Below, in pieces: positions 1 to 64,000 of a stretch of DNA of 64,000 nt. The position numbers and the translations under genes are program-made. Location of the stretch: IMG/VR virus record IMGVR_UViG_3300009593_002680. One strand, given 5' to 3'. This DNA comes from a virus. The notes beneath the pieces were generated by a model. It had not been told where the DNA came from, ran no database searches, and was given only the letters and a program-made list of their open reading frames with translations. How positions within the stretch are numbered: position 1 is the first letter of the stretch; the number at the start of each line of letters is the position of its first letter.

Positions 1-1
1 T

Positions 2-709
2 ACAATTAAAGTAGGTGGAAATCTGCATGATGGGCATCACCAAAACTGGATTGATATCTATGATGTAACCGTACCTAATGAACCAAACAGCAATAAAGCA
101 GTTCATACAGTATGTGGACTTATGGCTAACAAAGAACTTGAATTAGATTACACATTAGGATATTACAGTGATAGTAGTGTTCGTAGTGCTCCTTGGCCTC
201 TTAGACTTGCACAGACGCCGTCTAACGAAACAAAGTTCTATGAGTTTAATCCTATATCCAATTTACGATATTGTGCAGGAGAACACTTAATACCAGTTAG
301 ACCAGGTGACCAGGTTAGCATGTTGTACGGTGGAATAGAGTTAGAAGATTTTGTAGGATATCAGTATGTAGAATGTAACACAGACTTACCACGTGGTATT
401 ACATTTGATTTAGAAAGTGGGTGGTTGTATGGAACTTTTAAATTTAAAACAAATATGTTTCATAGATTCCAAGTTGATATAAATGGGCAACTTTTTGAAT
501 ACCACATGATTAGTTGTGATGCAGACAATAAACTAACATACGAAGATGTAAAAGAAAAATATTTTAATAGACCATATGATTCACCACCATTTACAATGAG
601 AGAGTATTGGGTGCCTATGGCAAGACCAGTAAAATTATTAGAGCCTGGCGATCCTTTTATTAGAACTTACAACTTAAATGATTTACATTTATATAGGGGT
701 TACGAATGA
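2..709 (+). CDS. 5'-truncated hypothetical protein with putative Ig-like (He_PIG-type) segment
   Basis: Frame is open from base 2 through the ATG at 122, so the gene likely starts before the window; LPRGITFDLESGWLYGT resembles the putative-Ig motif. Confidence 0.5.
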   Translation, partial: TIKVGGNLHDGHHQNWIDIYDVTVPNEPNSNKAVHTVCGLMANKELELDYTLGYYSDSSVRSAPWPLRLAQTPSNETKFYEFNPISNLRYCAGEHLIPVRPGDQVSMLYGGIELEDFVGYQYVECNTDLPRGITFDLESGWLYGTFKFKTNMFHRFQVDINGQLFEYHMISCDADNKLTYEDVKEKYFNRPYDSPPFTMREYWVPMARPVKLLEPGDPFIRTYNLNDLHLYRGYE

Positions 710-1662
710 GAGGTGTAACATTTAGTGAATTCAAAGATGGTCAAAATGTTGATATGTTTTATCATGCACCTGATTGTAAACCAGGTACACCAATGCAAGA
801 AGCAATTCGAACTGCAAAAGAAATAAGAAACAAATACAGTAAAGACATATATGTATGGTGTGATTATAGTGTACAACACATGTATTCACAATTATGTATG
901 CAGGCTTTTAAAATGGCTGGTATAGAATTTGTTGCCGCCATTCCTGTTTTAAGTAATAACTTAACAAAACGTGAAAACGATTGTAGTATTGCATATTGTG
1001 AACAACGTAATATACCTTACGAATTATTTCATATAGATGTAGAAGAATTATTTAATGGTCCTGAATTAGAAAAGTACGGAGAAAAATTCCCAACTACACA
1101 ACCACAAATGACTATAGTTGGAAAATACTTTGATATACTTCCTAAATGTTGTTTAGTATATCCAGGCTTTATGGCTCATGTTAGTAATAGTGATTGGACT
1201 AGAACAAAGAACAATGGCTTTATGCCATTTGTACCACACCAAACTCAAGAACATGCCGCTGAAGTAAGTGGTTTAGAATATACTAATTTTCAAGAACATT
1301 ATGTAAACATGTACACTAGTTGGATGTTTACACAAAGTTATGGAGAAGTACTTAAATCAGCAACTAAAGATTTTGTTGATAATGCTCCACATAGATACTA
1401 TCAATATGAAATGCGTACTATAAAACAAGCAGGTTTCGATATAAAACCTACAACACAGAAATTAATTGGGATTGAATTACTTAAAAGCCATTTCGGACAT
1501 GATAAATATGATAGTGAACTTCGACAAAGGTTATCTCAATTTGGTCCATTATTATTAAAATATGCCAGTTTGCAATATACTGTCAAAGTAGACACAAGGT
1601 TAAAAGAGATGTTGGAAACACACTATGAAACAAGTTTTGAATTCATTAACAAACTTTTTTAA
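706..1662 (+). CDS. hypothetical protein, possibly degenerate adenine-nucleotide alpha-hydrolase fold
   Basis: 318 aa ORF, ATGA overlap with the upstream gene; PP-loop (SGGxDS) not intact, so fold guess is weak. Confidence 0.3.
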   Translation: MRGVTFSEFKDGQNVDMFYHAPDCKPGTPMQEAIRTAKEIRNKYSKDIYVWCDYSVQHMYSQLCMQAFKMAGIEFVAAIPVLSNNLTKRENDCSIAYCEQRNIPYELFHIDVEELFNGPELEKYGEKFPTTQPQMTIVGKYFDILPKCCLVYPGFMAHVSNSDWTRTKNNGFMPFVPHQTQEHAAEVSGLEYTNFQEHYVNMYTSWMFTQSYGEVLKSATKDFVDNAPHRYYQYEMRTIKQAGFDIKPTTQKLIGIELLKSHFGHDKYDSELRQRLSQFGPLLLKYASLQYTVKVDTRLKEMLETHYETSFEFINKLF

Positions 1663-2449
1663 AGATAAAGCAAAAGTAAACTTTTGGTTATATACACTTC
1701 CTATTCAATTAGTTGGATGGTGTATTTTGCCTATTATGGCATACAATGGTGATTGGAATTATCTTTGGTTAGGTTTAATTACATACTTCCTATTTGGTTG
1801 TATAGGAATGGCTATTGGCTTACATAGATATTGGGGTCATGCCGCATTTGAAATGCCCAAATGGAAAGAACGTTTAATGACAACATGTAGTGTGTTTAAT
1901 GGATACGGAGCAATTTTCCCTTGGGTTATGATACACACAAATGGACATCATAAAAATGCCGACCAAGAAGGAGACCCACATAGTCCACTACAAGGATTTT
2001 TTCATGCATTTTTAACTTGGCATAGAGAACAAAAGTATTTTGATGAACACATAGATAGAAAAGTGTTAGTTAGATATATAAGAAGAGGATTTGTCAACGA
2101 CAAATATTATCAATTTTTAAATGACCACCATTTAGTAATTAACTATGGAACAGTTGGTTTAGCATGGTTACTATTTGGTTGGCAAGTTGCACTATACGGA
2201 ATTGTATTTGGTATATGGGCAACATTAATGAATACAAGTACTGTTACAGCATTTAGTCATTACAGTTGGTTTGGCTATAGAAATTTTGAGACAAAAGATA
2301 ATAGTGTTAATAACAGAATTGGTTCACTTTTAACTTGGGGAGAAATGTTGCATAACAATCATCATAGGTATTGGAATGCACAAAGTAATAGTCAACACTG
2401 GAGTGAAATAGACATTAGTGGCTGGGTAATTAAAGGACTTAAAAAATAA
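1625..2449 (+). CDS. membrane fatty acid desaturase (delta-9-like)
   Basis: Three His boxes HRYWGH, HTNGHH, HNNHH plus hydrophobic TM segments. Confidence 0.9.
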   Translation: MKQVLNSLTNFFKDKAKVNFWLYTLPIQLVGWCILPIMAYNGDWNYLWLGLITYFLFGCIGMAIGLHRYWGHAAFEMPKWKERLMTTCSVFNGYGAIFPWVMIHTNGHHKNADQEGDPHSPLQGFFHAFLTWHREQKYFDEHIDRKVLVRYIRRGFVNDKYYQFLNDHHLVINYGTVGLAWLLFGWQVALYGIVFGIWATLMNTSTVTAFSHYSWFGYRNFETKDNSVNNRIGSLLTWGEMLHNNHHRYWNAQSNSQHWSEIDISGWVIKGLKK

Positions 2450-3219
2450 TGTTATTCTATTTAATATTCCTTCCAGTTTGTTTTATATCTTTGCTATGGA
2501 GTATAGCCAATGGTAGTACGCAGTTATTATGTGCTACCATTCTTTTTACATGGTTATACAGCGGCTATGGTATAAGTGTTGGGTTCCATAGATTACATGC
2601 CCACAATAGTTTTAAAACTTGGGAGCCTATAAGAAAGTTACTACTTTACTTAGGTTGTCAAGGAGCACAAGGTTCACCGGTGACTTGGACCTTAATACAT
2701 AATAGAAGTCATCACGCACATACAGACACAAATAAAGACGTACATACTCCAACAAGAGGTATTTTATATGCCTTAGGCGGTTGGATATATCATAAAGAAA
2801 ATCACGAATTTGCAAGAAAAGAAATTTTTAAAATTAAAAAAACTTTAGACCCATTTGCAGTCTGGTGCCACAAGAATTATTATATGTTAATCCTACTAAA
2901 CTTATTGATTATTTCACTATTAACAGTTTGGTGGTTCGACGGAAGATATATATTAGCAAGTTTGAATGGAAGTTTATTAGCAGTTGTTATAAGCGGATTA
3001 GTTAATTGGTTAGGACATTTTCCTATTAAAGGATTAACATATCAAACATCAAAAATGAAAAACAAGAGTACAAACAATCCTTGGTTAGCACCTCTAATAG
3101 GTTGGGGAGAGTTATTACATAATAACCATCATGCTAGACCAAGAAGATTAGAGTTTAATACTAAATGGTATGAAGTGGATATTGGCAAATGGATGATACA
3201 ACTAATACAGAAATCTTAA
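2449..3219 (+). CDS. second membrane fatty acid desaturase (delta-9-like)
   Basis: His boxes HRLHAH, HNRSHH, HNNHH; TM segments; TAATG coupling to the first desaturase. Confidence 0.9.
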   Translation: MLFYLIFLPVCFISLLWSIANGSTQLLCATILFTWLYSGYGISVGFHRLHAHNSFKTWEPIRKLLLYLGCQGAQGSPVTWTLIHNRSHHAHTDTNKDVHTPTRGILYALGGWIYHKENHEFARKEIFKIKKTLDPFAVWCHKNYYMLILLNLLIISLLTVWWFDGRYILASLNGSLLAVVISGLVNWLGHFPIKGLTYQTSKMKNKSTNNPWLAPLIGWGELLHNNHHARPRRLEFNTKWYEVDIGKWMIQLIQKS

Positions 3220-3788
3220 GAACATTTTTTAAAGGAGAAATTGGCTGTATTGAATATACAGATAAATGGCTACCTCAATTAGAAGAGTTTTGTAGTATTG
3301 CAAAAGACTTAGGTTACGTTAGTAACGAATCACCCGAAGCAATGAAAGTAGATGAAATACAATATCATTGTATGATACATATACCAACAAATAAAATTTA
3401 TGCAGTAGCAGGTGTACAATATATGCCTGAATACAAAGAAGGTTATTATAGGATATGGACTAGGTTATGTAGAATACCAAATGAAGATATACCTATGACA
3501 AGAACAAGAAGATATGGTAGAGGAGAGATGCAAGAGTTTGATGGACTACTATATTTTAATTGTGATTGGGCAACAAAGCAAGATAATTTTAAAGCAACAT
3601 TTGGTACTACACTAGCCAACAAAGCCTATGCAGACAGTTATGTAAGAAGTACAAATACTATTACAGACTATGTTGCAAGAAATTGGTGGCGTAGAAAAGG
3701 TATAGCAGAACCAGAAGGCATAACAGAATTTTATGCAGTACCACAAGTAGTATGGCGTATGCATTTTGATAAGTTTAAGGAACTATAA
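3189..3788 (+). CDS. hypothetical protein
   Basis: 199 aa ORF in the operon; no confident motif. Confidence 0.5.
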   Translation: MDDTTNTEILRTFFKGEIGCIEYTDKWLPQLEEFCSIAKDLGYVSNESPEAMKVDEIQYHCMIHIPTNKIYAVAGVQYMPEYKEGYYRIWTRLCRIPNEDIPMTRTRRYGRGEMQEFDGLLYFNCDWATKQDNFKATFGTTLANKAYADSYVRSTNTITDYVARNWWRRKGIAEPEGITEFYAVPQVVWRMHFDKFKEL

Positions 3789-4645
3789 TGATACCTAATA
3801 TCAAAAGAATTATATTTCAAGTAGACAGCAAAATGAATCATGCTATAATAGATGACTCTCCAATACAAGTAGGATGTGAATTAGTTATACCAGACAAATT
3901 TAAAGTTAAGCAACCATTATGTATTATAAGTCACGGATCAGGTGGACTTGGTGCTGATACAGATTTATTTGTAAACAGTTTAGCAAACTTAGGTATAGCA
4001 AGTTTATGTGTTGATAGTTTTACAGGAAGAAATATAGATGCTTTACATTGGGGAGATATTTTATCTAGTTATGTTAGTCCAAAGATGAGAGCATTAGAAA
4101 CAGTTGAAGCATATAACTTTTTAAAAAATAAAAATTTTCCTTATTTAGATTTAGACAATGTTGCATGTGTTGGATTTAGTTGGGGTGCCGATACAATAGC
4201 AAATATAACAGGATACTATTTTAATCAACTTCCTAAAGATACTTTTTATGCATTATGTTATGGAAACTTGTGGCCCTTTGAAGAAGCATTTTATAATGCA
4301 AAAGATTTGAATGTTAGATTGTATCACGGAGAAAAAGATAATTGGACTAGTCCTGATAAAAGTAAAATTTTTGCAGAACAAACTAACAGTGAGTATGTAG
4401 AGTTTTATGATTGCGTACACGGATTTTGTAAACCAGCAAATGGTTTAAATGATGTAGGAGAAGTAACAATTAATCATCATGCACCTTTTCCTATACCAAC
4501 AGAATTGACAGATGTTTACAAATGGATTATGAAAGGTAAGATTTGGGAAGACACAGATTTTCAAAAAGTAAATGCTGTAATGGAATATGATGACCTAGCA
4601 ACACAACGAATTTTAACAGATATCCACAAACATTTAATAGACTAA
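3788..4645 (+). CDS. dienelactone hydrolase-like alpha/beta hydrolase
   Basis: SHGSGG, nucleophile elbow GFSWG, HGEKD and HGF motifs. Confidence 0.8.
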   Translation: MIPNIKRIIFQVDSKMNHAIIDDSPIQVGCELVIPDKFKVKQPLCIISHGSGGLGADTDLFVNSLANLGIASLCVDSFTGRNIDALHWGDILSSYVSPKMRALETVEAYNFLKNKNFPYLDLDNVACVGFSWGADTIANITGYYFNQLPKDTFYALCYGNLWPFEEAFYNAKDLNVRLYHGEKDNWTSPDKSKIFAEQTNSEYVEFYDCVHGFCKPANGLNDVGEVTINHHAPFPIPTELTDVYKWIMKGKIWEDTDFQKVNAVMEYDDLATQRILTDIHKHLID

Positions 4646-4652
4646 AAACCCG

Positions 4653-4659
4653 ATAAATA
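4653..4659 (+). promoter_or_regulatory. T4-type late promoter box ATAAATA, 5 nt before ATG
   Basis: gATAAATA-gtagt-ATG(4665); no SD. Confidence 0.7.
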
Positions 4660-4664
4660 GTAGT

Positions 4665-5687
4665 ATGGCTAAACTACTATGGGTTAAAGGCCCACATACA
4701 ACAGACCCAGAAAGAGCAGTACAAATACAATGGAGTATGGGTAATACCTGTAACTTCAGTTGTGACTACTGTCCTACAATTCTACATGATGGTAGTAAAC
4801 CTTGGCTTCCAACAGAACGTTATTTACAAGTTGTTGATAAAATTTCCAATCACTATAAAGAAAAAGGCAGGTATATGCATTGGGAATTGCTTGGTGGCGA
4901 AGTAACTACTATACCAGACTTTGAAGAAATTATAAAACGTATTGCACATTATAATTCTAGTGTAACAATTTATACTAATGGAAGTAGAACAACAAGATGG
5001 TGGAATGAAGCAAAAGACTATTTAACAGGTGTTGTAATAACATATCACCCTTTAACAATGGACGTACAGCATTTATATGACGTTGTAAATACACTTAAAG
5101 ATAACCTTATACTAGATATTAATATTGCTGGCATAGGAGGTCGTGTAAAAGAATTAAGTGAAGTAGCAGATAACTTAAGAAATATATTTACAGATGGAAA
5201 AATGCAAAGTATATATGATGTGAATATAACAATAAAAACAATGTACAAAAAGTATTTAGGTCCAGATGCAAATCATCATCAACAAGAAGCATACTATGAA
5301 TATACTCCTGAAGAAATAACAATCATGCAAAGACCTGGAGTACTACCAAATCCAAATAGACAACCAAGCCAAGATCCAAATGACAGTATGGAACATCCTC
5401 GTTTTTGGAGTACAGAATTTATGTATGACGATGCTCCTCCAAAGTATGTACAAAGTCACCAAATTATAAATGAAGGACTTAATAAATTTAAAGGCATGAA
5501 ATGTGAATTAGGTTTTGACAGTTTAAATATTGACATGAATGGCGAAGTAATTAGTAGTTGGTGTGGTGCAAGAAACTTTGGAAATATTACACAATTAGAA
5601 AATTGGGATATACCAAAAACTGAAACAAGATGTCCTTACGAATTCTGTAACAACCTCAATGACATCAGCATAACAAAGACGTTATAA
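4665..5687 (+). CDS. radical SAM protein with C-terminal Cys-containing (SPASM/twitch-like) region
   Basis: CNFSCDYC (CxxxCxxC), GGE motif, TNG motif, C-terminal cysteines. Confidence 0.9.
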   Translation: MAKLLWVKGPHTTDPERAVQIQWSMGNTCNFSCDYCPTILHDGSKPWLPTERYLQVVDKISNHYKEKGRYMHWELLGGEVTTIPDFEEIIKRIAHYNSSVTIYTNGSRTTRWWNEAKDYLTGVVITYHPLTMDVQHLYDVVNTLKDNLILDINIAGIGGRVKELSEVADNLRNIFTDGKMQSIYDVNITIKTMYKKYLGPDANHHQQEAYYEYTPEEITIMQRPGVLPNPNRQPSQDPNDSMEHPRFWSTEFMYDDAPPKYVQSHQIINEGLNKFKGMKCELGFDSLNIDMNGEVISSWCGARNFGNITQLENWDIPKTETRCPYEFCNNLNDISITKTL

Positions 5688-5722
5688 AAAACAACCTTAA
5701 TATAACTTTTTTTATAAAGTAA

Positions 5723-5730
5723 TATAAATA
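5723..5730 (+). promoter_or_regulatory. late promoter TATAAATA
   Basis: Exact T4 late consensus upstream of the micro-ORF chain. Confidence 0.55.
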
Positions 5731-5850
5731 CCTTCTATAGTAAGCAATAAGTTTTGTTTATGTAATCATTCTCCCTTAAAAATGGTTTATAATGTAAAAC
5801 GTTCTATGATTTTCGCCACCCTGCTCTTTGCGATACAGGTAGGAGACACC

Positions 5851-5922
5851 ATGGCAGGAGTGATGAGAAGTTTACGAGATATAGAAAACACTTACTACAT
5901 ACACAGGAGTAACAATGGATGA
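5851..5922 (+). CDS. 23-aa micro-ORF MAGVMRSLRDIENTYYIHRSNNG
   Basis: AGGAG 5 nt before ATG; not in the ORF track. Confidence 0.4.
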   Translation: MAGVMRSLRDIENTYYIHRSNNG

Positions 5923-6013
5923 GTTTGAAAAGAATCTCAGAGATAAAGCAGAACTAATTACATTAATATCCATTTTTCTTGTAAGTGTTCTTGCACTAAC
6001 ACCAGCGATATGA
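5915..6013 (+). CDS. 32-aa single-TM micro-protein MDEFEKNLRDKAELITLISIFLVSVLALTPAI
   Basis: AGGAG SD; hydrophobic C-terminus; ATGA overlap with the next ORF. Confidence 0.6.
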   Translation: MDEFEKNLRDKAELITLISIFLVSVLALTPAI

Positions 6014-6183
6014 AACAATATAGAGAAGCAACACCTCAAGAATTAGAGGATTGGCATAACAAAGAAGGTAAGTATTGGGCAGATAGATCCTTAAGCATAG
6101 TAGCAATAGCATCGGTTTTTCAAGTTTTAAGTTTAGGATTTCTGCTATTATCATTCAAACTAATACAAATACTATTCTCATAA
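6010..6183 (+). CDS. 57-aa small membrane protein
   Basis: ATGA coupling; C-terminal hydrophobic stretch SIVAIASVFQVLSLGFLLLSF. Confidence 0.6.
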   Translation: MKQYREATPQELEDWHNKEGKYWADRSLSIVAIASVFQVLSLGFLLLSFKLIQILFS

Positions 6184-6198
6184 CCAATAAATAGTAGC

Positions 6199-6783
6199 AT
6201 GTTACCATACTACTTAGACATACCCGAACTAGAATTACCTTTTACAATAGAAGATAAACCGTATGTGCAACACCCTATGGATTTAATGACGCCGACAGGG
6301 TTAGGCTTAGGTGGAAACAATTTTCAATATAGAGGAGTACCTGAAGATTGGTACATGCTCACAAAATCATACCTCGAAGAAAAACTTACAATTAAAATTG
6401 GAAGTCTAACACTTTTGAATACAATGTGTAATGCTTCAAGTCCATGGCATAGTGAAGGTCCTTCAACATTTGGACGCAGGTGTGCATTAAACTTTATGGT
6501 TGCAGGAGACTTTGAACGTAGTTATGTTCGATGGGCAAGTAAAGGAGACACTGATCCTATAGAAACATTAGACGGTAAAGGTGCATGGTGGGAAGATGAA
6601 AACTTAGAAGTTTTAGCAGAACACAGAATGACTCCAGGCAAGGCAACAATTTATAATACAATGCATTGGCACAGAGTTTTCAATTTTACTGGATGGAACA
6701 GAATGGTTATCAGTGCCGCCATAATGGAAGACATTGAAACTGTCAATAATCTTTATTTACAAGACAAATTATTCAAGACTTAA
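6199..6783 (+). CDS. cupin / 2OG-Fe(II) oxygenase-like protein
   Basis: WHSE...HWHRV...RMVISA spacing typical of double-stranded beta-helix oxygenases; ATAAATA 5 nt upstream. Confidence 0.55.
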   Translation: MLPYYLDIPELELPFTIEDKPYVQHPMDLMTPTGLGLGGNNFQYRGVPEDWYMLTKSYLEEKLTIKIGSLTLLNTMCNASSPWHSEGPSTFGRRCALNFMVAGDFERSYVRWASKGDTDPIETLDGKGAWWEDENLEVLAEHRMTPGKATIYNTMHWHRVFNFTGWNRMVISAAIMEDIETVNNLYLQDKLFKT

Positions 6784-6886
6784 AGTACCACTTAACCTGA
6801 AGTTGTAATAACACCTATATAGAAATATACGATAAATACAAGTGTAGATAATGATGTAAAAACATCACAAGGGGTAACTAAACAAT

Positions 6887-7054
6887 ATGTCTAATAAGAC
6901 GCCATACGAAATTCGATTAGAATTGATACAAGAAGCAAGGTTGATTTTACAAGCGAAGGCTAGTAAACCTGAGTTCATGCCATCTACTGAGGAAGTTATC
7001 TCCGAGGCAGAGAAACTTAATCAGTTTATTTCCAGAAAACCTGATTCCAGATAA
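6887..7054 (+). CDS. 55-aa hypothetical protein (MSNKTPYEIRLELIQEAR...)
   Basis: Clean ORF with AAGGGG SD and late box at 6832-6838; not in the ORF track. Confidence 0.65.
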   Translation: MSNKTPYEIRLELIQEARLILQAKASKPEFMPSTEEVISEAEKLNQFISRKPDSR

Positions 7055-7075
7055 TACCAATTTATTATATTTTTG

Positions 7076-7104
7076 TTGACAGAATAAGTTAAATAAAGTA
7101 CAAT
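7076..7104 (+). promoter_or_regulatory. sigma70-type promoter TTGACA-N17-TACAAT
   Basis: Near-consensus hexamers with 17-nt spacer upstream of the glycosyltransferase genes. Confidence 0.65.
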
Positions 7105-7135
7105 AACACTTTAACTATTCGGAACAGGAATATAC

Positions 7136-8083
7136 ATGGCTAATAGAAAACAAAAGCGAACTGCAAAATCTAGCAAAGCAAAGAATAAAGCAGAGGCTCA
7201 AAAAGCAAAGAATTCACCTAAACCAATTAATGAGAATGTTGATCCAGCACAGGACGACACTCTTTATAAATTATTGGATGCAAAAATTGAAATACCCATT
7301 CAAGTATTAAGAGAGAAACATATTTTTATTGCAACACCTTGTTACGGTGGGCAAATTGGTGAACCATACTTTAGAAGTATGATGAGACTTGCTATACTAT
7401 GTAACAAGTATGATATACAATACACAGTAAGTACATTGGCTAATGAAAGTTTAATTACAAGAGGAAGAAACACACTTGTAAGTTTCTTTATGGAACACCC
7501 TGAAGCAACACATTTATTCTTTATTGATGCAGACATCGAGTTTGATCCAAATGATTTATTAAGAATGGTTGCATACGATAGACCTATTACAGTAGGTGCA
7601 TATCCTAAGAAAGCAATTAATTGGGATAGTATTATAAATGCCGCAAGACGTAATGAAGAAGAGACACCACAAACAATCGAAGGACATAGTTCTAACTATG
7701 TTGTAAACTTTGATTTCTTAAAAGATGCAGACGGCAATCCACAAAATCAAATACAAATTAGAGATAACTTAATTAAATTAAAAGATGCTGGTACAGGATT
7801 TATGTGTATCCAACGTCAAGTTATTGAAAAAATGTTTGAAGAGTATCCAGACTTAAAATATGCAAACGATATTAATGTAGATGAAAAGTTTGAAAAACAC
7901 ATGTACGCATTATTTGATACAATGATTGATCCTGACAGTAGACGTTACTTGTCAGAGGATTATACATTCTGTAGATTGTGGCAACAAATGGGCGGAGAAG
8001 TATTTTTAGATCCACGTACAGGACTTAACCACGTAGGACATTATACATTCCGTGGAAACATTAGAAAACTTATAACAGGATAA
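7136..8083 (+). CDS. GT-A fold glycosyltransferase (family 2-like)
   Basis: IFIATPCYGG, LITRGRN, FIDADI (DxD), LSEDYTFC motifs. Confidence 0.8.
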   Translation: MANRKQKRTAKSSKAKNKAEAQKAKNSPKPINENVDPAQDDTLYKLLDAKIEIPIQVLREKHIFIATPCYGGQIGEPYFRSMMRLAILCNKYDIQYTVSTLANESLITRGRNTLVSFFMEHPEATHLFFIDADIEFDPNDLLRMVAYDRPITVGAYPKKAINWDSIINAARRNEEETPQTIEGHSSNYVVNFDFLKDADGNPQNQIQIRDNLIKLKDAGTGFMCIQRQVIEKMFEEYPDLKYANDINVDEKFEKHMYALFDTMIDPDSRRYLSEDYTFCRLWQQMGGEVFLDPRTGLNHVGHYTFRGNIRKLITG

Positions 8084-8086
8084 AAA

Positions 8087-8995
8087 ATGGAAAAAGCAGA
8101 GGTAGAAATTAACGAAGGTAGTGTAATTAGTATTATTCTTCCAACACGTGGAAGAACAGGCGGAGCATTACAAGACAGCATTAAAAGTTTATTAGAAAAT
8201 GCAACAGATCCAAGCAAGATTGAAATTATGCTTGGAGTAGATGAAGATGACCAAGATAGCATTGATTGGGTAAACAACGAAGCGGCAGATTTTGTTAAAC
8301 CTTGGAGTTGTGCCTGTAAAGCCAAAATATTTCAACCATTAGGATATGAACAATTAAATGTTTATGTAAATTTACTTTGTCATTCAAGTACGGGTAATTG
8401 GTTATTCCTTTGGAATGATGATGCACTTATGCAAACAAAAGGTTGGGACGAAGTAGTACAAAGTTATGATGGACAGTTTAAATGTTTAGCACCAAACGAC
8501 AACCATGACCATCCATTTGCAATTTTCCCACTTATACCTGCAGACTGGTTTACACTATGTGATGCTTGGAGCATTAATGCACAAAACGATACATGGGTAA
8601 GTGTTATTGCTAGAATGAATGGAATATTTGAACGTATTGATATTGATGTATTACATGACCGAGCAGACCTAACTGGTGGAAATGATGACCAAACATTTGC
8701 AGATAGAAAGTACATGGAAGGTAATCCAGAAGATCCTAAAGATTTTAATCACCCAAGTATGCAACAAGCAAGAATGCATCATGCAAGTAAAATTGATTGG
8801 TTCTTAAAGAAAATGGGAGTACATGATACACCTAGTCCATTTGAACAATTTATAAAAGGTGAAGTTAATCCTTTTGATGATGTAAACAAACATAATCCTA
8901 AAGGGGCAGGACAGTTTGGTAGCATTAATAAACCACAAGAAGAGTTTCCAACAAACAAGCCAAGATTAGACGACGATACTAAGATTACATTGTAA
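8087..8995 (+). CDS. GT-A fold glycosyltransferase (family 2-like)
   Basis: ISIILPTRGR N-terminus, GVDEDD, FLWNDDA. Confidence 0.75.
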   Translation: MEKAEVEINEGSVISIILPTRGRTGGALQDSIKSLLENATDPSKIEIMLGVDEDDQDSIDWVNNEAADFVKPWSCACKAKIFQPLGYEQLNVYVNLLCHSSTGNWLFLWNDDALMQTKGWDEVVQSYDGQFKCLAPNDNHDHPFAIFPLIPADWFTLCDAWSINAQNDTWVSVIARMNGIFERIDIDVLHDRADLTGGNDDQTFADRKYMEGNPEDPKDFNHPSMQQARMHHASKIDWFLKKMGVHDTPSPFEQFIKGEVNPFDDVNKHNPKGAGQFGSINKPQEEFPTNKPRLDDDTKITL

Positions 8996-9774
8996 TGGCA
9001 ATACCACCCGATTTTGATATTTCTACTGCCTTAGAAAATTTTGAAAATCATTCAGGCCCATATCCAAGAAGCGAACGTTATACATTTTTTGACACAATGT
9101 TAAACAATATCGATTGGGAAAATGCAGTTATACTAGACTTAGGTGGCAATAGAGGAAATCTGTTAGAGGATTTACAACAAAAAAAGATAGGCAAAGAAGA
9201 AAACTACTATTGTTTAGATGTTGACCACGAAGCATTAAACTTTGGACAATCAAATTATCCTAATGCAAATTGGGTTTCTTATGATGCATTTAATCCTATG
9301 TATAATAAGACAGGAGTTCTGTCACAAAAGTTTCCTTTTGAAGATAATAAGTTTGATGTAATATGTTGTTATAGTGTTTACTCTCATACTACACATGAAA
9401 ACTTTATAGCAGATTTACAAGAAATACAAAGAGTATTAAAGCCGGGTGGTCAAGTTGCAATTACATTTGTGGACCATGAAAGTGTTAGGTTCTTTTTAGA
9501 TAAACGTAAAGCAGACTACCCTGGCAAATTTATTTTAAACCAAATAGATATAAACAATGCACTTCAAGAAAAAAGAATGGAATATATTTATTTTGTTGAT
9601 AATGATTTATTAGTAGATGAAATACATAACCCAGAAGGTATAACACATCTAGTTACTGTATATCACAAAGATTGGTTACAGAATGAACTAAATAGTGTTG
9701 GATTAGATGTAACGATAAAACAACCTATACAAGGGCATATCCAAAAAACAATAGTATTCAATGGCAAAAATTAA
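8995..9774 (+). CDS. class I SAM-dependent methyltransferase
   Basis: VILDLGGNRG motif I, CLDVD, FDVICCYSVYSH, RVLKPGG. Confidence 0.85.
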   Translation: MAIPPDFDISTALENFENHSGPYPRSERYTFFDTMLNNIDWENAVILDLGGNRGNLLEDLQQKKIGKEENYYCLDVDHEALNFGQSNYPNANWVSYDAFNPMYNKTGVLSQKFPFEDNKFDVICCYSVYSHTTHENFIADLQEIQRVLKPGGQVAITFVDHESVRFFLDKRKADYPGKFILNQIDINNALQEKRMEYIYFVDNDLLVDEIHNPEGITHLVTVYHKDWLQNELNSVGLDVTIKQPIQGHIQKTIVFNGKN

Positions 9775-9988
9775 GTACACAGAAGCATCAGAAGATGAAC
9801 ATGCAAAGCAAATAGATATACAAGGTATTTGTAAAAAGCACAATATAGGACGACACGACTTAATTAATGTAGCAACTCAAGTAGCAAGATTAGGGAATAT
9901 CACACCAGTACAAGCACTTGAAAGATTACTAGAATGTGATGATATTCCAGAATTAATTACAAATCTTAAGTTTAATAGCATGATTTAA
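9761..9988 (+). CDS. hypothetical protein
   Basis: 75 aa ORF overlapping the MTase stop. Confidence 0.5.
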   Translation: MAKIKYTEASEDEHAKQIDIQGICKKHNIGRHDLINVATQVARLGNITPVQALERLLECDDIPELITNLKFNSMI

Positions 9989-9991
9989 TGC

Positions 9992-10020
9992 TTGACAAAC
10001 AACCTTTATTACAGTATAAT
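9992..10020 (+). promoter_or_regulatory. sigma70 promoter TTGACA-N17-TATAAT
   Basis: Perfect consensus upstream of the structured RNA and tRNAs. Confidence 0.85.
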
Positions 10021-10028
10021 TAGTTAGT

Positions 10029-10151
10029 ATTAGAAAGTATCCGAGTGGTATTTCGTATATTAGGTGGGGTCGTGTGGTAAAACACACCACGAAACAAGAG
10101 TTGATTTTAACCGTGCCCAGTAAAGTCCTTAAGTGTACTATACTTTCTAAT
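10029..10151 (+). ncRNA. candidate structured RNA of unknown class
   Basis: 12-bp terminal inverted repeat (ATTAGAAAGTAT / ATACTTTCTAAT), inner helices TTTCGT/ACGAAA and GTGTG/CACAC; lies between promoter and tRNA-Thr. Confidence 0.5.
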
Positions 10152-10155
10152 TCGG

Positions 10156-10231
<76 letters not shown>

Positions 10232-10232
10232 T

Positions 10233-10307
10233 GCCCTGTTCGTCTAGTGGTGAGGACACCGGGTTTTCATCCCGGCAACAGGAGTTCGATTCTCCTACAG
10301 GGTACCA
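10233..10307 (+). tRNA. tRNA-Glu(UUC)
   Basis: Acceptor GCCCTGT/ACAGGGT, anticodon arm CCGGG-TTTTCAT-CCCGG, GTTCGATTC, encoded CCA. Confidence 0.95.
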
Positions 10308-10328
10308 GTTTAAAAATTTAATAATATT

Positions 10329-10604
10329 ATGGGACAGTACGACGATAGAGTAGAAAGGCAAAGGCAAGTTTTGTTGGCAGAAGAGTGGGCAAAAACACCT
10401 AGGTCAATTCATGTACATGGAATGACGTCAATGTGGTATGAAACTGAAGAGACTGAAGCAGAACTAATAGAAAATGGTACTGTAACAGATACACAATATA
10501 ATAGTGGAATTATTACAAGGCATAGGAATGGAAAACTTGTTCATACTTTTGGCGAAGAATTGAAAGGCGATGCATTAGTTGATTCATTTCGTAGACATAC
10601 TTAA
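10329..10604 (+). CDS. hypothetical protein
   Basis: 91 aa ORF after the tRNAs. Confidence 0.6.
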   Translation: MGQYDDRVERQRQVLLAEEWAKTPRSIHVHGMTSMWYETEETEAELIENGTVTDTQYNSGIITRHRNGKLVHTFGEELKGDALVDSFRRHT

Positions 10605-10626
10605 AAAAATACCGATAAATACTAGC

Positions 10627-11130
10627 ATGAAAGAATTTTTTAAAAGTGCTGGATTATTATTAGGTTGTATATTATTAAGTAGATTTATACTCCCTGACAA
10701 CATAACACCTTTAATAGCAATGGCAGTTTTCATGCCATACCTAACATCAAATAAACAATTACAAATGTTTTTACCTGTTAGTATGTTATTTGTAACAGAT
10801 ATTTTCTTAGGGTTTTATAGCACTATGTGGCTAACTTATGGAATAATGGCCCTTATAGGCTTCATCTCCCGGGTTTTAAATAACGGACAGTACTCAACAC
10901 TAATGGGAACTTCTGCATTAAGTGTTGTTTTATGGCACTTAATTATAAACATTCCGGGACCTTTTCCACCTTTTTCACCAGAAGCATTGGTGTTTGATTT
11001 AAGATTATTAGCAAGTACTTTGGTATTTGCAAGTATATTTTATGCAATACAAAGAGCAGTTACACCTGAATTAGCAGAAGTAATTAATATTAACAATAAA
11101 CAAAAACAAAAATATGTCGGACGAATTTAA
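10627..11130 (+). CDS. multi-TM membrane protein, DUF6580 / ECF S-component-like
   Basis: RFILPDNITPLIAMAVF and LPVSMLFVTDIFLGFY pattern, about 5 TM segments; start moved to the ATG 5 nt after ATAAATA (10615-10621). Confidence 0.55.
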   Translation: MKEFFKSAGLLLGCILLSRFILPDNITPLIAMAVFMPYLTSNKQLQMFLPVSMLFVTDIFLGFYSTMWLTYGIMALIGFISRVLNNGQYSTLMGTSALSVVLWHLIINIPGPFPPFSPEALVFDLRLLASTLVFASIFYAIQRAVTPELAEVININNKQKQKYVGRI

Positions 11131-11665
11131 AGTAGATTTAGTAGAACCAAGAAACCCAGCACTTCACACAGTTGCAAGTGTAAACCCATTTGATGATAAA
11201 GATGCAAATTGGGAAGAACGTGAAAAAGAAATGATACAACTCATGCATGATAGGTTTGGCATAGGACTTGCCGCTCCACAATTAGGTATGGGTTATAGAA
11301 TGTTTGTTATGACATTATCTACAGGAGAGAATGTAGGTGTTTATAATCCTGAGATATTAGAATTCAGTAAAGAAGAAGTTGCTATGGAAGAAGGTTGTTT
11401 AACATTTCCTTTATTGTATTTTATAGTAACAAGACCAGAAAAAGTTAAAGTTAAGTTTCAAACAGTTGACCAAGAAGAAGTTGAAGATTGGTTAGAAGGT
11501 ATGGACGCAAGATGTTTTCAACACGAGTTTGACCATTTAAATGGCAAGTTATATTTAGAGTATGCAAGTGATATGAAATTACAACGTGCTATGAAAAAAC
11601 GTGATAAGAAAATTAAAATTTTACAAACAGATTTAGACTTGCGTAAAATTGAAAATGAGTCTTAA
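11114..11665 (+). CDS. def: peptide deformylase
   Basis: GIGLAAPQ, EGCLT and QHEFDH motifs. Confidence 0.95.
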   Translation: MSDEFKVDLVEPRNPALHTVASVNPFDDKDANWEEREKEMIQLMHDRFGIGLAAPQLGMGYRMFVMTLSTGENVGVYNPEILEFSKEEVAMEEGCLTFPLLYFIVTRPEKVKVKFQTVDQEEVEDWLEGMDARCFQHEFDHLNGKLYLEYASDMKLQRAMKKRDKKIKILQTDLDLRKIENES

Positions 11666-12515
11666 CTATCCATTTTGGGTTAATAACTTTGACAGAGTAA
11701 GAGACCACAAACTTAAATTTCCTTTATCTAGTAAAATATTTGAACACCCTGTATCATTTTGGTATGGTGAACGTAATGGCAAATGCATTGGTAAACTAGA
11801 TAAGAGTCTTAAAAGATTATTCAATAGAACGGCACCTCAGTTGCCCATATTAGTCGTGTATAACATGCCTAATAGAGATATGGGTCATTACAGTAAAGGT
11901 GGTGCTAAAACACGTGAAAGTTATTTGTTATTTTTATTAGAGTTTGCTAGAGGCATTGGTAAAAACAAACCTATTGTTATATTTGAACCTGATAGTTTAC
12001 CTCATACAACACTTATGGAAGATAAAGATGCTGAGTGGCGTTTAAATTTAATGAAAGAAGGATTAGAATTACTAACAGATAGATGTGATGCTTTAGTGTA
12101 TATAGACATTGGGCATAGTAATTGGTTAAGTCCTAAAGATGCAAACATGTTATTAGACAAAGTTAGTAACGATAAAGTAAGAGGGTTTGCTGTAAATGTA
12201 AGTAATTATAGAACAACACAAGAAAGCATGGAGTGGAGTAAAAAAGTATGTGAGCATAGACCTAATGATTATTTTGTTATAGATACAAGTCGTAATGGAA
12301 ATGGTCCTCACGGAAATGAATGGTGTAATCCACCAGGGAGAAGTTTAGGAATACCGCCTACATGTGATACAGGTGATGAACAATGTGATGCTTTTTTATG
12401 GATTAAGATACCAGGAGAAAGCGATGGCAAAGCAAACAAAGGACCTAAAGCAGGAAAGTTCTGGGGTGAAATGGCAGAAGAATTAGTTAATAACACTTTT
12501 GGAAACAATAAATAG
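11655..12515 (+). CDS. glycoside hydrolase family 6 (cellulase-type beta-1,4-glucanase)
   Basis: VVYNMPNRD, EPDSL, YIDIGHSNW, NVSNY, IDTSRNG, WCNPPGR, WIKIPGESDG. Confidence 0.9.
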   Translation: MSLNYPFWVNNFDRVRDHKLKFPLSSKIFEHPVSFWYGERNGKCIGKLDKSLKRLFNRTAPQLPILVVYNMPNRDMGHYSKGGAKTRESYLLFLLEFARGIGKNKPIVIFEPDSLPHTTLMEDKDAEWRLNLMKEGLELLTDRCDALVYIDIGHSNWLSPKDANMLLDKVSNDKVRGFAVNVSNYRTTQESMEWSKKVCEHRPNDYFVIDTSRNGNGPHGNEWCNPPGRSLGIPPTCDTGDEQCDAFLWIKIPGESDGKANKGPKAGKFWGEMAEELVNNTFGNNK

Positions 12516-12519
12516 TAGC

Positions 12520-13200
12520 ATGGATATAGAATACATAAGAGGACCATTCGAACATGCTATAATAGATAATATTATATCTGATGAAGATTGTAATCAATTG
12601 TGGAATTTAGCAAACAACATTCCAGAAGATAGCATAGACTTTGCAAGGGGCGGTGAGCAACAAGACAATGCTTACATGTGGAATAATAATGCAGGACATA
12701 GTGCAACACACGAAGTTATAGATGGACGTTTACATTATGCTGTAACATTAGCAAGTAGAATGTTTGATGACTATAATGATGAACTTTTTACATGGTCTTG
12801 TGCCCTTACAGAAACAAATAGAAATCATGGCAACTTTTTATATCCACATAATGACGACCCAGAAGTAATTAAATTAAGAGATCCAACAGGAACTTATGTA
12901 CCAGCACCAATAAAAGCAGTATTGTATATTCCACACTATAGAACACAATATCGACACTACGGAACTAAAATTTATAATGATAATGACAGAGCAAGTTTTG
13001 TTAGAGAAATAAAATTCGAAACTGCAAGATGTTTTATGTTTAAAACAGGTCCACATAGTTGGCATGGTACAGATTTTGTTAAAGGTATGCCAGAAAGAAG
13101 ATTCTTTTATACTTGTGAATACTTACCAAGAGAATTAGTAAATGACGTAGAAACAGAGTATGGACCAGATGCAACTCCAACAGGTACACCAGATGGATAG
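12520..13200 (+). CDS. 2OG-Fe(II) oxygenase-like protein
   Basis: PHND...WHG...RR motif; start moved to the ATG 5 nt after ATAAATA (12508-12514). Confidence 0.65.
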   Translation: MDIEYIRGPFEHAIIDNIISDEDCNQLWNLANNIPEDSIDFARGGEQQDNAYMWNNNAGHSATHEVIDGRLHYAVTLASRMFDDYNDELFTWSCALTETNRNHGNFLYPHNDDPEVIKLRDPTGTYVPAPIKAVLYIPHYRTQYRHYGTKIYNDNDRASFVREIKFETARCFMFKTGPHSWHGTDFVKGMPERRFFYTCEYLPRELVNDVETEYGPDATPTGTPDG

Positions 13201-13867
13201 TTATTGGGAATGGAATAAAGAAAATTTCCCTTGGCACTATGATCCAAGTAGTAAAGAAAAAGACGTGCAATACGTTGGTAGATTTACATGTAATAATTTT
13301 GATGATATAATAAAAACAGCAGTTAGTAGATTTAAACCTGGAGATGAATACGACGAAGTAAGTATTAAAGGTGAACCTTATAACGATGAAGCAAAAGAAA
13401 TTATGGAAGGCTACCATAATGATTTAACTAGAGCAGGATTTAATCAACACAATACAGGCGGTAGGCAAACAAGAGATAACTTACCTAGACAATTAGTTTC
13501 TATGGGACAAAAATCAGGATTATGGAATCCTCAGATAATGTTTTTAGAGCAACCACCAGGAAAGTTCATACCTTGGCATAGAGATAGTTATAATAACTAC
13601 AGAAGAAACTTTGCTAAAGTAAGCGATACAACAGAAGTAATACGTTATTTGGTACAGTTAAATGATTGGCAATGGGGTCATTATGTTAGTGTTGGCAACG
13701 ATGTAATACATCAATATAGTATAGGCGACATACATTGTTGGCCCGAAGGCATATATCATTGTACAGGTAATGCAGGATTATGGCCCAGATACTGTTTAAC
13801 TATTACAGGTTGTGTAACTGAATCAGCATTACACTTAAAAGACCCAAAAGAAATAAAGATACCATAA
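13193..13867 (+). CDS. 2OG-Fe(II) oxygenase-like protein
   Basis: PWHRD...HCTGN...R pattern; ATG overlapping the upstream stop. Confidence 0.65.
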   Translation: MDSYWEWNKENFPWHYDPSSKEKDVQYVGRFTCNNFDDIIKTAVSRFKPGDEYDEVSIKGEPYNDEAKEIMEGYHNDLTRAGFNQHNTGGRQTRDNLPRQLVSMGQKSGLWNPQIMFLEQPPGKFIPWHRDSYNNYRRNFAKVSDTTEVIRYLVQLNDWQWGHYVSVGNDVIHQYSIGDIHCWPEGIYHCTGNAGLWPRYCLTITGCVTESALHLKDPKEIKIP

Positions 13868-14541
13868 TGGAAGTTTTTAAACGATTAAATATAGAATTCG
13901 ATTATGCACAATTAAGAAAAGATGTGTGGAATACGTTTGATTCTATTAGAAACGAAGCAAGTGGTACTGAGAATGAAATACTTGCAAATCGTAATCAATG
14001 CTTAACAGTATCAGAAGAGAATAGTGATAATTGGTTAGATGGTGTTGCTGGAAAAACAATACAGAATAATACAAGAGAACTTAATCATATAACTGCCCAA
14101 CTAGATGATTCAAATGAAATAGTAGATGAAACACGTTTTATACATCCTATTAAACAAATACACGGTACTTACTTAGAACAGTTTATACAAGGCTTCACAG
14201 ACGTTTACAGATGGCGTATAAGTGTGCTACCACCAAGAACTACATTAAGCATACATAAAGACGGTAGTCCTATGATGGCAACATTTAATAGTGGTAATGC
14301 AGTATTAGATTGGAGATTACATTTTCCGATTATAACAAACAACAGATGTTTTTTAGTTAATTGGCCCGATGATTTTACAGGTGCTAGTGATGAAGGACAA
14401 GAAGTATCTTTACAAATGGCACATTTTAAAGCAGGTAATAGTTATCTATTGAATACTAGTAAAACGCATTGTGCTACTAATTATAGCGACAAAGAACGAA
14501 TACACTTAATTGCAAGTGTTAGTAATATAAAACAATTCTAA
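13867..14541 (+). CDS. Asp/Asn beta-hydroxylase-like 2OG-Fe(II) oxygenase
   Basis: LPPRTTLSIHKD, LHFPIITN, HCATNY...RIHLI. Confidence 0.7.
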   Translation: MEVFKRLNIEFDYAQLRKDVWNTFDSIRNEASGTENEILANRNQCLTVSEENSDNWLDGVAGKTIQNNTRELNHITAQLDDSNEIVDETRFIHPIKQIHGTYLEQFIQGFTDVYRWRISVLPPRTTLSIHKDGSPMMATFNSGNAVLDWRLHFPIITNNRCFLVNWPDDFTGASDEGQEVSLQMAHFKAGNSYLLNTSKTHCATNYSDKERIHLIASVSNIKQF

Positions 14542-14555
14542 AAAATATACAATCA

Positions 14556-15305
14556 TTAAGCAGGTTTCTTAATAACCATTGGATTTTGGATACTCCACAT
14601 TGGAGGTAACCGTCTTGTTACAACTTCAGCATTAGGTAAAAGATTAGATAATCTATTTGTTAAAGAATCATTTTCCCAAAATATAGAAAAGTGTGTACTT
14701 TCTAAACATGCATCTTCACCTGAAGTAGGGACTCTATCAACATCAATATGTACAGTATCGTTATCTATTAATGTAAGCCATTTACAATTTTCTGATGATT
14801 CTATGAGTTGTTGTTCTACCATACCATATTCATGTGTACGTCTAACAATAAAGTAGTTTAGTGCAACTTCTCTCATAAACACTCCCCAAATAATAGCACC
14901 ACCTGGATTTAAGTGTTCATAACATTGAGTAGTTAAATCATCTAGAATGTTTGGATCTAAATTAGCAGTTTTCATCCAACAAAATATAAAATCAAATTTT
15001 TCATCACCACTCCATGGCATAGGTTCATCTATATTACCACTTGGGTGATTCATTTGATTATGATGGTCCCAAAATCTAAAGTCTGCATTTGGGTAATCTT
15101 CTATACCTTGTTGTAATGCTTCATGAGATGTTTCGAAAACAGTATAATTTTCTTCTTTAACAATGTTTTCAGGGTCTGCTAAAAGTTGTCCTGCATTACC
15201 ATATATTTCTAATACTTTTGCATTAGATAAATCTAAATCTACATTTGCTGTAGAAAATGCTGTATTAATATAATTGCATTTAGGTTGGTATGCTTCTACT
15301 GTCAT
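14556..15305 (-). CDS. class I SAM methyltransferase-like protein
   Basis: VLEIYGNAG, FDFIFC, HLNPGG; similar layout to 8995..9774. Confidence 0.65.
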   Translation of the reverse strand: MTVEAYQPKCNYINTAFSTANVDLDLSNAKVLEIYGNAGQLLADPENIVKEENYTVFETSHEALQQGIEDYPNADFRFWDHHNQMNHPSGNIDEPMPWSGDEKFDFIFCWMKTANLDPNILDDLTTQCYEHLNPGGAIIWGVFMREVALNYFIVRRTHEYGMVEQQLIESSENCKWLTLIDNDTVHIDVDRVPTSGEDACLESTHFSIFWENDSLTNRLSNLLPNAEVVTRRLPPMWSIQNPMVIKKPA

Positions 15306-15345
15306 AATTTATGTCCTTGTAATTATAACAGTATTTATTGAGTTG

Positions 15346-15960
15346 TTATAGTAGTTGCCCACCAAAATTGGTTAAGTCTTCTTGTAAATCTTCTTCGTTA
15401 ATTACAACAGGAACATATATTTGTGGGAATACATGGCATGGACAGTTTTGTAAAGAACCATGTCTTATTATTTCGTTTGTATCATTATGCTTACTCCATG
15501 TTAATCCAAATGGAGCATTTTCTCTTTTAATGTGTGATTTAGCAAGTTCTGTCCAATCCCAACGTTCTTGTACACTTGCTGGAATACCTATTCTGTTTAC
15601 AGGAACTAAATCAATTTCATTATTAGCACCTTGACCCCAAATAGTATTTTGCTCTACTACTTCGTCTTCTCTATTTCTATATCTAGTGCTAAGAACTTTC
15701 ACACCTACAATATCTTTATAGTTTTCTATTATCCAATCTAATTCTGTACACCATTCGTCATTATCACCACTTATAGGTTGTTCCTTATGTGGCTGTAACC
15801 AATCTTCGGGTTCATCTGGAAATTGTCTTATACGTCTATCAAACTCGCCGTCTATATACTTGTCTATATTTTGACCACCATCTACTGTAGTGTATCTAAG
15901 ATTATCTATCTCAAATGTAAGTCGGTTTTCTGAGTAATTGGGAACCCAGTCTAACTGCAT
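15346..15960 (-). CDS. hypothetical protein
   Basis: 204 aa ORF in the minus-strand late block. Confidence 0.6.
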   Translation of the reverse strand: MQLDWVPNYSENRLTFEIDNLRYTTVDGGQNIDKYIDGEFDRRIRQFPDEPEDWLQPHKEQPISGDNDEWCTELDWIIENYKDIVGVKVLSTRYRNREDEVVEQNTIWGQGANNEIDLVPVNRIGIPASVQERWDWTELAKSHIKRENAPFGLTWSKHNDTNEIIRHGSLQNCPCHVFPQIYVPVVINEEDLQEDLTNFGGQLL

Positions 15961-15961
15961 G

Positions 15962-16822
15962 TTAAACTCCGGATGGGTTTATATCGTCTTGTTCTACTTC
16001 TGCTTTGCTTATTTCTAATGCTTCTGGTTCAGGGGCATTAAGTTCGCTTTCTAAGTAATGTTTAGCATCTGACAAGTATTGTCCTGCTTTAACTACTTTT
16101 GCTTGCCACCAATGAGGGAAATCTCCGTTTGGTAAATCTCCTAGCATTTTGTATAGTTCTACACTATATTTGCCTAACTTAAATAATTCCTTGCGAATCA
16201 TATCAGGCTCGTTATCTCTGTGTCCGATAACGTCTTTTGTTACTTCTTCATCTTCGTTAATTGATTCATCTTGTTCATCGCCTACGCCATGTCCTTTTTC
16301 AAACCAAGATTTTAATTCAGCCTGCATGTCTTGTTCTTCAGGCTCAAAATATGTGAAGTCATCTGCAACTTCTTTGCTTTCTCCTGATGGAGATGTAATT
16401 GTTAGTTTGTGAATTGTGTAACCGCTTCTTTCACCATTATATTCTAATGTATAACTGTACTCACCTGCTTCTTCTTCTAGTCCTGCAAGTTCTTTAATTC
16501 TTGAAAGGTCACCTTCAAATGCATCAGGTTCTTTTACACCTTTTGCTGTATTTCTTTCTTTTTCATCATCAAATGCTGAATTAACACTAGGTACTTTATC
16601 AGGCTCTTGCCTTCTCATAGTCTTTTCTTGTCCGTATTCTCTTTCTAAACTAGGCATTTTATCTTGAAATTGACCTAATGTTATATTAGGATATTTCTCT
16701 ATTGCCCAAGCAAAAAAGTTTCCAATACCAAACTGTTTGCCTTTTTGTGCAACTTTATCTCTAGTACTAGCACGTTTCATGCCAGCGGATTTAAAATCTA
16801 AAACGTTTTTATCGTCAGCCAT
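15962..16822 (-). CDS. acidic hypothetical protein, possibly virion-associated
   Basis: D/E-rich, modular, contains IKELAGL motif. Confidence 0.55.
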   Translation of the reverse strand: MADDKNVLDFKSAGMKRASTRDKVAQKGKQFGIGNFFAWAIEKYPNITLGQFQDKMPSLEREYGQEKTMRRQEPDKVPSVNSAFDDEKERNTAKGVKEPDAFEGDLSRIKELAGLEEEAGEYSYTLEYNGERSGYTIHKLTITSPSGESKEVADDFTYFEPEEQDMQAELKSWFEKGHGVGDEQDESINEDEEVTKDVIGHRDNEPDMIRKELFKLGKYSVELYKMLGDLPNGDFPHWWQAKVVKAGQYLSDAKHYLESELNAPEPEALEISKAEVEQDDINPSGV

Positions 16823-18420
16823 TACACTAATCCTGCTAATTTTTTAATTTCTTCCATTTCGTAATCAGGTTCACCATGGTCTTTAAAGTCTGCATTATGA
16901 ACAGTATCTTCTATAACACCTAATACAATTTCATCTCTATCGTCATCTGAATGTAAGCCATGTTCTCTGCCATACTCATCGATTTCGTCACCTAACTCTT
17001 CTAAACTAAGACCCATAACTTCTGCTAGGTCTTCTTCACCATTTTCGTATGCAGTGATTAATCTGTCATGTAATTCATCTTCTTGACTTGGTTCACCAAA
17101 TGGAGCACTTTCATCTTTGTAACCTTTTTCCATTTCTTCTTGACTTGGCTCGCCTGCATCTGAAGGAACATAGTCAGGATGTTCTTCATTATATGTTTTA
17201 TTAAGTTCTTCCCAATCCCACATACCTTTGTATTCTGCATCAAATTCTTCTTCACTCATTTGCATAGCATCGATGATTATATCTTTTAATCTACCTTCAT
17301 CTACTATACCATAATCTTCTCTTACATCATTTAAGTCCATCTCAGGTGCAACAAAACTTTCTGATTGTTGTACAATCTTTTTATCGTAAGCAAAGTCTAT
17401 CATATTTTTAAGACCTTTGCTTGTTTGTATTGCATCTAAGAACTTTTCTCTAGCAGATTGTTCTTCTCCCATTCTAGCACTTGACAACATGTCCATCATT
17501 TGCTTTAATGCTTTTGCTTCTGCAGGTGAAACGTCAACTGATTGACCATCGTCTGTTTTTACTTGAGTGACCGGAGTAAATTTTTTGATTTTCATTGCAT
17601 CAGCATCTTGACTAACTTCATCGCTATCTATGATTTTACCTAATTGGGTAATCATACTGTCTTGCTCGTATCCTGGTTTTGTTGCATATTCGTCATCATC
17701 GTCATTTGTCATGCCGGTATCAACGTCTGCATCAAAGTTTACTGGCGGTGCTTCGTTAAGCATACCTGCCAAAAATTTCATAATGTCTAATTGTTCACTC
17801 ATTTTTTCACCTATTAATTTGTCTTTGAAAAGATTAAATATGTTTTCATTAAATTCTCCCATATATTTTTGGAAGATTTCCTTTCTCTTTTCAGTATCTT
17901 CAACACTTGTGAATGCTTTTCTAAAAGCACTTGCACTTGCAACTTCACCTCTACCTGCTACTGTAGGAGCAAGATAAATGTATCCTCTATCACTCATTGG
18001 TAATGCAGGATGTTGCTCTAATGTATTTATCATCTGATAGTAAGTTGGACGGGTTTCTCCTCGTAGAGACATGTTTAAACCTGTAGAATCGTCGATATTT
18101 TTCATTGGAAACCTATCTTCGTCCTTTCCACCTACTGCAAATATGACCATTGTGTTCTTTTGGTCAAATTCTTTCATGTAACTATCTATTAAGTATGGAT
18201 TTGCGGCAAGTATGATATTCTCTTCTGGAATACCATGCATTTGTGTTATAATTTCTTTTTTTTCTTCAAAACTAAAAGGACTTTTACTTCCTTCTACTTT
18301 ATTTGATGTAGCAACATATACTTCAGCACCTGGAAATTGTGCCTGTAGTTTACTATATACTTCCTGATGATGTGGGAGCATAGGTTGAAATCTACCTGGA
18401 TATATTACTATTTTTTTCAT
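16822..18420 (-). CDS. HIGH-superfamily nucleotidyltransferase-like domain fused to long acidic tail
   Basis: IYPGRFQPMLPHH, SPFSFEEK, VGGKD, SASAFRK; acidic C-terminal half ending EIKKLAGLV. Confidence 0.7.
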   Translation of the reverse strand: MKKIVIYPGRFQPMLPHHQEVYSKLQAQFPGAEVYVATSNKVEGSKSPFSFEEKKEIITQMHGIPEENIILAANPYLIDSYMKEFDQKNTMVIFAVGGKDEDRFPMKNIDDSTGLNMSLRGETRPTYYQMINTLEQHPALPMSDRGYIYLAPTVAGRGEVASASAFRKAFTSVEDTEKRKEIFQKYMGEFNENIFNLFKDKLIGEKMSEQLDIMKFLAGMLNEAPPVNFDADVDTGMTNDDDDEYATKPGYEQDSMITQLGKIIDSDEVSQDADAMKIKKFTPVTQVKTDDGQSVDVSPAEAKALKQMMDMLSSARMGEEQSAREKFLDAIQTSKGLKNMIDFAYDKKIVQQSESFVAPEMDLNDVREDYGIVDEGRLKDIIIDAMQMSEEEFDAEYKGMWDWEELNKTYNEEHPDYVPSDAGEPSQEEMEKGYKDESAPFGEPSQEDELHDRLITAYENGEEDLAEVMGLSLEELGDEIDEYGREHGLHSDDDRDEIVLGVIEDTVHNADFKDHGEPDYEMEEIKKLAGLV

Positions 18421-18686
18421 AATTCTACAATTCTTACTGTTAAGTCTGTGCTACCTTTAATAAGTTTATGTATAGAATTTTTATTGATATGGATTGATGT
18501 GCCTGGGCCTATCTCTTTTGCTGTTTCACCTTGGTATTGAAATTTCCAACCAACACCTTCTAAAACTTGCATAAATCTTGTACTACCATCTGTGTGCCAA
18601 TCTAATTCTATGTGGTCTAAACTTGTTAATGGTATTTTTTTCTCAAACACATTATTATTTTTCTCTAGTGTCTGTGTGCTTGGCAT
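18417..18686 (-). CDS. small cupin-like protein
   Basis: WHTD...VLEGVGW...IHKLIKG. Confidence 0.55.
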   Translation of the reverse strand: MPSTQTLEKNNNVFEKKIPLTSLDHIELDWHTDGSTRFMQVLEGVGWKFQYQGETAKEIGPGTSIHINKNSIHKLIKGSTDLTVRIVEL

Positions 18687-18688
18687 GA

Positions 18689-20146
18689 TTATCCTTGATG
18701 CTCGTCATTAGCAAAGAGGTTTGCTAAAAACCCTGCTTTTTTTGGAGCCTTTTCTCTTTTCTTATTATAACTAGGTGTTGATTTTCTCATTTGACTTTTA
18801 CGTTTTTGCATTAAGTCTTTACCTAGTTTAGTTTTAATATCTGCTTCTTCTTTATCGTCTATACTTTTAAATATTTTTTTATCTTTGTTAAACTTGAATT
18901 CTTTTCCACGTACATCTTTAACAACGTCAGCAACTCCAACGTCTTTGTAACTTCTTTCTTCTAATCTAACATCATATACTACTTTGCTTAATCTTGCAAT
19001 AGTATCTGCTAATTCTGGATTTACACTTTCTAATTCTGAGTATAGTTCTTGTGGACTATATTGTAATGCTTCTTCTTGGTCTTTCTTTAATGCTTTACCT
19101 AATATAGTACATACTGTATTTTCTTCTGGAGTATTTTCTTGCTTTGGCAATGCCATTGCTTCACCAAATGCCATTTTAGATGCTTTACCTAGTATTTCAC
19201 TTCTTTGTCCTCTACCCATGTGTGGGAAGTCTGCCTGCATTTGTTGATATGCTAGTCTAGGATCATCCATTTGTTTCATATAACTAGCAACTTGTTTAAT
19301 TACTTCTTCGTCACCTGGATATTCGTCTTTGGATTTTTGTCTATCTGCTTTACGTTCATCATGCTTAACTATGTCGAGCCAATCTGCTCCTGTTAGTTCA
19401 CCTTCGTCACAGCCAAAAATACCAACGCCATCACATTCAGTGCCTTCTTCGTACTCTTCTGTTTCATCATTGTACATTTCTTCTTCACCATCCATAAAGC
19501 CATTTCCACCACAACCTGGACATATACCTTGCATAATACTTTCTTGGTCATCTTTGTCAAATTTATCTAAGTCATCTTGCATGTTATCGTATGCTTCTTG
19601 TCTTTCTTCAGCATCGTAGTAATCATCAGGCTCACCTATCATATTATCTGCATAGTCGCCTCTTGCTGGATTGTAGTCTGGAGCACCTATGGATGCTTCA
19701 TCAGTTTCAGTTTTACCTAAAACTTTCTTCTTAAATTTATCACTAACATCTGCTGGGTGGTCTGGATTATCTTTGTTTAATGAATAGTACCCAGGACCTT
19801 TAAGATTTTTTATAAAGTCTGATAATTTTTTACCACTTTTATCAAACTTTTTGATTTGATCTCTTATGCTTATATCGTCTGTTGCTTCGGCATGCATAGC
19901 CGCCATATGGTCTTTGTATTTTTTAGTACCTTTTTTGTGTGGGGATTTGCCTTCTATAACTTCAAAATCACTAGTACCTGTACCAGTGTAACGTGATGCT
20001 GTTCCACCATGTTGTGCTCTGGCTTTTTCTATTGCACTATTCTTATGCATAGCAGTAACTTTATAAGTTTTACCGCTTATTTTGTGCTTAACAGTATAGT
20101 GCCTGAAAGATTCTTCTAGTGTTTTATAAAAGTCTGATAGTTTCAT
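18689..20146 (-). CDS. modular acidic/basic hypothetical protein, possibly virion-associated
   Basis: Alternating basic and acidic modules, one CPGCGGNG...C..C Zn-finger-like segment; ATAAATA 6 nt before ATG. Confidence 0.55.
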   Translation of the reverse strand: MKLSDFYKTLEESFRHYTVKHKISGKTYKVTAMHKNSAIEKARAQHGGTASRYTGTGTSDFEVIEGKSPHKKGTKKYKDHMAAMHAEATDDISIRDQIKKFDKSGKKLSDFIKNLKGPGYYSLNKDNPDHPADVSDKFKKKVLGKTETDEASIGAPDYNPARGDYADNMIGEPDDYYDAEERQEAYDNMQDDLDKFDKDDQESIMQGICPGCGGNGFMDGEEEMYNDETEEYEEGTECDGVGIFGCDEGELTGADWLDIVKHDERKADRQKSKDEYPGDEEVIKQVASYMKQMDDPRLAYQQMQADFPHMGRGQRSEILGKASKMAFGEAMALPKQENTPEENTVCTILGKALKKDQEEALQYSPQELYSELESVNPELADTIARLSKVVYDVRLEERSYKDVGVADVVKDVRGKEFKFNKDKKIFKSIDDKEEADIKTKLGKDLMQKRKSQMRKSTPSYNKKREKAPKKAGFLANLFANDEHQG

Positions 20147-20173
20147 GTAAACTATTTATCACTTTTAGGAGAT

Positions 20174-20419
20174 TTACTTGTCTTCTTGTAGTTCGTCTTC
20201 TTGGTCTTTTCTTTCAACCCATACAAGATTAATGCCTCTACGTTGTAGTTCTTTAATACATTTTACTCTTGTTTTAGGTTTGTATGAACCTTTTTCTTTA
20301 TTGACGTATTCGAAAAGGAATTCTGTTGATTTTGCTTTGATGTAGTCATGTTCCCAATGCCACTTTGTACGGCTACCTTTTGCATATTTTTTCATTGATG
20401 GACCGAATTTTACTGGCAT
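20174..20419 (-). CDS. hypothetical basic protein
   Basis: 81 aa ORF with GGGAG SD. Confidence 0.6.
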   Translation of the reverse strand: MPVKFGPSMKKYAKGSRTKWHWEHDYIKAKSTEFLFEYVNKEKGSYKPKTRVKCIKELQRRGINLVWVERKDQEDELQEDK

Positions 20420-20421
20420 TG

Positions 20422-20580
20422 TTATCTCCCTTGACCTCTGTACTTCTTATGAGAACGTTTTTTATGCTTGTTCATAGTAGATGTTGATATCTTACAACGT
20501 CTACCGCGACCGCCTTGTCCTATGGAACTACATTTCCTTGTAGGTGTTATAGTACTTACTTTTCTTGCCGCTCTAGCCAT
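20422..20580 (-). CDS. 52-aa highly basic protein (MARAARKVST...KKRSHKKYRGQGR)
   Basis: GAGGGG SD, late box at 20627-20633; not in the ORF track. Confidence 0.7.
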   Translation of the reverse strand: MARAARKVSTITPTRKCSSIGQGGRGRRCKISTSTMNKHKKRSHKKYRGQGR

Positions 20581-20655
20581 TACCCCTCATGGTTGAACAA
20601 TTCACTATGAACTGTTTTGATGTATGTATTTATTTAAAAACTATTTTAATGGAAA

Positions 20656-23241
20656 CTAAACTGGAAATTTACCCATATGACCCGGGTCATATTTTCTGTA
20701 AGAAGGTGCAGGTTGTGTAGGTTGTTGTCTTTGTTGTTGCTGTCTTTGTTGTTGTGCTTGTTCGGGATCTTGTTGTTGTCCTAATTGAGAACCATGTTGT
20801 TTAGTTGCTTGTTGTGGTTGTTGTATTCCTGCTCTTTTTTGTAAGTCTGCTATATCTTGTTGTTGTTCAGGTTGTTCAGGTTGTTCAGGTTGTTCAGGTG
20901 TAATTCCTTGGAATGCTTGTTCTATTTCTTTTTTTGTAACTCCTGATTTAACTAAAAATGCTTTTACTTCTTCTGAATCTGTTGGAGAACCTGATGCTTG
21001 ATAATCACTTTGTAATTTTTCAATATCTAGAGCACCTTGGCTACCTGTAAGTTTTTTAACTTGATTTAAAAAGTTTTGTATAGCAGGACTGCCCATTACT
21101 GGTTTTAATAAAGCACTCATTCCAGCACTTACGGCACCACCTACTGCTTTGGCTCCTTTGGCAACTGCACCACCAACGGCACCAGTAGCCTTTCTGTAAG
21201 CACCACCAATTTTCTTAGCAATATCCATAGGACCTTCTGCTAATGCTTTTGAGGTATCTTCTATTAATCTGTGTTCTTGTAAATGTTCAAACCCTTCTAG
21301 TATAATTATGTTTTCTTTTATCCAACTGTTATACCATTCTAACATCACAAACACAGCAAGTTCAGGACCTAAGTCTTCTGTGAGTTGAACAAAGTCCTCA
21401 CCAACTTCTTCTGTTAGTGCTATGGTCCATTCGTTATTAAACTGCATGGATTCTTTTTGTTCTTGTGCACCTTGTACAAATTGTTTTTTAATGCTTTCAT
21501 CTGCTGTTCCCATTGCCGCAACTGCTATTGGTACAGCCGCCGCTTCAACATATTTTTTCACAGAGTTTTCTAATTGTTTTTTTACTTTTGCTGGTTCCCA
21601 TATAAGATCCGATGCTTCTCTTTCTATACCAGCTCTAGCGGCATTGTTTATTCTATTTTGTTGAAACATGTCTTCAATACTACTGTATTTTGCACCGTTT
21701 TCTTTTGCCTGTTGCATTAAATCTTGATATGCTCTCTCATACCACATAGGAGTTTCATATGCAGTTCCTTGCCATCCATGCATAACAGAAGTTAAGCCAG
21801 TTTCATGATTTGTTACCATTAATTCAAAAGCACTTTGGAATTGAACATCTGGTAAACCAGGTAATCTAATATCTACAGAATTAAAGTATATTGAATGTTT
21901 TCCATCACCTGCTTTTTCAATTATAGCATCACCTATGTCTATACCACTGTCTGTTATAACCTTTGTAGCCTCCGCCGCCGCAGTATCTAAACTTGATTCT
22001 TGGGCTATGACATTAAATACTGCACCAACTTCAGTCCTATAGTCACTCATATATTGATTTATTTCCATTGCTTTAACAACTTCTTGAATATCTTTTGCAG
22101 AAGCATCATATTGTTCACCAAGTTTATATATATTTTGAACTATTGTTTCGTCTAAAGGAGAAGCAAGGTCTAAATCAATACCTGCTTTTGCTAAATCTTC
22201 GGCACTGATTGGTTCTAAACCTCTGTCTGGTCTTTCCCAATCTTTTTCAGTACCGTCAAGCGAACTTCTAGGTAAATCTTGCGTACCTACTAAATCAAAT
22301 TCTTGTTGTAATACCTCTGTACCACCTAATTCTTCTATTTTTGCATCAAGGAAATCAGAAGCATCTGAAATTGCTTTTTGACCTACTTCATCTATTTTAT
22401 CCATACTTGCTTCTAATTGGCTAAAAACTCTTGCTGTGTCTAAAAGTTCTCTTGCTGATTCTTGGTTTAAATTATCTATACTTGTTGCACTCATGGCTTC
22501 TAAATCATTTAAGTTTATTTCACCGTTAGATTTAATTGGGATAATTTCTGTGATAGTTTCATCTGGGAATACTTCGGTTGCAAGTTCAGAAATACCTAAA
22601 CCTATAGAACCTGCAATAGCACCTGCAACAAAACCAACTCCTGCATCTTTACCAATGTCTGCTACTGAGCCACCTGCCGCGGCTGTAATGGCACTATCAA
22701 CTACTGTTCTAAATAAAGCCGCACTACTAATAACTCCTAATACTGCAGGACCACCAGCACCAGCAACACCCATGCCAATTGTTATAATAGTAATCATTAA
22801 TCCTTTAAAAGCGGCAAGGTCTTCATCATTTTTTATTTGTGATGCTCCGTTTTTAATAGAACTTACTACAGCACTTGCTTTAGAACCTGCTGGTTCAGGT
22901 AATCCAGCAACTAATTTTTGCAATTTATCCATAGGTACTGCATTACCTACTTTGGATAATATACTGTTTAGTTTTGGATTACTTGTAATTTTAGTAAAAA
23001 TTGGTGTAATAAGTCCAGCAACTTTTTTCATTGCCGGACCGGCTTGCATCATATCAGAATTTCTAGTATCTGATATTTTTTGGAATACTGATTGTATTTG
23101 TGCAGGTTGTAGTTCTGCTTCTTCTAACTTATTAAGTTCTGCAATGATTGTTTCAACATCATTTCTAACATCAACAGGCAGTTCTTGCCATGCTTCGTTA
23201 ATCATAACACTTTCGTTAATGATGTTTATATATTCTCTCAT
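20656..23241 (-). CDS. large hypothetical protein with Gly/Ala-rich hydrophobic segments and Gln-rich tail
   Basis: 861 aa ORF; hydrophobic stretches around aa 145-220; PEQ repeats. Confidence 0.6.
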   Translation of the reverse strand: MREYINIINESVMINEAWQELPVDVRNDVETIIAELNKLEEAELQPAQIQSVFQKISDTRNSDMMQAGPAMKKVAGLITPIFTKITSNPKLNSILSKVGNAVPMDKLQKLVAGLPEPAGSKASAVVSSIKNGASQIKNDEDLAAFKGLMITIITIGMGVAGAGGPAVLGVISSAALFRTVVDSAITAAAGGSVADIGKDAGVGFVAGAIAGSIGLGISELATEVFPDETITEIIPIKSNGEINLNDLEAMSATSIDNLNQESARELLDTARVFSQLEASMDKIDEVGQKAISDASDFLDAKIEELGGTEVLQQEFDLVGTQDLPRSSLDGTEKDWERPDRGLEPISAEDLAKAGIDLDLASPLDETIVQNIYKLGEQYDASAKDIQEVVKAMEINQYMSDYRTEVGAVFNVIAQESSLDTAAAEATKVITDSGIDIGDAIIEKAGDGKHSIYFNSVDIRLPGLPDVQFQSAFELMVTNHETGLTSVMHGWQGTAYETPMWYERAYQDLMQQAKENGAKYSSIEDMFQQNRINNAARAGIEREASDLIWEPAKVKKQLENSVKKYVEAAAVPIAVAAMGTADESIKKQFVQGAQEQKESMQFNNEWTIALTEEVGEDFVQLTEDLGPELAVFVMLEWYNSWIKENIIILEGFEHLQEHRLIEDTSKALAEGPMDIAKKIGGAYRKATGAVGGAVAKGAKAVGGAVSAGMSALLKPVMGSPAIQNFLNQVKKLTGSQGALDIEKLQSDYQASGSPTDSEEVKAFLVKSGVTKKEIEQAFQGITPEQPEQPEQPEQQQDIADLQKRAGIQQPQQATKQHGSQLGQQQDPEQAQQQRQQQQRQQPTQPAPSYRKYDPGHMGKFPV
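20863..20898. repeat. 4 x 9-bp tandem repeat TTGTTCAGG (encodes PEQ x4)
   Basis: Direct reading of the sequence. Confidence 0.9.
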
Positions 23242-23507
23242 TTAAACTGTTTACTCTCTGATTTAAGTTTTTTAACTTCTTTTTCCAGTGTAACTATTCT
23301 TTTTGCTAGTAATGGATATTGTGCTAACCATTTTTCTTCTCTACTAGCAATTTCAATATCATATCTTTTTGCTACCCACTCCATAGTGTTGTCCATTTTT
23401 ACTTGAAACCATACACCTACTTTTGTGTTTTTAAACCATTGATAAAAACTACTTCCTATTATACTCGATAAAATACTTTTTAATGTTAGTATGAATAACC
23501 AATGCAT
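23238..23507 (-). CDS. hypothetical protein
   Basis: 89 aa ORF, coupled to both neighbours. Confidence 0.6.
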   Translation of the reverse strand: MHWLFILTLKSILSSIIGSSFYQWFKNTKVGVWFQVKMDNTMEWVAKRYDIEIASREEKWLAQYPLLAKRIVTLEKEVKKLKSESKQFK

Positions 23508-24838
23508 TACTTCTCTCTATTTTCCCACTCTAAATCTTCTAAGTCCATTTCAAGTTCTTCTATCTTGTTTGCTACTTCTTTGTATTTGTCTTCAAATACT
23601 TCTTCCATTTCATAAATGGCGGACTCTAATCTACTTTTTGCATCATATACTTGACGTTCATGGTAGTCTAATTCTTTTTCATCTATACCCAATTTATCTG
23701 CAAGTCCTGAAAGACCAACCAATATTTCACTTGTAGTATTCTCATATTTGATTGCTTTAGTAATATCTCTTGCTTCACTATGTCCAAATTCTAATTTGTC
23801 TGCAATAGGTTGTAGTTTTTCTATTTCTTGTTGTATTCTTTGTTTTGTTGCTTCTTCTTCTAAAGGCTCTAACTGCCATCTGCCTGTCGGTCTATTATGG
23901 CTTCTAGGATCTGCTTTTTTACTAATCATTTGTGCTAGTTGTTTAAGCAGTTCATCGTCGTCTTGTGCTTCGTCTTTTAATTTTTTAAGTATAGAATCTA
24001 TAACAGCACTTTTTTGTGCAATAAAAGTACCTTCTTCTAGTTGTGATATATCCATATGTTGCATAACGTCATATACTACATCACCGCTATTAACAACATC
24101 TATTACTCTACCACTAGCAAAGTTTCCAATTGGTTGTCCACCTACTTCCATTCTAGGGTCAACACAATCTTCAACATTTAATCTTTCTAATTCTTGATAT
24201 ATTGCATATCCCAAATCATCTGTGTTTTCAAATTGTCCTTCTTCTCCAGCAAAGTCATCTACTAATTTTTCAATACATGCATGTTGGATAATACTTCTTT
24301 CTTCGCCTTCATCTAATTGTTTTTGAATTTCTTTTTTTGCATCTTTTCTGTTATAGTCTTTTGGTGACTTGTGGGCACCTGCTCCACTCATGTTTCTTGA
24401 ATGTTTTGCTACTGGATTATTTTGTTTTGGCATTTTATCCTTCTTTTTACTTTCTACTATTTCTGGATCTATTTCTTGTGCTGTGAATTGTTGCATTAAA
24501 TCAACAATGTCATCATCGTGGTCTATAATTTTATAGTCTTGGTCAATAATAAGTGCCACATTGTCTGCATAACCATGATTCTCACCACTTAAAATGTGCA
24601 TACCATTACTTAACTCTATGTGGTCATCTTGATTTACCCATCGGTGTATTGCGGCTTCAACTTCTTCATGTGGAAGTTTGTCCAACTTAGGCTCTGTATT
24701 AAGTTTGGTTACATCTTCGCCAACAAGTTTACCTTGATAAGGATGAGGACTCTCATGCCCTGTATTAGGTTTAGTTTTTTTAGGCTTTTTGCTTTTAGCC
24801 TTAACTTGTTTTGCTTCTACTACATCACCTATTTTCAT
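23507..24838 (-). CDS. modular acidic hypothetical protein, possibly virion-associated
   Basis: Basic modules (PHPYQGKLVGE; GAGAHKSPKDYNRK) interspersed with acidic blocks. Confidence 0.55.
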   Translation of the reverse strand: MKIGDVVEAKQVKAKSKKPKKTKPNTGHESPHPYQGKLVGEDVTKLNTEPKLDKLPHEEVEAAIHRWVNQDDHIELSNGMHILSGENHGYADNVALIIDQDYKIIDHDDDIVDLMQQFTAQEIDPEIVESKKKDKMPKQNNPVAKHSRNMSGAGAHKSPKDYNRKDAKKEIQKQLDEGEERSIIQHACIEKLVDDFAGEEGQFENTDDLGYAIYQELERLNVEDCVDPRMEVGGQPIGNFASGRVIDVVNSGDVVYDVMQHMDISQLEEGTFIAQKSAVIDSILKKLKDEAQDDDELLKQLAQMISKKADPRSHNRPTGRWQLEPLEEEATKQRIQQEIEKLQPIADKLEFGHSEARDITKAIKYENTTSEILVGLSGLADKLGIDEKELDYHERQVYDAKSRLESAIYEMEEVFEDKYKEVANKIEELEMDLEDLEWENREK

Positions 24839-25314
24839 TATACACTCTCTAATCTTACCATTAATCTTTCAGCACGGTTAGTTACTTGTTTGTGCCATCT
24901 TGAATCTCTGCCTTCTACTGCGGCTGTTTTCCAATCGCTTTCTAGTATTGCGGCATGCATTTTTTTAAATTTACTTAATCTTGTTCTTCCCATGTTAAAC
25001 ATCATATTAACCAGGATTTCTTGTACTTCTCCTGGTAAGTTTCCAAACACCCCGTCTTCGTATAGTAACTCACATTCACTAACTGCTGTGTCGAGGTCTT
25101 TTTCAAAACATTCTTTTGTTCTTTCTTCTGAGACTGGTGTACCAACTTCTTGTCCGTATTCGGGGTCTGATTCGAGGACGAGATGCCCGACACCAAATGT
25201 TGGGTACCCGAGATGGTCTTTATAGATTTCATTAACAACTCCTTCGTCTATTTTAAGTTGTTCAAATACTGCTTCTCTATTCAATTTCGTATCCTTAAAT
25301 AAATTTTTAAACAT
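24838..25314 (-). CDS. T4-type phage lysozyme (GH24)
   Basis: DEG...IYKDHLGYPTFGVGHL (E/D/T catalytic pattern), MMFNMG, SRWHKQVTNRA; start at the ATG after the late box 25323-25329. Confidence 0.9.
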   Translation of the reverse strand: MFKNLFKDTKLNREAVFEQLKIDEGVVNEIYKDHLGYPTFGVGHLVLESDPEYGQEVGTPVSEERTKECFEKDLDTAVSECELLYEDGVFGNLPGEVQEILVNMMFNMGRTRLSKFKKMHAAILESDWKTAAVEGRDSRWHKQVTNRAERLMVRLESV

Positions 25315-25350
25315 TATGTGTGTATTTATCATGAATCCAGTATTTTGTTC

Positions 25351-25379
25351 AAAAAAAAGCACACCCTAAGGTGTGCTTT
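25351..25379 (-). terminator. intrinsic terminator
   Basis: AAGCACACC-loop-GGTGTGCTT followed by a T-run on the minus strand. Confidence 0.8.
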
Positions 25380-25403
25380 AAATTCTTTTTCTACTTATAC
25401 TTG

Positions 25404-25988
25404 CTAGGTAATTGCACCGTAATCTCTTGTGATATTACTTTGTATTCCAGCCTGTGTTAGCACTACTGCTGTTACAGTACAAGTACCATTACTGGCACTA
25501 CCTGCCGCTACAGTGGCTTTTACGTCTGTTGCAGAACTGTAAATATGCTGATGCGTACTTTGAAATTGGAATGTTTGCGTCATATCAGCATCACCTGTAC
25601 CAAAATGTCTATCAGTATCTCCATCATCTCCAACAATAATTGTTGTTGTGTCATCAGCACTAACCCACGGACTTCCAATGTCAACATGTATGCTGTAAAT
25701 CATAGAATTTGCAGGTGCTTCAAACAAAGTTGTTGTACCTGAATTGTATGCTATTGACGTACTAACGTATTGTGCTATAGTTTGGGTTGCACTATCAAAT
25801 TGCCCTTTTGTAAAAAATGCTGTAGCCTGAGTTGCATCAGCACCTTTAACTTCAACAAGAGTAGAGCCGTCATTGTCAGTGAATGTAAATTCATTATCTG
25901 TAGTGTTTGTGAGAAGTTTTAATCCGCGTTTTCCGAACTGTACTAAACTGCCTAGTCCTTTTAACCCGAAGTTGTTGATATCTGCCAT
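25404..25988 (-). CDS. putative virion structural protein
   Basis: T/G/A-rich beta-type composition; late box 26035-26041, GGAG SD, own terminator. Confidence 0.5.
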   Translation of the reverse strand: MADINNFGLKGLGSLVQFGKRGLKLLTNTTDNEFTFTDNDGSTLVEVKGADATQATAFFTKGQFDSATQTIAQYVSTSIAYNSGTTTLFEAPANSMIYSIHVDIGSPWVSADDTTTIIVGDDGDTDRHFGTGDADMTQTFQFQSTHQHIYSSATDVKATVAAGSASNGTCTVTAVVLTQAGIQSNITRDYGAIT

Positions 25989-26037
25989 TTGGTTACTCCA
26001 ATATTATAATCGATTATAGTATTTCTACTATTAGTAT

Positions 26038-26787
26038 TTATCGAAATTTTGAATCGATGTACTTTATAAGGCAGTCCGCAAGAACTTGTATGCCTTTATC
26101 ATTAGGATGGTGGTCTATTATTTTACTATGGTCAGTCATGTTAATATGCAGAGCAGGATCACCTTGTAAGGCATGACTCAAAGGAAACCAATCTATTATT
26201 TCGTTAAAACAATAAGATGATTGGTTTGAATTTATTAAATGCTGATGAAGTCCTTTTATTCTTTCTTTTTCAGTATTGATACCATCTTTATTTACTCCTC
26301 CATTTGGCAATGAATGTTGAAAATGTATTGTTCCCCATATAACTGTAGAATTTGGAATTAACTTTTTCCAATTCATAATTTTTTCTAACGATTGCATATC
26401 AAGAGTATGAAATAAATCTTTTACAATCATTTTCTTTATTGTTTTATTAAGCATTCCTCCATCTACACCTGTATGTGGATCATGACGTAAATGCTCAGGT
26501 AATATACTGTCTATACTTCCTATTATACCTTGCATGGGATAAAGTATTGGAAGTCGCCATGGTGTTGTCATACCAAATATGATTAAAGGCTTTTTAAATT
26601 GTTTCATATTGTCAGGAGTATGTTGTAATGGTTGTAATGCAATTTCATAATTACTAGAACCACCCCTGGCTAAATTTGCATGTGGTACTTCATAATGTCT
26701 AGATAGCAAGTTGGGCCACATATCTCCGTCTACAGTCTTGTGATATTTTGTAAAACTATCTCCACATGCTATAATACTATCAAACAT
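26038..26787 (-). CDS. SGNH/GDSL-like hydrolase or O-acyltransferase
   Basis: ACGDSFT, NLARGGSSN, DHHPN. Confidence 0.7.
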   Translation of the reverse strand: MFDSIIACGDSFTKYHKTVDGDMWPNLLSRHYEVPHANLARGGSSNYEIALQPLQHTPDNMKQFKKPLIIFGMTTPWRLPILYPMQGIIGSIDSILPEHLRHDPHTGVDGGMLNKTIKKMIVKDLFHTLDMQSLEKIMNWKKLIPNSTVIWGTIHFQHSLPNGGVNKDGINTEKERIKGLHQHLINSNQSSYCFNEIIDWFPLSHALQGDPALHINMTDHSKIIDHHPNDKGIQVLADCLIKYIDSKFR

Positions 26788-27596
26788 TACAGTCCTCTTA
26801 TTCCTTTTTCAAATATATCTGCCATTAAACTTATTCCATCTAAGTTTGGATGTCCATCAGTGTCTGTTAGCCAATATTCTCTTTTCGTATGAAATAGTCT
26901 TTGCATAGGTTCCCAATTAGTAAATTGATTAAAACATGACCCCTCATTGGGCCAGTTCATATCTTTATATTTTAAAATTGGAGGGTCAATTGTATTGTCG
27001 CCTATATTTTTTATATTGTTTAAAAATGCTTCAGGGCCGACACGTTCATGTATAAATCCCCACAGTACAGTAGCACCAGGTATTAATGATTCATATTGCA
27101 TTGCCAATTTAACTGCTTGTATAGTTGAGTAAGTATAACAGTCAATACCATGTCCATCGTGAGTTTTCATGCTTCTACCCATTGCTTTAATAGGTAAGTG
27201 TTGTTGTTGATTAGTCCAGTAGTTACCATAGTTATTAGTATCAGCCATATACTGTGGGTCTATACTAAAGTGTGAATCTATCCGACCTTGGTCAGGATTA
27301 AAATAAGTCCAACGATCCATTACAGTAAAAGCAAATATAATTAAAGGCTTTTTAGCATTACCCAAACCATTCCATTCAATTCCGCCTCTATCTTCTATTG
27401 GGCCTCCGTGCGGAGTATTAACTGGTTGAAGTGCTATTGAAGTATTTGAAGAACCACCTTGAGCAATATTGGCAAAAGGTACTCCAAACCTTTCTGCTAA
27501 CATTCCGGGCCAAGTACCTTTAGTCCCTAAACCAATTTGGTCTCGACAACCTTCTGTAAAACTATCCCCACATGCTAAAATAAAATCAAATTCCAT
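26787..27596 (-). CDS. SGNH/GDSL-like hydrolase or O-acyltransferase (paralog)
   Basis: ACGDSFTEG, NIAQGGSSN, DGHPN; start moved to the ATG 5 nt after ATAAATA (27602-27608, minus). Confidence 0.7.
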   Translation of the reverse strand: MEFDFILACGDSFTEGCRDQIGLGTKGTWPGMLAERFGVPFANIAQGGSSNTSIALQPVNTPHGGPIEDRGGIEWNGLGNAKKPLIIFAFTVMDRWTYFNPDQGRIDSHFSIDPQYMADTNNYGNYWTNQQQHLPIKAMGRSMKTHDGHGIDCYTYSTIQAVKLAMQYESLIPGATVLWGFIHERVGPEAFLNNIKNIGDNTIDPPILKYKDMNWPNEGSCFNQFTNWEPMQRLFHTKREYWLTDTDGHPNLDGISLMADIFEKGIRGL

Positions 27597-27607
27597 ACTG
27601 CTATTTA

Positions 27608-27636
27608 TTGACAAATTGATTAAAGTACATTATAAT
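27608..27636 (+). promoter_or_regulatory. sigma70 promoter TTGACA-N17-TATAAT abutting a divergent late box
   Basis: Perfect consensus; its first base is shared with the minus-strand ATAAATA. Confidence 0.8.
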
Positions 27637-27723
27637 TAGTTAAGTTTGAGAATATATCAGATACAGTAAGAGAATGGCTAGAAGTAACCTTCGAACTTAT
27701 ATTTTTATGTTGTTCACAAATAT

Positions 27724-27840
27724 GACTCCGGAGTCTTTGTGTTGACTGATTGGGGAACACTGAGTTCCTTCTTTATCTATCACATCTTAATGAGCGGTGA
27801 AATATCTTAATGTCAACTGGTTCAATACCAATCAGTTGCT
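27724..27840 (+). ncRNA. candidate structured leader or small RNA
   Basis: GACTCCGGAGTC palindrome, GGAAC/GTTCC hairpin, 10-bp GACTGATTGG/CCAATCAGTT helix, T-loop-like GGTTCAATACC. Confidence 0.4.
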
Positions 27841-27921
27841 AATATTTAATCAATTACAAGAAAAGGTGTATGAAATGGTATATTTTGATTAAATAATGGT
27901 ATTAAACAGGAGTTATAATAA

Positions 27922-28287
27922 GTGACATACGTTGTAAAGGGTGAATGTGTAGATTGCAAACACACCACTTGCGTAAAAGTGTGCCCAGTCGATTGCTTTT
28001 TTGAATTGGAGAATACATTAGTTATTGATCCAAAAATTTGCATTGATTGTGCTATATGTGAACCCGAATGCCCGGTAGATGCTATTGTGAGTGATAGAAA
28101 GTTAAAACCTGAAGACCAAAAATGGTTGGATTTTAATGCAGATTACTCTCCATCTGGTGGAAAAATAAACCCTCCTGTTATAACTAAGGTAAAAGAGCCC
28201 ATGCCTACGTTCGAAGAAGCCGCCAAATATACTGCTGATGAGCAATGGAGTAAAGTTAGCAGAATACCAGTCAAAGAAATTGACTAA
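27922..28287 (+). CDS. fdxA: 7Fe/8Fe ferredoxin (FdxA family)
   Basis: MTYVV...CVDCKHTTCVKVCPVDCF...CIDCAICEPECP; GTG start with AGGAG SD. Confidence 0.9.
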   Translation: MTYVVKGECVDCKHTTCVKVCPVDCFFELENTLVIDPKICIDCAICEPECPVDAIVSDRKLKPEDQKWLDFNADYSPSGGKINPPVITKVKEPMPTFEEAAKYTADEQWSKVSRIPVKEID

Positions 28288-28326
28288 ATAACCATAAATT
28301 ATCTGCCAGAAATCATGGCAAATAGG

Positions 28327-28355
28327 TTGACATTGACCCTATAATTCGTTATAAT
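28327..28355 (+). promoter_or_regulatory. sigma70 promoter (GG)TTGACA-N17-TATAAT
   Basis: Perfect consensus. Confidence 0.8.
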
Positions 28356-28389
28356 ATATGTATATTTTAACAAGGAAGGTAGGAAATAT

Positions 28390-28767
28390 ATGAGTAACTT
28401 AAACACACAAAACCAAAGCAAAGACAAGATTGTTTCAGTAGATGGCTACTGGATTTCAACTGTTACTTGCTATAATGAAAACAATGATGATTCAGTTGTA
28501 GTTCAACTTACTGGATTAGAAAGTATGTGGTATAACCATGAGGAGAACATTGACCACCCAGAAGGTAGTGAATATCCAACTGGTGTTAATGTTGCTCATA
28601 GGAACGTAATGGTGAATAGAGTTGCTGATAGTATTTTAGCAAGAACTGGTATTAACATTAAAGATTATGATAGTGTTATCCATGCTTCTACTTCACCAGG
28701 TAGAAATCCAGATGGTAGTTTTATTGAATCTGGTTTTGAAGATAGAGTTATTAGGAACGTAGCCTAA
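28390..28767 (+). CDS. hypothetical protein
   Basis: 125 aa ORF with AGGA SD. Confidence 0.6.
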   Translation: MSNLNTQNQSKDKIVSVDGYWISTVTCYNENNDDSVVVQLTGLESMWYNHEENIDHPEGSEYPTGVNVAHRNVMVNRVADSILARTGINIKDYDSVIHASTSPGRNPDGSFIESGFEDRVIRNVA

Positions 28768-28791
28768 CAAAAAACAAAAAGGAGATCCAAT

Positions 28792-29349
28792 ATGGGTAGT
28801 ATGGAAACACTTTATGCAGTATTAATGTCAATGATGTTGAGTTATGCACCTTATAATGCAACTGACGTCGTGATAGATAGAGATGAAGCATTTTGTTTAG
28901 CACAAAATGTTTTTATGGAAGCCAAAGGTGAAAACCTTGCAGGCAAATCAGCAGTAGCACATGTCACACTTAATAGAGTGGCACACAAAAAATATCCAAA
29001 CACAATTTGTGGTGTTACAAAACAAGCCAAACTAAGAGTTAATTGGAGAGGATACGAAGTTCCTATTATAGGTATGTGTCAGTTCAGTTGGTATTGTGAT
29101 GGCAAGTCTGACAAGATACAAGTCGTGTATGAAAAAGGAACTAGAAAAGGAAAAGCAATAGGACCAAACATGGAAGCCTGGAAACAAAGTGTTCAAGTTT
29201 CATTATTGGCTATGTATGGTGTAACAATTGATCCAACAAGTGGTGCGACACATTATTATAACCATAATATCAGTCAACCTAATTGGGGTCAAGTGTATCC
29301 AGTTGTTGCTATTTTAAGCAATCATACCTTCTTAGTTAGAACTGATTAA
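28792..29349 (+). CDS. SleB/CwlJ-type cell wall hydrolase (Hydrolase_2)
   Basis: CLAQNVFMEAKGE, VAHVTLNRV, PNTICGV, QFSW, GATHYY. Confidence 0.85.
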   Translation: MGSMETLYAVLMSMMLSYAPYNATDVVIDRDEAFCLAQNVFMEAKGENLAGKSAVAHVTLNRVAHKKYPNTICGVTKQAKLRVNWRGYEVPIIGMCQFSWYCDGKSDKIQVVYEKGTRKGKAIGPNMEAWKQSVQVSLLAMYGVTIDPTSGATHYYNHNISQPNWGQVYPVVAILSNHTFLVRTD

Positions 29350-29397
29350 AACATTACTTTAAGATAAATACTCTTGTAGGAAAACACAGGAGTAGTT

Positions 29398-29856
29398 ATG
29401 TACGAGTACAGATGTAAAGTCATCAGAGTGATTGATGGCGACACAGTGGACGTAGACATCGATTTAGGTTTTGATATCATGCTCAGAGACGAAAGAGTTC
29501 GTATTATGGGTATCGACACACCAGAAAGCAGAACTAGAGATAAAGTTGAAAAGAAATTTGGCTTGGCTAGTAAGGCTAGATTAAAAGAACTCATAGGTGG
29601 AAAATCAGGACCAATTCTAAAAACCCAGATTAACAAAAAAGGCGAAGACATGCGAGGCAAGTTTGGTCGTATATTAGGTGACTTTGTTACCGACGACGGC
29701 AGAATGGTAACTGAAATCTTAGTTGAAGAAGGACATGCAGTTGCATACTTTGGCGGTAGTAAAGAAGAAATTCAAGATAAGCATATGGCTAATCGTAAAA
29801 AGTTAATCAGAGAAGGTTTTATCGATATTACTGAAGAAGAAGCCGGAATAGTTTAA
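29398..29856 (+). CDS. thermonuclease (SNase-like)
   Basis: VIRVIDGDT, RVRIMGIDTPE, GKFGRILG. Confidence 0.9.
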   Translation: MYEYRCKVIRVIDGDTVDVDIDLGFDIMLRDERVRIMGIDTPESRTRDKVEKKFGLASKARLKELIGGKSGPILKTQINKKGEDMRGKFGRILGDFVTDDGRMVTEILVEEGHAVAYFGGSKEEIQDKHMANRKKLIREGFIDITEEEAGIV

Positions 29857-29886
29857 TCAAATTATTATTTCCAATTAAATATCCAT

Positions 29887-30462
29887 ATGTTAAAGTGGCA
29901 ATCGACTATTGGATTTTTTAATCCAGAAAAAGCATCAACAGTTGAAGAATTAATAAAAACTTATGTTACACCTGATACAAATTGTATTGAGGTTGGAGTT
30001 TTTTGTGGAAAAAGTTTAATGCATTTGCTAGAAGTAGGAAATCCAAAACATGTATTTGCAATAGATCCTTTTGAAGGCAAAATAAATCAAACTTTAAAGA
30101 CTATAATAGATATGGATATTGATTACAATATGCATTACAAGTATGACAAAGTTTTAAAAAGGTTTAAAGACTTTGATAATGTAACATTTTACAAAGATTA
30201 CTCTCCCCTAACTGACCAAACATTTCCAGACATTGGATATGCATTTGTAGATGGTAATCACACTAAAGAAAATGTTTTAAAAGATGCAGAATGGATTTAT
30301 TCTTTAATGACTAACGGTATTATAGTGTTTGATGATTATGCTATAGAAGGTGTTAAAAATGCATTAGTGTATTTTGCAGAAAAGTACAAACTTGAACTAG
30401 TTGTATCTAACCCAACAACATATAGTGAAACTATTGCCTGGATTATAGTAGAAAAAGGTTGA
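29887..30462 (+). CDS. class I SAM methyltransferase (Methyltransf_24-like)
   Basis: IEVGVFCGKS, AIDPF, FVDGNH, IVFDDY. Confidence 0.85.
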   Translation: MLKWQSTIGFFNPEKASTVEELIKTYVTPDTNCIEVGVFCGKSLMHLLEVGNPKHVFAIDPFEGKINQTLKTIIDMDIDYNMHYKYDKVLKRFKDFDNVTFYKDYSPLTDQTFPDIGYAFVDGNHTKENVLKDAEWIYSLMTNGIIVFDDYAIEGVKNALVYFAEKYKLELVVSNPTTYSETIAWIIVEKG

Positions 30463-30486
30463 CATTTCATATATAATCTATATAAT
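30459..30486 (+). promoter_or_regulatory. sigma70-type promoter (GG)TTGACA-N16-TATAAT
   Basis: Consensus hexamers. Confidence 0.65.
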
Positions 30487-30508
30487 ATAAAAATTACAGG
30501 AAAATACT

Positions 30509-30802
30509 ATGTTAATTGAAGTTATAAAAGAAGGCGAGGTTGTTAGTTGTAGACTTACAACTGGTGAAGAATTAATCGCAAGATTAAAGAAAGATAATAG
30601 AGATAAAGGTTCTGTAGAACTAACACAACCTCTTATAGTTGGTAGAGGACCTGAAGGATTTGGACTTATGCCATATATGATGACAGTTAATCCTGATACC
30701 ACAGTAGAAATTAAAATGGAACACATTTTAAGTATGGCAAAGACTAACGACGAAATCACAAAAGGTTATACAAAACAAACAAGCAAGATAGAGACATTAT
30801 AA
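30509..30802 (+). CDS. small beta-rich (Sm/SH3-like) hypothetical protein
   Basis: RLTTGEELIAR pattern; 97 aa. Confidence 0.5.
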   Translation: MLIEVIKEGEVVSCRLTTGEELIARLKKDNRDKGSVELTQPLIVGRGPEGFGLMPYMMTVNPDTTVEIKMEHILSMAKTNDEITKGYTKQTSKIETL

Positions 30803-31296
30803 TGACAAAAAGATATTATTCAGGAAAAACTTATGCACATAACACAGGACATAGTTGTGCATTTAGGCAATGGCGAGCAGATAGTCATTGTAATTTAATA
30901 CACGGTTACGCATTACAGTTTGAATTCGTATTTGGTGGAGATGAACTTGATGAACGTAACTGGATAGTGGACTTCGGAGGATTGAAGCCACTTAAAGAAT
31001 GGTTGAAATATATGTTTGACCATACATACTTGTTAGCAAGTGACGACCCAGAGTTTGAAACATTTCAAATGTTAGCAGACAAAAATCTTATTGATTTAAG
31101 AGTTGTTGGCGGAACAGGTTGTGAAAGATTTGCCGAACAGGCATTTGATGAAGCAGACAGAATTGTTAAAGAACTAACTGAAGGTAGATGTTGGGTTCAA
31201 AAATGTACTGTTAGAGAACATGAGGCAAATAGTGCCACAGTTGAATTAAATGACCATCAAAAAGTTCATTGGTCAATGAACCCTGAAGACAAATAA
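30802..31296 (+). CDS. queD: 6-carboxytetrahydropterin synthase (QueD/PTPS family)
   Basis: HSCAFRQWRADSHCNLIHGY, VDFGGLK, FDHT. Confidence 0.85.
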   Translation: MTKRYYSGKTYAHNTGHSCAFRQWRADSHCNLIHGYALQFEFVFGGDELDERNWIVDFGGLKPLKEWLKYMFDHTYLLASDDPEFETFQMLADKNLIDLRVVGGTGCERFAEQAFDEADRIVKELTEGRCWVQKCTVREHEANSATVELNDHQKVHWSMNPEDK

Positions 31297-31865
31297 TATT
31301 CTACTTCATCTGAAGTTATAGATTTCCTTCCTGGATTGTCTGGGAAAACACAACAAGGTTGAACATTATAGAAACTATTGTTTTCTTCACACCATAATCT
31401 TTTATAATATTTTCCTTCACTATCAAGTTCTATCCAAATCTTATTTTCAAAGTCAACTAATACGTTTTCCATATCACGTCCTTCTTGAACATGTGCATGA
31501 CGTTGCAGTCTATCTAAATAATATCCATCATCACTGATACCATATATAGGCATAGCCATATTCCAACCATGTGTTTGTTCCCATTCTAAATATTCTTCTT
31601 CTGATAACTCTTGTAAATGCCACATAGGTCTATATACACCTGTATTATCTGAGTAAGTTTCACTCAACCATTCTTTTTCTTGTTCCCAAGGGTCTTTATG
31701 CTCTGTTTTTACAAAAGTGTTTATTAAAACGTCATTAAAATACTTGTTAATAACTTTTCCACCATTAGTAGTAGTGTAATAAAGTTCTTGGTTGAATTGT
31801 CTTGAGTCAAAAACCACACATTTTAATAGGTTTTGTGCGGTATCGTGTGTCCATGTAAGTTCCAT
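31266..31865 (-). CDS. hypothetical protein
   Basis: ORF; start moved to the ATG 5 nt after ATAAATA (31871-31877, minus). Confidence 0.6.
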   Translation of the reverse strand: MELTWTHDTAQNLLKCVVFDSRQFNQELYYTTTNGGKVINKYFNDVLINTFVKTEHKDPWEQEKEWLSETYSDNTGVYRPMWHLQELSEEEYLEWEQTHGWNMAMPIYGISDDGYYLDRLQRHAHVQEGRDMENVLVDFENKIWIELDSEGKYYKRLWCEENNSFYNVQPCCVFPDNPGRKSITSDEVEYYLSSGFIDQ

Positions 31866-31922
31866 AATCATATTTATGTCCAAACTGTTTTAATTATACG
31901 CAAAATACCGATAAATAGTTGC

Positions 31923-33326
31923 ATGTTATTCGGTATATTAACTTTAATAACTGCTCTTGCCATCGCCGGAGTAGCCGCCTGGTTCAGTATTGCTGGACTT
32001 ATGGCTATATTCAGTGCCGCCGCAACACCGATTGCTGTAATGGCTGGTACACTTGAAGTAGGTAAACTTCTGACAGCAAGTTGGTTATATAGATATTGGA
32101 ATGAAACTTCATTTGCCTTGAAGGCATATCTGTCGACTGCTGTTTTTGTATTAATGTTAATAACCAGTATGGGTATCTTTGGATATCTTAGTAAAGCACA
32201 CTTGGATCAAGCAAGTGAAAGTGGAGATGCTTTTGCTATTGTAGAACGTATTGACGGACAAATAGGCAGAGAAGAAAACAAAATATCAATACTTGAAGAT
32301 AGAATATTAGGTATAGGCGGAACAGTAGATGTTAGCGAAAGCATTAAACAACAAGAAGAAATAAGAGATGGTGCATGGGAAAGAGTACAAGGAGACATTG
32401 ATTATGCACAAGGACAAATAAATCAACTTAGAGACCAACTAGCAGTTTTAGACAAAGCAGTAAATGACCTTAGAGAAAAAGGTGTAGAAGTAGTTACACT
32501 TGATGAGGGTGGAGCATTTAGACAAGCAGAAACAGAAAAAATAGATTATGTTGCACAGGCAACAGCATTATTTGAATCTCAAAAACCACAACGTGAAAGT
32601 ATTCAAGCAGATATTAATAAACAACAAGACAACATTGACAAGTATAGAGCACAGGCTCAAAAAGTTATAGACGATGCCAATGCAGAAATCAACAGACTAA
32701 GAAATAGTAATACAGAACAACAAGATAGCAATTTAATTAAGATAGACGATTATAACAATCAGATAGATGAGATTTACGATACTATAGCAACACTTAAAGA
32801 TGAGAAATATGAAGCAGAAAGTGTTGTAAGAACATTAGAAAAAGAAGTAGGACCAATTAAGTATGTAGCACAATTACTTTTTGGAGGAGACAGCGAAGAT
32901 TTATTGGATAAAGCAGTACAAGTATTCATTTTAATGCTAGTATTTGTATTTGATCCACTAGCAGTTATGCTAGTTATCGCGGCAAACCAAACGTTATTAC
33001 GTTATGGAATCAACTTAGAAAAAACAGGTCCTGATATTAGAGATGAACTACAAAAAGATGTAGATTATGGTTCGGTAAAAGAACCAAGTGCGGTAGATGA
33101 TGCCGCAGATGTTATGTCAGGTTATAAACAACCTGCACCTATGATTGTAGAAAAAGAAGTTATTAAGGAAGTGCCTGTTGAGGTCATCAAAGAAGTTGAA
33201 GTTGAAAAAGTTGTCGAAAAAGAAGTAGAAGCAGAAGTTGATTTAAGTACACCACCTGCTATTAAAGAATTAGAAAAACGACTTGCAAAGAAACTGAAGA
33301 AAGATGGCAAAAAAGATAACAGTTAA
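31923..33326 (+). CDS. membrane-anchored coiled-coil protein with C-terminal EKxVEVPVE repeats
   Basis: N-terminal TM helices, long heptad region, further TM, repeat tail; ATAAATA (31911-31917) 5 nt before ATG. Confidence 0.65.
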   Translation: MLFGILTLITALAIAGVAAWFSIAGLMAIFSAAATPIAVMAGTLEVGKLLTASWLYRYWNETSFALKAYLSTAVFVLMLITSMGIFGYLSKAHLDQASESGDAFAIVERIDGQIGREENKISILEDRILGIGGTVDVSESIKQQEEIRDGAWERVQGDIDYAQGQINQLRDQLAVLDKAVNDLREKGVEVVTLDEGGAFRQAETEKIDYVAQATALFESQKPQRESIQADINKQQDNIDKYRAQAQKVIDDANAEINRLRNSNTEQQDSNLIKIDDYNNQIDEIYDTIATLKDEKYEAESVVRTLEKEVGPIKYVAQLLFGGDSEDLLDKAVQVFILMLVFVFDPLAVMLVIAANQTLLRYGINLEKTGPDIRDELQKDVDYGSVKEPSAVDDAADVMSGYKQPAPMIVEKEVIKEVPVEVIKEVEVEKVVEKEVEAEVDLSTPPAIKELEKRLAKKLKKDGKKDNS

Positions 33327-34209
33327 ACAAGCACTCGATAGTTTAAATACAAAGTATGCTAACACTCTAGTAATGTTAGATGATGCTTTGGATTTAATAG
33401 AAGATTTAGAAACACAGTTGGCTCAGAAACCTAAGGAGGTGGAAATTGAGGTCGAAAAAGTTGTCACAGTTGAGAAGAAGGTCGAGGTCCCAAAAGAGAA
33501 GTTGGTCACTATCGAAAAAGAGGTCCCAGGACCAGAACGAATCGTCGAAGTCCCCGTCGAAGTAATCAAAGAAATTCCTATAGAAGTAGAAGTAGAAAAA
33601 ATTGTTGAAAAAACAGTTGAAAAGGAAGTGCCTGTAGAAGTTATTAAAGAAGTTGAAGTAGAAAAGATTGTAGAAAAACAAGTTAAAGTTAAAGTACCAG
33701 TAGAAGTAGAAAAAATTGTTGAAGTAGAAAAGATTGTAGAAAAAGAAGTAGAAGTAGAAAAGATTGTACATGTACCAGGACCAGAACGTGTTGTTGTGAG
33801 AACAGACAATGGTGAAATAGATAAATTAAAAGTACAAGTAGAAGAATTAGAGAAGAAATTAAAAATTAAACCTAAAGTAGTTGAAAAACTAGTTGAAGTA
33901 CCTGTAGAAAAAATAGTTGAAGTACCTGTTGAAGTAGAAGTTGTAAGAGAGATAGAAAAAATAGTTGAAGGACCAAGACGTCCTAAAGTTATAGAGAAAG
34001 ATGCCACCGGAGACTTATTAGGAGCGGCAACACTTATAGCAAACAGCGAAATGAATGTAAATGATTTAAGTACACAAGAAGTACTCACAATGCTTAAAGA
34101 ATTAAGCCAAGAAGATGTAAATAAACAGTTAGGGTTTTGGGCAATACCACTACCGACAGACGGCGACCAAGACGACACAGACGACAAACCGAGGTATTTA
34201 AAGAAGTAA
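33304..34209 (+). CDS. V/E/K/P repeat protein (EKIVEVPVEV repeats)
   Basis: About 200 aa of VEKIVE/VPVEV repeats between short unique termini. Confidence 0.75.
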   Translation: MAKKITVKQALDSLNTKYANTLVMLDDALDLIEDLETQLAQKPKEVEIEVEKVVTVEKKVEVPKEKLVTIEKEVPGPERIVEVPVEVIKEIPIEVEVEKIVEKTVEKEVPVEVIKEVEVEKIVEKQVKVKVPVEVEKIVEVEKIVEKEVEVEKIVHVPGPERVVVRTDNGEIDKLKVQVEELEKKLKIKPKVVEKLVEVPVEKIVEVPVEVEVVREIEKIVEGPRRPKVIEKDATGDLLGAATLIANSEMNVNDLSTQEVLTMLKELSQEDVNKQLGFWAIPLPTDGDQDDTDDKPRYLKK

Positions 34210-35481
34210 ATGGCAGACAATAAAGATAAAGAAAATTTATCGTGTGGTTTTTGCGGTAAAAAACGTTTCGAAGTTAAAAAACTTATTGCAGGACCTAATT
34301 CATACATTTGCAATGAGTGTATCAGTATAAGTTATAAAATTATTAATGATGAAGATATAACAGAAGACCTAGACTTAGAAGTAATACCAACTCCAGAAGA
34401 AATTAAAGCACATTTAGATGAAACAGTTATTAGTCAAGAATATGCTAAAGAAGTTTTAAGTGTATGTGCATATAATCATTATAAAAAGATATATCACGAT
34501 ACAGATGATATAAAATTAGAAAAAAGTAATGTGATAATGATGGGTGCAACAGGCACAGGTAAAACATTACTAGCACAAACATTAGCAGAAATGCTTAAAG
34601 TTCCTTTTACAATAGCAGATGCTACAACATTAACTGAAGCAGGGTATGTTGGGGAAGATGTTGAAAGTGTATTAGAACGTTTATTGAATGCTTGTGATTG
34701 GAATGTTGATTTAGCACAAAAGGGTATAGTGTTCATAGATGAGATAGATAAAAAGGCCCGTAGCAAAGAATCTAACGCCTCTACAAAGGATATTAGTGGC
34801 GAAGGTGTACAACAAGCACTCTTAAGATTAATAGAAGGCACAACTGTTAAGGTTACAACAAATGGTTCAAAACGTATGGATCAATTTATAGACTTTGATA
34901 CATCTAATGTATTGTTTATATGTAGTGGTGCATTTGTAGGACTAGAAAGCAAAATAAAAAGCAGAATGAAAGTTAAGAAAGTTGGCTTTAACTCAGATAT
35001 ATCAAAAAACAAAGTTAGTAAAGTAAAATGGCAAGACCATATAGACCAAGAAGACCTAATTAGTTATGGATTAATACCTGAACTAGTGGGTAGGCTACCT
35101 AATTTAATTACGTTAGACGAGCTCACAGAGGACGACATGGTATCAATATTAAACAATTCTAAAGCAAGTGTTATACCACAAGTTAAGAAGTTGTTAGAAT
35201 ATGATGAAATAGAATTAAGTTTTGAACAGCAATATATTAAAGACATAGCCAAGATGGCATCTAAAACAAAAACAGGTGCTAGAGGACTAAAATCTATAGT
35301 AGAGAACAGTTTACATAATATTATGTTCAGAGCGCCTAAACTCAAGGAAAATGGAGTTAAGAACATTTTCTTTAAACAATACCCAACAAAATCGGTTGAC
35401 AGTTATCCTACATTAGTATATACTAACGGTAATGAAAAAACTGATTCAGAATACAAAATTAAACTACGAGGTAAAAGTTGA
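34210..35481 (+). CDS. clpX: ATP-dependent Clp protease ATPase subunit ClpX
   Basis: Zn finger CGFC...CNEC, Walker [13 protein letters not shown] pore loop, IDEIDK, SGEGVQQ, VGF loop, GARGL. Confidence 0.97.
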
Positions 35482-35900
35482 ACAAATCTAAAGGAAGACA
35501 AGACAACAAGGATTTCACAAAAAAGTGGAACAACAAAAGGCGAGATGACAAGCCTAAAAAAGAAGAGCACTATTTAGATAAGTTCAAATCATCAATTGAA
35601 GTTAGGAATAACGATGTTGGTAAAGCATTAAGGATTTTAAAACGTAGATTGGAAAAAGCAGATTTCCAAAAGGAAATGGCAAAGCAACAATATTATGAAA
35701 AGCCTAGTGCAAAACGCAATCGTAAAAAGCAACAAGCAGTAAAACGTTGGCAGAAGTATGTACGTGATGCAGAAGCACGTGGAGAAATGAAACAATACTT
35801 ACCCACAGGAACAAAGTGGATGAAATCAAAACGTAAAACAAGACGTGTTAGAGACTACAACGAAAAGATTGCTCGTATGCAGAGAAAACGTGGTTTCTAA
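35478..35900 (+). CDS. rpsU: ribosomal protein bS21 homolog with basic extensions
   Basis: IEVRNNDVGKALRILKRRL...YYEKPSAKR; TTG start. Confidence 0.85.
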   Translation: MNKSKGRQDNKDFTKKWNNKRRDDKPKKEEHYLDKFKSSIEVRNNDVGKALRILKRRLEKADFQKEMAKQQYYEKPSAKRNRKKQQAVKRWQKYVRDAEARGEMKQYLPTGTKWMKSKRKTRRVRDYNEKIARMQRKRGF

Positions 35901-36676
35901 TGCACAAAACAGTAGTCATAGTTAGTGGAGGCTTTGATCCGCTACATTCAGGACACATAAGTTACTTAGAGTCAGCAAAACGATTAGGCGACCATTTAGT
36001 TGTTGCACTAAACAGTGATGATTGGTTAAGTAGAAAAAAAGGCAGGCCCTTTATGCCATTTGAAGAGAGGGCAGGAATTATAGAAAGACTAGACATGGTA
36101 GATAATGTTTGGGGTTTCGATGATAGTGATGGAAGTGCTAAAAAGGCCCTTGAACAAGCCAAGAAGGCTTACACAACAGATAGAATTATCTTTTGCAACG
36201 GAGGTGACAGAACAAAAGATAACATTCCAGAAATGGAAGTCGAGGGTATAGAGTTTGAATTTGGTGTCGGAGGTACAAACAAATCAAACAGTAGCAGTTG
36301 GATACTAAAGGAATGGCAATATCCAACAGAACGCAGAGTATGGGGCGAGTTTAGTGACTTGTTTCAAGATAATGCAGTTCGTGTTAAGGAGTTGATAATA
36401 GAACCAGGGAAAGGTATTAGTTATCAACGGCACTTCAAGAGAAGTGAAATTTGGTTTTGCAGTAAAGGTGAATGCGAGATAAAGTATAGTGCCAGCAATC
36501 CAGATAATTTTACGGTGTTTACTTTAAAAACAGATGAAAACTTTCATGTAAAAGCAAATGAGTGGCATCAGATTGTAAACAGAAGTAAAGATCCATGTCA
36601 TATTATAGAAATACAATATGGTGAAGAAACAACTGAAGATGACATAGAACGTCTTGAGTATTATAACGGAGAATGA
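35900..36676 (+). CDS. cytidylyltransferase-like domain fused to mannose-6-phosphate isomerase-type cupin
   Basis: SGGFDPLHSGH, NGGDR, NSSS; cupin ISYQRHFKRSEIW...WHQ...IEIQYG. Confidence 0.85.
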   Translation: MHKTVVIVSGGFDPLHSGHISYLESAKRLGDHLVVALNSDDWLSRKKGRPFMPFEERAGIIERLDMVDNVWGFDDSDGSAKKALEQAKKAYTTDRIIFCNGGDRTKDNIPEMEVEGIEFEFGVGGTNKSNSSSWILKEWQYPTERRVWGEFSDLFQDNAVRVKELIIEPGKGISYQRHFKRSEIWFCSKGECEIKYSASNPDNFTVFTLKTDENFHVKANEWHQIVNRSKDPCHIIEIQYGEETTEDDIERLEYYNGE

Positions 36677-37119
36677 TGGAATTGAAAGCATTAAACAAAG
36701 AAGAAGTATGTAATATACTTAATGAGATTGTGGAATACGAAATGGCTGGTGTTGTTAGATATGCTCACAGTTCTTTAATGGTTACAGGTCCTTATAGATT
36801 GCCTATTGTTGCATTTTTGCAAGAACAAGCAAATGAAAGTTTACAACATGCCTTACAGGCTGGTGAACTTATTACAGGATTTGGCGGACATCCAAGTCAA
36901 GTAATTGCAAAGATTACTGAATCGCATGACCATTCTATTAGAACAATATTAGAAGAAAGTCTAGAACATGAAACACATGCAGTAAATTTATATAAAAAGT
37001 TATTGACAGTAGTTGCTGATGCAAGTATAATGTTAGAAGAATATGCTAGAGGACAAATTGGCTTAGAAGAACAACATGCTATGGAAATAACTAAAATGCT
37101 AAAAGATTACGCAGAATGA
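36673..37119 (+). CDS. bacterioferritin / ferritin-like protein
   Basis: Four-helix diiron pattern: EMAG...ESLQHA...EHE...EEQH. Confidence 0.75.
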   Translation: MMELKALNKEEVCNILNEIVEYEMAGVVRYAHSSLMVTGPYRLPIVAFLQEQANESLQHALQAGELITGFGGHPSQVIAKITESHDHSIRTILEESLEHETHAVNLYKKLLTVVADASIMLEEYARGQIGLEEQHAMEITKMLKDYAE

Positions 37120-37517
37120 CACGAATTAATATTGTAGAACCAAAAGAATTAACTGACCAACATTTAGTTGCAGAGTATAGAGAAATTTTTATGGTTGGAT
37201 CAGCACTACAACGTAGTCTTAAATCTAAGAGTTGGGACGTTAATAGTATTCCTAAACGATATACTTTAAATAAAGGGCATGTAAAGTTCTTTTACGACAA
37301 AGGTGAATACTTATTTAAAAGGTATGATGACATAAGAGAAGAAATGTTATCAAGGGGTATGAACCCAGATCCTAATCGTGTTTTTAAAACACACCAATGG
37401 CCCAAATCACTATATAAGGATTGGACACCTGAAAAATCAGATTACAAAATAATTAGAAAACGAATACAAGAAAGAATAGCACAGAAACCTGACTGGTATA
37501 GGAAAACACAGACATGA
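37116..37517 (+). CDS. denV: pyrimidine-dimer DNA glycosylase / endonuclease V
   Basis: MTRIN...DQHLVAEYREI...LNKGHVKFFYDK...WY. Confidence 0.92.
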   Translation: MTRINIVEPKELTDQHLVAEYREIFMVGSALQRSLKSKSWDVNSIPKRYTLNKGHVKFFYDKGEYLFKRYDDIREEMLSRGMNPDPNRVFKTHQWPKSLYKDWTPEKSDYKIIRKRIQERIAQKPDWYRKTQT

Positions 37518-37960
37518 AATTGAGTTATAAGGATTGCGGAAAAATAGGATTTACTTGTAGTACATTCGATTTATTACACGCAGGACATATCACAATGTTA
37601 GAAGAAGCCAAACATCATTGTGATTATCTTATTGTAGGATTACAAACAGATCCTACTATAGACAGACCAGATAGTAAAAACGCACCAATACAAAGTTTAG
37701 TAGAAAGACAAATACAGTTAGCGGCTGTAAAATATGTAGATGAAATAGTATGTTATGCAACAGAGCAAGATTTAGAGGATTTACTTTTAACATTACCAAT
37801 TAATGTTAGAGTGTTAGGAGTAGAATACAAAGATAAACAATTTACTGGTAAGCAAATATGTAAAGATAGAAATATCAAGTTAGTCTTTAATGGTAGAGAC
37901 CATAGTTTTAGCAGTACCAGTCTCAGAAAAAGAGTTGCATCACATGAAAATTCTTCTTGA
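37514..37960 (+). CDS. glycerol-3-phosphate cytidylyltransferase-like protein
   Basis: TFDLLHAGH, LIVGL, RDHSFSSTSLR. Confidence 0.85.
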   Translation: MKLSYKDCGKIGFTCSTFDLLHAGHITMLEEAKHHCDYLIVGLQTDPTIDRPDSKNAPIQSLVERQIQLAAVKYVDEIVCYATEQDLEDLLLTLPINVRVLGVEYKDKQFTGKQICKDRNIKLVFNGRDHSFSSTSLRKRVASHENSS

Positions 37961-38381
37961 TTTACTAGAACGGTTAGGTAGAAAAAGAGTAATACTGGAC
38001 CGAATACACCAAGAACCATACTTAACTAGGTACTATTTGTTCCTAAAAGACAGAAAATGGTTCCCTTTTAACTTTTTCTTACACAATTTCCACAAAGGTG
38101 ACCCCGATGACTTACATGACCACCCTTGGCCCTATTGCACAATTATATTAAAAGGCGGATATTGGGAACATACACCCAAAGGAAAGTTTTGGCGTAAAGC
38201 AGGAACTATTAAATTTGCTGGTAGTAAGTCCTTACATAGGATAGAATTAGAGCCAAATGTAGATGTTTGGACTTTATTTTTTGTAGGACCACGTTTTAGA
38301 GAATGGGGATTCATCAAGAAAAACAAGTGGATACATAATGAGACCTATTTAATGCAAAAAAAGGTTGACATTGAACTATAA
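37944..38381 (+). CDS. cupin-like hypothetical protein
   Basis: LHDHPWP...GGYWE...HRIEL. Confidence 0.6.
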   Translation: MKILLDLLERLGRKRVILDRIHQEPYLTRYYLFLKDRKWFPFNFFLHNFHKGDPDDLHDHPWPYCTIILKGGYWEHTPKGKFWRKAGTIKFAGSKSLHRIELEPNVDVWTLFFVGPRFREWGFIKKNKWIHNETYLMQKKVDIEL

Positions 38382-38392
38382 AGAAGTATAAT
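38365..38392 (+). promoter_or_regulatory. sigma70-type promoter (GG)TTGACA-N16-TATAAT
   Basis: Consensus hexamers. Confidence 0.7.
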
Positions 38393-38485
38393 AGTGTATA
38401 AGTTAAGGAATTGTCCTTAGCAAAATAAACAACTATGATAAAGTATATTTTTAAAATAGTTAATATGTTGAAATTAGGAGGTCAT

Positions 38486-38749
38486 ATGACTACAACAACA
38501 TTCGTAAGTAAAGAAACTAAAGTTCTAACTGCTCTACAAGGTGGTGCTGAACTTACTTCTAAGCAAATAGCCGCAAGATTCGGCGCAGGAAACCCACAAG
38601 CAGTGATTCAATCACTAAGATTTAAAGGGTATCCAATCTATTTGAACACTCACAGTGATTCAAAAGGTAGAGTAACCAACAAATACAGATTAGGTACTGC
38701 TTCTAGAGAAGTAATTGCCGCTGGTTACCAAGCACTTGCCACTTCTTAA
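38486..38749 (+). CDS. winged-HTH DNA-binding protein
   Basis: LTSKQIAARFG...IQSLRFKGYPI...YRLG; AGGAGG SD. Confidence 0.65.
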   Translation: MTTTTFVSKETKVLTALQGGAELTSKQIAARFGAGNPQAVIQSLRFKGYPIYLNTHSDSKGRVTNKYRLGTASREVIAAGYQALATS

Positions 38750-38776
38750 GTAGCAAATAACCTTTACCGGTTAAAT

Positions 38777-38805
38777 AAAAAAGCACACCTAGGTGTGCTT
38801 TTTTT
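38777..38805 (+). terminator. intrinsic (bidirectional-type) terminator
   Basis: Palindrome AAAAAAGCACAC-CTAG-GTGTGCTTTTTT. Confidence 0.85.
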
Positions 38806-39093
38806 ATGATTGATTGAAAACACATATGGAAAGAACACAAACAGATAATCATTAATATTGTGTTCGGCGTTTATTGTGGTTTTGTTGGATTAGACGTTGA
38901 AATAATGCATTCCAGTAGACGTAGAAGCAACTCAGCCAATCTAATAGAAGAAAGTGTTGTAGATGAGTAACACTTTTTTCTAGCGGTATTCTTATTACCT
39001 GAACATCGAGAATAGTAGGTATTAACTACTTATTAACACATATAAAACACATTTATCCGGTAAATATATACACCAATCGAAAACAACACAACA

Positions 39094-39122
39094 TAACCCA
39101 CATGTGAATATCCTGTGGATAA
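39094..39122. promoter_or_regulatory. cluster of DnaA-box-like 9-mers
   Basis: TGTGGATAA (39114-39122, exact), TGTGAATAT (39103-39111), TAACCCACA (39094-39102). Confidence 0.4.
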
Positions 39123-39147
39123 CATGTTGAAAACTTTTAGGAAAAGG

Positions 39148-39176
39148 TTGACAACTACCCTTAAAAACTATATAAT
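39148..39176 (+). promoter_or_regulatory. sigma70 promoter (GG)TTGACA-N17-TATAAT
   Basis: Perfect consensus upstream of the OMP gene. Confidence 0.85.
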
Positions 39177-39253
39177 AATAGATTACTGTGACAAAACAGA
39201 CAGTATTTTTGTCGGTTGGTAGCAGTAATATAATAATAAAAAAGGAGGATTAA

Positions 39254-39895
39254 ATGAAAAATTTAATCAATATTGAGAATGGATTCAAAGTAGCAGTAAT
39301 ACTATTGCTTTCTATGATTGCATTCGGGGCCCAAGCGGCTTCAGTGAGCGGAAACGTTGGTTACGGAAGTGATTACGTTTTCAGAGGTCAATCTCAAACA
39401 CAAGGCGATAGTGCTTTATCAATGGGTCTACACTTAGACGCAGGTAAAGGCATTTATGCTGGAGTCTGGGCATCAGAAGTTTCTTATGCTGGCAGTGATG
39501 CTGACAGAGAAACAGACATGTATGTTGGTTGGGCTGGATCAATGGGAGACATTAGTCTTGACGTTGGTTACATCGACTATGCATATAGTGGTGATGGCTC
39601 TTTAGATGGTTCAGAGTATTTTATCTCAGGATCATGGAAAGATTTGACTGTATCTCACAACATCGGAAACGATGACTTCAACGACTACACAGAAGTCTCA
39701 TATAACGTAATGGACGCAGTTGATGTGTCTTATGGTTCATGGGATAATGTAGGCGACAATTGGTCAGTGAGTAGAAGTTTTGATTTACCTATGGGTATTG
39801 AAGGAACAGTTGCTTATGTGGACTTTGCCGCTGAAGACGGCTCAGGACTTGCAGACGAAGATACTTTTGTATTTTCAGTTAGCAAATCATTCTAA
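39254..39895 (+). CDS. outer-membrane beta-barrel protein (TIGR02001/TorF-like)
   Basis: Signal peptide ending AQA, SDYVFRGQSQT motif, alternating strands, terminal Phe; AAGGAGG SD. Confidence 0.85.
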   Translation: MKNLINIENGFKVAVILLLSMIAFGAQAASVSGNVGYGSDYVFRGQSQTQGDSALSMGLHLDAGKGIYAGVWASEVSYAGSDADRETDMYVGWAGSMGDISLDVGYIDYAYSGDGSLDGSEYFISGSWKDLTVSHNIGNDDFNDYTEVSYNVMDAVDVSYGSWDNVGDNWSVSRSFDLPMGIEGTVAYVDFAAEDGSGLADEDTFVFSVSKSF

Positions 39896-39938
39896 CATTA
39901 GTTAGATAAGTCCTTTTAAGTTATTAATAACATAAGAT

Positions 39939-39970
39939 AGGGTAATATTTAGGTATTGCCCTTTCTTTTT
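39939..39970 (+). terminator. intrinsic terminator
   Basis: AGGGTAATA/TATTGCCCT stem followed by TTCTTTTT. Confidence 0.7.
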
Positions 39971-40002
39971 GACTAAAAAACCACAATATATGCATATTCT
40001 GG

Positions 40003-40031
40003 TTGACAAATACCACAAGATGTTGTAATAT
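40003..40031 (+). promoter_or_regulatory. sigma70-type promoter (GG)TTGACA-N17-TAATAT
   Basis: Near consensus. Confidence 0.6.
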
Positions 40032-40064
40032 AAGCATATTAACTAAACATCATAGGAGTAAAAT

Positions 40065-40271
40065 ATGATAGACTTTAAAGAAATCGCTTTAAACACTTTA
40101 ACTGGATTGTACTGGATAACTATTCTAACAATAGTAGTAGTTGCATATGGCTACCTAATTAGCCTATTTAACCTACCTGAAGCAGTAGAAACACTTATAT
40201 TGTTCTTGCCCTTAGTATTATTTGCGGCTTACAATATGGGTGCATTAAGACGTATTAATTCAAAAAAATAG
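40065..40271 (+). CDS. small two-TM membrane protein
   Basis: 68 aa, hydrophobic, AGGAG SD. Confidence 0.65.
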   Translation: MIDFKEIALNTLTGLYWITILTIVVVAYGYLISLFNLPEAVETLILFLPLVLFAAYNMGALRRINSKK

Positions 40272-40272
40272 G

Positions 40273-40301
40273 TTGACATTTACCAGATAATCTGGTATAA
40301 T
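40273..40301 (+). promoter_or_regulatory. sigma70 promoter with internal palindrome
   Basis: TTGACA-N17-TATAAT; TACCAGA-TAA-TCTGGTA at 40281-40297; ATG 7 nt after the -10. Confidence 0.8.
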
Positions 40302-40308
40302 TGTTACT

Positions 40309-40749
40309 ATGACTATGCATCTTGCACAGGGTCTTACGACTCTTAGGAATAAAAAGTATAAGCCTAAAATGACAAAGGCTAATGTAGCCAAATGGCAAGA
40401 AGGCTTAAGACTTAAAAATAAAGAGCATAAAAGATTGGGTTTACCTAAGTGGTCTTTTGAGCAGTATGTTGATTACTGTCACGGAATATCACCTAAGGTA
40501 GACCCAAGAAGTAGAGAAGCATTTAAGCCTAGAAAAGATACGGTTGCTGATGAAAGAATGCGTGAGCAAAGAGAATATGCAGAAAAGTATCCTAGTATGC
40601 CTTTAACAGGCGGAGGTGGTACTGCTGAAGATATTGCATGGCAACGAGAGAAAGCAGAAATATGCAAGAACTATACTATTGCTCCTGCTTACAATAAAGG
40701 TGCATATCAAGTAATTGGTAAAAATAATATTAAGGATATTGGTAAATGA
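40309..40749 (+). CDS. conserved phage-type hypothetical protein
   Basis: C-terminal APAYNKGAYQ motif; basic. Confidence 0.65.
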   Translation: MTMHLAQGLTTLRNKKYKPKMTKANVAKWQEGLRLKNKEHKRLGLPKWSFEQYVDYCHGISPKVDPRSREAFKPRKDTVADERMREQREYAEKYPSMPLTGGGGTAEDIAWQREKAEICKNYTIAPAYNKGAYQVIGKNNIKDIGK

Positions 40750-40940
40750 CTTTTACAGAAGATGAAGCCAAAGTGGCAATTATGCGATTGAATGGTGAAA
40801 TAGTTGATTGTAGTATTTGTTTTAAACCTATGCTATATAAACATTCACACAATGCAAGTCCTGTATCAGATAAAAGATGTTGTGAAAAATGTAATTACGA
40901 TGTAGTAATACCTAATAGGATGGAAAATTACAATGCGTAA
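40746..40940 (+). CDS. small Zn-finger protein
   Basis: CSIC...CCEKC. Confidence 0.6.
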   Translation: MTFTEDEAKVAIMRLNGEIVDCSICFKPMLYKHSHNASPVSDKRCCEKCNYDVVIPNRMENYNA

Positions 40941-41003
40941 CCCATTACCAGATATAATTGTAACTCTAGCCATACTCACAATGATATTTGTAGCAGTTCA
41001 GAA

Positions 41004-41294
41004 TTGGCAAGGAGTAATGACTTGAGTAGAAACAATAATATAGAGTTAGCCAAACTAGATAGTGGCGAATATGTGTATGGAACTTATAATGAAGTAGAAG
41101 CATACGCAGATGTAAACAATACTGTAGTAGATAGATATTTGGATCATGTAAATCCTTCTACAGTTTACAATCATTTTAAATGGGTAGGAAAAGGATTATC
41201 AGATCCTTATAGTGTTAGTGTACCATTTGACTATAGACAATCAAGAGCCAAAGGAAATTTTAATGCACGTGGTGTTGACCAGGATAAATTTTAA
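41004..41294 (+). CDS. hypothetical protein
   Basis: 96 aa ORF; start uncertain. Confidence 0.5.
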   Translation: MARSNDLSRNNNIELAKLDSGEYVYGTYNEVEAYADVNNTVVDRYLDHVNPSTVYNHFKWVGKGLSDPYSVSVPFDYRQSRAKGNFNARGVDQDKF

Positions 41295-41295
41295 T

Positions 41296-41457
41296 ATGGT
41301 AGAAAAAATTAAACATTGGGCCAATGTATGTAAAATACACTGGAGAGAAATTATTACATTGTCTATAGCATTACATTGGGCAGTAGACTTATTAATAATT
41401 GTTCCTATAACATTAACAATAGGATATTTTACAGGAGTCCACTTTGGCGGACACTAG
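41296..41457 (+). CDS. small membrane protein
   Basis: MVEKIKHW... with two hydrophobic segments. Confidence 0.55.
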   Translation: MVEKIKHWANVCKIHWREIITLSIALHWAVDLLIIVPITLTIGYFTGVHFGGH

Positions 41458-41575
41458 TGAATGGGACAAACATGTTGCCATATCAGAATTATTAGATGTG
41501 GATTTGAAGTGTCCACATTGTGAAGAGGTTTTAAAGAAAGCAGATGAGCGAAGAAAACAAAGAACAGAAAAGTAA
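41444..41575 (+). CDS. 43-aa protein with CPHC motif
   Basis: TTG start with AGGAG SD; MADTSEWDKHVAISELLDVDLKCPHCEEVLKKADERRKQRTEK; not in the ORF track. Confidence 0.45.
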   Translation: MADTSEWDKHVAISELLDVDLKCPHCEEVLKKADERRKQRTEK

Positions 41576-41810
41576 AGGTCAATGGCACGGAGGAAAAGGT
41601 TCTGTGCAAAAACCTAGTGACCAAGACAAGTATGCAGAGAATTGGGATAAGATTTTTGGTAAGAAAAAGACATTATCAAAACGTGAACAAGTATTATTAA
41701 ACCCAAAACTGTATTACAATAAAAACGATAAAGACTCAGGTTCACCCCAAGGTCCAGAAGGCACATATACAGATGATGCAAAACCAACACCTGGTGCTAA
41801 AGGAGACTAA
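41544..41810 (+). CDS. hypothetical protein
   Basis: HGGKGS...YAENWDKIFG motif. Confidence 0.6.
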   Translation: MSEENKEQKSKGQWHGGKGSVQKPSDQDKYAENWDKIFGKKKTLSKREQVLLNPKLYYNKNDKDSGSPQGPEGTYTDDAKPTPGAKGD

Positions 41811-42037
41811 TGAATCAAAATGAAAAACCATATCAGGGCCTAGCCTGGTTTGCTACTACAATATTAATACTAGCGGCTAGTTTGGCAAGTTTTGTACCAC
41901 ACTTAGAATTACATCACTATGCTTTTATTACTGCAAATAGTTTGTGGGTTTATGTAGGAATAATGTGGAAAGAACAAACTGTATGGGTTTTAAATGGCGG
42001 ACTTACAATAATATATGTCTTAGGATTAGCATTTTAA
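41810..42037 (+). CDS. small membrane protein
   Basis: Three hydrophobic segments. Confidence 0.6.
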   Translation: MNQNEKPYQGLAWFATTILILAASLASFVPHLELHHYAFITANSLWVYVGIMWKEQTVWVLNGGLTIIYVLGLAF

Positions 42038-42039
42038 GG

Positions 42040-42067
42040 TTGACAAATAACAAAAGTAAAGTATAAT
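42040..42067 (+). promoter_or_regulatory. sigma70-type promoter (GG)TTGACA-N16-TATAAT
   Basis: Consensus hexamers; AGGAGG SD downstream. Confidence 0.7.
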
Positions 42068-42105
42068 AAATTTATTAACATAAAGACCTAGGAGGGTCGC
42101 TCAAT

Positions 42106-43278
42106 ATGTCAAAAACTTACGCAGATAAAAAGAACTCGAGGTTCCAAGAACAGGAAAGTAACTATGTTGATGTAAATCAACGTCTAACTGACTGTATTCA
42201 ATTAAATCCTATTCTCTCTAAAAAACTTAAAAGTGGTGTAGCAGAATGGATAGGTAGAAACCCCAAGTTGAAAAAATGGGCCGACATGGCTCTTGTAACA
42301 GCCGCACCAACAGACTTAACATTAGCAGATATCGATATAGATACTACAATGCAACGTCAAGTAAACTGGCGACACATACTTGCTATCTTACTTAAATTTA
42401 GCGAAAGCATGGTAATGCCTATACAATGTAATATTAATCCAGAAACAGGCAGACTAAATGCTTGGGACGGACAACACACAGTCATTGTGTTGTATATTAT
42501 TGCAGTTTGGATATTTGGATTAAATCCTAAAGAAGTAAAAATACCAGTAAACATTTACCCAAGAGCAAAACGTTTAGATATTAGACGTAACTTTATATTG
42601 CTAAATGGTGATGCTAAAGATCCATTAGATACAATTGATTTAGTTGAATCAATGATTATGGGTGTGAATGTTGATGGATCAGATGATGCTGAATGGGTAG
42701 AGATGTCAGAGAAACAGGCAATGATGGCAGAAGTTGGATTGTTCATGACACACAAGAAGTTGGGCGATGAAGATGAAGCAGGTGCATTTACACTATTAGC
42801 AGATACTGTTTACTCGAAAAAGAAAGACAAGCAGAAGCCTAAAGAAGTTACACAAATGTTCTGTGACTATTGGGCATACATTGACCAAGAACGTCCTGTA
42901 CAAGCAAAAGAAGCCAGACAGTTGTATGAGTTCTTTAACTTACTATACGAACAAGGCATCGATGTTACTGATGATTACTTGGTACAGTTTGCGGCATTCA
43001 CAAAACAACACTTTAATGCAGACTTTAGCCCTGATGGTCAATTTTGGTTAAAAGTAAGAGCAAGTTTTGAGAATTGGTATAAAGCATTTCATAGAAAAGA
43101 TCCTAATAAAATATGTCCTAAGACTGGAGACATTATAGCAAGAAACTATTGGGCTTCAGAAATATATACAGGACTACCTTTCTTAATTGCTCAAATGAAT
43201 AAAAGTGTACCAGATATGCAAACACCGTTCTATGATGCTCCTAGTGGTTACAAACCTAAGGAAAATGAACTATGGTAA
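42106..43278 (+). CDS. ParB/Srx-superfamily (DGQH-type) protein
   Basis: DIDTTMQR...MPI...LNAWDGQHT...F..LNG. Confidence 0.6.
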   Translation: MSKTYADKKNSRFQEQESNYVDVNQRLTDCIQLNPILSKKLKSGVAEWIGRNPKLKKWADMALVTAAPTDLTLADIDIDTTMQRQVNWRHILAILLKFSESMVMPIQCNINPETGRLNAWDGQHTVIVLYIIAVWIFGLNPKEVKIPVNIYPRAKRLDIRRNFILLNGDAKDPLDTIDLVESMIMGVNVDGSDDAEWVEMSEKQAMMAEVGLFMTHKKLGDEDEAGAFTLLADTVYSKKKDKQKPKEVTQMFCDYWAYIDQERPVQAKEARQLYEFFNLLYEQGIDVTDDYLVQFAAFTKQHFNADFSPDGQFWLKVRASFENWYKAFHRKDPNKICPKTGDIIARNYWASEIYTGLPFLIAQMNKSVPDMQTPFYDAPSGYKPKENELW

Positions 43279-43721
43279 AGTTAAGACTCAGAGAAGAAGA
43301 CGTAGAAAAGCCAGACAGGCTCATTAAAGAGCAAATGGGCATGAAATGTATGCTTGAAGATTGCGATGAAGAGTTGACTACTATGACTGGACCAGGTAGT
43401 AACATACTATGTAGAGAGCATCAATTAGAATGTGTTGAATATGGAGGTATGGGTAAACCAGAAAGACCTTGGACATTTTATAGAACTATGGAATGTGCAA
43501 AGTGTGGATATAACCCGACTGAAGATCCACAGTTCGAAGAGATAGAAGATGAGTATCATAGACTTCGTGTAATGCGAGCCATTATGCATGGTGACCATAT
43601 ACACCTAAAGAGCCAAGGCGGTGCTAATACGAAGGATAACATACAGACATTATGTGTTAAATGCCATATGATTAAAACATATAAGGATAAGGATTATTTA
43701 GGTGCCAAACAAAACAATTGA
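43272..43721 (+). CDS. HNH endonuclease-like protein
   Basis: CAKC...GDHIHLKSQGGANTKDNIQTLCVKCHMIKT. Confidence 0.8.
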   Translation: MVKLRLREEDVEKPDRLIKEQMGMKCMLEDCDEELTTMTGPGSNILCREHQLECVEYGGMGKPERPWTFYRTMECAKCGYNPTEDPQFEEIEDEYHRLRVMRAIMHGDHIHLKSQGGANTKDNIQTLCVKCHMIKTYKDKDYLGAKQNN

Positions 43722-44082
43722 AGAATATCTAGAAGGACAGATTAACGATGACTTCAAAAACAGTATCTTAGTTATTTGTGCTCCTGTTAAAGATGATGGT
43801 GACTATGACTGGATTACAGAAGGTGCTGTACATAATGCTATACTGCCTATCACTAAATGGCTAGAAGATAATGATATAAGCGGTGAAATGCGTATGAACT
43901 ATGGCTCACCTAAATTAGAATCAGTAGGTCATAGTCATGATTTTTGTGTAAATGTTTGGATAAGACCTAAAGAGAAAAAATTTACTGCTGAAGAAGAAAT
44001 GGTTTTTAAATTAAAGTTTAATGACCTAATACCTATAACTGACCTTAAACCATATATGGATAAATTCCTATCAGGGAAATAA
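43702..44082 (+). CDS. hypothetical protein
   Basis: 126 aa ORF, GTG start. Confidence 0.5.
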   Translation: MPNKTIEEYLEGQINDDFKNSILVICAPVKDDGDYDWITEGAVHNAILPITKWLEDNDISGEMRMNYGSPKLESVGHSHDFCVNVWIRPKEKKFTAEEEMVFKLKFNDLIPITDLKPYMDKFLSGK

Positions 44083-44088
44083 GTCAAT

Positions 44089-44111
44089 AAAAAAGCAGAC
44101 CGAAGTCTGCT
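44089..44111 (-). terminator. intrinsic terminator with cUUCGg tetraloop
   Basis: Minus strand AGCAGAC-TTCG-GTCTGCT-TTTTT. Confidence 0.85.
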
Positions 44112-44143
44112 CTCTTACTAGAATGTCTATTCTAAAATTGTAC

Positions 44144-44482
44144 TTATGTGCCGATTTCTAAAGGCTTTGCAGTACATACTGCTCCACTTATATCAACGGA
44201 ATCAACTGTACCTAATGCTCTGATTCTTGCTTGAAGTCCTGAATCTAATGCACCTTCAATAATAAAAGTTTGCTCAGTGTTTGAATTGTGTAATCCACCT
44301 GCGGCTAATATAACTCTTGTTTCTTGAATAGCATTTAATACGGCTTGTTGAGCACCATCAGGTCCAGCACTACCGTTAATTGCATTAATGTAATCAATTG
44401 TGAAGATAGAAACATCTTTACCGATTACCTCAGATGCAGAACCTGTAGTAGTTGCACTTGGGTTTGTTTTTGCTATTGCCAT
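44144..44482 (-). CDS. small A/G/T-rich putative virion structural protein
   Basis: Late box 44526-44532, AGGAG SD, own terminator; paralog of 44602..44970. Confidence 0.55.
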   Translation of the reverse strand: MAIAKTNPSATTTGSASEVIGKDVSIFTIDYINAINGSAGPDGAQQAVLNAIQETRVILAAGGLHNSNTEQTFIIEGALDSGLQARIRALGTVDSVDISGAVCTAKPLEIGT

Positions 44483-44552
44483 TGTTTTCTCCTAATTAGG
44501 TTAGACTTTTACGTCTTGTTACATGTATTTATGCAATATAGGGATTTTAGTC

Positions 44553-44583
44553 AAAAAGAAAGGAGCAATAATGCTCCCTTCTT
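44553..44583 (-). terminator. intrinsic terminator
   Basis: GAAGGGAGCA/TGCTCCTTTC stem followed by a T-run on the minus strand. Confidence 0.8.
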
Positions 44584-44601
44584 CTATAATAATTTTAAGA
44601 C

Positions 44602-44970
44602 TTATAGGTCAAATGCGGCAACTGTTGCTGATGCAAGGTTAATTCCATCTACAGTTCCTAATGCTATAACAACATCTTCTAAGTGAGCCGCTAGGGTTTC
44701 ACTGTTTGTTCCGTCGTATGTATCAGTTCCGTGTTCACCTTCAAAAAGAATTTTAAGTCCTTGTCCAGTTCCACCTGTGTTATCAACTGTACCAATTGCT
44801 AAAGGTGTTAGACCTTCGTTTTGAATTGCTTTCATTGTTGCGTCTACGGCTGAGCCTACTGCCAATTTAGCAGAACAGTCTGCGCCGAAATCTATTTGGA
44901 TACCCGCAAGTACTTTACCACCTACGTGTCCAGCGGCTACTGCCGCGCCTGAGTTTTGAGTTTGTGCCAT
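44602..44970 (-). CDS. small A/G/T-rich putative virion structural protein
   Basis: TATAAATA at 45028-45035 (minus), AGGAG SD; shares LGTVD motif with its neighbour. Confidence 0.55.
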   Translation of the reverse strand: MAQTQNSGAAVAAGHVGGKVLAGIQIDFGADCSAKLAVGSAVDATMKAIQNEGLTPLAIGTVDNTGGTGQGLKILFEGEHGTDTYDGTNSETLAAHLEDVVIALGTVDGINLASATVAAFDL

Positions 44971-45094
44971 TTTATGACTCCTAATTTGTTGTGGAAACTA
45001 CATTGTTGTATATTTCCTAGTTGCTATTATTTATATAAAATGCCCAAAAAAACAAGGTTTTTAAAAAAATAATACAAAAAGATGTAAAAAAAGG

Positions 45095-45142
45095 TTGATT
45101 TTTGCCAATAAAGTACTATATAATACATATAGATTATAAATA
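45095..45142 (+). promoter_or_regulatory. tandem sigma70-like (TTGATT-N18-TATAAT) and late (TATAAATA, 45135-45142) promoters
   Basis: Motifs read directly. Confidence 0.55.
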
Positions 45143-45147
45143 TCTTT

Positions 45148-45490
45148 GCAATTACAAAAGTAAGGGCAACAGGATCGTAAGTGAATGACGTCTACTACAA
45201 TTGAAATTGCATGTATTATCAACGGAAAGGTAACACAAGGTAATTGGATCGTAAGTGAAAAAAACCGACTGGTGACCAAACAAAGAAGATAATACATTAT
45301 TAAGACATAGTCTTAAAAAGAGCTCGGACAAAGCGAAATCTTCGGACTAGTGGAGTTTTAAAAAGAGCTCGGACAATGTCTACTTGGGTTGCCCAACAAA
45401 GGACTTTAATTGGCAAGAGTTAAAGAAACCAAGAAGTGCAACAAGTAGGAAGAAGGGACAGGACACACACTAACGAATGCCCCTTCATCC
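45148..45490 (+). ncRNA. candidate large structured GGA-rich RNA
   Basis: No plus-strand ORF in the track; 14-bp and 19-bp direct repeats; several 6-11 bp helices; 11 GGA motifs in 45172-45463. Confidence 0.55.
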
Positions 45491-45533
45491 CGCGAACTTT
45501 TTATTCGCCATATGGGTTTAAAAAGTTGGAATA

Positions 45534-45565
45534 GATAAACTTGCTAAATATAGGAGATTATTATG
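45534..45565 (+). promoter_or_regulatory. ROSE-like RNA thermometer hairpin over the hsp20 SD
   Basis: CTTGCTA-AATA-TAGGAG: UUGCU pairs with AGGA leaving the G bulged; outer helix GATAA/TTATT. Confidence 0.7.
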
Positions 45566-46000
45566 AATAAGCAAATCCGATTCACAACCGAATCACTATC
45601 CCCACTATATAAAATGAGTATAGGTTTTGACAGACTAGCAGAACAGTTTTTCAATGACCCTACTTTCTCAAATGCACAAACAGGCTATCCGCCTTATAAC
45701 ATTGCCAAAAAAGAAGATGATATATATGAAGTCACTCTTGCAGTAGCAGGATTCAAAAAAGACGACATTGATATTTCACTTGAAGATGGCACACTTATTA
45801 TAAAAGGTGAAAGCAACGTGCTAGATGAGTCCGTTGAATATCTTCATAAAGGTATTGCTGAAAGAAACTTTATTAGAACTTTCAAACTTGCAGAGTTTGT
45901 TGAAGTTAAAGAAGCAAAACTTGAGGACGGTATTTTAAGAGTTTCATTATTTAGGAATGTTCCTGATGCCATGAAACCGAAAAAAATCGAGATATCATAA
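45563..46000 (+). CDS. hsp20: small heat shock protein (Hsp20, IbpA-like)
   Basis: IGFDRL, YPPYNI, LAVAGF, YLHKGIAERNF, LEDGILRV. Confidence 0.95.
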   Translation: MNKQIRFTTESLSPLYKMSIGFDRLAEQFFNDPTFSNAQTGYPPYNIAKKEDDIYEVTLAVAGFKKDDIDISLEDGTLIIKGESNVLDESVEYLHKGIAERNFIRTFKLAEFVEVKEAKLEDGILRVSLFRNVPDAMKPKKIEIS

Positions 46001-46015
46001 AATTGCGGTAAATAT

Positions 46016-46043
46016 GTGGGTAGCAGTATTTTCTGCTACCTAC
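46016..46043 (+). other. 11-bp hairpin immediately upstream of the bL33 start
   Basis: GTGGGTAGCAG/CTGCTACCTAC; no U-tract after it and no SD. Confidence 0.7.
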
Positions 46044-46050
46044 AATAATT

Positions 46051-46254
46051 ATGGCAAAAAAAGACAAAAGAAAGACGTTAGTTTATTTGATTCCTGAAGG
46101 TGAAACAAGGGACAGTCATACCTATCATTATACAGCATTGAAAACAAAAAGGTTGACAATTGAAAATATTAAGTTAAAATTAAGAAAGTATAATCCGGTA
46201 AAGCGAAAACACGAAATGTTCGTTGAAGCAAAATTACCACCACATAGTAAATAG
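46051..46254 (+). CDS. rpmG: ribosomal protein bL33 homolog (Zn-free type)
   Basis: HYTALKTKR...KLKLRKYNPVKRKHEMFVE; no CxxC motifs. Confidence 0.8.
   Translation: MAKKDKRKTLVYLIPEGETRDSHTYHYTALKTKRLTIENIKLKLRKYNPVKRKHEMFVEAKLPPHSK
46153..46180 (+). promoter_or_regulatory. internal promoter (GG)TTGACA-N16-TAAAAT inside the bL33 gene
   Basis: Same extended -35 as the other early promoters; points at clpS-sufB. Confidence 0.5.
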
Positions 46255-46261
46255 GTACAAT

Positions 46262-46561
46262 ATGACACAAGAAGCAGTTAAAACTAGAGCAACAACAGAA
46301 TTGCGTTATCCTCCAAGGTTTGATGTAATTGTTTTTAATGACGATTACACTCCAGTTGATTTTGTAATTAGACTGTTAGTTGAGATATTCAATAAAAACG
46401 TTGAAACTGCTAAAGAAGTTACAATGCAAATACACGAACATGGACAAGCAGTAGCAGGTTCATATAATTGGGAAATTGCAGAGCAAAAAACCACAGAAGC
46501 AATAGCAACTGCTAGAGCAAGTGGTCACCCTTTACAACTTAAAACCAAACAGGTAGAATGA
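46262..46561 (+). CDS. clpS: N-end rule adaptor ClpS
   Basis: [22 protein letters not shown]...GHPL. Confidence 0.92.
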
Positions 46562-48018
46562 GCATAGATAATCTTGAGAAAAATAAGAAATACCAAGAAG
46601 GGTTCGTAACTGAATTAGAGAGCGAATCTTTTCCAGCGGGTCTTGATGAACAAGTTGTAAGAAATTTAAGTGCAATTAAAAATGAGCCCGAATGGTTATT
46701 GGAGTTTAGATTAAAAGCATTTAAAAGATGGGAGTCTATGTCGGAACCAGAATGGGGAGAACTAGATTACGAACCCGTTGACTACCAAGCATTAAGTTAT
46801 CACTCTGCACCAAAGAAATTTGACAAAGATGAAATACCACCAGAGATATTTGAAACATTTGAAAAGTTAGGTGTACCATTACATGAACGTGATGCATTAT
46901 TAGGCTTAGATACAGAAAAGCCAAAACCAGATAACCTTATTCCAACAGTAGCCGTTGACGCAGTATTTGATAGTGTTAGTGTTGCTACAACATTTAAAGC
47001 AGAACTAGAAAAACATGGTATTGTATTTTGCAGTATCAGTGAAGCAGTACAGGATCATCCTGAACTAGTTAAAAAATATTTAGGTAGTGTGATACCTTAC
47101 ACAGACAATTACTTTGCTACACTGAACTCTGCTGTATTCTCAGACGGTACCTTTTGCTATATACCTAAGGGTGTAACATGCCCAATGGAACTCAATACAT
47201 ATTTTAGAATAAATGCTAGAAACACAGGACAGTTTGAACGTACACTTATTATAGCAGACGAAGATAGTTATGTAAGTTACTTAGAAGGTTGTACTGCTCC
47301 AGCATATGATGAGAATACATTACATGCCGCCTGTGTAGAATTAATTACATTAGATAATGCAGAAATAAAATATTCCACAGTACAAAATTGGTACCCAGGA
47401 GATGAAGATGGAGTAGGTGGAGTATATAACTTTGTAACAAAACGTGCAAAGTGTGAAGGCAAGAACAGTAAAGTTAGTTGGACTCAAGTAGAAACAGGAA
47501 GTGCAATTACATCGAAATACCCTAGTTGTATTTTAAAAGGAGAAGGTAGTGTAGGAGAATTTTTTAGTGTTGCAGTTACAAAAGGCAAACAACAAGCAGA
47601 CACAGGCACTAAAATGATACACTTAGGAAAGGATACCAAAAGCACCATTATATCCAAAGGCATAAGTTTTGGAGATAGTACAAATACATATAGAGGTGCA
47701 GTAAAAATAAATCCGGGTGCCAATGATGCATCTAATTATACAAAGTGTGATAGTTTAATGCTACAAGACAGTAGGGCATTAACTATACCATATGTTACAA
47801 GTCAAAATGATACTGCAACTGTAGAGCATGAAGCAAGTGCAGGAAAAATAAGTGAAGAACAAATGTATTACTTGGCAACAAGAGGTTTTAGTGAGGATGA
47901 TGCGATGAATTTAGTAGTAAATGGATTCTGTAAAGATGTGTTTCAAAAACTACCATTAGAATTTGCCGCTGAAGCCAATAAACTATTGAGTATAACACTA
48001 GAAGGTGCCGTAGGATAA
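46558..48018 (+). CDS. sufB: Fe-S cluster assembly scaffold SufB
   Basis: [61 protein letters not shown]. Confidence 0.97.
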
Positions 48019-48021
48019 TCG

Positions 48022-48050
48022 TTGACATTAATTACCAAAGGTAGTATAAT
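48022..48050 (+). promoter_or_regulatory. sigma70 promoter TTGACA-N17-TATAAT, 6 nt before the sufC ATG
   Basis: Perfect consensus; no SD. Confidence 0.85.
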
Positions 48051-48056
48051 ACGCAG

Positions 48057-48752
48057 ATGTTAGAATTAAAAGACTATTCAGTTAATCCTATACTTGAAGG
48101 TATAAACATTGAGTTTGACGTAGGTCGAACTTATATTGTTATGGGTGCTAATGGAGTAGGTAAAAGTACATTGTTGCATAGTATTATGGGAAGACCTGAT
48201 TTAGATGTAAAAGGTACACTTAAACTTAATGGTCAAGATATCAGTGAACTTGAAGTAGATGAAAGAGCAAACCTAGGAATGTTTGTAGGGTTCCAAGCAC
48301 CAACAAGTGTTCCTGGATTAAGTAACTTTCAATTTATGAAACAAGCATTAAACACTGAAGGTAAAGATATTAGAGAAACATTAGAAAAATTCAAAGCATT
48401 AACACATACTTTAGGATTGCCTGAAGGTTGGGACAAGCGAAACTTAAACACAGATGCTAGTGGTGGTGAGAAAAAGAAAAATGAGTTAATACAAATGAGC
48501 ATGTTGCCTACAAAGTTAGCCATGTTAGATGAACCAGACAGTGGTTTAGATGTTGATGGTATTAAAGCATTATCAAAACAATTGAATGAATGGAGAACAG
48601 CCGACAATACACTTATTGTTGTAACACACTACGAAAAACTTATAGAAAGTCTAGATCCTGATGCAATTCTTGTGTTAAAGAAAGACCACATAGTTGGTGG
48701 TGATAAAACGTTAGCACAGAAAATATTTGCAGAAGGGTTTGATAGTGTTTAA
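48057..48752 (+). CDS. sufC: Fe-S assembly ABC ATPase SufC
   Basis: GANGVGKS, SGGEKKKNE, LDEPDSGLDVD, VTHY. Confidence 0.95.
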   Translation: MLELKDYSVNPILEGINIEFDVGRTYIVMGANGVGKSTLLHSIMGRPDLDVKGTLKLNGQDISELEVDERANLGMFVGFQAPTSVPGLSNFQFMKQALNTEGKDIRETLEKFKALTHTLGLPEGWDKRNLNTDASGGEKKKNELIQMSMLPTKLAMLDEPDSGLDVDGIKALSKQLNEWRTADNTLIVVTHYEKLIESLDPDAILVLKKDHIVGGDKTLAQKIFAEGFDSV

Positions 48753-50022
48753 AAATTTATACAGTTCAAATATATTAACAAAACAAAATGGATTTGAAAG
48801 TTTTTATAAACTTGAAGACATCCTCGATTTTGTAACATCTCCGATATACTTAGAAGAATTAGAAAATTCTGAATACAAGAAAAAGGTTCCAGGGTTACAT
48901 AAACATTATGTAGACAATTTATATTACCTACGTGAAATAGGTTTACCTTCTAATAAAAACGAACAATTTAATTTTAGTAATATTAATAAATTAAAAAACA
49001 TAGATATTTTAAATACTGAATCGAGAACTATTAGTGGCGTAGATGATTTAGTAAAGTATGAATATCTAGCAACTGAGAAAAATACAGTAGTTATAACAGA
49101 TGGTCATATATTAAGTAGTACAGACGTTAGTACAAAGAAACCATTTAATGTACAAATACTAGATAACATAAAATATAACAAACAAAAGCAAGATGAGTAT
49201 GTTAAAATTATTGAACATACAAATGATTTTAGAAACTTAACATACGCATTATCAACTTTTCCTAATATAATAATTTTTCCTTCGGGAAGTAAAGATAACT
49301 TTTATAAGAATCCATTTACTATTGAATATGTTAATGGTACTGATGATCCTGTATTACAAGCAAACACTAGTATAGTTGATATACAATATAATACAAAAGT
49401 TAAATTAAGAGAACGTGTAAAAAGTCTTGCTGGACAAATGAACTATGTAACATACATTGTAAGAGAAGATGCAGAGTTAGAAATTGTTAGAAACTCAAAA
49501 GACTTAGGTGGTTGGACATTGTTTGATAGTAGGTTTGTTTGTCACCCAGGTAGTAAAGTTACAGTAAAGTTTAAGAACGAAGGTAGTCAATATTCACAAG
49601 AAAATTTTTACTTTAAATGTAGTAGTCATGTTGAAGTAGATTTAGTTGGTAGAAACAATATTAAAAAAGGAAATGATTATCATCAGTTTGTACAAGTAAA
49701 AAGTCAAAACGATAGCAACAAAAGTGTAATAGATATAAAAAATGTTGGTAACGAAAATGCCAATACAAGTTTTATAGGAAAGTATGATGTTAGTCCATTT
49801 AGTATAGGGTTCGATGGACAGATGAGTAATGAGAATTTAATGCTAACAAAAAATGTTAAAATGCATACTCGTCCAATATTGGATATTCATACCAAAGAAA
49901 TTGAATGCTCACATGGTTGCACGATAAGTAATATTAATAAGGACCATTTGTACTATCTGCAAAGTAGAGGATTTAGCAGACAAAAAGCAAATGACATTTT
50001 AGTGGACAGTTTCCTATGTTAA
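48727..50022 (+). CDS. sufD: SufD-like protein
   Basis: C-terminal PILDIHTKEIECSHGCTI...YYLQSRG; operon position; start uncertain. Confidence 0.85.
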   Translation: MQKGLIVFKNLYSSNILTKQNGFESFYKLEDILDFVTSPIYLEELENSEYKKKVPGLHKHYVDNLYYLREIGLPSNKNEQFNFSNINKLKNIDILNTESRTISGVDDLVKYEYLATEKNTVVITDGHILSSTDVSTKKPFNVQILDNIKYNKQKQDEYVKIIEHTNDFRNLTYALSTFPNIIIFPSGSKDNFYKNPFTIEYVNGTDDPVLQANTSIVDIQYNTKVKLRERVKSLAGQMNYVTYIVREDAELEIVRNSKDLGGWTLFDSRFVCHPGSKVTVKFKNEGSQYSQENFYFKCSSHVEVDLVGRNNIKKGNDYHQFVQVKSQNDSNKSVIDIKNVGNENANTSFIGKYDVSPFSIGFDGQMSNENLMLTKNVKMHTRPILDIHTKEIECSHGCTISNINKDHLYYLQSRGFSRQKANDILVDSFLC

Positions 50023-51248
50023 AAGCATACAAAAAAGCAAAATCAATAAAACAAATACGAGCATGTTTTCCTGCTCTAGCATATAGTGATATAACTTACT
50101 TAGATAATGCGGCTAGTACTCAAACAGTAGATAGTAGTATTAAAGCAGTAAGTGATTACCATTATAACTACAGAGCAAATGTGCATAGGGGTGATTTTAA
50201 AACAAGTCATATTGCAACAGACTTATATGATGAAGCAAGAGAAGAAGTTGCAAAGTTATTAAATTGTGAAGCATACGAAATTGCATTTACAAGTGGTACT
50301 ACAGAAAGTTTAAATATGATTGCAGAGCATTATGCTAATGATGATAGACAAGTTATTATAACACACTTAGAACATCACAGTAATAGTTTACCTTGGATGA
50401 AGCAAGGACGTAATGCAGAAAATGGCGGACTACTTGTTTGCAAAGCAACTGATGTTGGTGATGTTAGTATGCAGGATTGGGAAGAAATATGTTCTGAAAA
50501 TCCTGGAAGTATTGTATCATTTTTAACACAAAGTAATTTAAGTGGACACATGTTAAAATGGAACCAAATGGTCCATATAGCAAAAGAACATGATTGTGAA
50601 GTTATACTTGATGCTTGTCAAAGTATTGCACACCAACCAATAGATACTAAAATGAATAACATAGATTGGATTGCTTTTAGTGGACATAAAATGTTTGCTA
50701 GTACAGGAGTTGGTGTATTATTTCACAGAGGTGGATTTGCAGATATAGTATCACGTTTAGGTGGTGGTACAGTTAGTTATGTAGATTATGATAAAGGATA
50801 TACATTAAACAATGATGTTAGTCAAGTAGAATCAGGAACACCTAATATTGCAGGAGTACATAGTATTGGTGCCGCGGCTAAATGGATTCAAGAAATAGGA
50901 TATAAAGAGATACAAGAATGTGAAGCAGAATTTTTCTATATGCTTAAAGATAAAGGTCTTTTTGATATAGAACAGTTAAAACTAATTGGCGATCCGTACC
51001 CTAGAAGTGTTTTTAGTTTTGTTGTAGACCCAGAGTTAGATTACAATGCAAGTGATTTGGCTGGATTTTTAGACTTAACTGATGTATGTGTTAGAACAGG
51101 ACACATGTGCGCCTATCCGGCAAGTATGAGATATAATCATTCAGGAAAAGGTATTTTTAGAGTTAGTGTTGCACCATACAATGATGAACACGATTGCGTT
51201 AAGTTAGTAGAGGGACTATGGAAAGCGATAGAGAAACTGGAGAAGTAA
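50016..51248 (+). CDS. sufS: cysteine desulfurase SufS (group II)
   Basis: YLDNAASTQ, EHHSN, FSGHKM (PLP Lys), ESGTPN, RTGHMCA. Confidence 0.93.
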   Translation: MLKAYKKAKSIKQIRACFPALAYSDITYLDNAASTQTVDSSIKAVSDYHYNYRANVHRGDFKTSHIATDLYDEAREEVAKLLNCEAYEIAFTSGTTESLNMIAEHYANDDRQVIITHLEHHSNSLPWMKQGRNAENGGLLVCKATDVGDVSMQDWEEICSENPGSIVSFLTQSNLSGHMLKWNQMVHIAKEHDCEVILDACQSIAHQPIDTKMNNIDWIAFSGHKMFASTGVGVLFHRGGFADIVSRLGGGTVSYVDYDKGYTLNNDVSQVESGTPNIAGVHSIGAAAKWIQEIGYKEIQECEAEFFYMLKDKGLFDIEQLKLIGDPYPRSVFSFVVDPELDYNASDLAGFLDLTDVCVRTGHMCAYPASMRYNHSGKGIFRVSVAPYNDEHDCVKLVEGLWKAIEKLEK

Positions 51249-51574
51249 GTCCACCTGAGAACTTACAAGACCAATTAGTAGAACAAATTATAGCAAACTT
51301 GCGTAGAGTTTACGATCCAGAGATTAATCTTAATGTTTACGACTTAGGTCTTATATATCAAGTAGCAGTAAATAAAGAATATGATGCTAATGTTATAATG
51401 ACATTGACATCGCCTAATTGCCCGGCGGCTGAAATTATTCCAATGGAAGTAGAGTTTGCCACTAGAGCAGTAGAATGTATTAATAAAGTAAAAGTAACAT
51501 TAACTTTTGATCCACCATGGAATCCAGACACCATGATTAGTGATGAAGGCAAATATCAAATAGGTATATTATGA
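51218..51574 (+). CDS. sufT: DUF59 / SufT Fe-S assembly protein
   Basis: VYDPEINLNVYDLGLIY, MTLTSPNCP, FDPPW. Confidence 0.9.
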   Translation: MESDRETGEVSPPENLQDQLVEQIIANLRRVYDPEINLNVYDLGLIYQVAVNKEYDANVIMTLTSPNCPAAEIIPMEVEFATRAVECINKVKVTLTFDPPWNPDTMISDEGKYQIGIL

Positions 51575-51951
51575 GTATTAAAAAAGAGTTTAACATACAA
51601 GAGACGCCACCTACACCTTCTCCTGATACTGTAATACAAACTGATAAAGGTCAAGAGTTTAGTATTGGAGAAATACAGCATTCAAAAAGAATTCTTAAAA
51701 GTGCTACACCCAAAGGCGATTTGAGTTGGTATGTTAAATGGATTAGTAGTGTTTTTATTCTTGTAGCAGTTACTTTTAGGTCCCAAGGACCAGAATGGAA
51801 TTTTTTAGACCAAATATTTAGTTTAGTTGGTTGCCTAGGTTGGACCTGGGTAGGACTACTATGGAAGGATAGAGCATTAATTATTTTAAATTCTATTCTA
51901 GTATTCATATTAGGTTCAGCATTATTAGGTTCTATTTTGCAATGGCTATAG
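51571..51951 (+). CDS. small membrane protein
   Basis: PKGDLSWYVKW followed by three TM segments. Confidence 0.6.
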   Translation: MSIKKEFNIQETPPTPSPDTVIQTDKGQEFSIGEIQHSKRILKSATPKGDLSWYVKWISSVFILVAVTFRSQGPEWNFLDQIFSLVGCLGWTWVGLLWKDRALIILNSILVFILGSALLGSILQWL

Positions 51952-53426
51952 ATGTACTAAATTTAGATTGTGTTGACGAAAGAAATGGAAACACATATAA
52001 GTTTGATGTTTCAAATCCAGAAACATTTGGAAATGTTTTTTCATTAGCATTACCAGATGGTATGCAAGGGCATACTTTAGTAGAAAGTATGGGTATTCAC
52101 AGAGGTGGCGTTACACCTGATAATTCCATTGAACAAGAAATACTAACGGTATCCTTTTTCCTTGCTACAAGTGGCAGATATGATTTAATAACTGGTGACG
52201 GACCACATTGGCGTTTACATGAACAACAATTAGATTTTTTAATTAGTTATTTAGAACAACTAGATGCTGGAACAGTAACAAGACCGTTAGCAATAAACTT
52301 CTGCGATGAGAGTCCACAACTAGAAGAAATAATAGAACAAATACATTCGTGTATGCAATTATTTAACACACCAACAGACAAAGTATTTTTATGTGGAATG
52401 AACTTTGATGGACAACAAACATGTAACAAGTATGCTAAAAAAGAAAATGTTGACCCATTAAAATATGTACCTTTTTATAATATGCATGGACACATGCGTT
52501 GGCAAGATTTAGAAAATATACTTGATAGAGTCGAACACACAATATATTATAATAACGATTGTGATGATTGGAACACTATCAAAGGAAATACGTTTACTTT
52601 TTTAAATAGACGTTTTGCTAATGTTAGAGCATTGGCTTTGTGGGCATTATATATTGAAGGCTCTTGGAAGTATAAAAGTATTGTAAGTGCTTTCCCACCA
52701 TTGACTTATTTTAAAATTGGTAAGGAAACAAAAAATGCTACAGCATTTTGTACATTAGAATTAATGGATTCTTTAACTAAGAAACATACACCATTATATA
52801 AAAACCAATTACATGAAACATCTTTTAAAGACTTTGCTAACAAATATAGATTAGGACAATCATTAGAAGGTGATGCTCCATATATTGGAGGAGAGGAAAG
52901 TAAGTGGGCACCTAACATGAATGATAGTTACTTGTGGTACACAGTAGAATCTGTTGCAGACCAAAAAGAAACAAATACATTCTTTACAGAAAAAACATTA
53001 AAGCCAATGATGTATGGACAAGGTTTAATATTACTTTCACAACCAGGTATGATATCTAAATTTAAACAATTAGGTTTTCATACACTAGCAGAAGAATTAG
53101 GATTTTGTGAAGAGTATGACAACGAAGAAGATTTAGGTATTAGAATGCAAATGATATCACAAGAAATAGTTAAACTATGTCAAGTGCCGTTATCAGTTAT
53201 GCATGAACGTTGGCTTACTGCAAAACCAAAAATAATTGAAAATAAAAAACGTGTTGCATGTATGCTAACAAATATACCAAACAACTATTGGACAAACGTA
53301 GTAAAATACTGCGATAACAATATAAGAGAACCGTACGATAGTAAGTCTTTGTTTAATGTTAAAACACCAAACATATTAAAAGACTACCAAAATCTATTTA
53401 ACACGGACGAAATACAAGATAAGTAA
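51942..53426 (+). CDS. hypothetical protein, possibly glycosyltransferase-related
   Basis: C-terminal FFTEKTLKPM...LGFHT pattern; weak. Confidence 0.4.
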   Translation: MAIDVLNLDCVDERNGNTYKFDVSNPETFGNVFSLALPDGMQGHTLVESMGIHRGGVTPDNSIEQEILTVSFFLATSGRYDLITGDGPHWRLHEQQLDFLISYLEQLDAGTVTRPLAINFCDESPQLEEIIEQIHSCMQLFNTPTDKVFLCGMNFDGQQTCNKYAKKENVDPLKYVPFYNMHGHMRWQDLENILDRVEHTIYYNNDCDDWNTIKGNTFTFLNRRFANVRALALWALYIEGSWKYKSIVSAFPPLTYFKIGKETKNATAFCTLELMDSLTKKHTPLYKNQLHETSFKDFANKYRLGQSLEGDAPYIGGEESKWAPNMNDSYLWYTVESVADQKETNTFFTEKTLKPMMYGQGLILLSQPGMISKFKQLGFHTLAEELGFCEEYDNEEDLGIRMQMISQEIVKLCQVPLSVMHERWLTAKPKIIENKKRVACMLTNIPNNYWTNVVKYCDNNIREPYDSKSLFNVKTPNILKDYQNLFNTDEIQDK

Positions 53427-53458
53427 CGTTATCATTTTTAATAATATGGAGACAAAAA

Positions 53459-54061
53459 ATGGCAATTGAAATGACAGTACCTATGGTACAATTTAACAAA
53501 CGTGCTATTCCTGAGGGAAGAGTGGACATGGATTGGGTTTCAGAAACCAGCGAAGATATTTTTGCAAATAGACGAGTTGTTGTCTTTTCACTACCAGGAG
53601 CATTTACTCCAACATGTAGTAGTACACATTTACCTGGATACGAAGCAAGGTATAACGAAATACTAGAACAAGACGTTGATGACGTTTATTGTTTAAGTGT
53701 AAATGATAGTTTTGTAATGAATTCATGGTTTAATAGTTTGGCTATTGAAAATGTAAAACCTATTGCAGATGGTAACGGAGACTTTACACGTCATATGGGT
53801 ATGTTAGTTAAGAAAGAAGCAGTAAACTTTGGTTTAAGAAGTCAAAGATATTCTATGGTTGTAGACAACGGTCTAGTAGAAATGATTTTTGTAGAGCAAG
53901 GTAAAGAAGATAATTTTGCTGACGATCCTTTTGATGTTAGTGATGTAGACTCAATGCTAACTTACTTAACAAGCATTAAAGACGTAAGAAGAGATGCTAT
54001 TGAAACAGCACAACAGGAAGCCGACCAGCAAGATGAAACTGAGACTGATATTTCAGAGTGA
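53459..54061 (+). CDS. peroxiredoxin (Prx5 subfamily)
   Basis: FSLPGAFTPTCSSTHLPGY, SVNDSFVM, DGNG, RYSM. Confidence 0.93.
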   Translation: MAIEMTVPMVQFNKRAIPEGRVDMDWVSETSEDIFANRRVVVFSLPGAFTPTCSSTHLPGYEARYNEILEQDVDDVYCLSVNDSFVMNSWFNSLAIENVKPIADGNGDFTRHMGMLVKKEAVNFGLRSQRYSMVVDNGLVEMIFVEQGKEDNFADDPFDVSDVDSMLTYLTSIKDVRRDAIETAQQEADQQDETETDISE

Positions 54062-54944
54062 ATCTGGGCAAGGATCTAACCACTTAGATTTTAAATTATA
54101 CGACACACCTATAGTAGAAAAAGTTATAGAAGTCTTGAATAGAACAAAGCAGGACATTCACGGTTCTGTTGAGTATCGTATAGATACAAAGTTTGCTCAA
54201 TCAGAACAAACTTCTTTAGAATTAGCAATGGAAATGAATCGTATCATTGACGAAGTTAATACTTTAGGAAGTGTTGAAATACCTGATAGTTGTTACTTAG
54301 AAACATCAATAGAACCTCATTTACAAACAGATAAACTTAACCATTTACACCTAATATTCCAACTGTATAGTGAAGAACACGGATTTGGCGACCCTACACA
54401 GGTATTGCTAGAACGTGTAAACATATTAGTACACATGTTAGAAAGTGCTCCAGTTGAAATGGATCAAGTGTTTATAGTAGCAAAACAGGACCGTTTTAGA
54501 CCTAATTCAATTGAAGGAATAGATTTAAACTTAACATCACAAGACTATATGTCTAAGTTTCCTTGGGGCATGTGGGGATTTTTAGAACTAGATTACAATA
54601 CAGTTGGTAAAGATTTAAGTGCATGTTTTGGTACTAATGATGTTGTATTAGCAAATAAACCAGAAGAATTAAGACAGCAAGAAGTTTATAGTCCTGCATT
54701 TGCTGTTAATTTTTGTGAAGGACCACATAACAAAAATACAGAAGAATACGATAAAGACTTAATTAACAAGTTCCATATATGGTGTAAAGAGAATGAATTA
54801 CCTTATAATTACACAAATCCGGAATATAGATTGGGTAGAATCAGATTAGGAGAGATTATAGGGGATTGGACTATGCAAAGCATTCAAGAGTTTGTAACAC
54901 ACTATCCTAATATAATTGAAATAGTTGCTTTAAATGATAAATAA
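54033..54944 (+). CDS. hypothetical protein
   Basis: About 300 aa ORF overlapping the peroxiredoxin end. Confidence 0.55.
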   Translation: MKLRLIFQSESGQGSNHLDFKLYDTPIVEKVIEVLNRTKQDIHGSVEYRIDTKFAQSEQTSLELAMEMNRIIDEVNTLGSVEIPDSCYLETSIEPHLQTDKLNHLHLIFQLYSEEHGFGDPTQVLLERVNILVHMLESAPVEMDQVFIVAKQDRFRPNSIEGIDLNLTSQDYMSKFPWGMWGFLELDYNTVGKDLSACFGTNDVVLANKPEELRQQEVYSPAFAVNFCEGPHNKNTEEYDKDLINKFHIWCKENELPYNYTNPEYRLGRIRLGEIIGDWTMQSIQEFVTHYPNIIEIVALNDK

Positions 54945-54977
54945 GTACTGTAAACGATATCCACTGGAGAAAAATAA

Positions 54978-55826
54978 ATGGCTAACATGACTTTACCCAC
55001 AGAAGCAGAAGTAAGAGCAATAGACACAGGTGCTTTTGTATGGGATGATTTACTAGACGGATTGCTATCACAAGCACAAGGTCAAGTAATTAAAGCAGTA
55101 TGCGACAGAATGGACGCAGGTGAAACTGTATGCATAGTAGAACCATTCCAAGCAACAGGTAAAACTGCAAAATTTATAAACGATAATGTTACAGGTGCAA
55201 ATAATTTAAAAATTGTTACTAGTGACTCATACGTTGACACTTACTTAACAACAAGTGATTATTTTAAAAATACAGGAAATGTTGCAAACGTATATAAGCA
55301 TGATACATCTGCGGCAACGGAAATCATTTACAATGGAGACGGCGATGCTGTTTCTATCAAGTTCTGGGACGCCAATACAGACCCAGCAAATCCAACACTT
55401 AAAAGAGAACATGCATTTGCAGATACACCAGTAGCATTAGGTACAAACGATTTATCAAACTTTACTATTGTTTGGCCCAGAGAAACACAGATTAAAAACA
55501 ATGCAGACGAGAACTTAGGTTCAGGCGATAATGTAGGTGATTTTAATCCTGATGTTTGGGTTATTGTTCCTTGGATTGTTAATCTAGGTAATCCAGAATT
55601 TGACCTAGACATTAATAAAAGAACATTTGCACAAATTTTTAACAAAATGGAATCAGGTGAAGTTTTTATAGTAATGAACTTCCATATACCAAATGTTAAT
55701 CAGGCATTTTGGGCGGCAATGAATGCCATGACTGCTACAGGTAAAAACTGGAGTACTGAATATGTACTTAACAGTGAATCTGATAACTCAGGTTATTGGC
55801 AAGCGGCACTAGTGAAAAAAGGTTAA
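54978..55826 (+). CDS. hypothetical late protein, possibly structural
   Basis: Late box 54937-54943, GGAG SD. Confidence 0.5.
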   Translation: MANMTLPTEAEVRAIDTGAFVWDDLLDGLLSQAQGQVIKAVCDRMDAGETVCIVEPFQATGKTAKFINDNVTGANNLKIVTSDSYVDTYLTTSDYFKNTGNVANVYKHDTSAATEIIYNGDGDAVSIKFWDANTDPANPTLKREHAFADTPVALGTNDLSNFTIVWPRETQIKNNADENLGSGDNVGDFNPDVWVIVPWIVNLGNPEFDLDINKRTFAQIFNKMESGEVFIVMNFHIPNVNQAFWAAMNAMTATGKNWSTEYVLNSESDNSGYWQAALVKKG

Positions 55827-55875
55827 TATTACCATTTCTACATAAAAGTAGTTAAATACCCACATAAATATTGTT

Positions 55876-57093
55876 ATGAAACTCGCTATCACCGGAGTGG
55901 GTATAGTCTCGCCTTTAGGCAATACACTTTCCGAGAATGTAGAAAACTTAAAGGCAATGCAGGTTCCTATTCAGGATTATAAACCTCAAGGTCATTTTAG
56001 TGATTGGATTTTAGAAGTAGAAAAAGCATTTCATTGCAATTATGAAGATGTTGACTTAGATGGCTTAATAGAAGCAAAGAATAAACGTTGGTTAGACCCT
56101 ACTGTTATTACAAGTATGATAGCAGTTGATGAAGCAGTACAGATGAGTGGTTTAAACTTTCCAAAGAATACACCAGTATTTGTAGGAACTATTAGAGGTG
56201 GTGCACCAAACCTAGCAAAGTATGGACAAATACTACATCAAAACAGACGTAAAGTACATCCACAGATATTATTAAGTAGTTCACATGAGTACGTTAGCAA
56301 TCATGTAAGCAGTCATTACAAATGGACTGGTGCAAGTATGGGTACTAGTGGAACATGCATTAGTGGAGTACAAGCATTAGACCTTGCTAGAAAGTATATG
56401 ATGACAGAAGATTATGATTGTGCTATTGTAGGTGCAACTGATTTTATGACTAGTTCAATGAGTACAATATACTTTCAATTGTTAGGTGCAATTAGTAAAG
56501 CAGGTAGAAGTGTACCTTGGGACGAAAGTAGAGATGGTTTTGTTATGGGAGAAGGAACAGTTTATCTAGTAGTTGAACCTTTAGAAAAAGCAAGAGAACG
56601 AGGGGCAAACAATATACGTTGGGTAGTAGATGGATTGGGTATTGCTAACGATGGTGCCCATGCTACCCAACCAGATTTAGAAGGCACTGGTGCCAGGATA
56701 GCAATAGATAAAGTATTTGAACAAGCAGGAACTACTGCTAGTGATTACAATGTATTAAATGCACATGCTACTAGTACACCATTTGGTGACCCTGTGGAAT
56801 ATAACGTGTTGAAAGATTATTTCTCAGAGGGAAGTCACTTATACGGCAATAAAGGTCAAGTGGGCCATTTAATGGGTGCTAGTGGTTTAGCAGAAGTTGT
56901 ATTAGGTGCAGAAGCAATGAAGCAAGGATTTATACCAGCAAATGCTGGACTAGAAAAACCATTCACAGATGATGGTTATTTTGACTTATTAACACAACCA
57001 AAAGAACAAAAATACACAAGGATGTTTAAAACATCGTTTGGATTTGGCGGCAGAAGTGCGGCAGTGAGTGTAGTAGATGAAAGAGAAGTTTAA
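55876..57093 (+). CDS. fabF: beta-ketoacyl-ACP synthase (FabF/FabB family)
   Basis: ITGVGIVSPLG, catalytic Cys in TCISG, NAHATST, GHLMGASG, SFGFGG; ATAAATA 5 nt upstream. Confidence 0.88.
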   Translation: MKLAITGVGIVSPLGNTLSENVENLKAMQVPIQDYKPQGHFSDWILEVEKAFHCNYEDVDLDGLIEAKNKRWLDPTVITSMIAVDEAVQMSGLNFPKNTPVFVGTIRGGAPNLAKYGQILHQNRRKVHPQILLSSSHEYVSNHVSSHYKWTGASMGTSGTCISGVQALDLARKYMMTEDYDCAIVGATDFMTSSMSTIYFQLLGAISKAGRSVPWDESRDGFVMGEGTVYLVVEPLEKARERGANNIRWVVDGLGIANDGAHATQPDLEGTGARIAIDKVFEQAGTTASDYNVLNAHATSTPFGDPVEYNVLKDYFSEGSHLYGNKGQVGHLMGASGLAEVVLGAEAMKQGFIPANAGLEKPFTDDGYFDLLTQPKEQKYTRMFKTSFGFGGRSAAVSVVDEREV

Positions 57094-57580
57094 ACAAGCA
57101 TTTATGACAGTGGCACAACAGTTTGCAGAACTGAGTAGTGCCAAACGAGCCCAAGTAGGTGCTATTATTGTTAAAGATAATAGAATTATTAGTATTGGAT
57201 ATAATGGAATGCCTAGTGGTTGGACTAACGATTGTGAAACAACAGAAACATGGAATGACGTTCCTCACATGAGAGAAAAGTATTTAGAACAAGGAGCAGT
57301 AATGCATAGTTCTCCCCATGGTAACACATGGAGTAGATTAAAAACAAAACCAGAAGTATTACATGCAGAAACTAATGCTATTGCAAAAGTGGCACAAAGT
57401 AATGATAACTGTAAAGATGCTTCTTTATTCTGCACACATGAACCTTGTATAGAATGTGCTAAACTAATATATCAATCAGGCATAAAAGAAGTTTATTTCA
57501 AAAATACATATAAAGCAGACAAAGGTTCCGGCAGAGACTTTTTAGAAAAAAGTGGGTGTGTAGTGGAACACATACAATGA
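57077..57580 (+). CDS. dCMP deaminase
   Basis: IISIGYNG, HAETNA, PCIEC. Confidence 0.92.
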   Translation: MKEKFKQAFMTVAQQFAELSSAKRAQVGAIIVKDNRIISIGYNGMPSGWTNDCETTETWNDVPHMREKYLEQGAVMHSSPHGNTWSRLKTKPEVLHAETNAIAKVAQSNDNCKDASLFCTHEPCIECAKLIYQSGIKEVYFKNTYKADKGSGRDFLEKSGCVVEHIQ

Positions 57581-58506
57581 AAGTAAATCCTACTAATGCA
57601 GGAGTACAAATTGACTGCAATATATCTAACCTTACAGAACAAGATTATCAAGACATCAATGAAATATATTTAGATAAATTGCTTATTACTTTTATCAATC
57701 AACCTTTTGAATCAATACCTTTTGCAAAGTTAGTATCTAAAATGGGTTCCTTTGCAAATTGGGAACAAATGTTATGGAAACAAGATGGTTCAAATATAGG
57801 TAAAACAGAATATCAAGACCCTTTTACTTTTGAAGAAGTAGATAACGATTACCCACTACAAAGAGTTACAGGTGAAAAAACAGATAAAGGATTGCCAACA
57901 GGTATATTTGGTAATGGTGAATTAGATTGGCATAGTAACATGAATGGTGATATGGATCGTGCTAGGGGTGTAGCATTACAAGGTGCATGGCATAGTGAAG
58001 GAACACATACTGCATTTATGGATACAGTAAAAGCATACGATGATATGTCAGATGAATTGAAAGAACGTTGTGAAGGTGTAATAGGTAATTATGAATATGC
58101 TCCTGAGAATTGGGCAAAGGGAGTAGCAACACCGCAACTACAAATGATGAAAGGCTTTGGGTTAGTTAATAACAAATACACAATGCCTTTAGTACATGAA
58201 GGTTTTAATGGCAAGAAAGGTTTATACTTTCATTATCATAATAATTGCCAGTTCGAAGATAAAGAACTTAAAAAAATATTAATGGAACATTGTTTCCAAG
58301 ACAAATACATTTATCAGCATAAATGGAACCCAGGCGATATAGTAATATCTGACCAAGTTCTAACTTTACATAAAAGGGTGGAATGGAATCCAGAGATTAT
58401 AGCAAAGCGAGTGCTACATAGGATAACATTCCACTACGATAATATGATAGAAAACTATTTTGAAAAATACACTAAAGTAAAGGAAACTGACAAGTTAGAG
58501 TATTAA
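57577..58506 (+). CDS. TauD/TfdA-family dioxygenase
   Basis: DWHSN, TAFMD..KAYDDM, HKWNPGDIVISDQ..LHKR, RVLHR. Confidence 0.8.
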   Translation: MKVNPTNAGVQIDCNISNLTEQDYQDINEIYLDKLLITFINQPFESIPFAKLVSKMGSFANWEQMLWKQDGSNIGKTEYQDPFTFEEVDNDYPLQRVTGEKTDKGLPTGIFGNGELDWHSNMNGDMDRARGVALQGAWHSEGTHTAFMDTVKAYDDMSDELKERCEGVIGNYEYAPENWAKGVATPQLQMMKGFGLVNNKYTMPLVHEGFNGKKGLYFHYHNNCQFEDKELKKILMEHCFQDKYIYQHKWNPGDIVISDQVLTLHKRVEWNPEIIAKRVLHRITFHYDNMIENYFEKYTKVKETDKLEY

Positions 58507-58507
58507 C

Positions 58508-59230
58508 ATGATTTTCGTTGACGAAGATAATCACGCAGTAATTTTAAGTGCTAGAAAATGTGGATTAATGACGTTACAGCATACTGTTACTGAACCAAAT
58601 AGACTTGGTCATAGATATGTAAACAAAAGTTTTTCTATGCCATTTTCAATTAATAGAAGTTTAGACCCTTGGGTAGAAAACACTGATATTATGAATGAAA
58701 ATAATATTGAAAATCCATTAGATATTGGGTATCCTACTTTTGATAAAAGTTCATGGGCAGATTATGACATTACACTTTTTATTAGAGACCCTTATGAAAG
58801 ATACATATCAGGTCTTTGGACTTGTTGGTATATTAAGTGGGTAGGAAATACAGAATGGTGGTCCCAGAGAGACTCAAACCTTCGATGGGCAAATAATGAT
58901 GAAAGAACACTTGAACAATTTGAAGAATGGTATGAAGCCTTAGTAGAAGTAATGCCTGAATATCATTTTCAAAATGGACATCTTAGACCTTTTTTACATA
59001 AAACAATTGGAATGGAATGTCGTACATTAGAAGTTGTTAATTCTAGTAATTTAGATTGGTGGTTAGCAAAAGAAGGTTTCCCACATAAACACATGAATAT
59101 ATCAAACCCAGCAGAAAAGCAACATATTCAAGAGTATATTGGACGAAATCATAAAGAAGGTATAATGAAAATGTTAGAAGAAGAGTACGAAATTTATAAT
59201 AAAATAAACCAAATATTGACCGTTTTTTAG
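58508..59230 (+). CDS. sulfotransferase-like protein
   Basis: ARKCG (5'-PSB-like) and IRDPYERYISG (3'-PB-like). Confidence 0.65.
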   Translation: MIFVDEDNHAVILSARKCGLMTLQHTVTEPNRLGHRYVNKSFSMPFSINRSLDPWVENTDIMNENNIENPLDIGYPTFDKSSWADYDITLFIRDPYERYISGLWTCWYIKWVGNTEWWSQRDSNLRWANNDERTLEQFEEWYEALVEVMPEYHFQNGHLRPFLHKTIGMECRTLEVVNSSNLDWWLAKEGFPHKHMNISNPAEKQHIQEYIGRNHKEGIMKMLEEEYEIYNKINQILTVF

Positions 59231-59231
59231 G

Positions 59232-59260
59232 TTGACTTTGAATAAAGGATACAGTATAAT
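59232..59260 (+). promoter_or_regulatory. sigma70 promoter TTGACT-N17-TATAAT, 6 nt before ATG
   Basis: Near consensus; no SD. Confidence 0.75.
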
Positions 59261-59266
59261 AAACCT

Positions 59267-59506
59267 ATGAGCAAGAAATCTAAGACACAAATGACTAAAG
59301 CAGAACTTATACAGTTAAGTACTGACTTAGAAAAGACTGTAAAAGAACAAGCAGTTGAAATAGAGGCACTACGAGCCGATAGAATTGCGTTGGATACAAC
59401 ATTAGTTGATCCTGATACAAGTTTAATTATTAGTGGAATGAATGCTAGAATTAAAGCATTAGAAGAAAAATTGCAAGTCATGGATAATAGGAAGGAATAT
59501 GAATAA
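59267..59506 (+). CDS. small coiled-coil protein
   Basis: 79 aa with heptad pattern. Confidence 0.55.
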   Translation: MSKKSKTQMTKAELIQLSTDLEKTVKEQAVEIEALRADRIALDTTLVDPDTSLIISGMNARIKALEEKLQVMDNRKEYE

Positions 59507-59888
59507 AGTTTTTGTATATGGCACACTTAAAAGTGGTGGGTCAATTAGAGGATTAAGTAACTTTGGAGACGGTGCTGTTATTGTTGGAAAAGCAACAACG
59601 ACATATCCTGATTATAAGATGATAGACTTGGGTGCTTTCCCAGGTGTACTTATGGGAGGAGAAAATAAAATCCAAGGTGAGGTTTGGGAAGTATCAGATG
59701 ATGTTGCAGAACAATTAGATGCAATAGAAGGATACCCAGATTTTTACAATAAAGTACCAACTGAAACTTCAGAAGGTAAAGCAATGATGTATTTTTTACC
59801 TAAAGACTACGATGGAAAATATCCAGAGCATGAAGATTCACAACAAATTAGCCTAGAAGGCGACACACTATTTTGGATAAATGGATAA
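59499..59888 (+). CDS. gamma-glutamylcyclotransferase (AIG2-like)
   Basis: VFVYGTLK, GEVWEV, LDAIEGYP. Confidence 0.85.
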   Translation: MNKVFVYGTLKSGGSIRGLSNFGDGAVIVGKATTTYPDYKMIDLGAFPGVLMGGENKIQGEVWEVSDDVAEQLDAIEGYPDFYNKVPTETSEGKAMMYFLPKDYDGKYPEHEDSQQISLEGDTLFWING

Positions 59889-60213
59889 AAGAGGGCAAGT
59901 TTACGAAATGAAGGATTTAGAAGATTTGGTTGAGTCAGTTGAGAAATGGCACCAAGACAGAAACTTAATTGACGGCTCTACAGATAAAGACCAAGTTTTA
60001 AAACTCATACAAGAGATGGGAGAACTATCTGATAATGTATGTAAAGGAAACGATATCAGAGATGATATTGGAGATATGTTAGTTGTTTTAATTAACATAG
60101 CAAAACGCAACAATCTAACATTAGAAAATTGTTTAGAAGTTGCATGGAATGATATTAAAGACCGTAAAGGCAAAATGGTTGATGGTATCTTTGTTAAAGA
60201 AGGAGACAGTTAA
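59881..60213 (+). CDS. MazG-like nucleotide pyrophosphohydrolase
   Basis: KLIQEMGEL, DDIGDMLV, AWNDIKDRKG. Confidence 0.85.
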   Translation: MDKRGQVYEMKDLEDLVESVEKWHQDRNLIDGSTDKDQVLKLIQEMGELSDNVCKGNDIRDDIGDMLVVLINIAKRNNLTLENCLEVAWNDIKDRKGKMVDGIFVKEGDS

Positions 60214-60350
60214 TGAACACTTTTTTACTTATAGTTTTAGGAATTATCATTGGATGGTTTATTCCTAGACCTTATTTTATTGGAGACCTTGAAGAAAGAT
60301 GGATTGGCCCAATAAAAGATAAAGTTCCTTACCACTTACGTTGGTGGTAA
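60213..60350 (+). CDS. 45-aa membrane micro-protein
   Basis: TAATG coupling, AGGAG SD, N-terminal hydrophobic helix; not in the ORF track. Confidence 0.6.
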   Translation: MNTFLLIVLGIIIGWFIPRPYFIGDLEERWIGPIKDKVPYHLRWW

Positions 60351-60351
60351 T

Positions 60352-60711
60352 ATGGAATTAGCACTGATAACTTTGTTAATAATCAAACACGTTATTGCAG
60401 ATTACTTTATGCAATATAGTTGGATGATAAAAGACAAAGGTACATATGGTGCATGGGGTGGCATCGCCCATAGTGGTTGGCATGCCATTCTAACATTTTT
60501 AGTATTATCACTATTTAACTTACCCACACTTTGGATTATTTTAATGGCTATATTAGATGGTGTTGTACACTATCATGTAGATTATGCTAAAAGTAATGTT
60601 TGGAAAACTAAAGGATATACTCCTGCACACCAAATGTATTGGGTAACACATGGAGTTGACCAACTCTTACATTTATTAACTTATGTGGCGATTGTGGCAT
60701 TATGCGTATAG
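60352..60711 (+). CDS. DUF3307-like membrane protein
   Basis: KHVIADYFMQ, HYHVDYAK, DQLLH. Confidence 0.8.
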   Translation: MELALITLLIIKHVIADYFMQYSWMIKDKGTYGAWGGIAHSGWHAILTFLVLSLFNLPTLWIILMAILDGVVHYHVDYAKSNVWKTKGYTPAHQMYWVTHGVDQLLHLLTYVAIVALCV

Positions 60712-61754
60712 AACGAGATATAAAATTAGATTACAAAGACGTATTATTACGTCCTAAGCGAAGTACAATGGGAAGTCGAAAAGAAGTTGACTTAACTCGT
60801 ACATATAAATTTAGAAACAGTCAAAGAGAATACACTGGTATTCCTATAATGGCGGCTAACATGCAAGGTGTTGGTACATTTGGAATGGCAGAAGAACTTA
60901 TCAAAGTTCCAATGTTTACTTGTTTAGATAAAACTTATCAACCTGCAGACATTTGGGATTGGCTAGGTAATCATGTACACAAACCAGACTTATGCAGAAA
61001 TGTTGCTATTAGTACAGGCATAACAGATATAGATGATGAACGTGTTGAAGCAACACTTAAATTATGTAGAAGTGTACAATATGTAAACATAGATGTTGCT
61101 AATGGTTATAGTGAAAGATTCTTAGACTATGTAGCACGTTTTAGAGATAAACATCCAGAACTAACAATTATTGCAGGTAACGTAGTTACTGCAGACATAA
61201 CAGAAGAACTATTATTAAAAGGAGCAGACATTGTTAAAGTGGGCATTGGGCCTGGTAGTGTTTGTACTACTAGGATTAAGACTGGCGTTGGATATCCACA
61301 ACTATCGGCTGTCATGGAATGTGCCGATGCCGCTCACGGTCTTGGTGGACACATCATTGCTGACGGCGGTTGTGCTAGTGCTGGAGATGTAGTTAAGGCA
61401 TTTGGTGCCGGTGCTGATTTTGTAATGCTAGGCGGAATGATGGCAGGTACAAAAGAAGGTATTGGTTATGAAGTCAGAGATGGCGGTAAAGTAGAATTTT
61501 TTGGTAGTAGCACTACTAATGCACAGGAGGAAACAGGTGGAGTTAAAGAACATAGAACAAGTGAAGGCAGAGTTGTATCGTTACCATACAAAGGTTCCGT
61601 TACTAATGTTATCACAGACGTTTTGGGAGGTTTGCGTAGTGGTTGCACTTATGTTGGTGCTAACAAACTAAAAAATCTTAGTAAGTGTACAACATTCGTA
61701 CAAGTACAGAGTACACATAACCCTGTATTTGAAGAATTACAGATAGGTGAGTGA
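60702..61754 (+). CDS. guaC: GMP reductase
   Basis: [45 protein letters not shown]; no CBS domains. Confidence 0.93.
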
Positions 61755-62034
61755 GAAAGATAATGCTCACAATGAGCGAATATATTACAATAAAGAAGGC
61801 ATGATTATACCAGATAGTAAAAAAGCAGAACACATTATATGGGAACTAAAGTTTGAAATGAATAACCCACGTAATGATGGTTGGACAGGTTCAGATATGA
61901 AGAAAAGATTATGGGATATCAAAAATGCAGTAGATAAAGCATTATTAGATGCGCCAACATATTCTGGAGAAGAACCATATGAAGATATATATGTAATGAA
62001 GGTATTAAAAGGCGAAAGGAAAGAACTTAAATGA
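61747..62034 (+). CDS. hypothetical protein
   Basis: 95 aa ORF, GTG start. Confidence 0.55.
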   Translation: MSEKDNAHNERIYYNKEGMIIPDSKKAEHIIWELKFEMNNPRNDGWTGSDMKKRLWDIKNAVDKALLDAPTYSGEEPYEDIYVMKVLKGERKELK

Positions 62035-62822
62035 AATTAGGCATTATTGGTAAAGGCTTTGTAGGCTCAGCAGTAGCGAACGGCTTTGACCGAGATGTCG
62101 AACAGTTTGTGGTGGACCCACAATTTTCAGACAACACACTTGAACAACTTGTCGAGTTTGGGCCACCACTTCTTTTTATTTGTGTTCCAACACCAATATC
62201 AGAAGATGGTAGTTGTGATACAACTATTGTAAAAGATGTATTAATAGAATTATCTATGCGAGACTACAAAGGTGTTTGTGTAATAAAGAGTACAATTATA
62301 CCAGATTATTTACATGAATTCAAAAAAGAGTTTGATTTAAAAATAGTTTACAATCCAGAGTTTTTAACAGAAGCAAATGCAAATGAAGACTTTAAAAATC
62401 CTCCATTCCAAGTATTTGGTGGTAAGTGGAGAGATTGTGAAGTAGTAGAAAAAGCATATCTCAGACACAGTTCAGTTAGAATTGTCCCTACATTTAAAGT
62501 AGACTTAACAACAGCAAGTTTATTAAAGTACACAATTAACAGTTGGTTAGCAACTAAAGTAACATTCTTTAACGAACTAAAAGTATTGCATGAGTTAGGC
62601 AGTAGTATGGTTAGTTGGGAACAATTCACAGACATGTTAAGTAGAGATGAACGTATAGGCAACTCACACATGCAAGTCCCAGGACCAGATGGCAAAGAAG
62701 GATTTGGTGGACATTGTTTACCCAAAGACACAGAAGCATTACTTAACTATGCAAACAAAAAGAATATCAAAATGAGTGTATTGCGTAAAGCAGTATCCAC
62801 AAACAAAAAGATTAGAGATTAA
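62031..62822 (+). CDS. UDP-glucose/GDP-mannose dehydrogenase family protein (short, lacking C-terminal domain)
   Basis: GKGFVG, ICVPTP, IKSTI, YNPEFL, GFGGHCLPKD. Confidence 0.88.
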   Translation: MKLGIIGKGFVGSAVANGFDRDVEQFVVDPQFSDNTLEQLVEFGPPLLFICVPTPISEDGSCDTTIVKDVLIELSMRDYKGVCVIKSTIIPDYLHEFKKEFDLKIVYNPEFLTEANANEDFKNPPFQVFGGKWRDCEVVEKAYLRHSSVRIVPTFKVDLTTASLLKYTINSWLATKVTFFNELKVLHELGSSMVSWEQFTDMLSRDERIGNSHMQVPGPDGKEGFGGHCLPKDTEALLNYANKKNIKMSVLRKAVSTNKKIRD

Positions 62823-62828
62823 TCTAAA

Positions 62829-62858
62829 TTTAACATAATTGTAACATTTCTTTAACAT
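62829..62858. promoter_or_regulatory. triple direct repeat, 11-bp period (OmpR/PhoB-family-type operator)
   Basis: TTTAACAT-AAT-TGTAACAT-TTC-TTTAACAT; minus strand TGTTA-N6-TGTTA-N6-TGTTA. Confidence 0.6.
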
Positions 62859-62990
62859 TATATTGATAAATAATTTATGGAACAGTATGCTAACGAGCGG
62901 AAAATGTTCTAGTAGAAATTAGACAAGAAAGCATAAAACACACCATTAGGTAATAAGTTTGTAACTTTCTAAACAACCAAGGGGTTTAGA

Positions 62991-63317
62991 ATGAAACTTA
63001 TTATTGCAATCATGCTCACGAGCATGTTCATTCAACAGGCGCAAGCCAACACTTATATAGAAGTTAAAAATGAATTACCATTTAGAGACTTCAAATCTCA
63101 ACAAGACATTACCCATTATAGATTAGGATATAAATTCGATAACAACATGTATGTCGAAGGCGGACCTATGACTGATGGTAAAAGTTTTGAAGCCGGTTAT
63201 AAATTTACAAGAGGAAACTGGACATTCAAAGGAAAAGTTGAGGCAAAAGACAGAAACGACAGAGACTTTATAGGAAGTAAAGTGGAAACTGAAATACGTT
63301 ATACATTTGGAGATTAA
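62991..63317 (+). CDS. exported small beta-strand protein, probable outer-membrane protein
   Basis: Signal peptide ending AQA; alternating aromatic/hydrophobic strands; ends IRYTFGD. Confidence 0.6.
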   Translation: MKLIIAIMLTSMFIQQAQANTYIEVKNELPFRDFKSQQDITHYRLGYKFDNNMYVEGGPMTDGKSFEAGYKFTRGNWTFKGKVEAKDRNDRDFIGSKVETEIRYTFGD

Positions 63318-63318
63318 C

Positions 63319-64000
63319 ATGGATATGATGACTTTATTATGGACTTGCGTAGGTTTTGGCTTTGCAAGTTATACTGTTATAGCCAACGACAGTATTCAAA
63401 CATTAGGAACATGGATACAGTCAAACAAAGAAAAGTTTGATTGGACTACATTATGGCTTGGTGCAAGTAGTGTACTGCTATTTGCATTATGGTATGGCTG
63501 GACTGTTAATGGTGGAGACATCGCATACGGCAGGCTAGATAGAATTCCATACATAGAACCACAGTGGTATCATGCATTAGCACCAGGTGTATTGCTTGTA
63601 TTAACACGTTTTGGTGTACCAGTAAGTACATCGTTCTTAGTGTTAAGTGCATTTGCTAGTACGTTTGTTTTAGAGAAAATGCTAGTAAAAAGTTTTGCAG
63701 GATACGGAGTAGCGGCAGTTAGTGCCTACATTATATGGGCAGTAGTAACAAAATGGATGTCTAATATACAAGTAGGTGGTAGCGAACGTAATTGGCGTAT
63801 AGCACAATGGACAGTTACAGGTTGGTTATGGTGGACTTGGTTATCACATGACATGGCTAACATGGCAGTATTCTTACCACGTGAAGTAGATGCTTTAACA
63901 TTAGCAGGTATATCAGCATTGTTTATTGCTGGTATGGGTTGGATGTTTAAAGAGCAAGGTGGTAAAATACAAAACGTTGTTATCAGTAAAACAGATACTA
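63319..64000 (+). CDS. 3'-truncated PiT (inorganic phosphate transporter)-like permease
   Basis: Multi-TM; ANDS, GVPVSTS and SHDMAN resemble the PiT signature motifs; runs off the window; not in the ORF track. Confidence 0.65.
   Translation, partial: MDMMTLLWTCVGFGFASYTVIANDSIQTLGTWIQSNKEKFDWTTLWLGASSVLLFALWYGWTVNGGDIAYGRLDRIPYIEPQWYHALAPGVLLVLTRFGVPVSTSFLVLSAFASTFVLEKMLVKSFAGYGVAAVSAYIIWAVVTKWMSNIQVGGSERNWRIAQWTVTGWLWWTWLSHDMANMAVFLPREVDALTLAGISALFIAGMGWMFKEQGGKIQNVVISKTDT

Follow-up and report, generated by a model that had tools for sequence, protein, structure and literature searches.

In a 64,000-nt stretch of DNA from an uncultured marine T4-like giant phage (IMG/VR record IMGVR_UViG_3300009593_002680; hereafter the window), the heptamer ATAAATA lies exactly 5 nt upstream of the ATG of eight genes (ATAAATA-N5-ATG). 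The best reading of this arrangement, at a probability of roughly 0.7, is that late promoters of the gp55 type are fused to AUGs and would yield leaderless late mRNAs. On this reading, the heptamer (A/C/G)TAAATA would act as a late promoter of the T4 gp55 type, a TATA box that resembles a -10 element and stands without a -35 element, and its placement would make the A of the ATG the first transcribed base if the box spans -13 to -6, as published for T4. The fused late mRNAs would begin with 5'-AUG and lack a Shine-Dalgarno (SD) sequence, and initiation could be of the leaderless kind, with the 5'-terminal AUG bound by a 70S ribosome or by a 30S subunit carrying initiator tRNA; other late boxes, 26–57 nt upstream of their genes, would give rise to ordinary SD leaders. 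We infer the position of +1 from the published T4 geometry, and gp55 presumably reads the box in the window's genome, with the resulting messages presumably translated without leaders. No publication describing the fusion of box and ATG was found in the literature.

Late boxes and start codons in the window

All eight sites lie where the first-pass annotation had placed them, compared with 0.94 expected, and none of 100 dinucleotide-preserving shuffles reached eight. A histogram of box-to-ATG distances, proposed there as a check, has a single spike at 5 over the range of 0–25 nt, both for ATAAATA (8 vs. 0.96 expected) and for TAAATA (11 vs. 2.8 expected), with all other spacings at chance level. 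ATAAATA is depleted in the window overall (24 copies vs. 40 expected), and 18 of the 24 copies fall wholly inside non-coding DNA, which makes up 7.5% of the window; only three are deep inside genes, and 21 are in promoter position. Together, the overall depletion and the non-coding concentration indicate a true signal rather than an effect of composition. The boxes also behave as T4-type late promoters, as had been proposed and as their sequence and placement support, but their form in the window, (A/C/G)ATAAATA, differs from T4's TATAAATA, of which there are only three exact copies vs. 12 expected. The base before the ATG (-1) is a pyrimidine at all eight fused sites, and six of the eight spacers match the pattern originally claimed for them.

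Three of the fused ATGs have no start codon earlier in their ORFs. The first belongs to a radical SAM gene (4665–5687; box and ATG at 4653–4667, plus strand), whose orthologue in a syntenic relative, G001, is 60% identical and shares the N5 box, the spacer letters being different. The second opens a gene without assigned function (6199–6783; 6187–6201, plus strand), the box at N5 being kept in its G001 orthologue (78% identity), and the third opens a beta-ketoacyl synthase gene (55876–57093; 55864–55878, plus strand), where the ketoacyl synthase domain begins at residue 3 of the ATG-defined protein and in close orthologues the box-to-ATG spacing is 5 or 6 nt. A DUF6580 membrane gene (10627–11130; 10615–10629, plus strand), followed by a deformylase gene at 11114–11665, has its Pfam match starting at residue 10 when translated from this ATG, and its G001 orthologue (57% identity) has the box at N5 with the spacer ttagc vs. 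ctagc in the window. The motif count also includes another gene without assigned function (12520–13200; 12508–12522, plus strand), for which a homologue search of viral contigs found none, leaving its start without orthologue support; the upstream gene's stop codon (12513–12515) falls within its box. The gene directly abuts that stop codon, and re-initiation would also be possible there.

The remaining three sites lack an upstream gene on the same strand. A GDSL-like hydrolase gene (26787–27596; 27594–27608, minus strand) is the first of a minus-strand block, and its box adjoins the TTGACA (-35) hexamer of an early promoter facing the other way (27608–27636, plus strand); CTAAATA or ATAAATA stands at N5 before the same ATG in 11 distinct orthologues of 28–57% identity. 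The other two form a divergent pair with ATGs separated by 57 nt: a gene without assigned function (31266–31865; 31863–31877, minus strand), with the box at N5 in nine distinct orthologues and at N7 in three, and a conserved 467-aa gene (31923–33326; 31911–31925, plus strand), with the box at N5 in 16 orthologue contexts and at N6–9 in 16. For seven of the eight genes (31923, 31865, 27596, 55876, 4665, 6199, and 10627), orthologue alignments start at residue 1, at the same ATG, rather than at the longer upstream start codons that the first-pass annotation had raised as a possible objection.

Two near variants described earlier were confirmed, namely a box ahead of a 485-aa gene (18689–20146; 20144–20159, minus strand), 6 nt from its ATG, and one 8 nt before the ATG of a lysozyme gene (24838–25314; 25312–25329, minus strand), with a predicted leader of 3 nt. 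The lysozyme box lies directly 3' of a terminator-like hairpin and T-run; its N8 spacing is kept in seven relatives, and seven others have a distant box and an AGGAG leader. A methyltransferase-like gene (29887–30462; 29876–29889, plus strand) has a weaker variant, TTAAATA, at N5.

Of the window's boxes in promoter position, roughly half adjoin an ATG, and the remainder lie 26–57 nt upstream with ordinary SD leaders. Four of the latter had been reported before, and all were found 34–57 nt upstream with GGAG or AGGAG in the leader: 26035–26041 (minus strand; 46-nt leader, GGAG) before the ATG at 25988, 44526–44532 (minus strand; 43 nt, AGGAG) before 44482, 45028–45034 (minus strand; the octamer TATAAATA, 57 nt, AGGAG) before 44970, and 54937–54943 (plus strand; 34 nt, GGAG) before 54978. 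A fifth, at 29364–29370 (plus strand), has a 27-nt leader with AGGAG and precedes an SNase-like gene at 29398. No SD occurs in the 12 genes with a box 5–8 nt upstream, vs. 21 of 75 other genes (p ~0.03), a contrast that is in part inherent, since the box fills the position an SD would take. At boxes with leaders, the bases predicted as -1 and +1 do not show a clear pyrimidine–purine pattern, so the leader class lends the spacing rule no independent support.

The first-pass annotation had treated the layout as a property of late genes only, which does not hold, since 3 of the 11 consensus sigma70 (host-type early) promoters in the window are fused to an ATG in a like manner. The TTGACA-N17-TATAAT promoter at 40273–40311 (plus strand) has its -10 box 7 nt before the ATG at 40309, and the G001 orthologue has TAAAAT-N7-ATG. 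Another consensus promoter, at 48022–48059 (plus strand), places its -10 box 6 nt ahead of the ATG that opens sufC (48057–48752), and a third, TTGACT-N17-TATAAT at 59232–59269 (plus strand), likewise stands 6 nt before the ATG at 59267; TATAAT-N6-ATG is kept with a different spacer in G001 in both cases. Use of the fusion with some early promoters points to a general promoter-to-ATG design of this phage group.

Conservation in relatives and rival explanations

Conservation of the 5-nt spacing in related phages had been suggested as a further check, and it is exact in G001, where the box stays at N5 in all five fused genes with an orthologue (57–89% protein identity) while spacers and flanks differ. 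Across orthologues of 28–89% protein identity, the box lies 5 nt, sometimes 6–9 nt, before the same ATG, and the spacer letters vary. Orthologue spacings of 6–9 nt would give leaders of 1–4 nt, and such RNAs would not be strictly leaderless. In 1.3 Mb of relatives, 95 sites occur at spacing 5 vs. 1–17 at neighbouring spacings, and a second hump of box-to-ATG distances lies at 20–40 nt, with an SD in 54% of those. Genes whose box is missing or far away usually have an SD, as in 28 of 37 beta-ketoacyl synthase homologues without a box and in a distant clade (L038–L051) of the 467-aa gene at 31923, with CTAAATA, a leader of ~40 nt, and a GAGG SD.

Among start codons at N5 before ORFs of at least 80 codons, there are 104 ATG, 5 TTG, and 0 GTG. 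The -1 base is a pyrimidine at 19 of 19 sites in G004, a 340-kb relative, at 10 of 10 in G001, and at 97% of the 104 sites (phylogenetically non-independent) vs. 44% at SD-led ATGs, and this near-invariance agrees with the preference of RNA polymerase at start sites if the A is +1. In another relative, L047, the divergent gap between the counterparts of 31865 and 31923 shrinks to 31 nt and holds only two back-to-back boxes and their spacers, leaving no room for another promoter. The divergent pair, the conservation, the lack of an SD, and the -1 pyrimidine all support the late-promoter reading with +1 on the A.

It is conceivable that, although the box acts as a late promoter, protein comes mostly from longer transcripts started upstream, with the SD-less ATGs reached by termination/re-initiation, coupling, or very short leaders, and with the spacing reflecting genome compaction. 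Such an arrangement would suit 12520, 4665, 10627, and 55876, which sit in same-strand blocks 4–49 nt past the previous stop codon, as well as the spacings of 6–9 nt among orthologues and the many other overlapping genes of the window with no strong SD. Compaction, however, explains neither the one-base-sharp peak at 5 nor the near-invariant -1 pyrimidine, the divergent pair and 27596 have no same-strand gene upstream, and the hairpin preceding the lysozyme box resembles a terminator, all of which makes this explanation unlikely.

The boxes with leaders bear on a second alternative, namely that ATAAATA (-12 to -6) works chiefly in translation, standing in for the SD on longer mRNAs (as an A/U-rich enhancer, or an S1-binding or standby site), rather than as a promoter. 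An identical box 26–57 nt before SD-bearing genes fits a promoter, since a ribosome-site role is impossible at that distance, and the fusion to ATGs extends to consensus sigma70 -10 boxes. While the fixed motif-to-ATG distance, the A/U-richness, the many spacers with A at -3, and the missing SD would all be in keeping with a translation signal, the 31-nt gap of L047 would then be left with no other promoter. The -1 pyrimidine is a feature of transcription starts and not a known feature of translation. The box also agrees with late-promoter variants already known in T4-like phages (PMC1524935), and a mainly translational role is unlikely.

TAAATA-N5-ATG is not enriched over a reversed-pattern control in T4 (10 vs. 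5, with a -1 pyrimidine at 4 of the 10 chance matches) or in the cyanophages Syn9 (3 vs. 3) and P-SSM2 (6 vs. 6). The notion of a functionless by-product of AT-rich, stop-rich gene junctions, prompted by the window's GC content of 33%, the TAA and TAG inside ATAAATAG, the stop codons in two frames of the box, and the upstream stop within the box at 12508, is effectively refuted by the ~1 site in dinucleotide-preserving shuffles, the enrichment at spacing 5 only, the invariance of the box amid diverging flanks in orthologues 28–89% identical, and the lack of excess in those AT-rich phages.

Relation to known systems

In T4, late promoters carry TATAAATA at -13 to -6, with the start 6 nt after the box's last A (PMC1524935), and are recognised by gp55 acting with gp33 and the clamp gp45 (PMC1524935, PMC2988020). 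Other T4-like phages have A or T at -13, with CTAAATA in Aeh1, and variation at -13/-12 has been published for RB49, KVP40, S-PM2, and Aeh1; the logo of the 104 sites (A63/C22 at -12) falls within that variation (PMC1524935), though it differs from T4 in the rarity of T at -13 in this phage group (13%). Like T4 promoters, the boxes are single, short, and TATA-like with the core TAAATA, and no -35 element was found, no position from -32 to -14 exceeding 0.25 bits in the 104 sites. Relatives encode a gp55-type late sigma factor, as in the 91%-complete G004 (phrog_12791, E 2.5e-93; phrog_234, E 8.7e-24). T4 boxes lead into SD-bearing leaders, unlike the half or so that adjoin an ATG in the window.

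The excess of TAAATA-N5-ATG over the control is shared by two cultured pelagimyophages, Mosig EXVC030M (11 vs. 3) and HTVC008M (14 vs. 4), both Kyanoviridae with the host Pelagibacter ubique HTCC1062. Their genomes are 141–147 kb vs. ~340 kb estimated for the window phage's clade, and protein identity is ~44% for the one shared gene tested. Mosig annotation labels include a late sigma factor (gp55-like), a late-promoter accessory protein (gp33-like), and a gp45 sliding clamp, and 7 of its 11 sites are annotated starts, among them those for the tail tube and the DNA end protector. A proposed split between leaderless enzyme genes and SD-led structural genes fails on these two genes, and the four SD-led late genes of the window (25988, 44482, 44970, and 54978) have no Pfam or PHROG match. 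For the related OM43 phage Melnitz, late promoters were predicted by a TATAAAT search, and leaderless messages were not discussed in that paper.

It is tempting, if doubtful, to suggest that the fusion serves as a translational timing gate, whereby SD-less ORFs would be silent on early read-through and translatable only once late transcription has placed the AUG at the 5' end; if so, timing would be enforced in both transcription and translation across a marine T4-like clade that includes cultured SAR11 phages. Tuning of the layout by phage-encoded bS21, bL33, or deformylase had also been suggested. The bS21 (35478–35900) and deformylase genes are indeed present, but the bL33 call (46051–46254) is weak (22.5 bits vs. 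a cut-off of 25); no evidence connects any of the three to the layout, and none was found for a bolder version in which bS21-type phage ribosomal proteins shift ribosomes towards or away from the fused class.

Leaderless genes with a -10 box adjacent to the ORF are found in actinobacteria and archaea. They also occur in Deinococcus-Thermus, and Thermus itself uses many leaderless mRNAs (PMC12340547). In the Thermus phage phiYS40 (Sevostyanova et al. 2007, as summarised in PMC3594737), the later temporal classes are reported to be mostly leaderless, with promoters directly upstream of the start, which indicates that a leaderless late programme is possible in a phage. PhiYS40 differs in that its 5' ends were mapped, vs. 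starts predicted from sequence in the window phage, and in that phage and host are unrelated and the host sigma factor, not a gp55-type factor, reads the promoters. The cellular design likewise has a fixed, short distance from -10 box to ATG; in the window phage, it is virus-borne and mostly paired with a phage-specific late promoter, and the three fused sigma70 promoters follow the cellular design exactly.

A late box set five nucleotides before start codons

The first-pass annotation had claimed eight genes in which ATAAATA stands exactly 5 nt before an ATG, and all eight sites were found, against 0.94 expected. Across spacings of 0–25 nt, enrichment was confined to 5 (ATAAATA, 8 copies vs. 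0.96 expected), where the TAAATA core of this late box occurs 11 times vs. 2.8 expected. The near variants also claimed, at 6 nt before ATG 20146 and at 8 nt before ATG 25314, are likewise present; a TAAATA 8 nt before 46262 was left off the core list, as its spacing differs in the orthologue on the closest related contig.

Across the window, a stretch of an uncultured marine T4-like giant phage with a GC content of 33–35%, ATAAATA is under-represented (24 copies vs. 40 expected), and 18 of the 24 lie wholly within the 7.5% of the sequence that is non-coding. Three more occupy the final bases of one gene directly 5′ of the next, and only three are deeply intragenic. Among the 21 promoter-placed copies, ten lie 5–8 nt from an ATG and are here called fused, six lie 26–57 nt 5′ of genes with GGAG or AGGAG in their leaders, much as had been claimed for late boxes with Shine-Dalgarno (SD) leaders, and five are followed by long non-coding stretches. 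The box is a genuine signal positioned before genes, and its occurrence in two layouts is expected of a promoter, not of a ribosome-binding element. It differs from the box of T4, whose exact octamer, TATAAATA, is depleted in the window (3 vs. 12 expected); ATAAATA here follows a G, A or C.

The five stretches after late boxes, 116–420 nt without a called gene (5724–6009, 6832–7135, 20420–20633, 45136–45562 and 62866–62990), may hold small ORFs, encode non-coding RNAs or serve as long leaders. An Rfam scan of the window returned no riboswitch and no known RNA in the long gaps after some late boxes.

Conservation of the 5-nt spacing had been proposed as a check, and it was borne out in G001, a contig of 110 kb (CheckV completeness 31%) that is syntenic with the window and matches 74 of its 91 called genes. 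An exact 42-mer of the window had no match in viral contigs, nor did a megablast with 12 kb of it against cultured phages yield any. All five of the genes fused at 5 nt that have an orthologue in G001 keep the box at exactly 5 nt, in the face of altered spacers and flanks and proteins that are 57–89% identical. A wider survey of 158 fetched loci, counted as distinct upstream contexts, gave 16 contexts at 5 nt and 16 at 6–9 nt for gene 31923, nine at 5 nt and three at 7 nt for 31865, 11 at 5 nt for 27596 (a GDSL-like hydrolase), and five at 5 nt and one at 6 nt for the ketoacyl synthase (55876). Where the box is absent or remote, an SD tends to be present: 28 of 37 ketoacyl synthase homologues without a box have an SD, gene 31923 in a distant clade carries CTAAATA with a leader of ~40 nt and GAGG, and half of the lysozyme (25314) orthologues have a remote box and AGGAG. 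A terminator-like hairpin, G+C-rich with a T run (25335–25362), lies directly 5′ of the lysozyme late box and is kept in relatives. Fused boxes are also gained or lost between close relatives, as in G001, where ATAAATA-N5-ATG (33046–33060) precedes the orthologue of 10329, a gene with no box in the window.

The expected excess also emerged in 1.3 Mb of DNA from relatives, where the distance was scored from TAAATA to the first following ATG that begins an ORF of at least 80 codons: 95 distinct sites fell at spacing 5, vs. 1–17 at the spacings on either side. Another, wide hump occurred at 20–40 nt, with an SD in 54%. Since reversed DNA holds few long ORFs, a reversed-sequence control of this histogram was uninformative, and reliance was placed instead on the contrast within it and on shuffles of the window.

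Start codons and the predicted transcription start

Orthologues of seven of the eight genes (31923, 31865, 27596, 55876, 10627, 6199 and 4665, a radical SAM enzyme) align from residue 1 and share the same ATG. For 4665, 6199 and 55876 the ORF offers no earlier start codon, and in the ketoacyl synthase the domain already starts at residue 3. Together these observations indicate that the box-adjacent ATGs are the true starts of the seven genes; 12520, which found no relatives in viral contigs and thus has an ATG without orthologue support, falls outside this check. A longest-ORF rule would wrongly shift five of the eight starts to upstream TTG codons.

The spacer itself is far less constrained than its length. 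A consensus put forward earlier fits six of the eight window sites, but across 104 distinct sites strong constraint is seen at −1 alone, where T (72%) and C (25%) leave little room for A (2%) or G (0%). A pyrimidine precedes the ATG at 8 of 8 window sites, 10 of 10 in G001 and 19 of 19 in G004, a 340-kb relative (CheckV completeness 91%), vs. 44% of SD-led ATGs in the same DNA and four of ten chance matches in T4. Bacterial RNA polymerase favours a purine at +1 after a pyrimidine at −1, and such a signature would follow from a requirement that +1 fall on the A of the ATG; a translational cause for it is not known to us. Leader-type boxes displayed no clean pyrimidine/purine signature at the equivalent positions. 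The absence would fit a looser demand for precision there, but it leaves the spacing rule without independent confirmation from these boxes.

The geometry of known late promoters points the same way. In T4, TATAAATA occupies −13 to −6, while A or T stands at −13 in RB49, KVP40 and S-PM2, and Aeh1 uses CTAAATA (PMC1524935). With a box at −13 to −6, five intervening bases set +1 on the A of the ATG. No −35-like conservation was seen 5′ of the fused boxes. A gene for a late sigma factor occurs in G004, and the annotation of Pelagibacter phage Mosig, the nearest cultured phage (44% identity, one gene tested), lists genes for a gp55-like late sigma factor, a gp33-like late-promoter accessory protein and a gp45 sliding clamp. 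The most likely mechanism, to which we would give a probability of roughly 0.7, is that gp55-type late promoters, together with some early promoters, are fused to start codons and would yield leaderless messages whose +1 is the A of the ATG.

A further argument for a start at the ATG comes from a divergent pair, in which ATGs 31865 (minus strand) and 31923 (plus strand) are separated by 57 nt and each has its own box at 5 nt. At L047, a relative's locus, the same gap shrinks to 31 nt and holds nothing but the two boxes, the 6 nt between them and a spacer on each outer side. There is no space for a leader, and the boxes would be the only promoters unless others lie inside the neighbour's coding sequence. 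Gene 27596 is the first of a minus-strand block, and its late box adjoins, within 27602–27636, the −35 TTGACA of a divergent plus-strand early promoter, which accounts for the "tgtcaa" conserved 5′ of the box in its orthologues.

Early promoters and the proposed gene classes

The box-ATG layout of the proposed leaderless late class was confirmed, but it is not exclusive to late promoters. The window holds 11 full sigma70 promoters (TTGAC-N17-TATAAT) vs. 0.37 expected, all on the plus strand (9992–59260), and in three of them, before 40309, sufC (48057) and 59267, the −10 box lies 6–7 nt from the ATG. This spacing is kept in G001 with different spacer letters. The first sigma70 promoter (9992) drives tRNA-Thr and tRNA-Glu (10156–10307); these two tRNAs were the sole matches of the Rfam scan.

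A division into leaderless enzymes and SD-led structural genes found no support: among the fused starts in Mosig are those of its tail tube (24964) and DNA end protector (106670) genes, and searches of Pfam and PHROG with the four SD-led late genes drew no match. Nor was any link to bS21, bL33 or deformylase found, the deformylase gene merely lying 3′ of fused gene 10627. Overall, the observation is confirmed and its first interpretation partly supported.

Distribution, significance and gene content

Among cultured phages, TAAATA-N5-ATG is in excess of its reversed-pattern control in HTVC008M (14 vs. 4) and Mosig (11 vs. 3) and is not enriched in T4 (10 vs. 5), Syn9 (3 vs. 3) or P-SSM2 (6 vs. 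6); ATAAATA-N5-ATG reaches 10 vs. 2 in G001 and 19 vs. 3 in G004. By these counts the layout marks pelagimyophages and the giant T4-like phages of marine origin, and does not extend to T4-like phages generally.

Taken singly, T4-type late promoters and leaderless mRNAs are both familiar; our literature search found no description of their systematic fusion, nor a paper on leaderless late messages from gp55-type promoters. In the Melnitz paper, late promoters were predicted through a TATAAAT search only. Among phages, the leaderless late programme of Thermus phage phiYS40 (reviewed in PMC3594737) comes closest as a precedent; in cells, Deinococcus-Thermus show an analogous "−10 box adjacent to ORF" pattern (PMC12340547). 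The layout predicts 5′-pppAUG ends at named coordinates and in a cultivable phage–host pair. Were RNA mapping to confirm them, a considerable part of the messages made by a large, abundant set of ocean phages, cultured pelagimyophages among them, would lack ribosome-binding sites. This would matter for how genes are called and start codons chosen in marine viromes, for the timing of protein synthesis by phages, and for the workings of leaderless translation in streamlined marine hosts.

The gene content of the window is mostly accessory, and includes the radical SAM enzyme, ketoacyl synthase, lysozyme, peptide deformylase, a bS21 homologue and a weak bL33-like ORF. The bS21 homologue (35478–35900) is a 140-aa ORF whose start codon is a TTG preceded by a GAGGT SD; its S21 domain is confined to residues 40–90, and it is extended at both termini relative to the ~70-aa cellular bS21. 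A complete SUF iron-sulfur assembly operon (46558–51574) encodes SufB, SufC, SufD, the SufS cysteine desulfurase and an FeS_assembly_P protein; the closest phage version of SufB occurs in Microcystis phage MaAM05, at 60% identity. Finally, a dCMP/cytidine deaminase gene (57077–57580) lies 3′ of the FabF-like ketoacyl synthase gene (region 55876–58506), and the synthase is kept at 75–89% identity in several giant marine phage contigs.

Follow-up and report, generated by a model that had tools for sequence, protein, structure and literature searches.

The stretch of DNA between positions 45148 and 45490 of the window (the whole 64,000-nt piece of viral DNA that was analysed, IMG/VR record IMGVR_UViG_3300009593_002680) is best explained as the upstream four-fifths of a structured 5' leader of about 430 nt (from approximately 45131 or 45148 to 45562) belonging to the small heat-shock gene hsp20, and this composite leader would act in cis to control hsp20 translation or mRNA stability, a reading to which a probability of about 0.65 is given. 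The leader is a conserved non-coding RNA that folds in the sense orientation. Its modules A-A-B-C fold independently, and downstream of them stand hairpin H and then a ROSE-like hairpin in which the Shine-Dalgarno sequence (SD) is paired. The elements, from promoter to gene, are the following:

45095-45124, plus strand: sigma70-type promoter from a consensus scan, with -35 TTGATT (45095-45100), -10 TATAAT (45119-45124) and an 18-nt spacer
45135-45142, plus strand: TATAAATA, a T4-late-type promoter motif, of which ATAAATA is invariant in the homologs
45147-45211, plus strand: helix P1 (45147-53/45205-11) enclosing module A1, from covariation in 36 sequences and MFE
45211-45297, plus strand: helix P4 (45211-20/45288-97) enclosing module A2 (45229-45277, GUAA at 45251-54)
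45303-45381, plus strand: module B, with outer helix 45303-12/45372-81 and half-sites 45313-27 and 45358-72
45380-45448, plus strand: C domain core, from covariation in 35 sequences (helices 1-3), with an identical MFE fold
45448-45490, plus strand: hairpin C4, with a covarying stem and a conserved 22-nt loop (45458-79)
45492-45525, plus strand: hairpin H (45497-45525, apex GCC-AUAU-GGG), covarying in 35 sequences, and an alternative pairing
45540-45562, plus strand: ROSE-like hairpin, CUUGCU opposite AGGAG (SD at 45552-56) with a bulged G, directly before the ATG at 45563
45563-46000, plus strand: hsp20, 145 aa (Pfam HSP20, E = 5.9e-19), the gene behind the leader

The RNA lies in a 592-nt gap bordered by a minus-strand ORFan (44602-44970) on one side and by the plus-strand hsp20 gene on the other. 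Of 30 homologs, only one keeps the small ORFs of this gap (45185-45292 and 45436-45534) intact, indicating that the stretch is non-coding, as had been supposed in an earlier reading made from the sequence alone (hereafter the sequence-only reading). A sigma70-like promoter and an exact TATAAATA had also been proposed upstream of the RNA and both were found there, the former matching the consensus at 10 of 12 positions and being near-invariant in an alignment of 11 related loci. If the spacing known from T4 applies here, the predicted late start would fall at about G45148, that is, on the first base of helix P1. In related Kyanoviridae, the late-type motif serves as a late promoter (PMC9004378). 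No terminator-like site was detected between 44800 and 45700, hence none separates the RNA from hsp20, and neither a tmRNA nor a tRNA was found at the locus.

The gene content of the window includes clpX, clpS, sufB, sufC, a ketoacyl synthase gene, tRNAs and many ORFans. On the 3' side of hsp20 and on the same strand (window 46051-51574) lie a small ORF, clpS (46223-46561) and sufB (46558-48018), as well as an ABC ATPase gene (48057-48752) that is presumably sufC; a longer operon may begin with the hsp20 leader. Just upstream of the locus (window 42106-43721), a 390-aa ORF without Pfam match overlaps an HNH endonuclease gene (43272-43721).

Homologs were obtained by anchoring on Hsp20, which yielded ten close viral contigs that all retain the upstream region, and further ones came from subsequent pattern scans. 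The comparison thereby covered some 90 unique leaders from marine viruses and metagenomes, measuring from 65 to about 590 nt between the late-type motif and the hsp20 ATG and displaying the same order of conserved promoter, modules, ROSE-like hairpin and hsp20. Leaders of types R, BBR, BBcCR, AAcCR, BBAAR, AABBR and AABB(c)CR were distinguished, the last being both the commonest type and that of the window; all of them have in common the promoter, the ATAAATA motif, hairpin H and the ROSE-like hairpin. This graded series of leaders with a constant promoter and ROSE-like element was counted in favour of the cis-acting leader. The cultured phages HTVC008M, Mosig and Melnitz possess just the late motif, hairpin H (with its apex also present) and the ROSE-like hairpin. 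No match was obtained with cultured phages at the DNA level, and the nearest cultured Hsp20 proteins, at 40-47% identity, are those of pelagimyophages and of the OM43 phage Melnitz, both Kyanoviridae. Hairpins with UCGUAA-containing loops were observed upstream of the late motif in HTVC008M (L142, 670-810) and Melnitz (L144, 680-810), together with the complementary CUUACGA or ACUUACG right behind this motif; a loop-to-leader pairing differing between early and late transcripts is possible in these two phages.

Marine metagenomes are rich in the repeat-pair pattern of module B (at least 120 loci), and an Hsp20 homolog is encoded behind 107 of the 124 unique B-bearing loci, most of the others ending at contig edges. 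Since the element is found within the hsp20 transcription unit in these 107 loci, its description as a free-standing non-coding RNA, which had been part of the sequence-only reading, is doubtful. A bacterial origin of module B was also considered and rejected, as 185,579 bacterial and archaeal species genomes gave only four chance-like matches, none of them with complementary hexamers. On large related contigs module B occurs once per genome and is therefore not a dispersed repeat. Three related viral contigs of 110-119 kb (G001-G003, of loci L002, L003 and L008) have a CheckV completeness of only about 30%, which suggests a very large phage; the genome is probably of jumbo size.

Both copies of module A are rods of the same design, in which helices of 4, 3 and 2 bp alternate with tandem A.A or G.A mismatches and a GUAA loop closed by a C-G pair forms the cap. 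In A1 the rod consists of GUA/UAC and GGGC/GUCU together with tandem purine mismatches, its tetraloop lies at 45177-80, and the 14-nt direct repeats reported previously at 45172-85 and 45246-59 are exact. Compensatory changes were observed in 10 of the 18 pairs of A1 and P1 (36 sequences), and none of 500 shuffles reached the observed values. The sequence of P4 varies across homologs with its complementarity kept, and MFE folding recovers this helix in 16 of 23 homologs as well as in the window, where single-sequence MFE folds of each module reproduce the comparative model. In the window, 43 sites are complementary to the A loop UCGUAAG where 41 are expected, which is no enrichment; the likeness of ACAAGGUAA/UCGUAAG to the 3' region of 16S was considered no better than chance, and scanning for a module A motif gave matches that were mostly fortuitous and in coding sequence. 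Pseudoknots were sought by eye between the A loops, between the CCAAC junction and GUUGG, and between the B bulges and the H stem, and none was consistent across homologs.

Module B contains the second pair of direct repeats, 19 nt long and exact at 45313-31 and 45358-76 as first described. Its GAGCUC hexamers (45320-25 and 45365-70) pair together, each being preceded by a 7-nt A-rich bulge. Among the 124 unique loci, the hexamers are GAGCUC with GAGCUC in 50, GAGCAC with GUGCUC in 43 and GUGCUC with GAGCAC in 31, so that complementarity is kept in all of them and the 12 non-complementary combinations are absent. Helices P1, P2 and P3 of module B all covary in 77 unique sequences, with 87% paired compared to 37-50% when slid, and the MFE fold of the window agrees with this comparative fold, the inner helix being weak in the window copy. 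The complementarity of the hexamers and the covarying outer and inner helices indicate that B is made of three stacked helices in a pseudo-twofold design, each side of the stack carrying one of two identical 7-nt A-rich bulges, and its G.U pairs assign the fold to the hsp20-sense strand. A protein operator at the DNA level had been considered for the 19-nt repeats and was rejected, because the non-palindromic hexamers stay complementary between copies and the G.U pairs fix the strand.

The outer helix of B also bears on the five helices put forward from the sequence alone. The TAAGAC/GTCTTA hairpin is unsupported, since its bases sit in the covarying long-range helix 45303-12/45372-81 that closes the 19-nt repeat pair and displaces it. 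For the other four (45211-20/45288-97, CTACTTG..GCAA-CAAGTAG, CTTTAA/TTAAAG and the 45448-90 hairpin), covariation in the homologs provides support, and the general description of a structured, internally duplicated RNA, which proves to be conserved, is borne out by the homologs and their covariation. In BBR-type leaders (L061 and L051, with a 62-nt spacing), a hairpin with a GGGCAAC loop, resembling the UGGCAA of C2, is found between the B half-sites; GGCAAC-like loops recur in other inserted hairpins, and the loop motif is complementary to the anti-SD UUGCU.

In the C domain, helix C1 (45383-92/45438-45) carries a GG bulge, helix C3 has 2 bp, hairpin C2 (45404-25) ends in the invariant loop UGGCAA and the junction strands are conserved. 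The stem of C4 contains five consecutive pairs that toggle between two pair types, each in 17-18 of the 35 sequences. When C, H and the ROSE-like hairpin were considered together, the 41 modelled pairs were 86% paired, slid controls giving 36-55%, and 24 of them showed compensatory changes, a number reached in none of 500 shuffles. Complementarity to the anti-SD UUGCU is seen in the invariant loop of C2, whose unvarying bases give no covariation signal. Hairpin H is followed 37 nt further by hsp20, and the ROSE-like hairpin between them is paired in 96.6% of the cells of the 35-sequence alignment and is recovered by MFE. Like ROSE elements, it is part of a small heat-shock gene's 5' UTR (Pfam HSP20; 107 of 124 loci) and pairs U(U/C)GCU with the SD AGGA around a bulged G; its score with the Rfam ROSE_3 model is 16 bits, under the 43-bit gathering cut-off (E = 1.5). 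At the gathering threshold, no Rfam match was obtained for the window RNA or for two other leader types, and at E<=10 the window gave only ROSE_3 (45504-68) and IMES-1 (13 bits), with no credible match in the two other leader types either.

According to the cis-acting leader model, transcription would start from both the sigma70-type and the T4-late-type promoters, and hairpin H and the ROSE-like hairpin would gate ribosome access as they do in bacterial sHsp leaders, while the A, B and C modules would tune translation and/or mRNA lifetime. The conserved loops and bulges of these modules suggest specific recognition rather than bulk structure, and A, B and C are probably protein or tertiary recognition elements. 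The loop UGGCAA of C2 could pair with the anti-SD UUGCU and open the putative thermometer, and the late transcript would have its 5' end closed off directly within helix P1, an arrangement that would protect the message as well. As for module B, its twofold symmetry would fit a homodimeric RNA-binding protein, for which the phage sHsp itself is a candidate, by analogy with self-repression by IbpA in E. coli, and RNase III an alternative one. E. coli IbpA represses its own mRNA by binding the 5' UTR through Arg93 (PMC10474464). The window Hsp20 carries the IbpA-type motif GIAERNF, identical to that of IbpA, and the equivalent of Arg93 is kept in this protein and in four other phage Hsp20s and is lost in IbpB; the conserved Arg is weak evidence, since it is common among sHsps.

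It was also considered that the modules could be passive stabilisers that, lacking any regulatory input, only shield hsp20 mRNA (and, for B, also 3' ends) against ribonucleases. In two metagenome contigs (L175 and L219), a lone module B follows the stop codon of an unrelated gene, between convergent genes, and its outer helix is succeeded by a U-run, suggesting that B doubles as an intrinsic terminator. Such a terminator stem and the predicted late 5' end sealed in P1 are both consistent with simple protection, but invariant loops, A-rich bulges and a junction-rich C domain would be unneeded for it, and this explanation is regarded as unlikely.

A few other loci break the link with hsp20. In L218 (Ga0206682_10000404, approximately 10400-11000), the promoter and A-A-B-B-C are present and the element stops after C4, with H, the ROSE-like hairpin and hsp20 absent and a reverse-strand gene following. 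Module B is found ahead of other small genes in L192, L193 and L157, and in the last of these (approximately 2330-2460, plus strand) it is followed by a different tandemly repeated structured stretch and then by a 51-aa ORF replacing hsp20. The few loci of this kind hint at an hsp20-independent role for the modules. A trans-acting modular non-coding RNA, working as a scaffold or decoy for an RNA-binding protein or RNase of the host or the phage and merely co-located or co-transcribed with hsp20, would be in agreement with the retention of the RNA without hsp20 in L218, with B in other contexts, with the strongly conserved, paired loop and bulge sequences and with the dual promoters. However, the RNA has no terminator of its own and stands directly upstream of hsp20 in 107 of 124 loci, shorter leaders have the same promoter without the modules, and sites complementary to the A loop are no more than expected in the window, so that this possibility appears rather unlikely. 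The hsp20-less L218 and the lone B modules at other genes also led us to consider, tentatively and with a low likelihood, that A-A-B-C represents a new large modular phage RNA class, in which paired symmetric modules would recruit or titrate specific proteins, probably dimeric and of host or phage origin, with a role beyond hsp20.

A riboswitch-like aptamer for a ligand or temperature, with the C domain as sensor and H versus GCGA/UCGC as expression platform, was examined in light of the multi-helix junction, its invariant bases and the mutually exclusive downstream hairpins; the many short purine-mismatch helices would also melt easily. The GCGA/UCGC alternative (45492-45508) is invariant and mutually exclusive with H but shows no covariation, C is dispensable in many leaders and no gene function links the locus to a metabolite, all of which makes an aptamer quite improbable.

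The sequence-only reading had tentatively proposed a phage CsrA/RsmA sponge or else another new class of non-coding RNA; the structured RNA without Rfam match stands, and the sponge does not. The 11 GGA trinucleotides counted in 45172-45463 (292 nt) are real, and their enrichment over local composition is genuine and modest, with 7.1 +/- 1.8 expected from dinucleotide-preserving shuffles (P = 0.027) and a mean of 3.6 in window pieces of the same size, 0.16% of which reach 11; homologs likewise average about 11 GGA per leader. Site by site, however, a single one of the 11 is retained by over 70% of 30 full-length homologs. The fold backed by covariation places nearly all GGAs in stems or variable linkers and only that at 45461 in a conserved loop, the conserved loops displaying UCGUAAG, UUCAAAA and UGGCAA instead. 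No CsrB/Rsm covariance-model match was obtained, either at the gathering threshold or at E<=10. With unconserved GGA sites, other motifs in the conserved loops, no Csr/Rsm match and no terminator of its own, the leader lends no support to a CsrA sponge, which is extremely improbable.

The leader does resemble CsrB, CsrC and RsmX/Y/Z in size, in its internal repeats and in having several GGAs, yet it differs from them by GGAs that are unconserved, outside loops and far fewer per length, and by repeats that pair with each other instead of forming one GGA hairpin each. Closer likeness is found with ROSE-like thermometers and the ibpA 5' UTR (Rfam ROSE_3, RF02523), the terminal H and ROSE-like hairpins resembling the short thermometers with two hairpins of bacterial ibpA (PMC3669281). 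In both cases the leader belongs to an sHsp gene, the final hairpin holds the AGGA(G) SD paired to UUGCU around a bulged G, a further hairpin precedes it, and the phage sHsp keeps the Arg motif of IbpA (PMC10474464); but those leaders measure about 60-110 nt, whereas the phage leader adds about 350 nt of covarying A, A, B and C modules without counterpart there. T4-type autogenous operators such as the gene 32 leader pseudoknot are also structured 5' leaders of T4-like phages, and binding by the encoded protein would be a putative shared feature by analogy; there is nevertheless no sequence or structural similarity between the two, and no pseudoknot was found in the hsp20 leader. IMES-1 (RF02034) is likewise a marine multi-helix RNA of several hundred nucleotides, but its score here is only 13 bits against an 81-bit cut-off, its architecture is different and the hsp20 leader is linked to a gene.

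Taken together, these results correct an attractive but unsupported CsrA-decoy reading and point to a cis-acting hsp20 leader. Few structured leaders seen on phage genes are as long or as well supported, and its three RNA modules are absent from Rfam and shuffled between phage lineages. The GUAA-capped purine-mismatch rod, the twofold-symmetric double-bulge module and the junction domain provide covariation-backed targets in the search for new RNA-protein or RNA-RNA motifs. Small heat-shock genes are near-core in abundant marine T4-like phages, and the leader would allow testing how phages control their chaperone supply, whether by temperature, chaperone feedback or mRNA protection.
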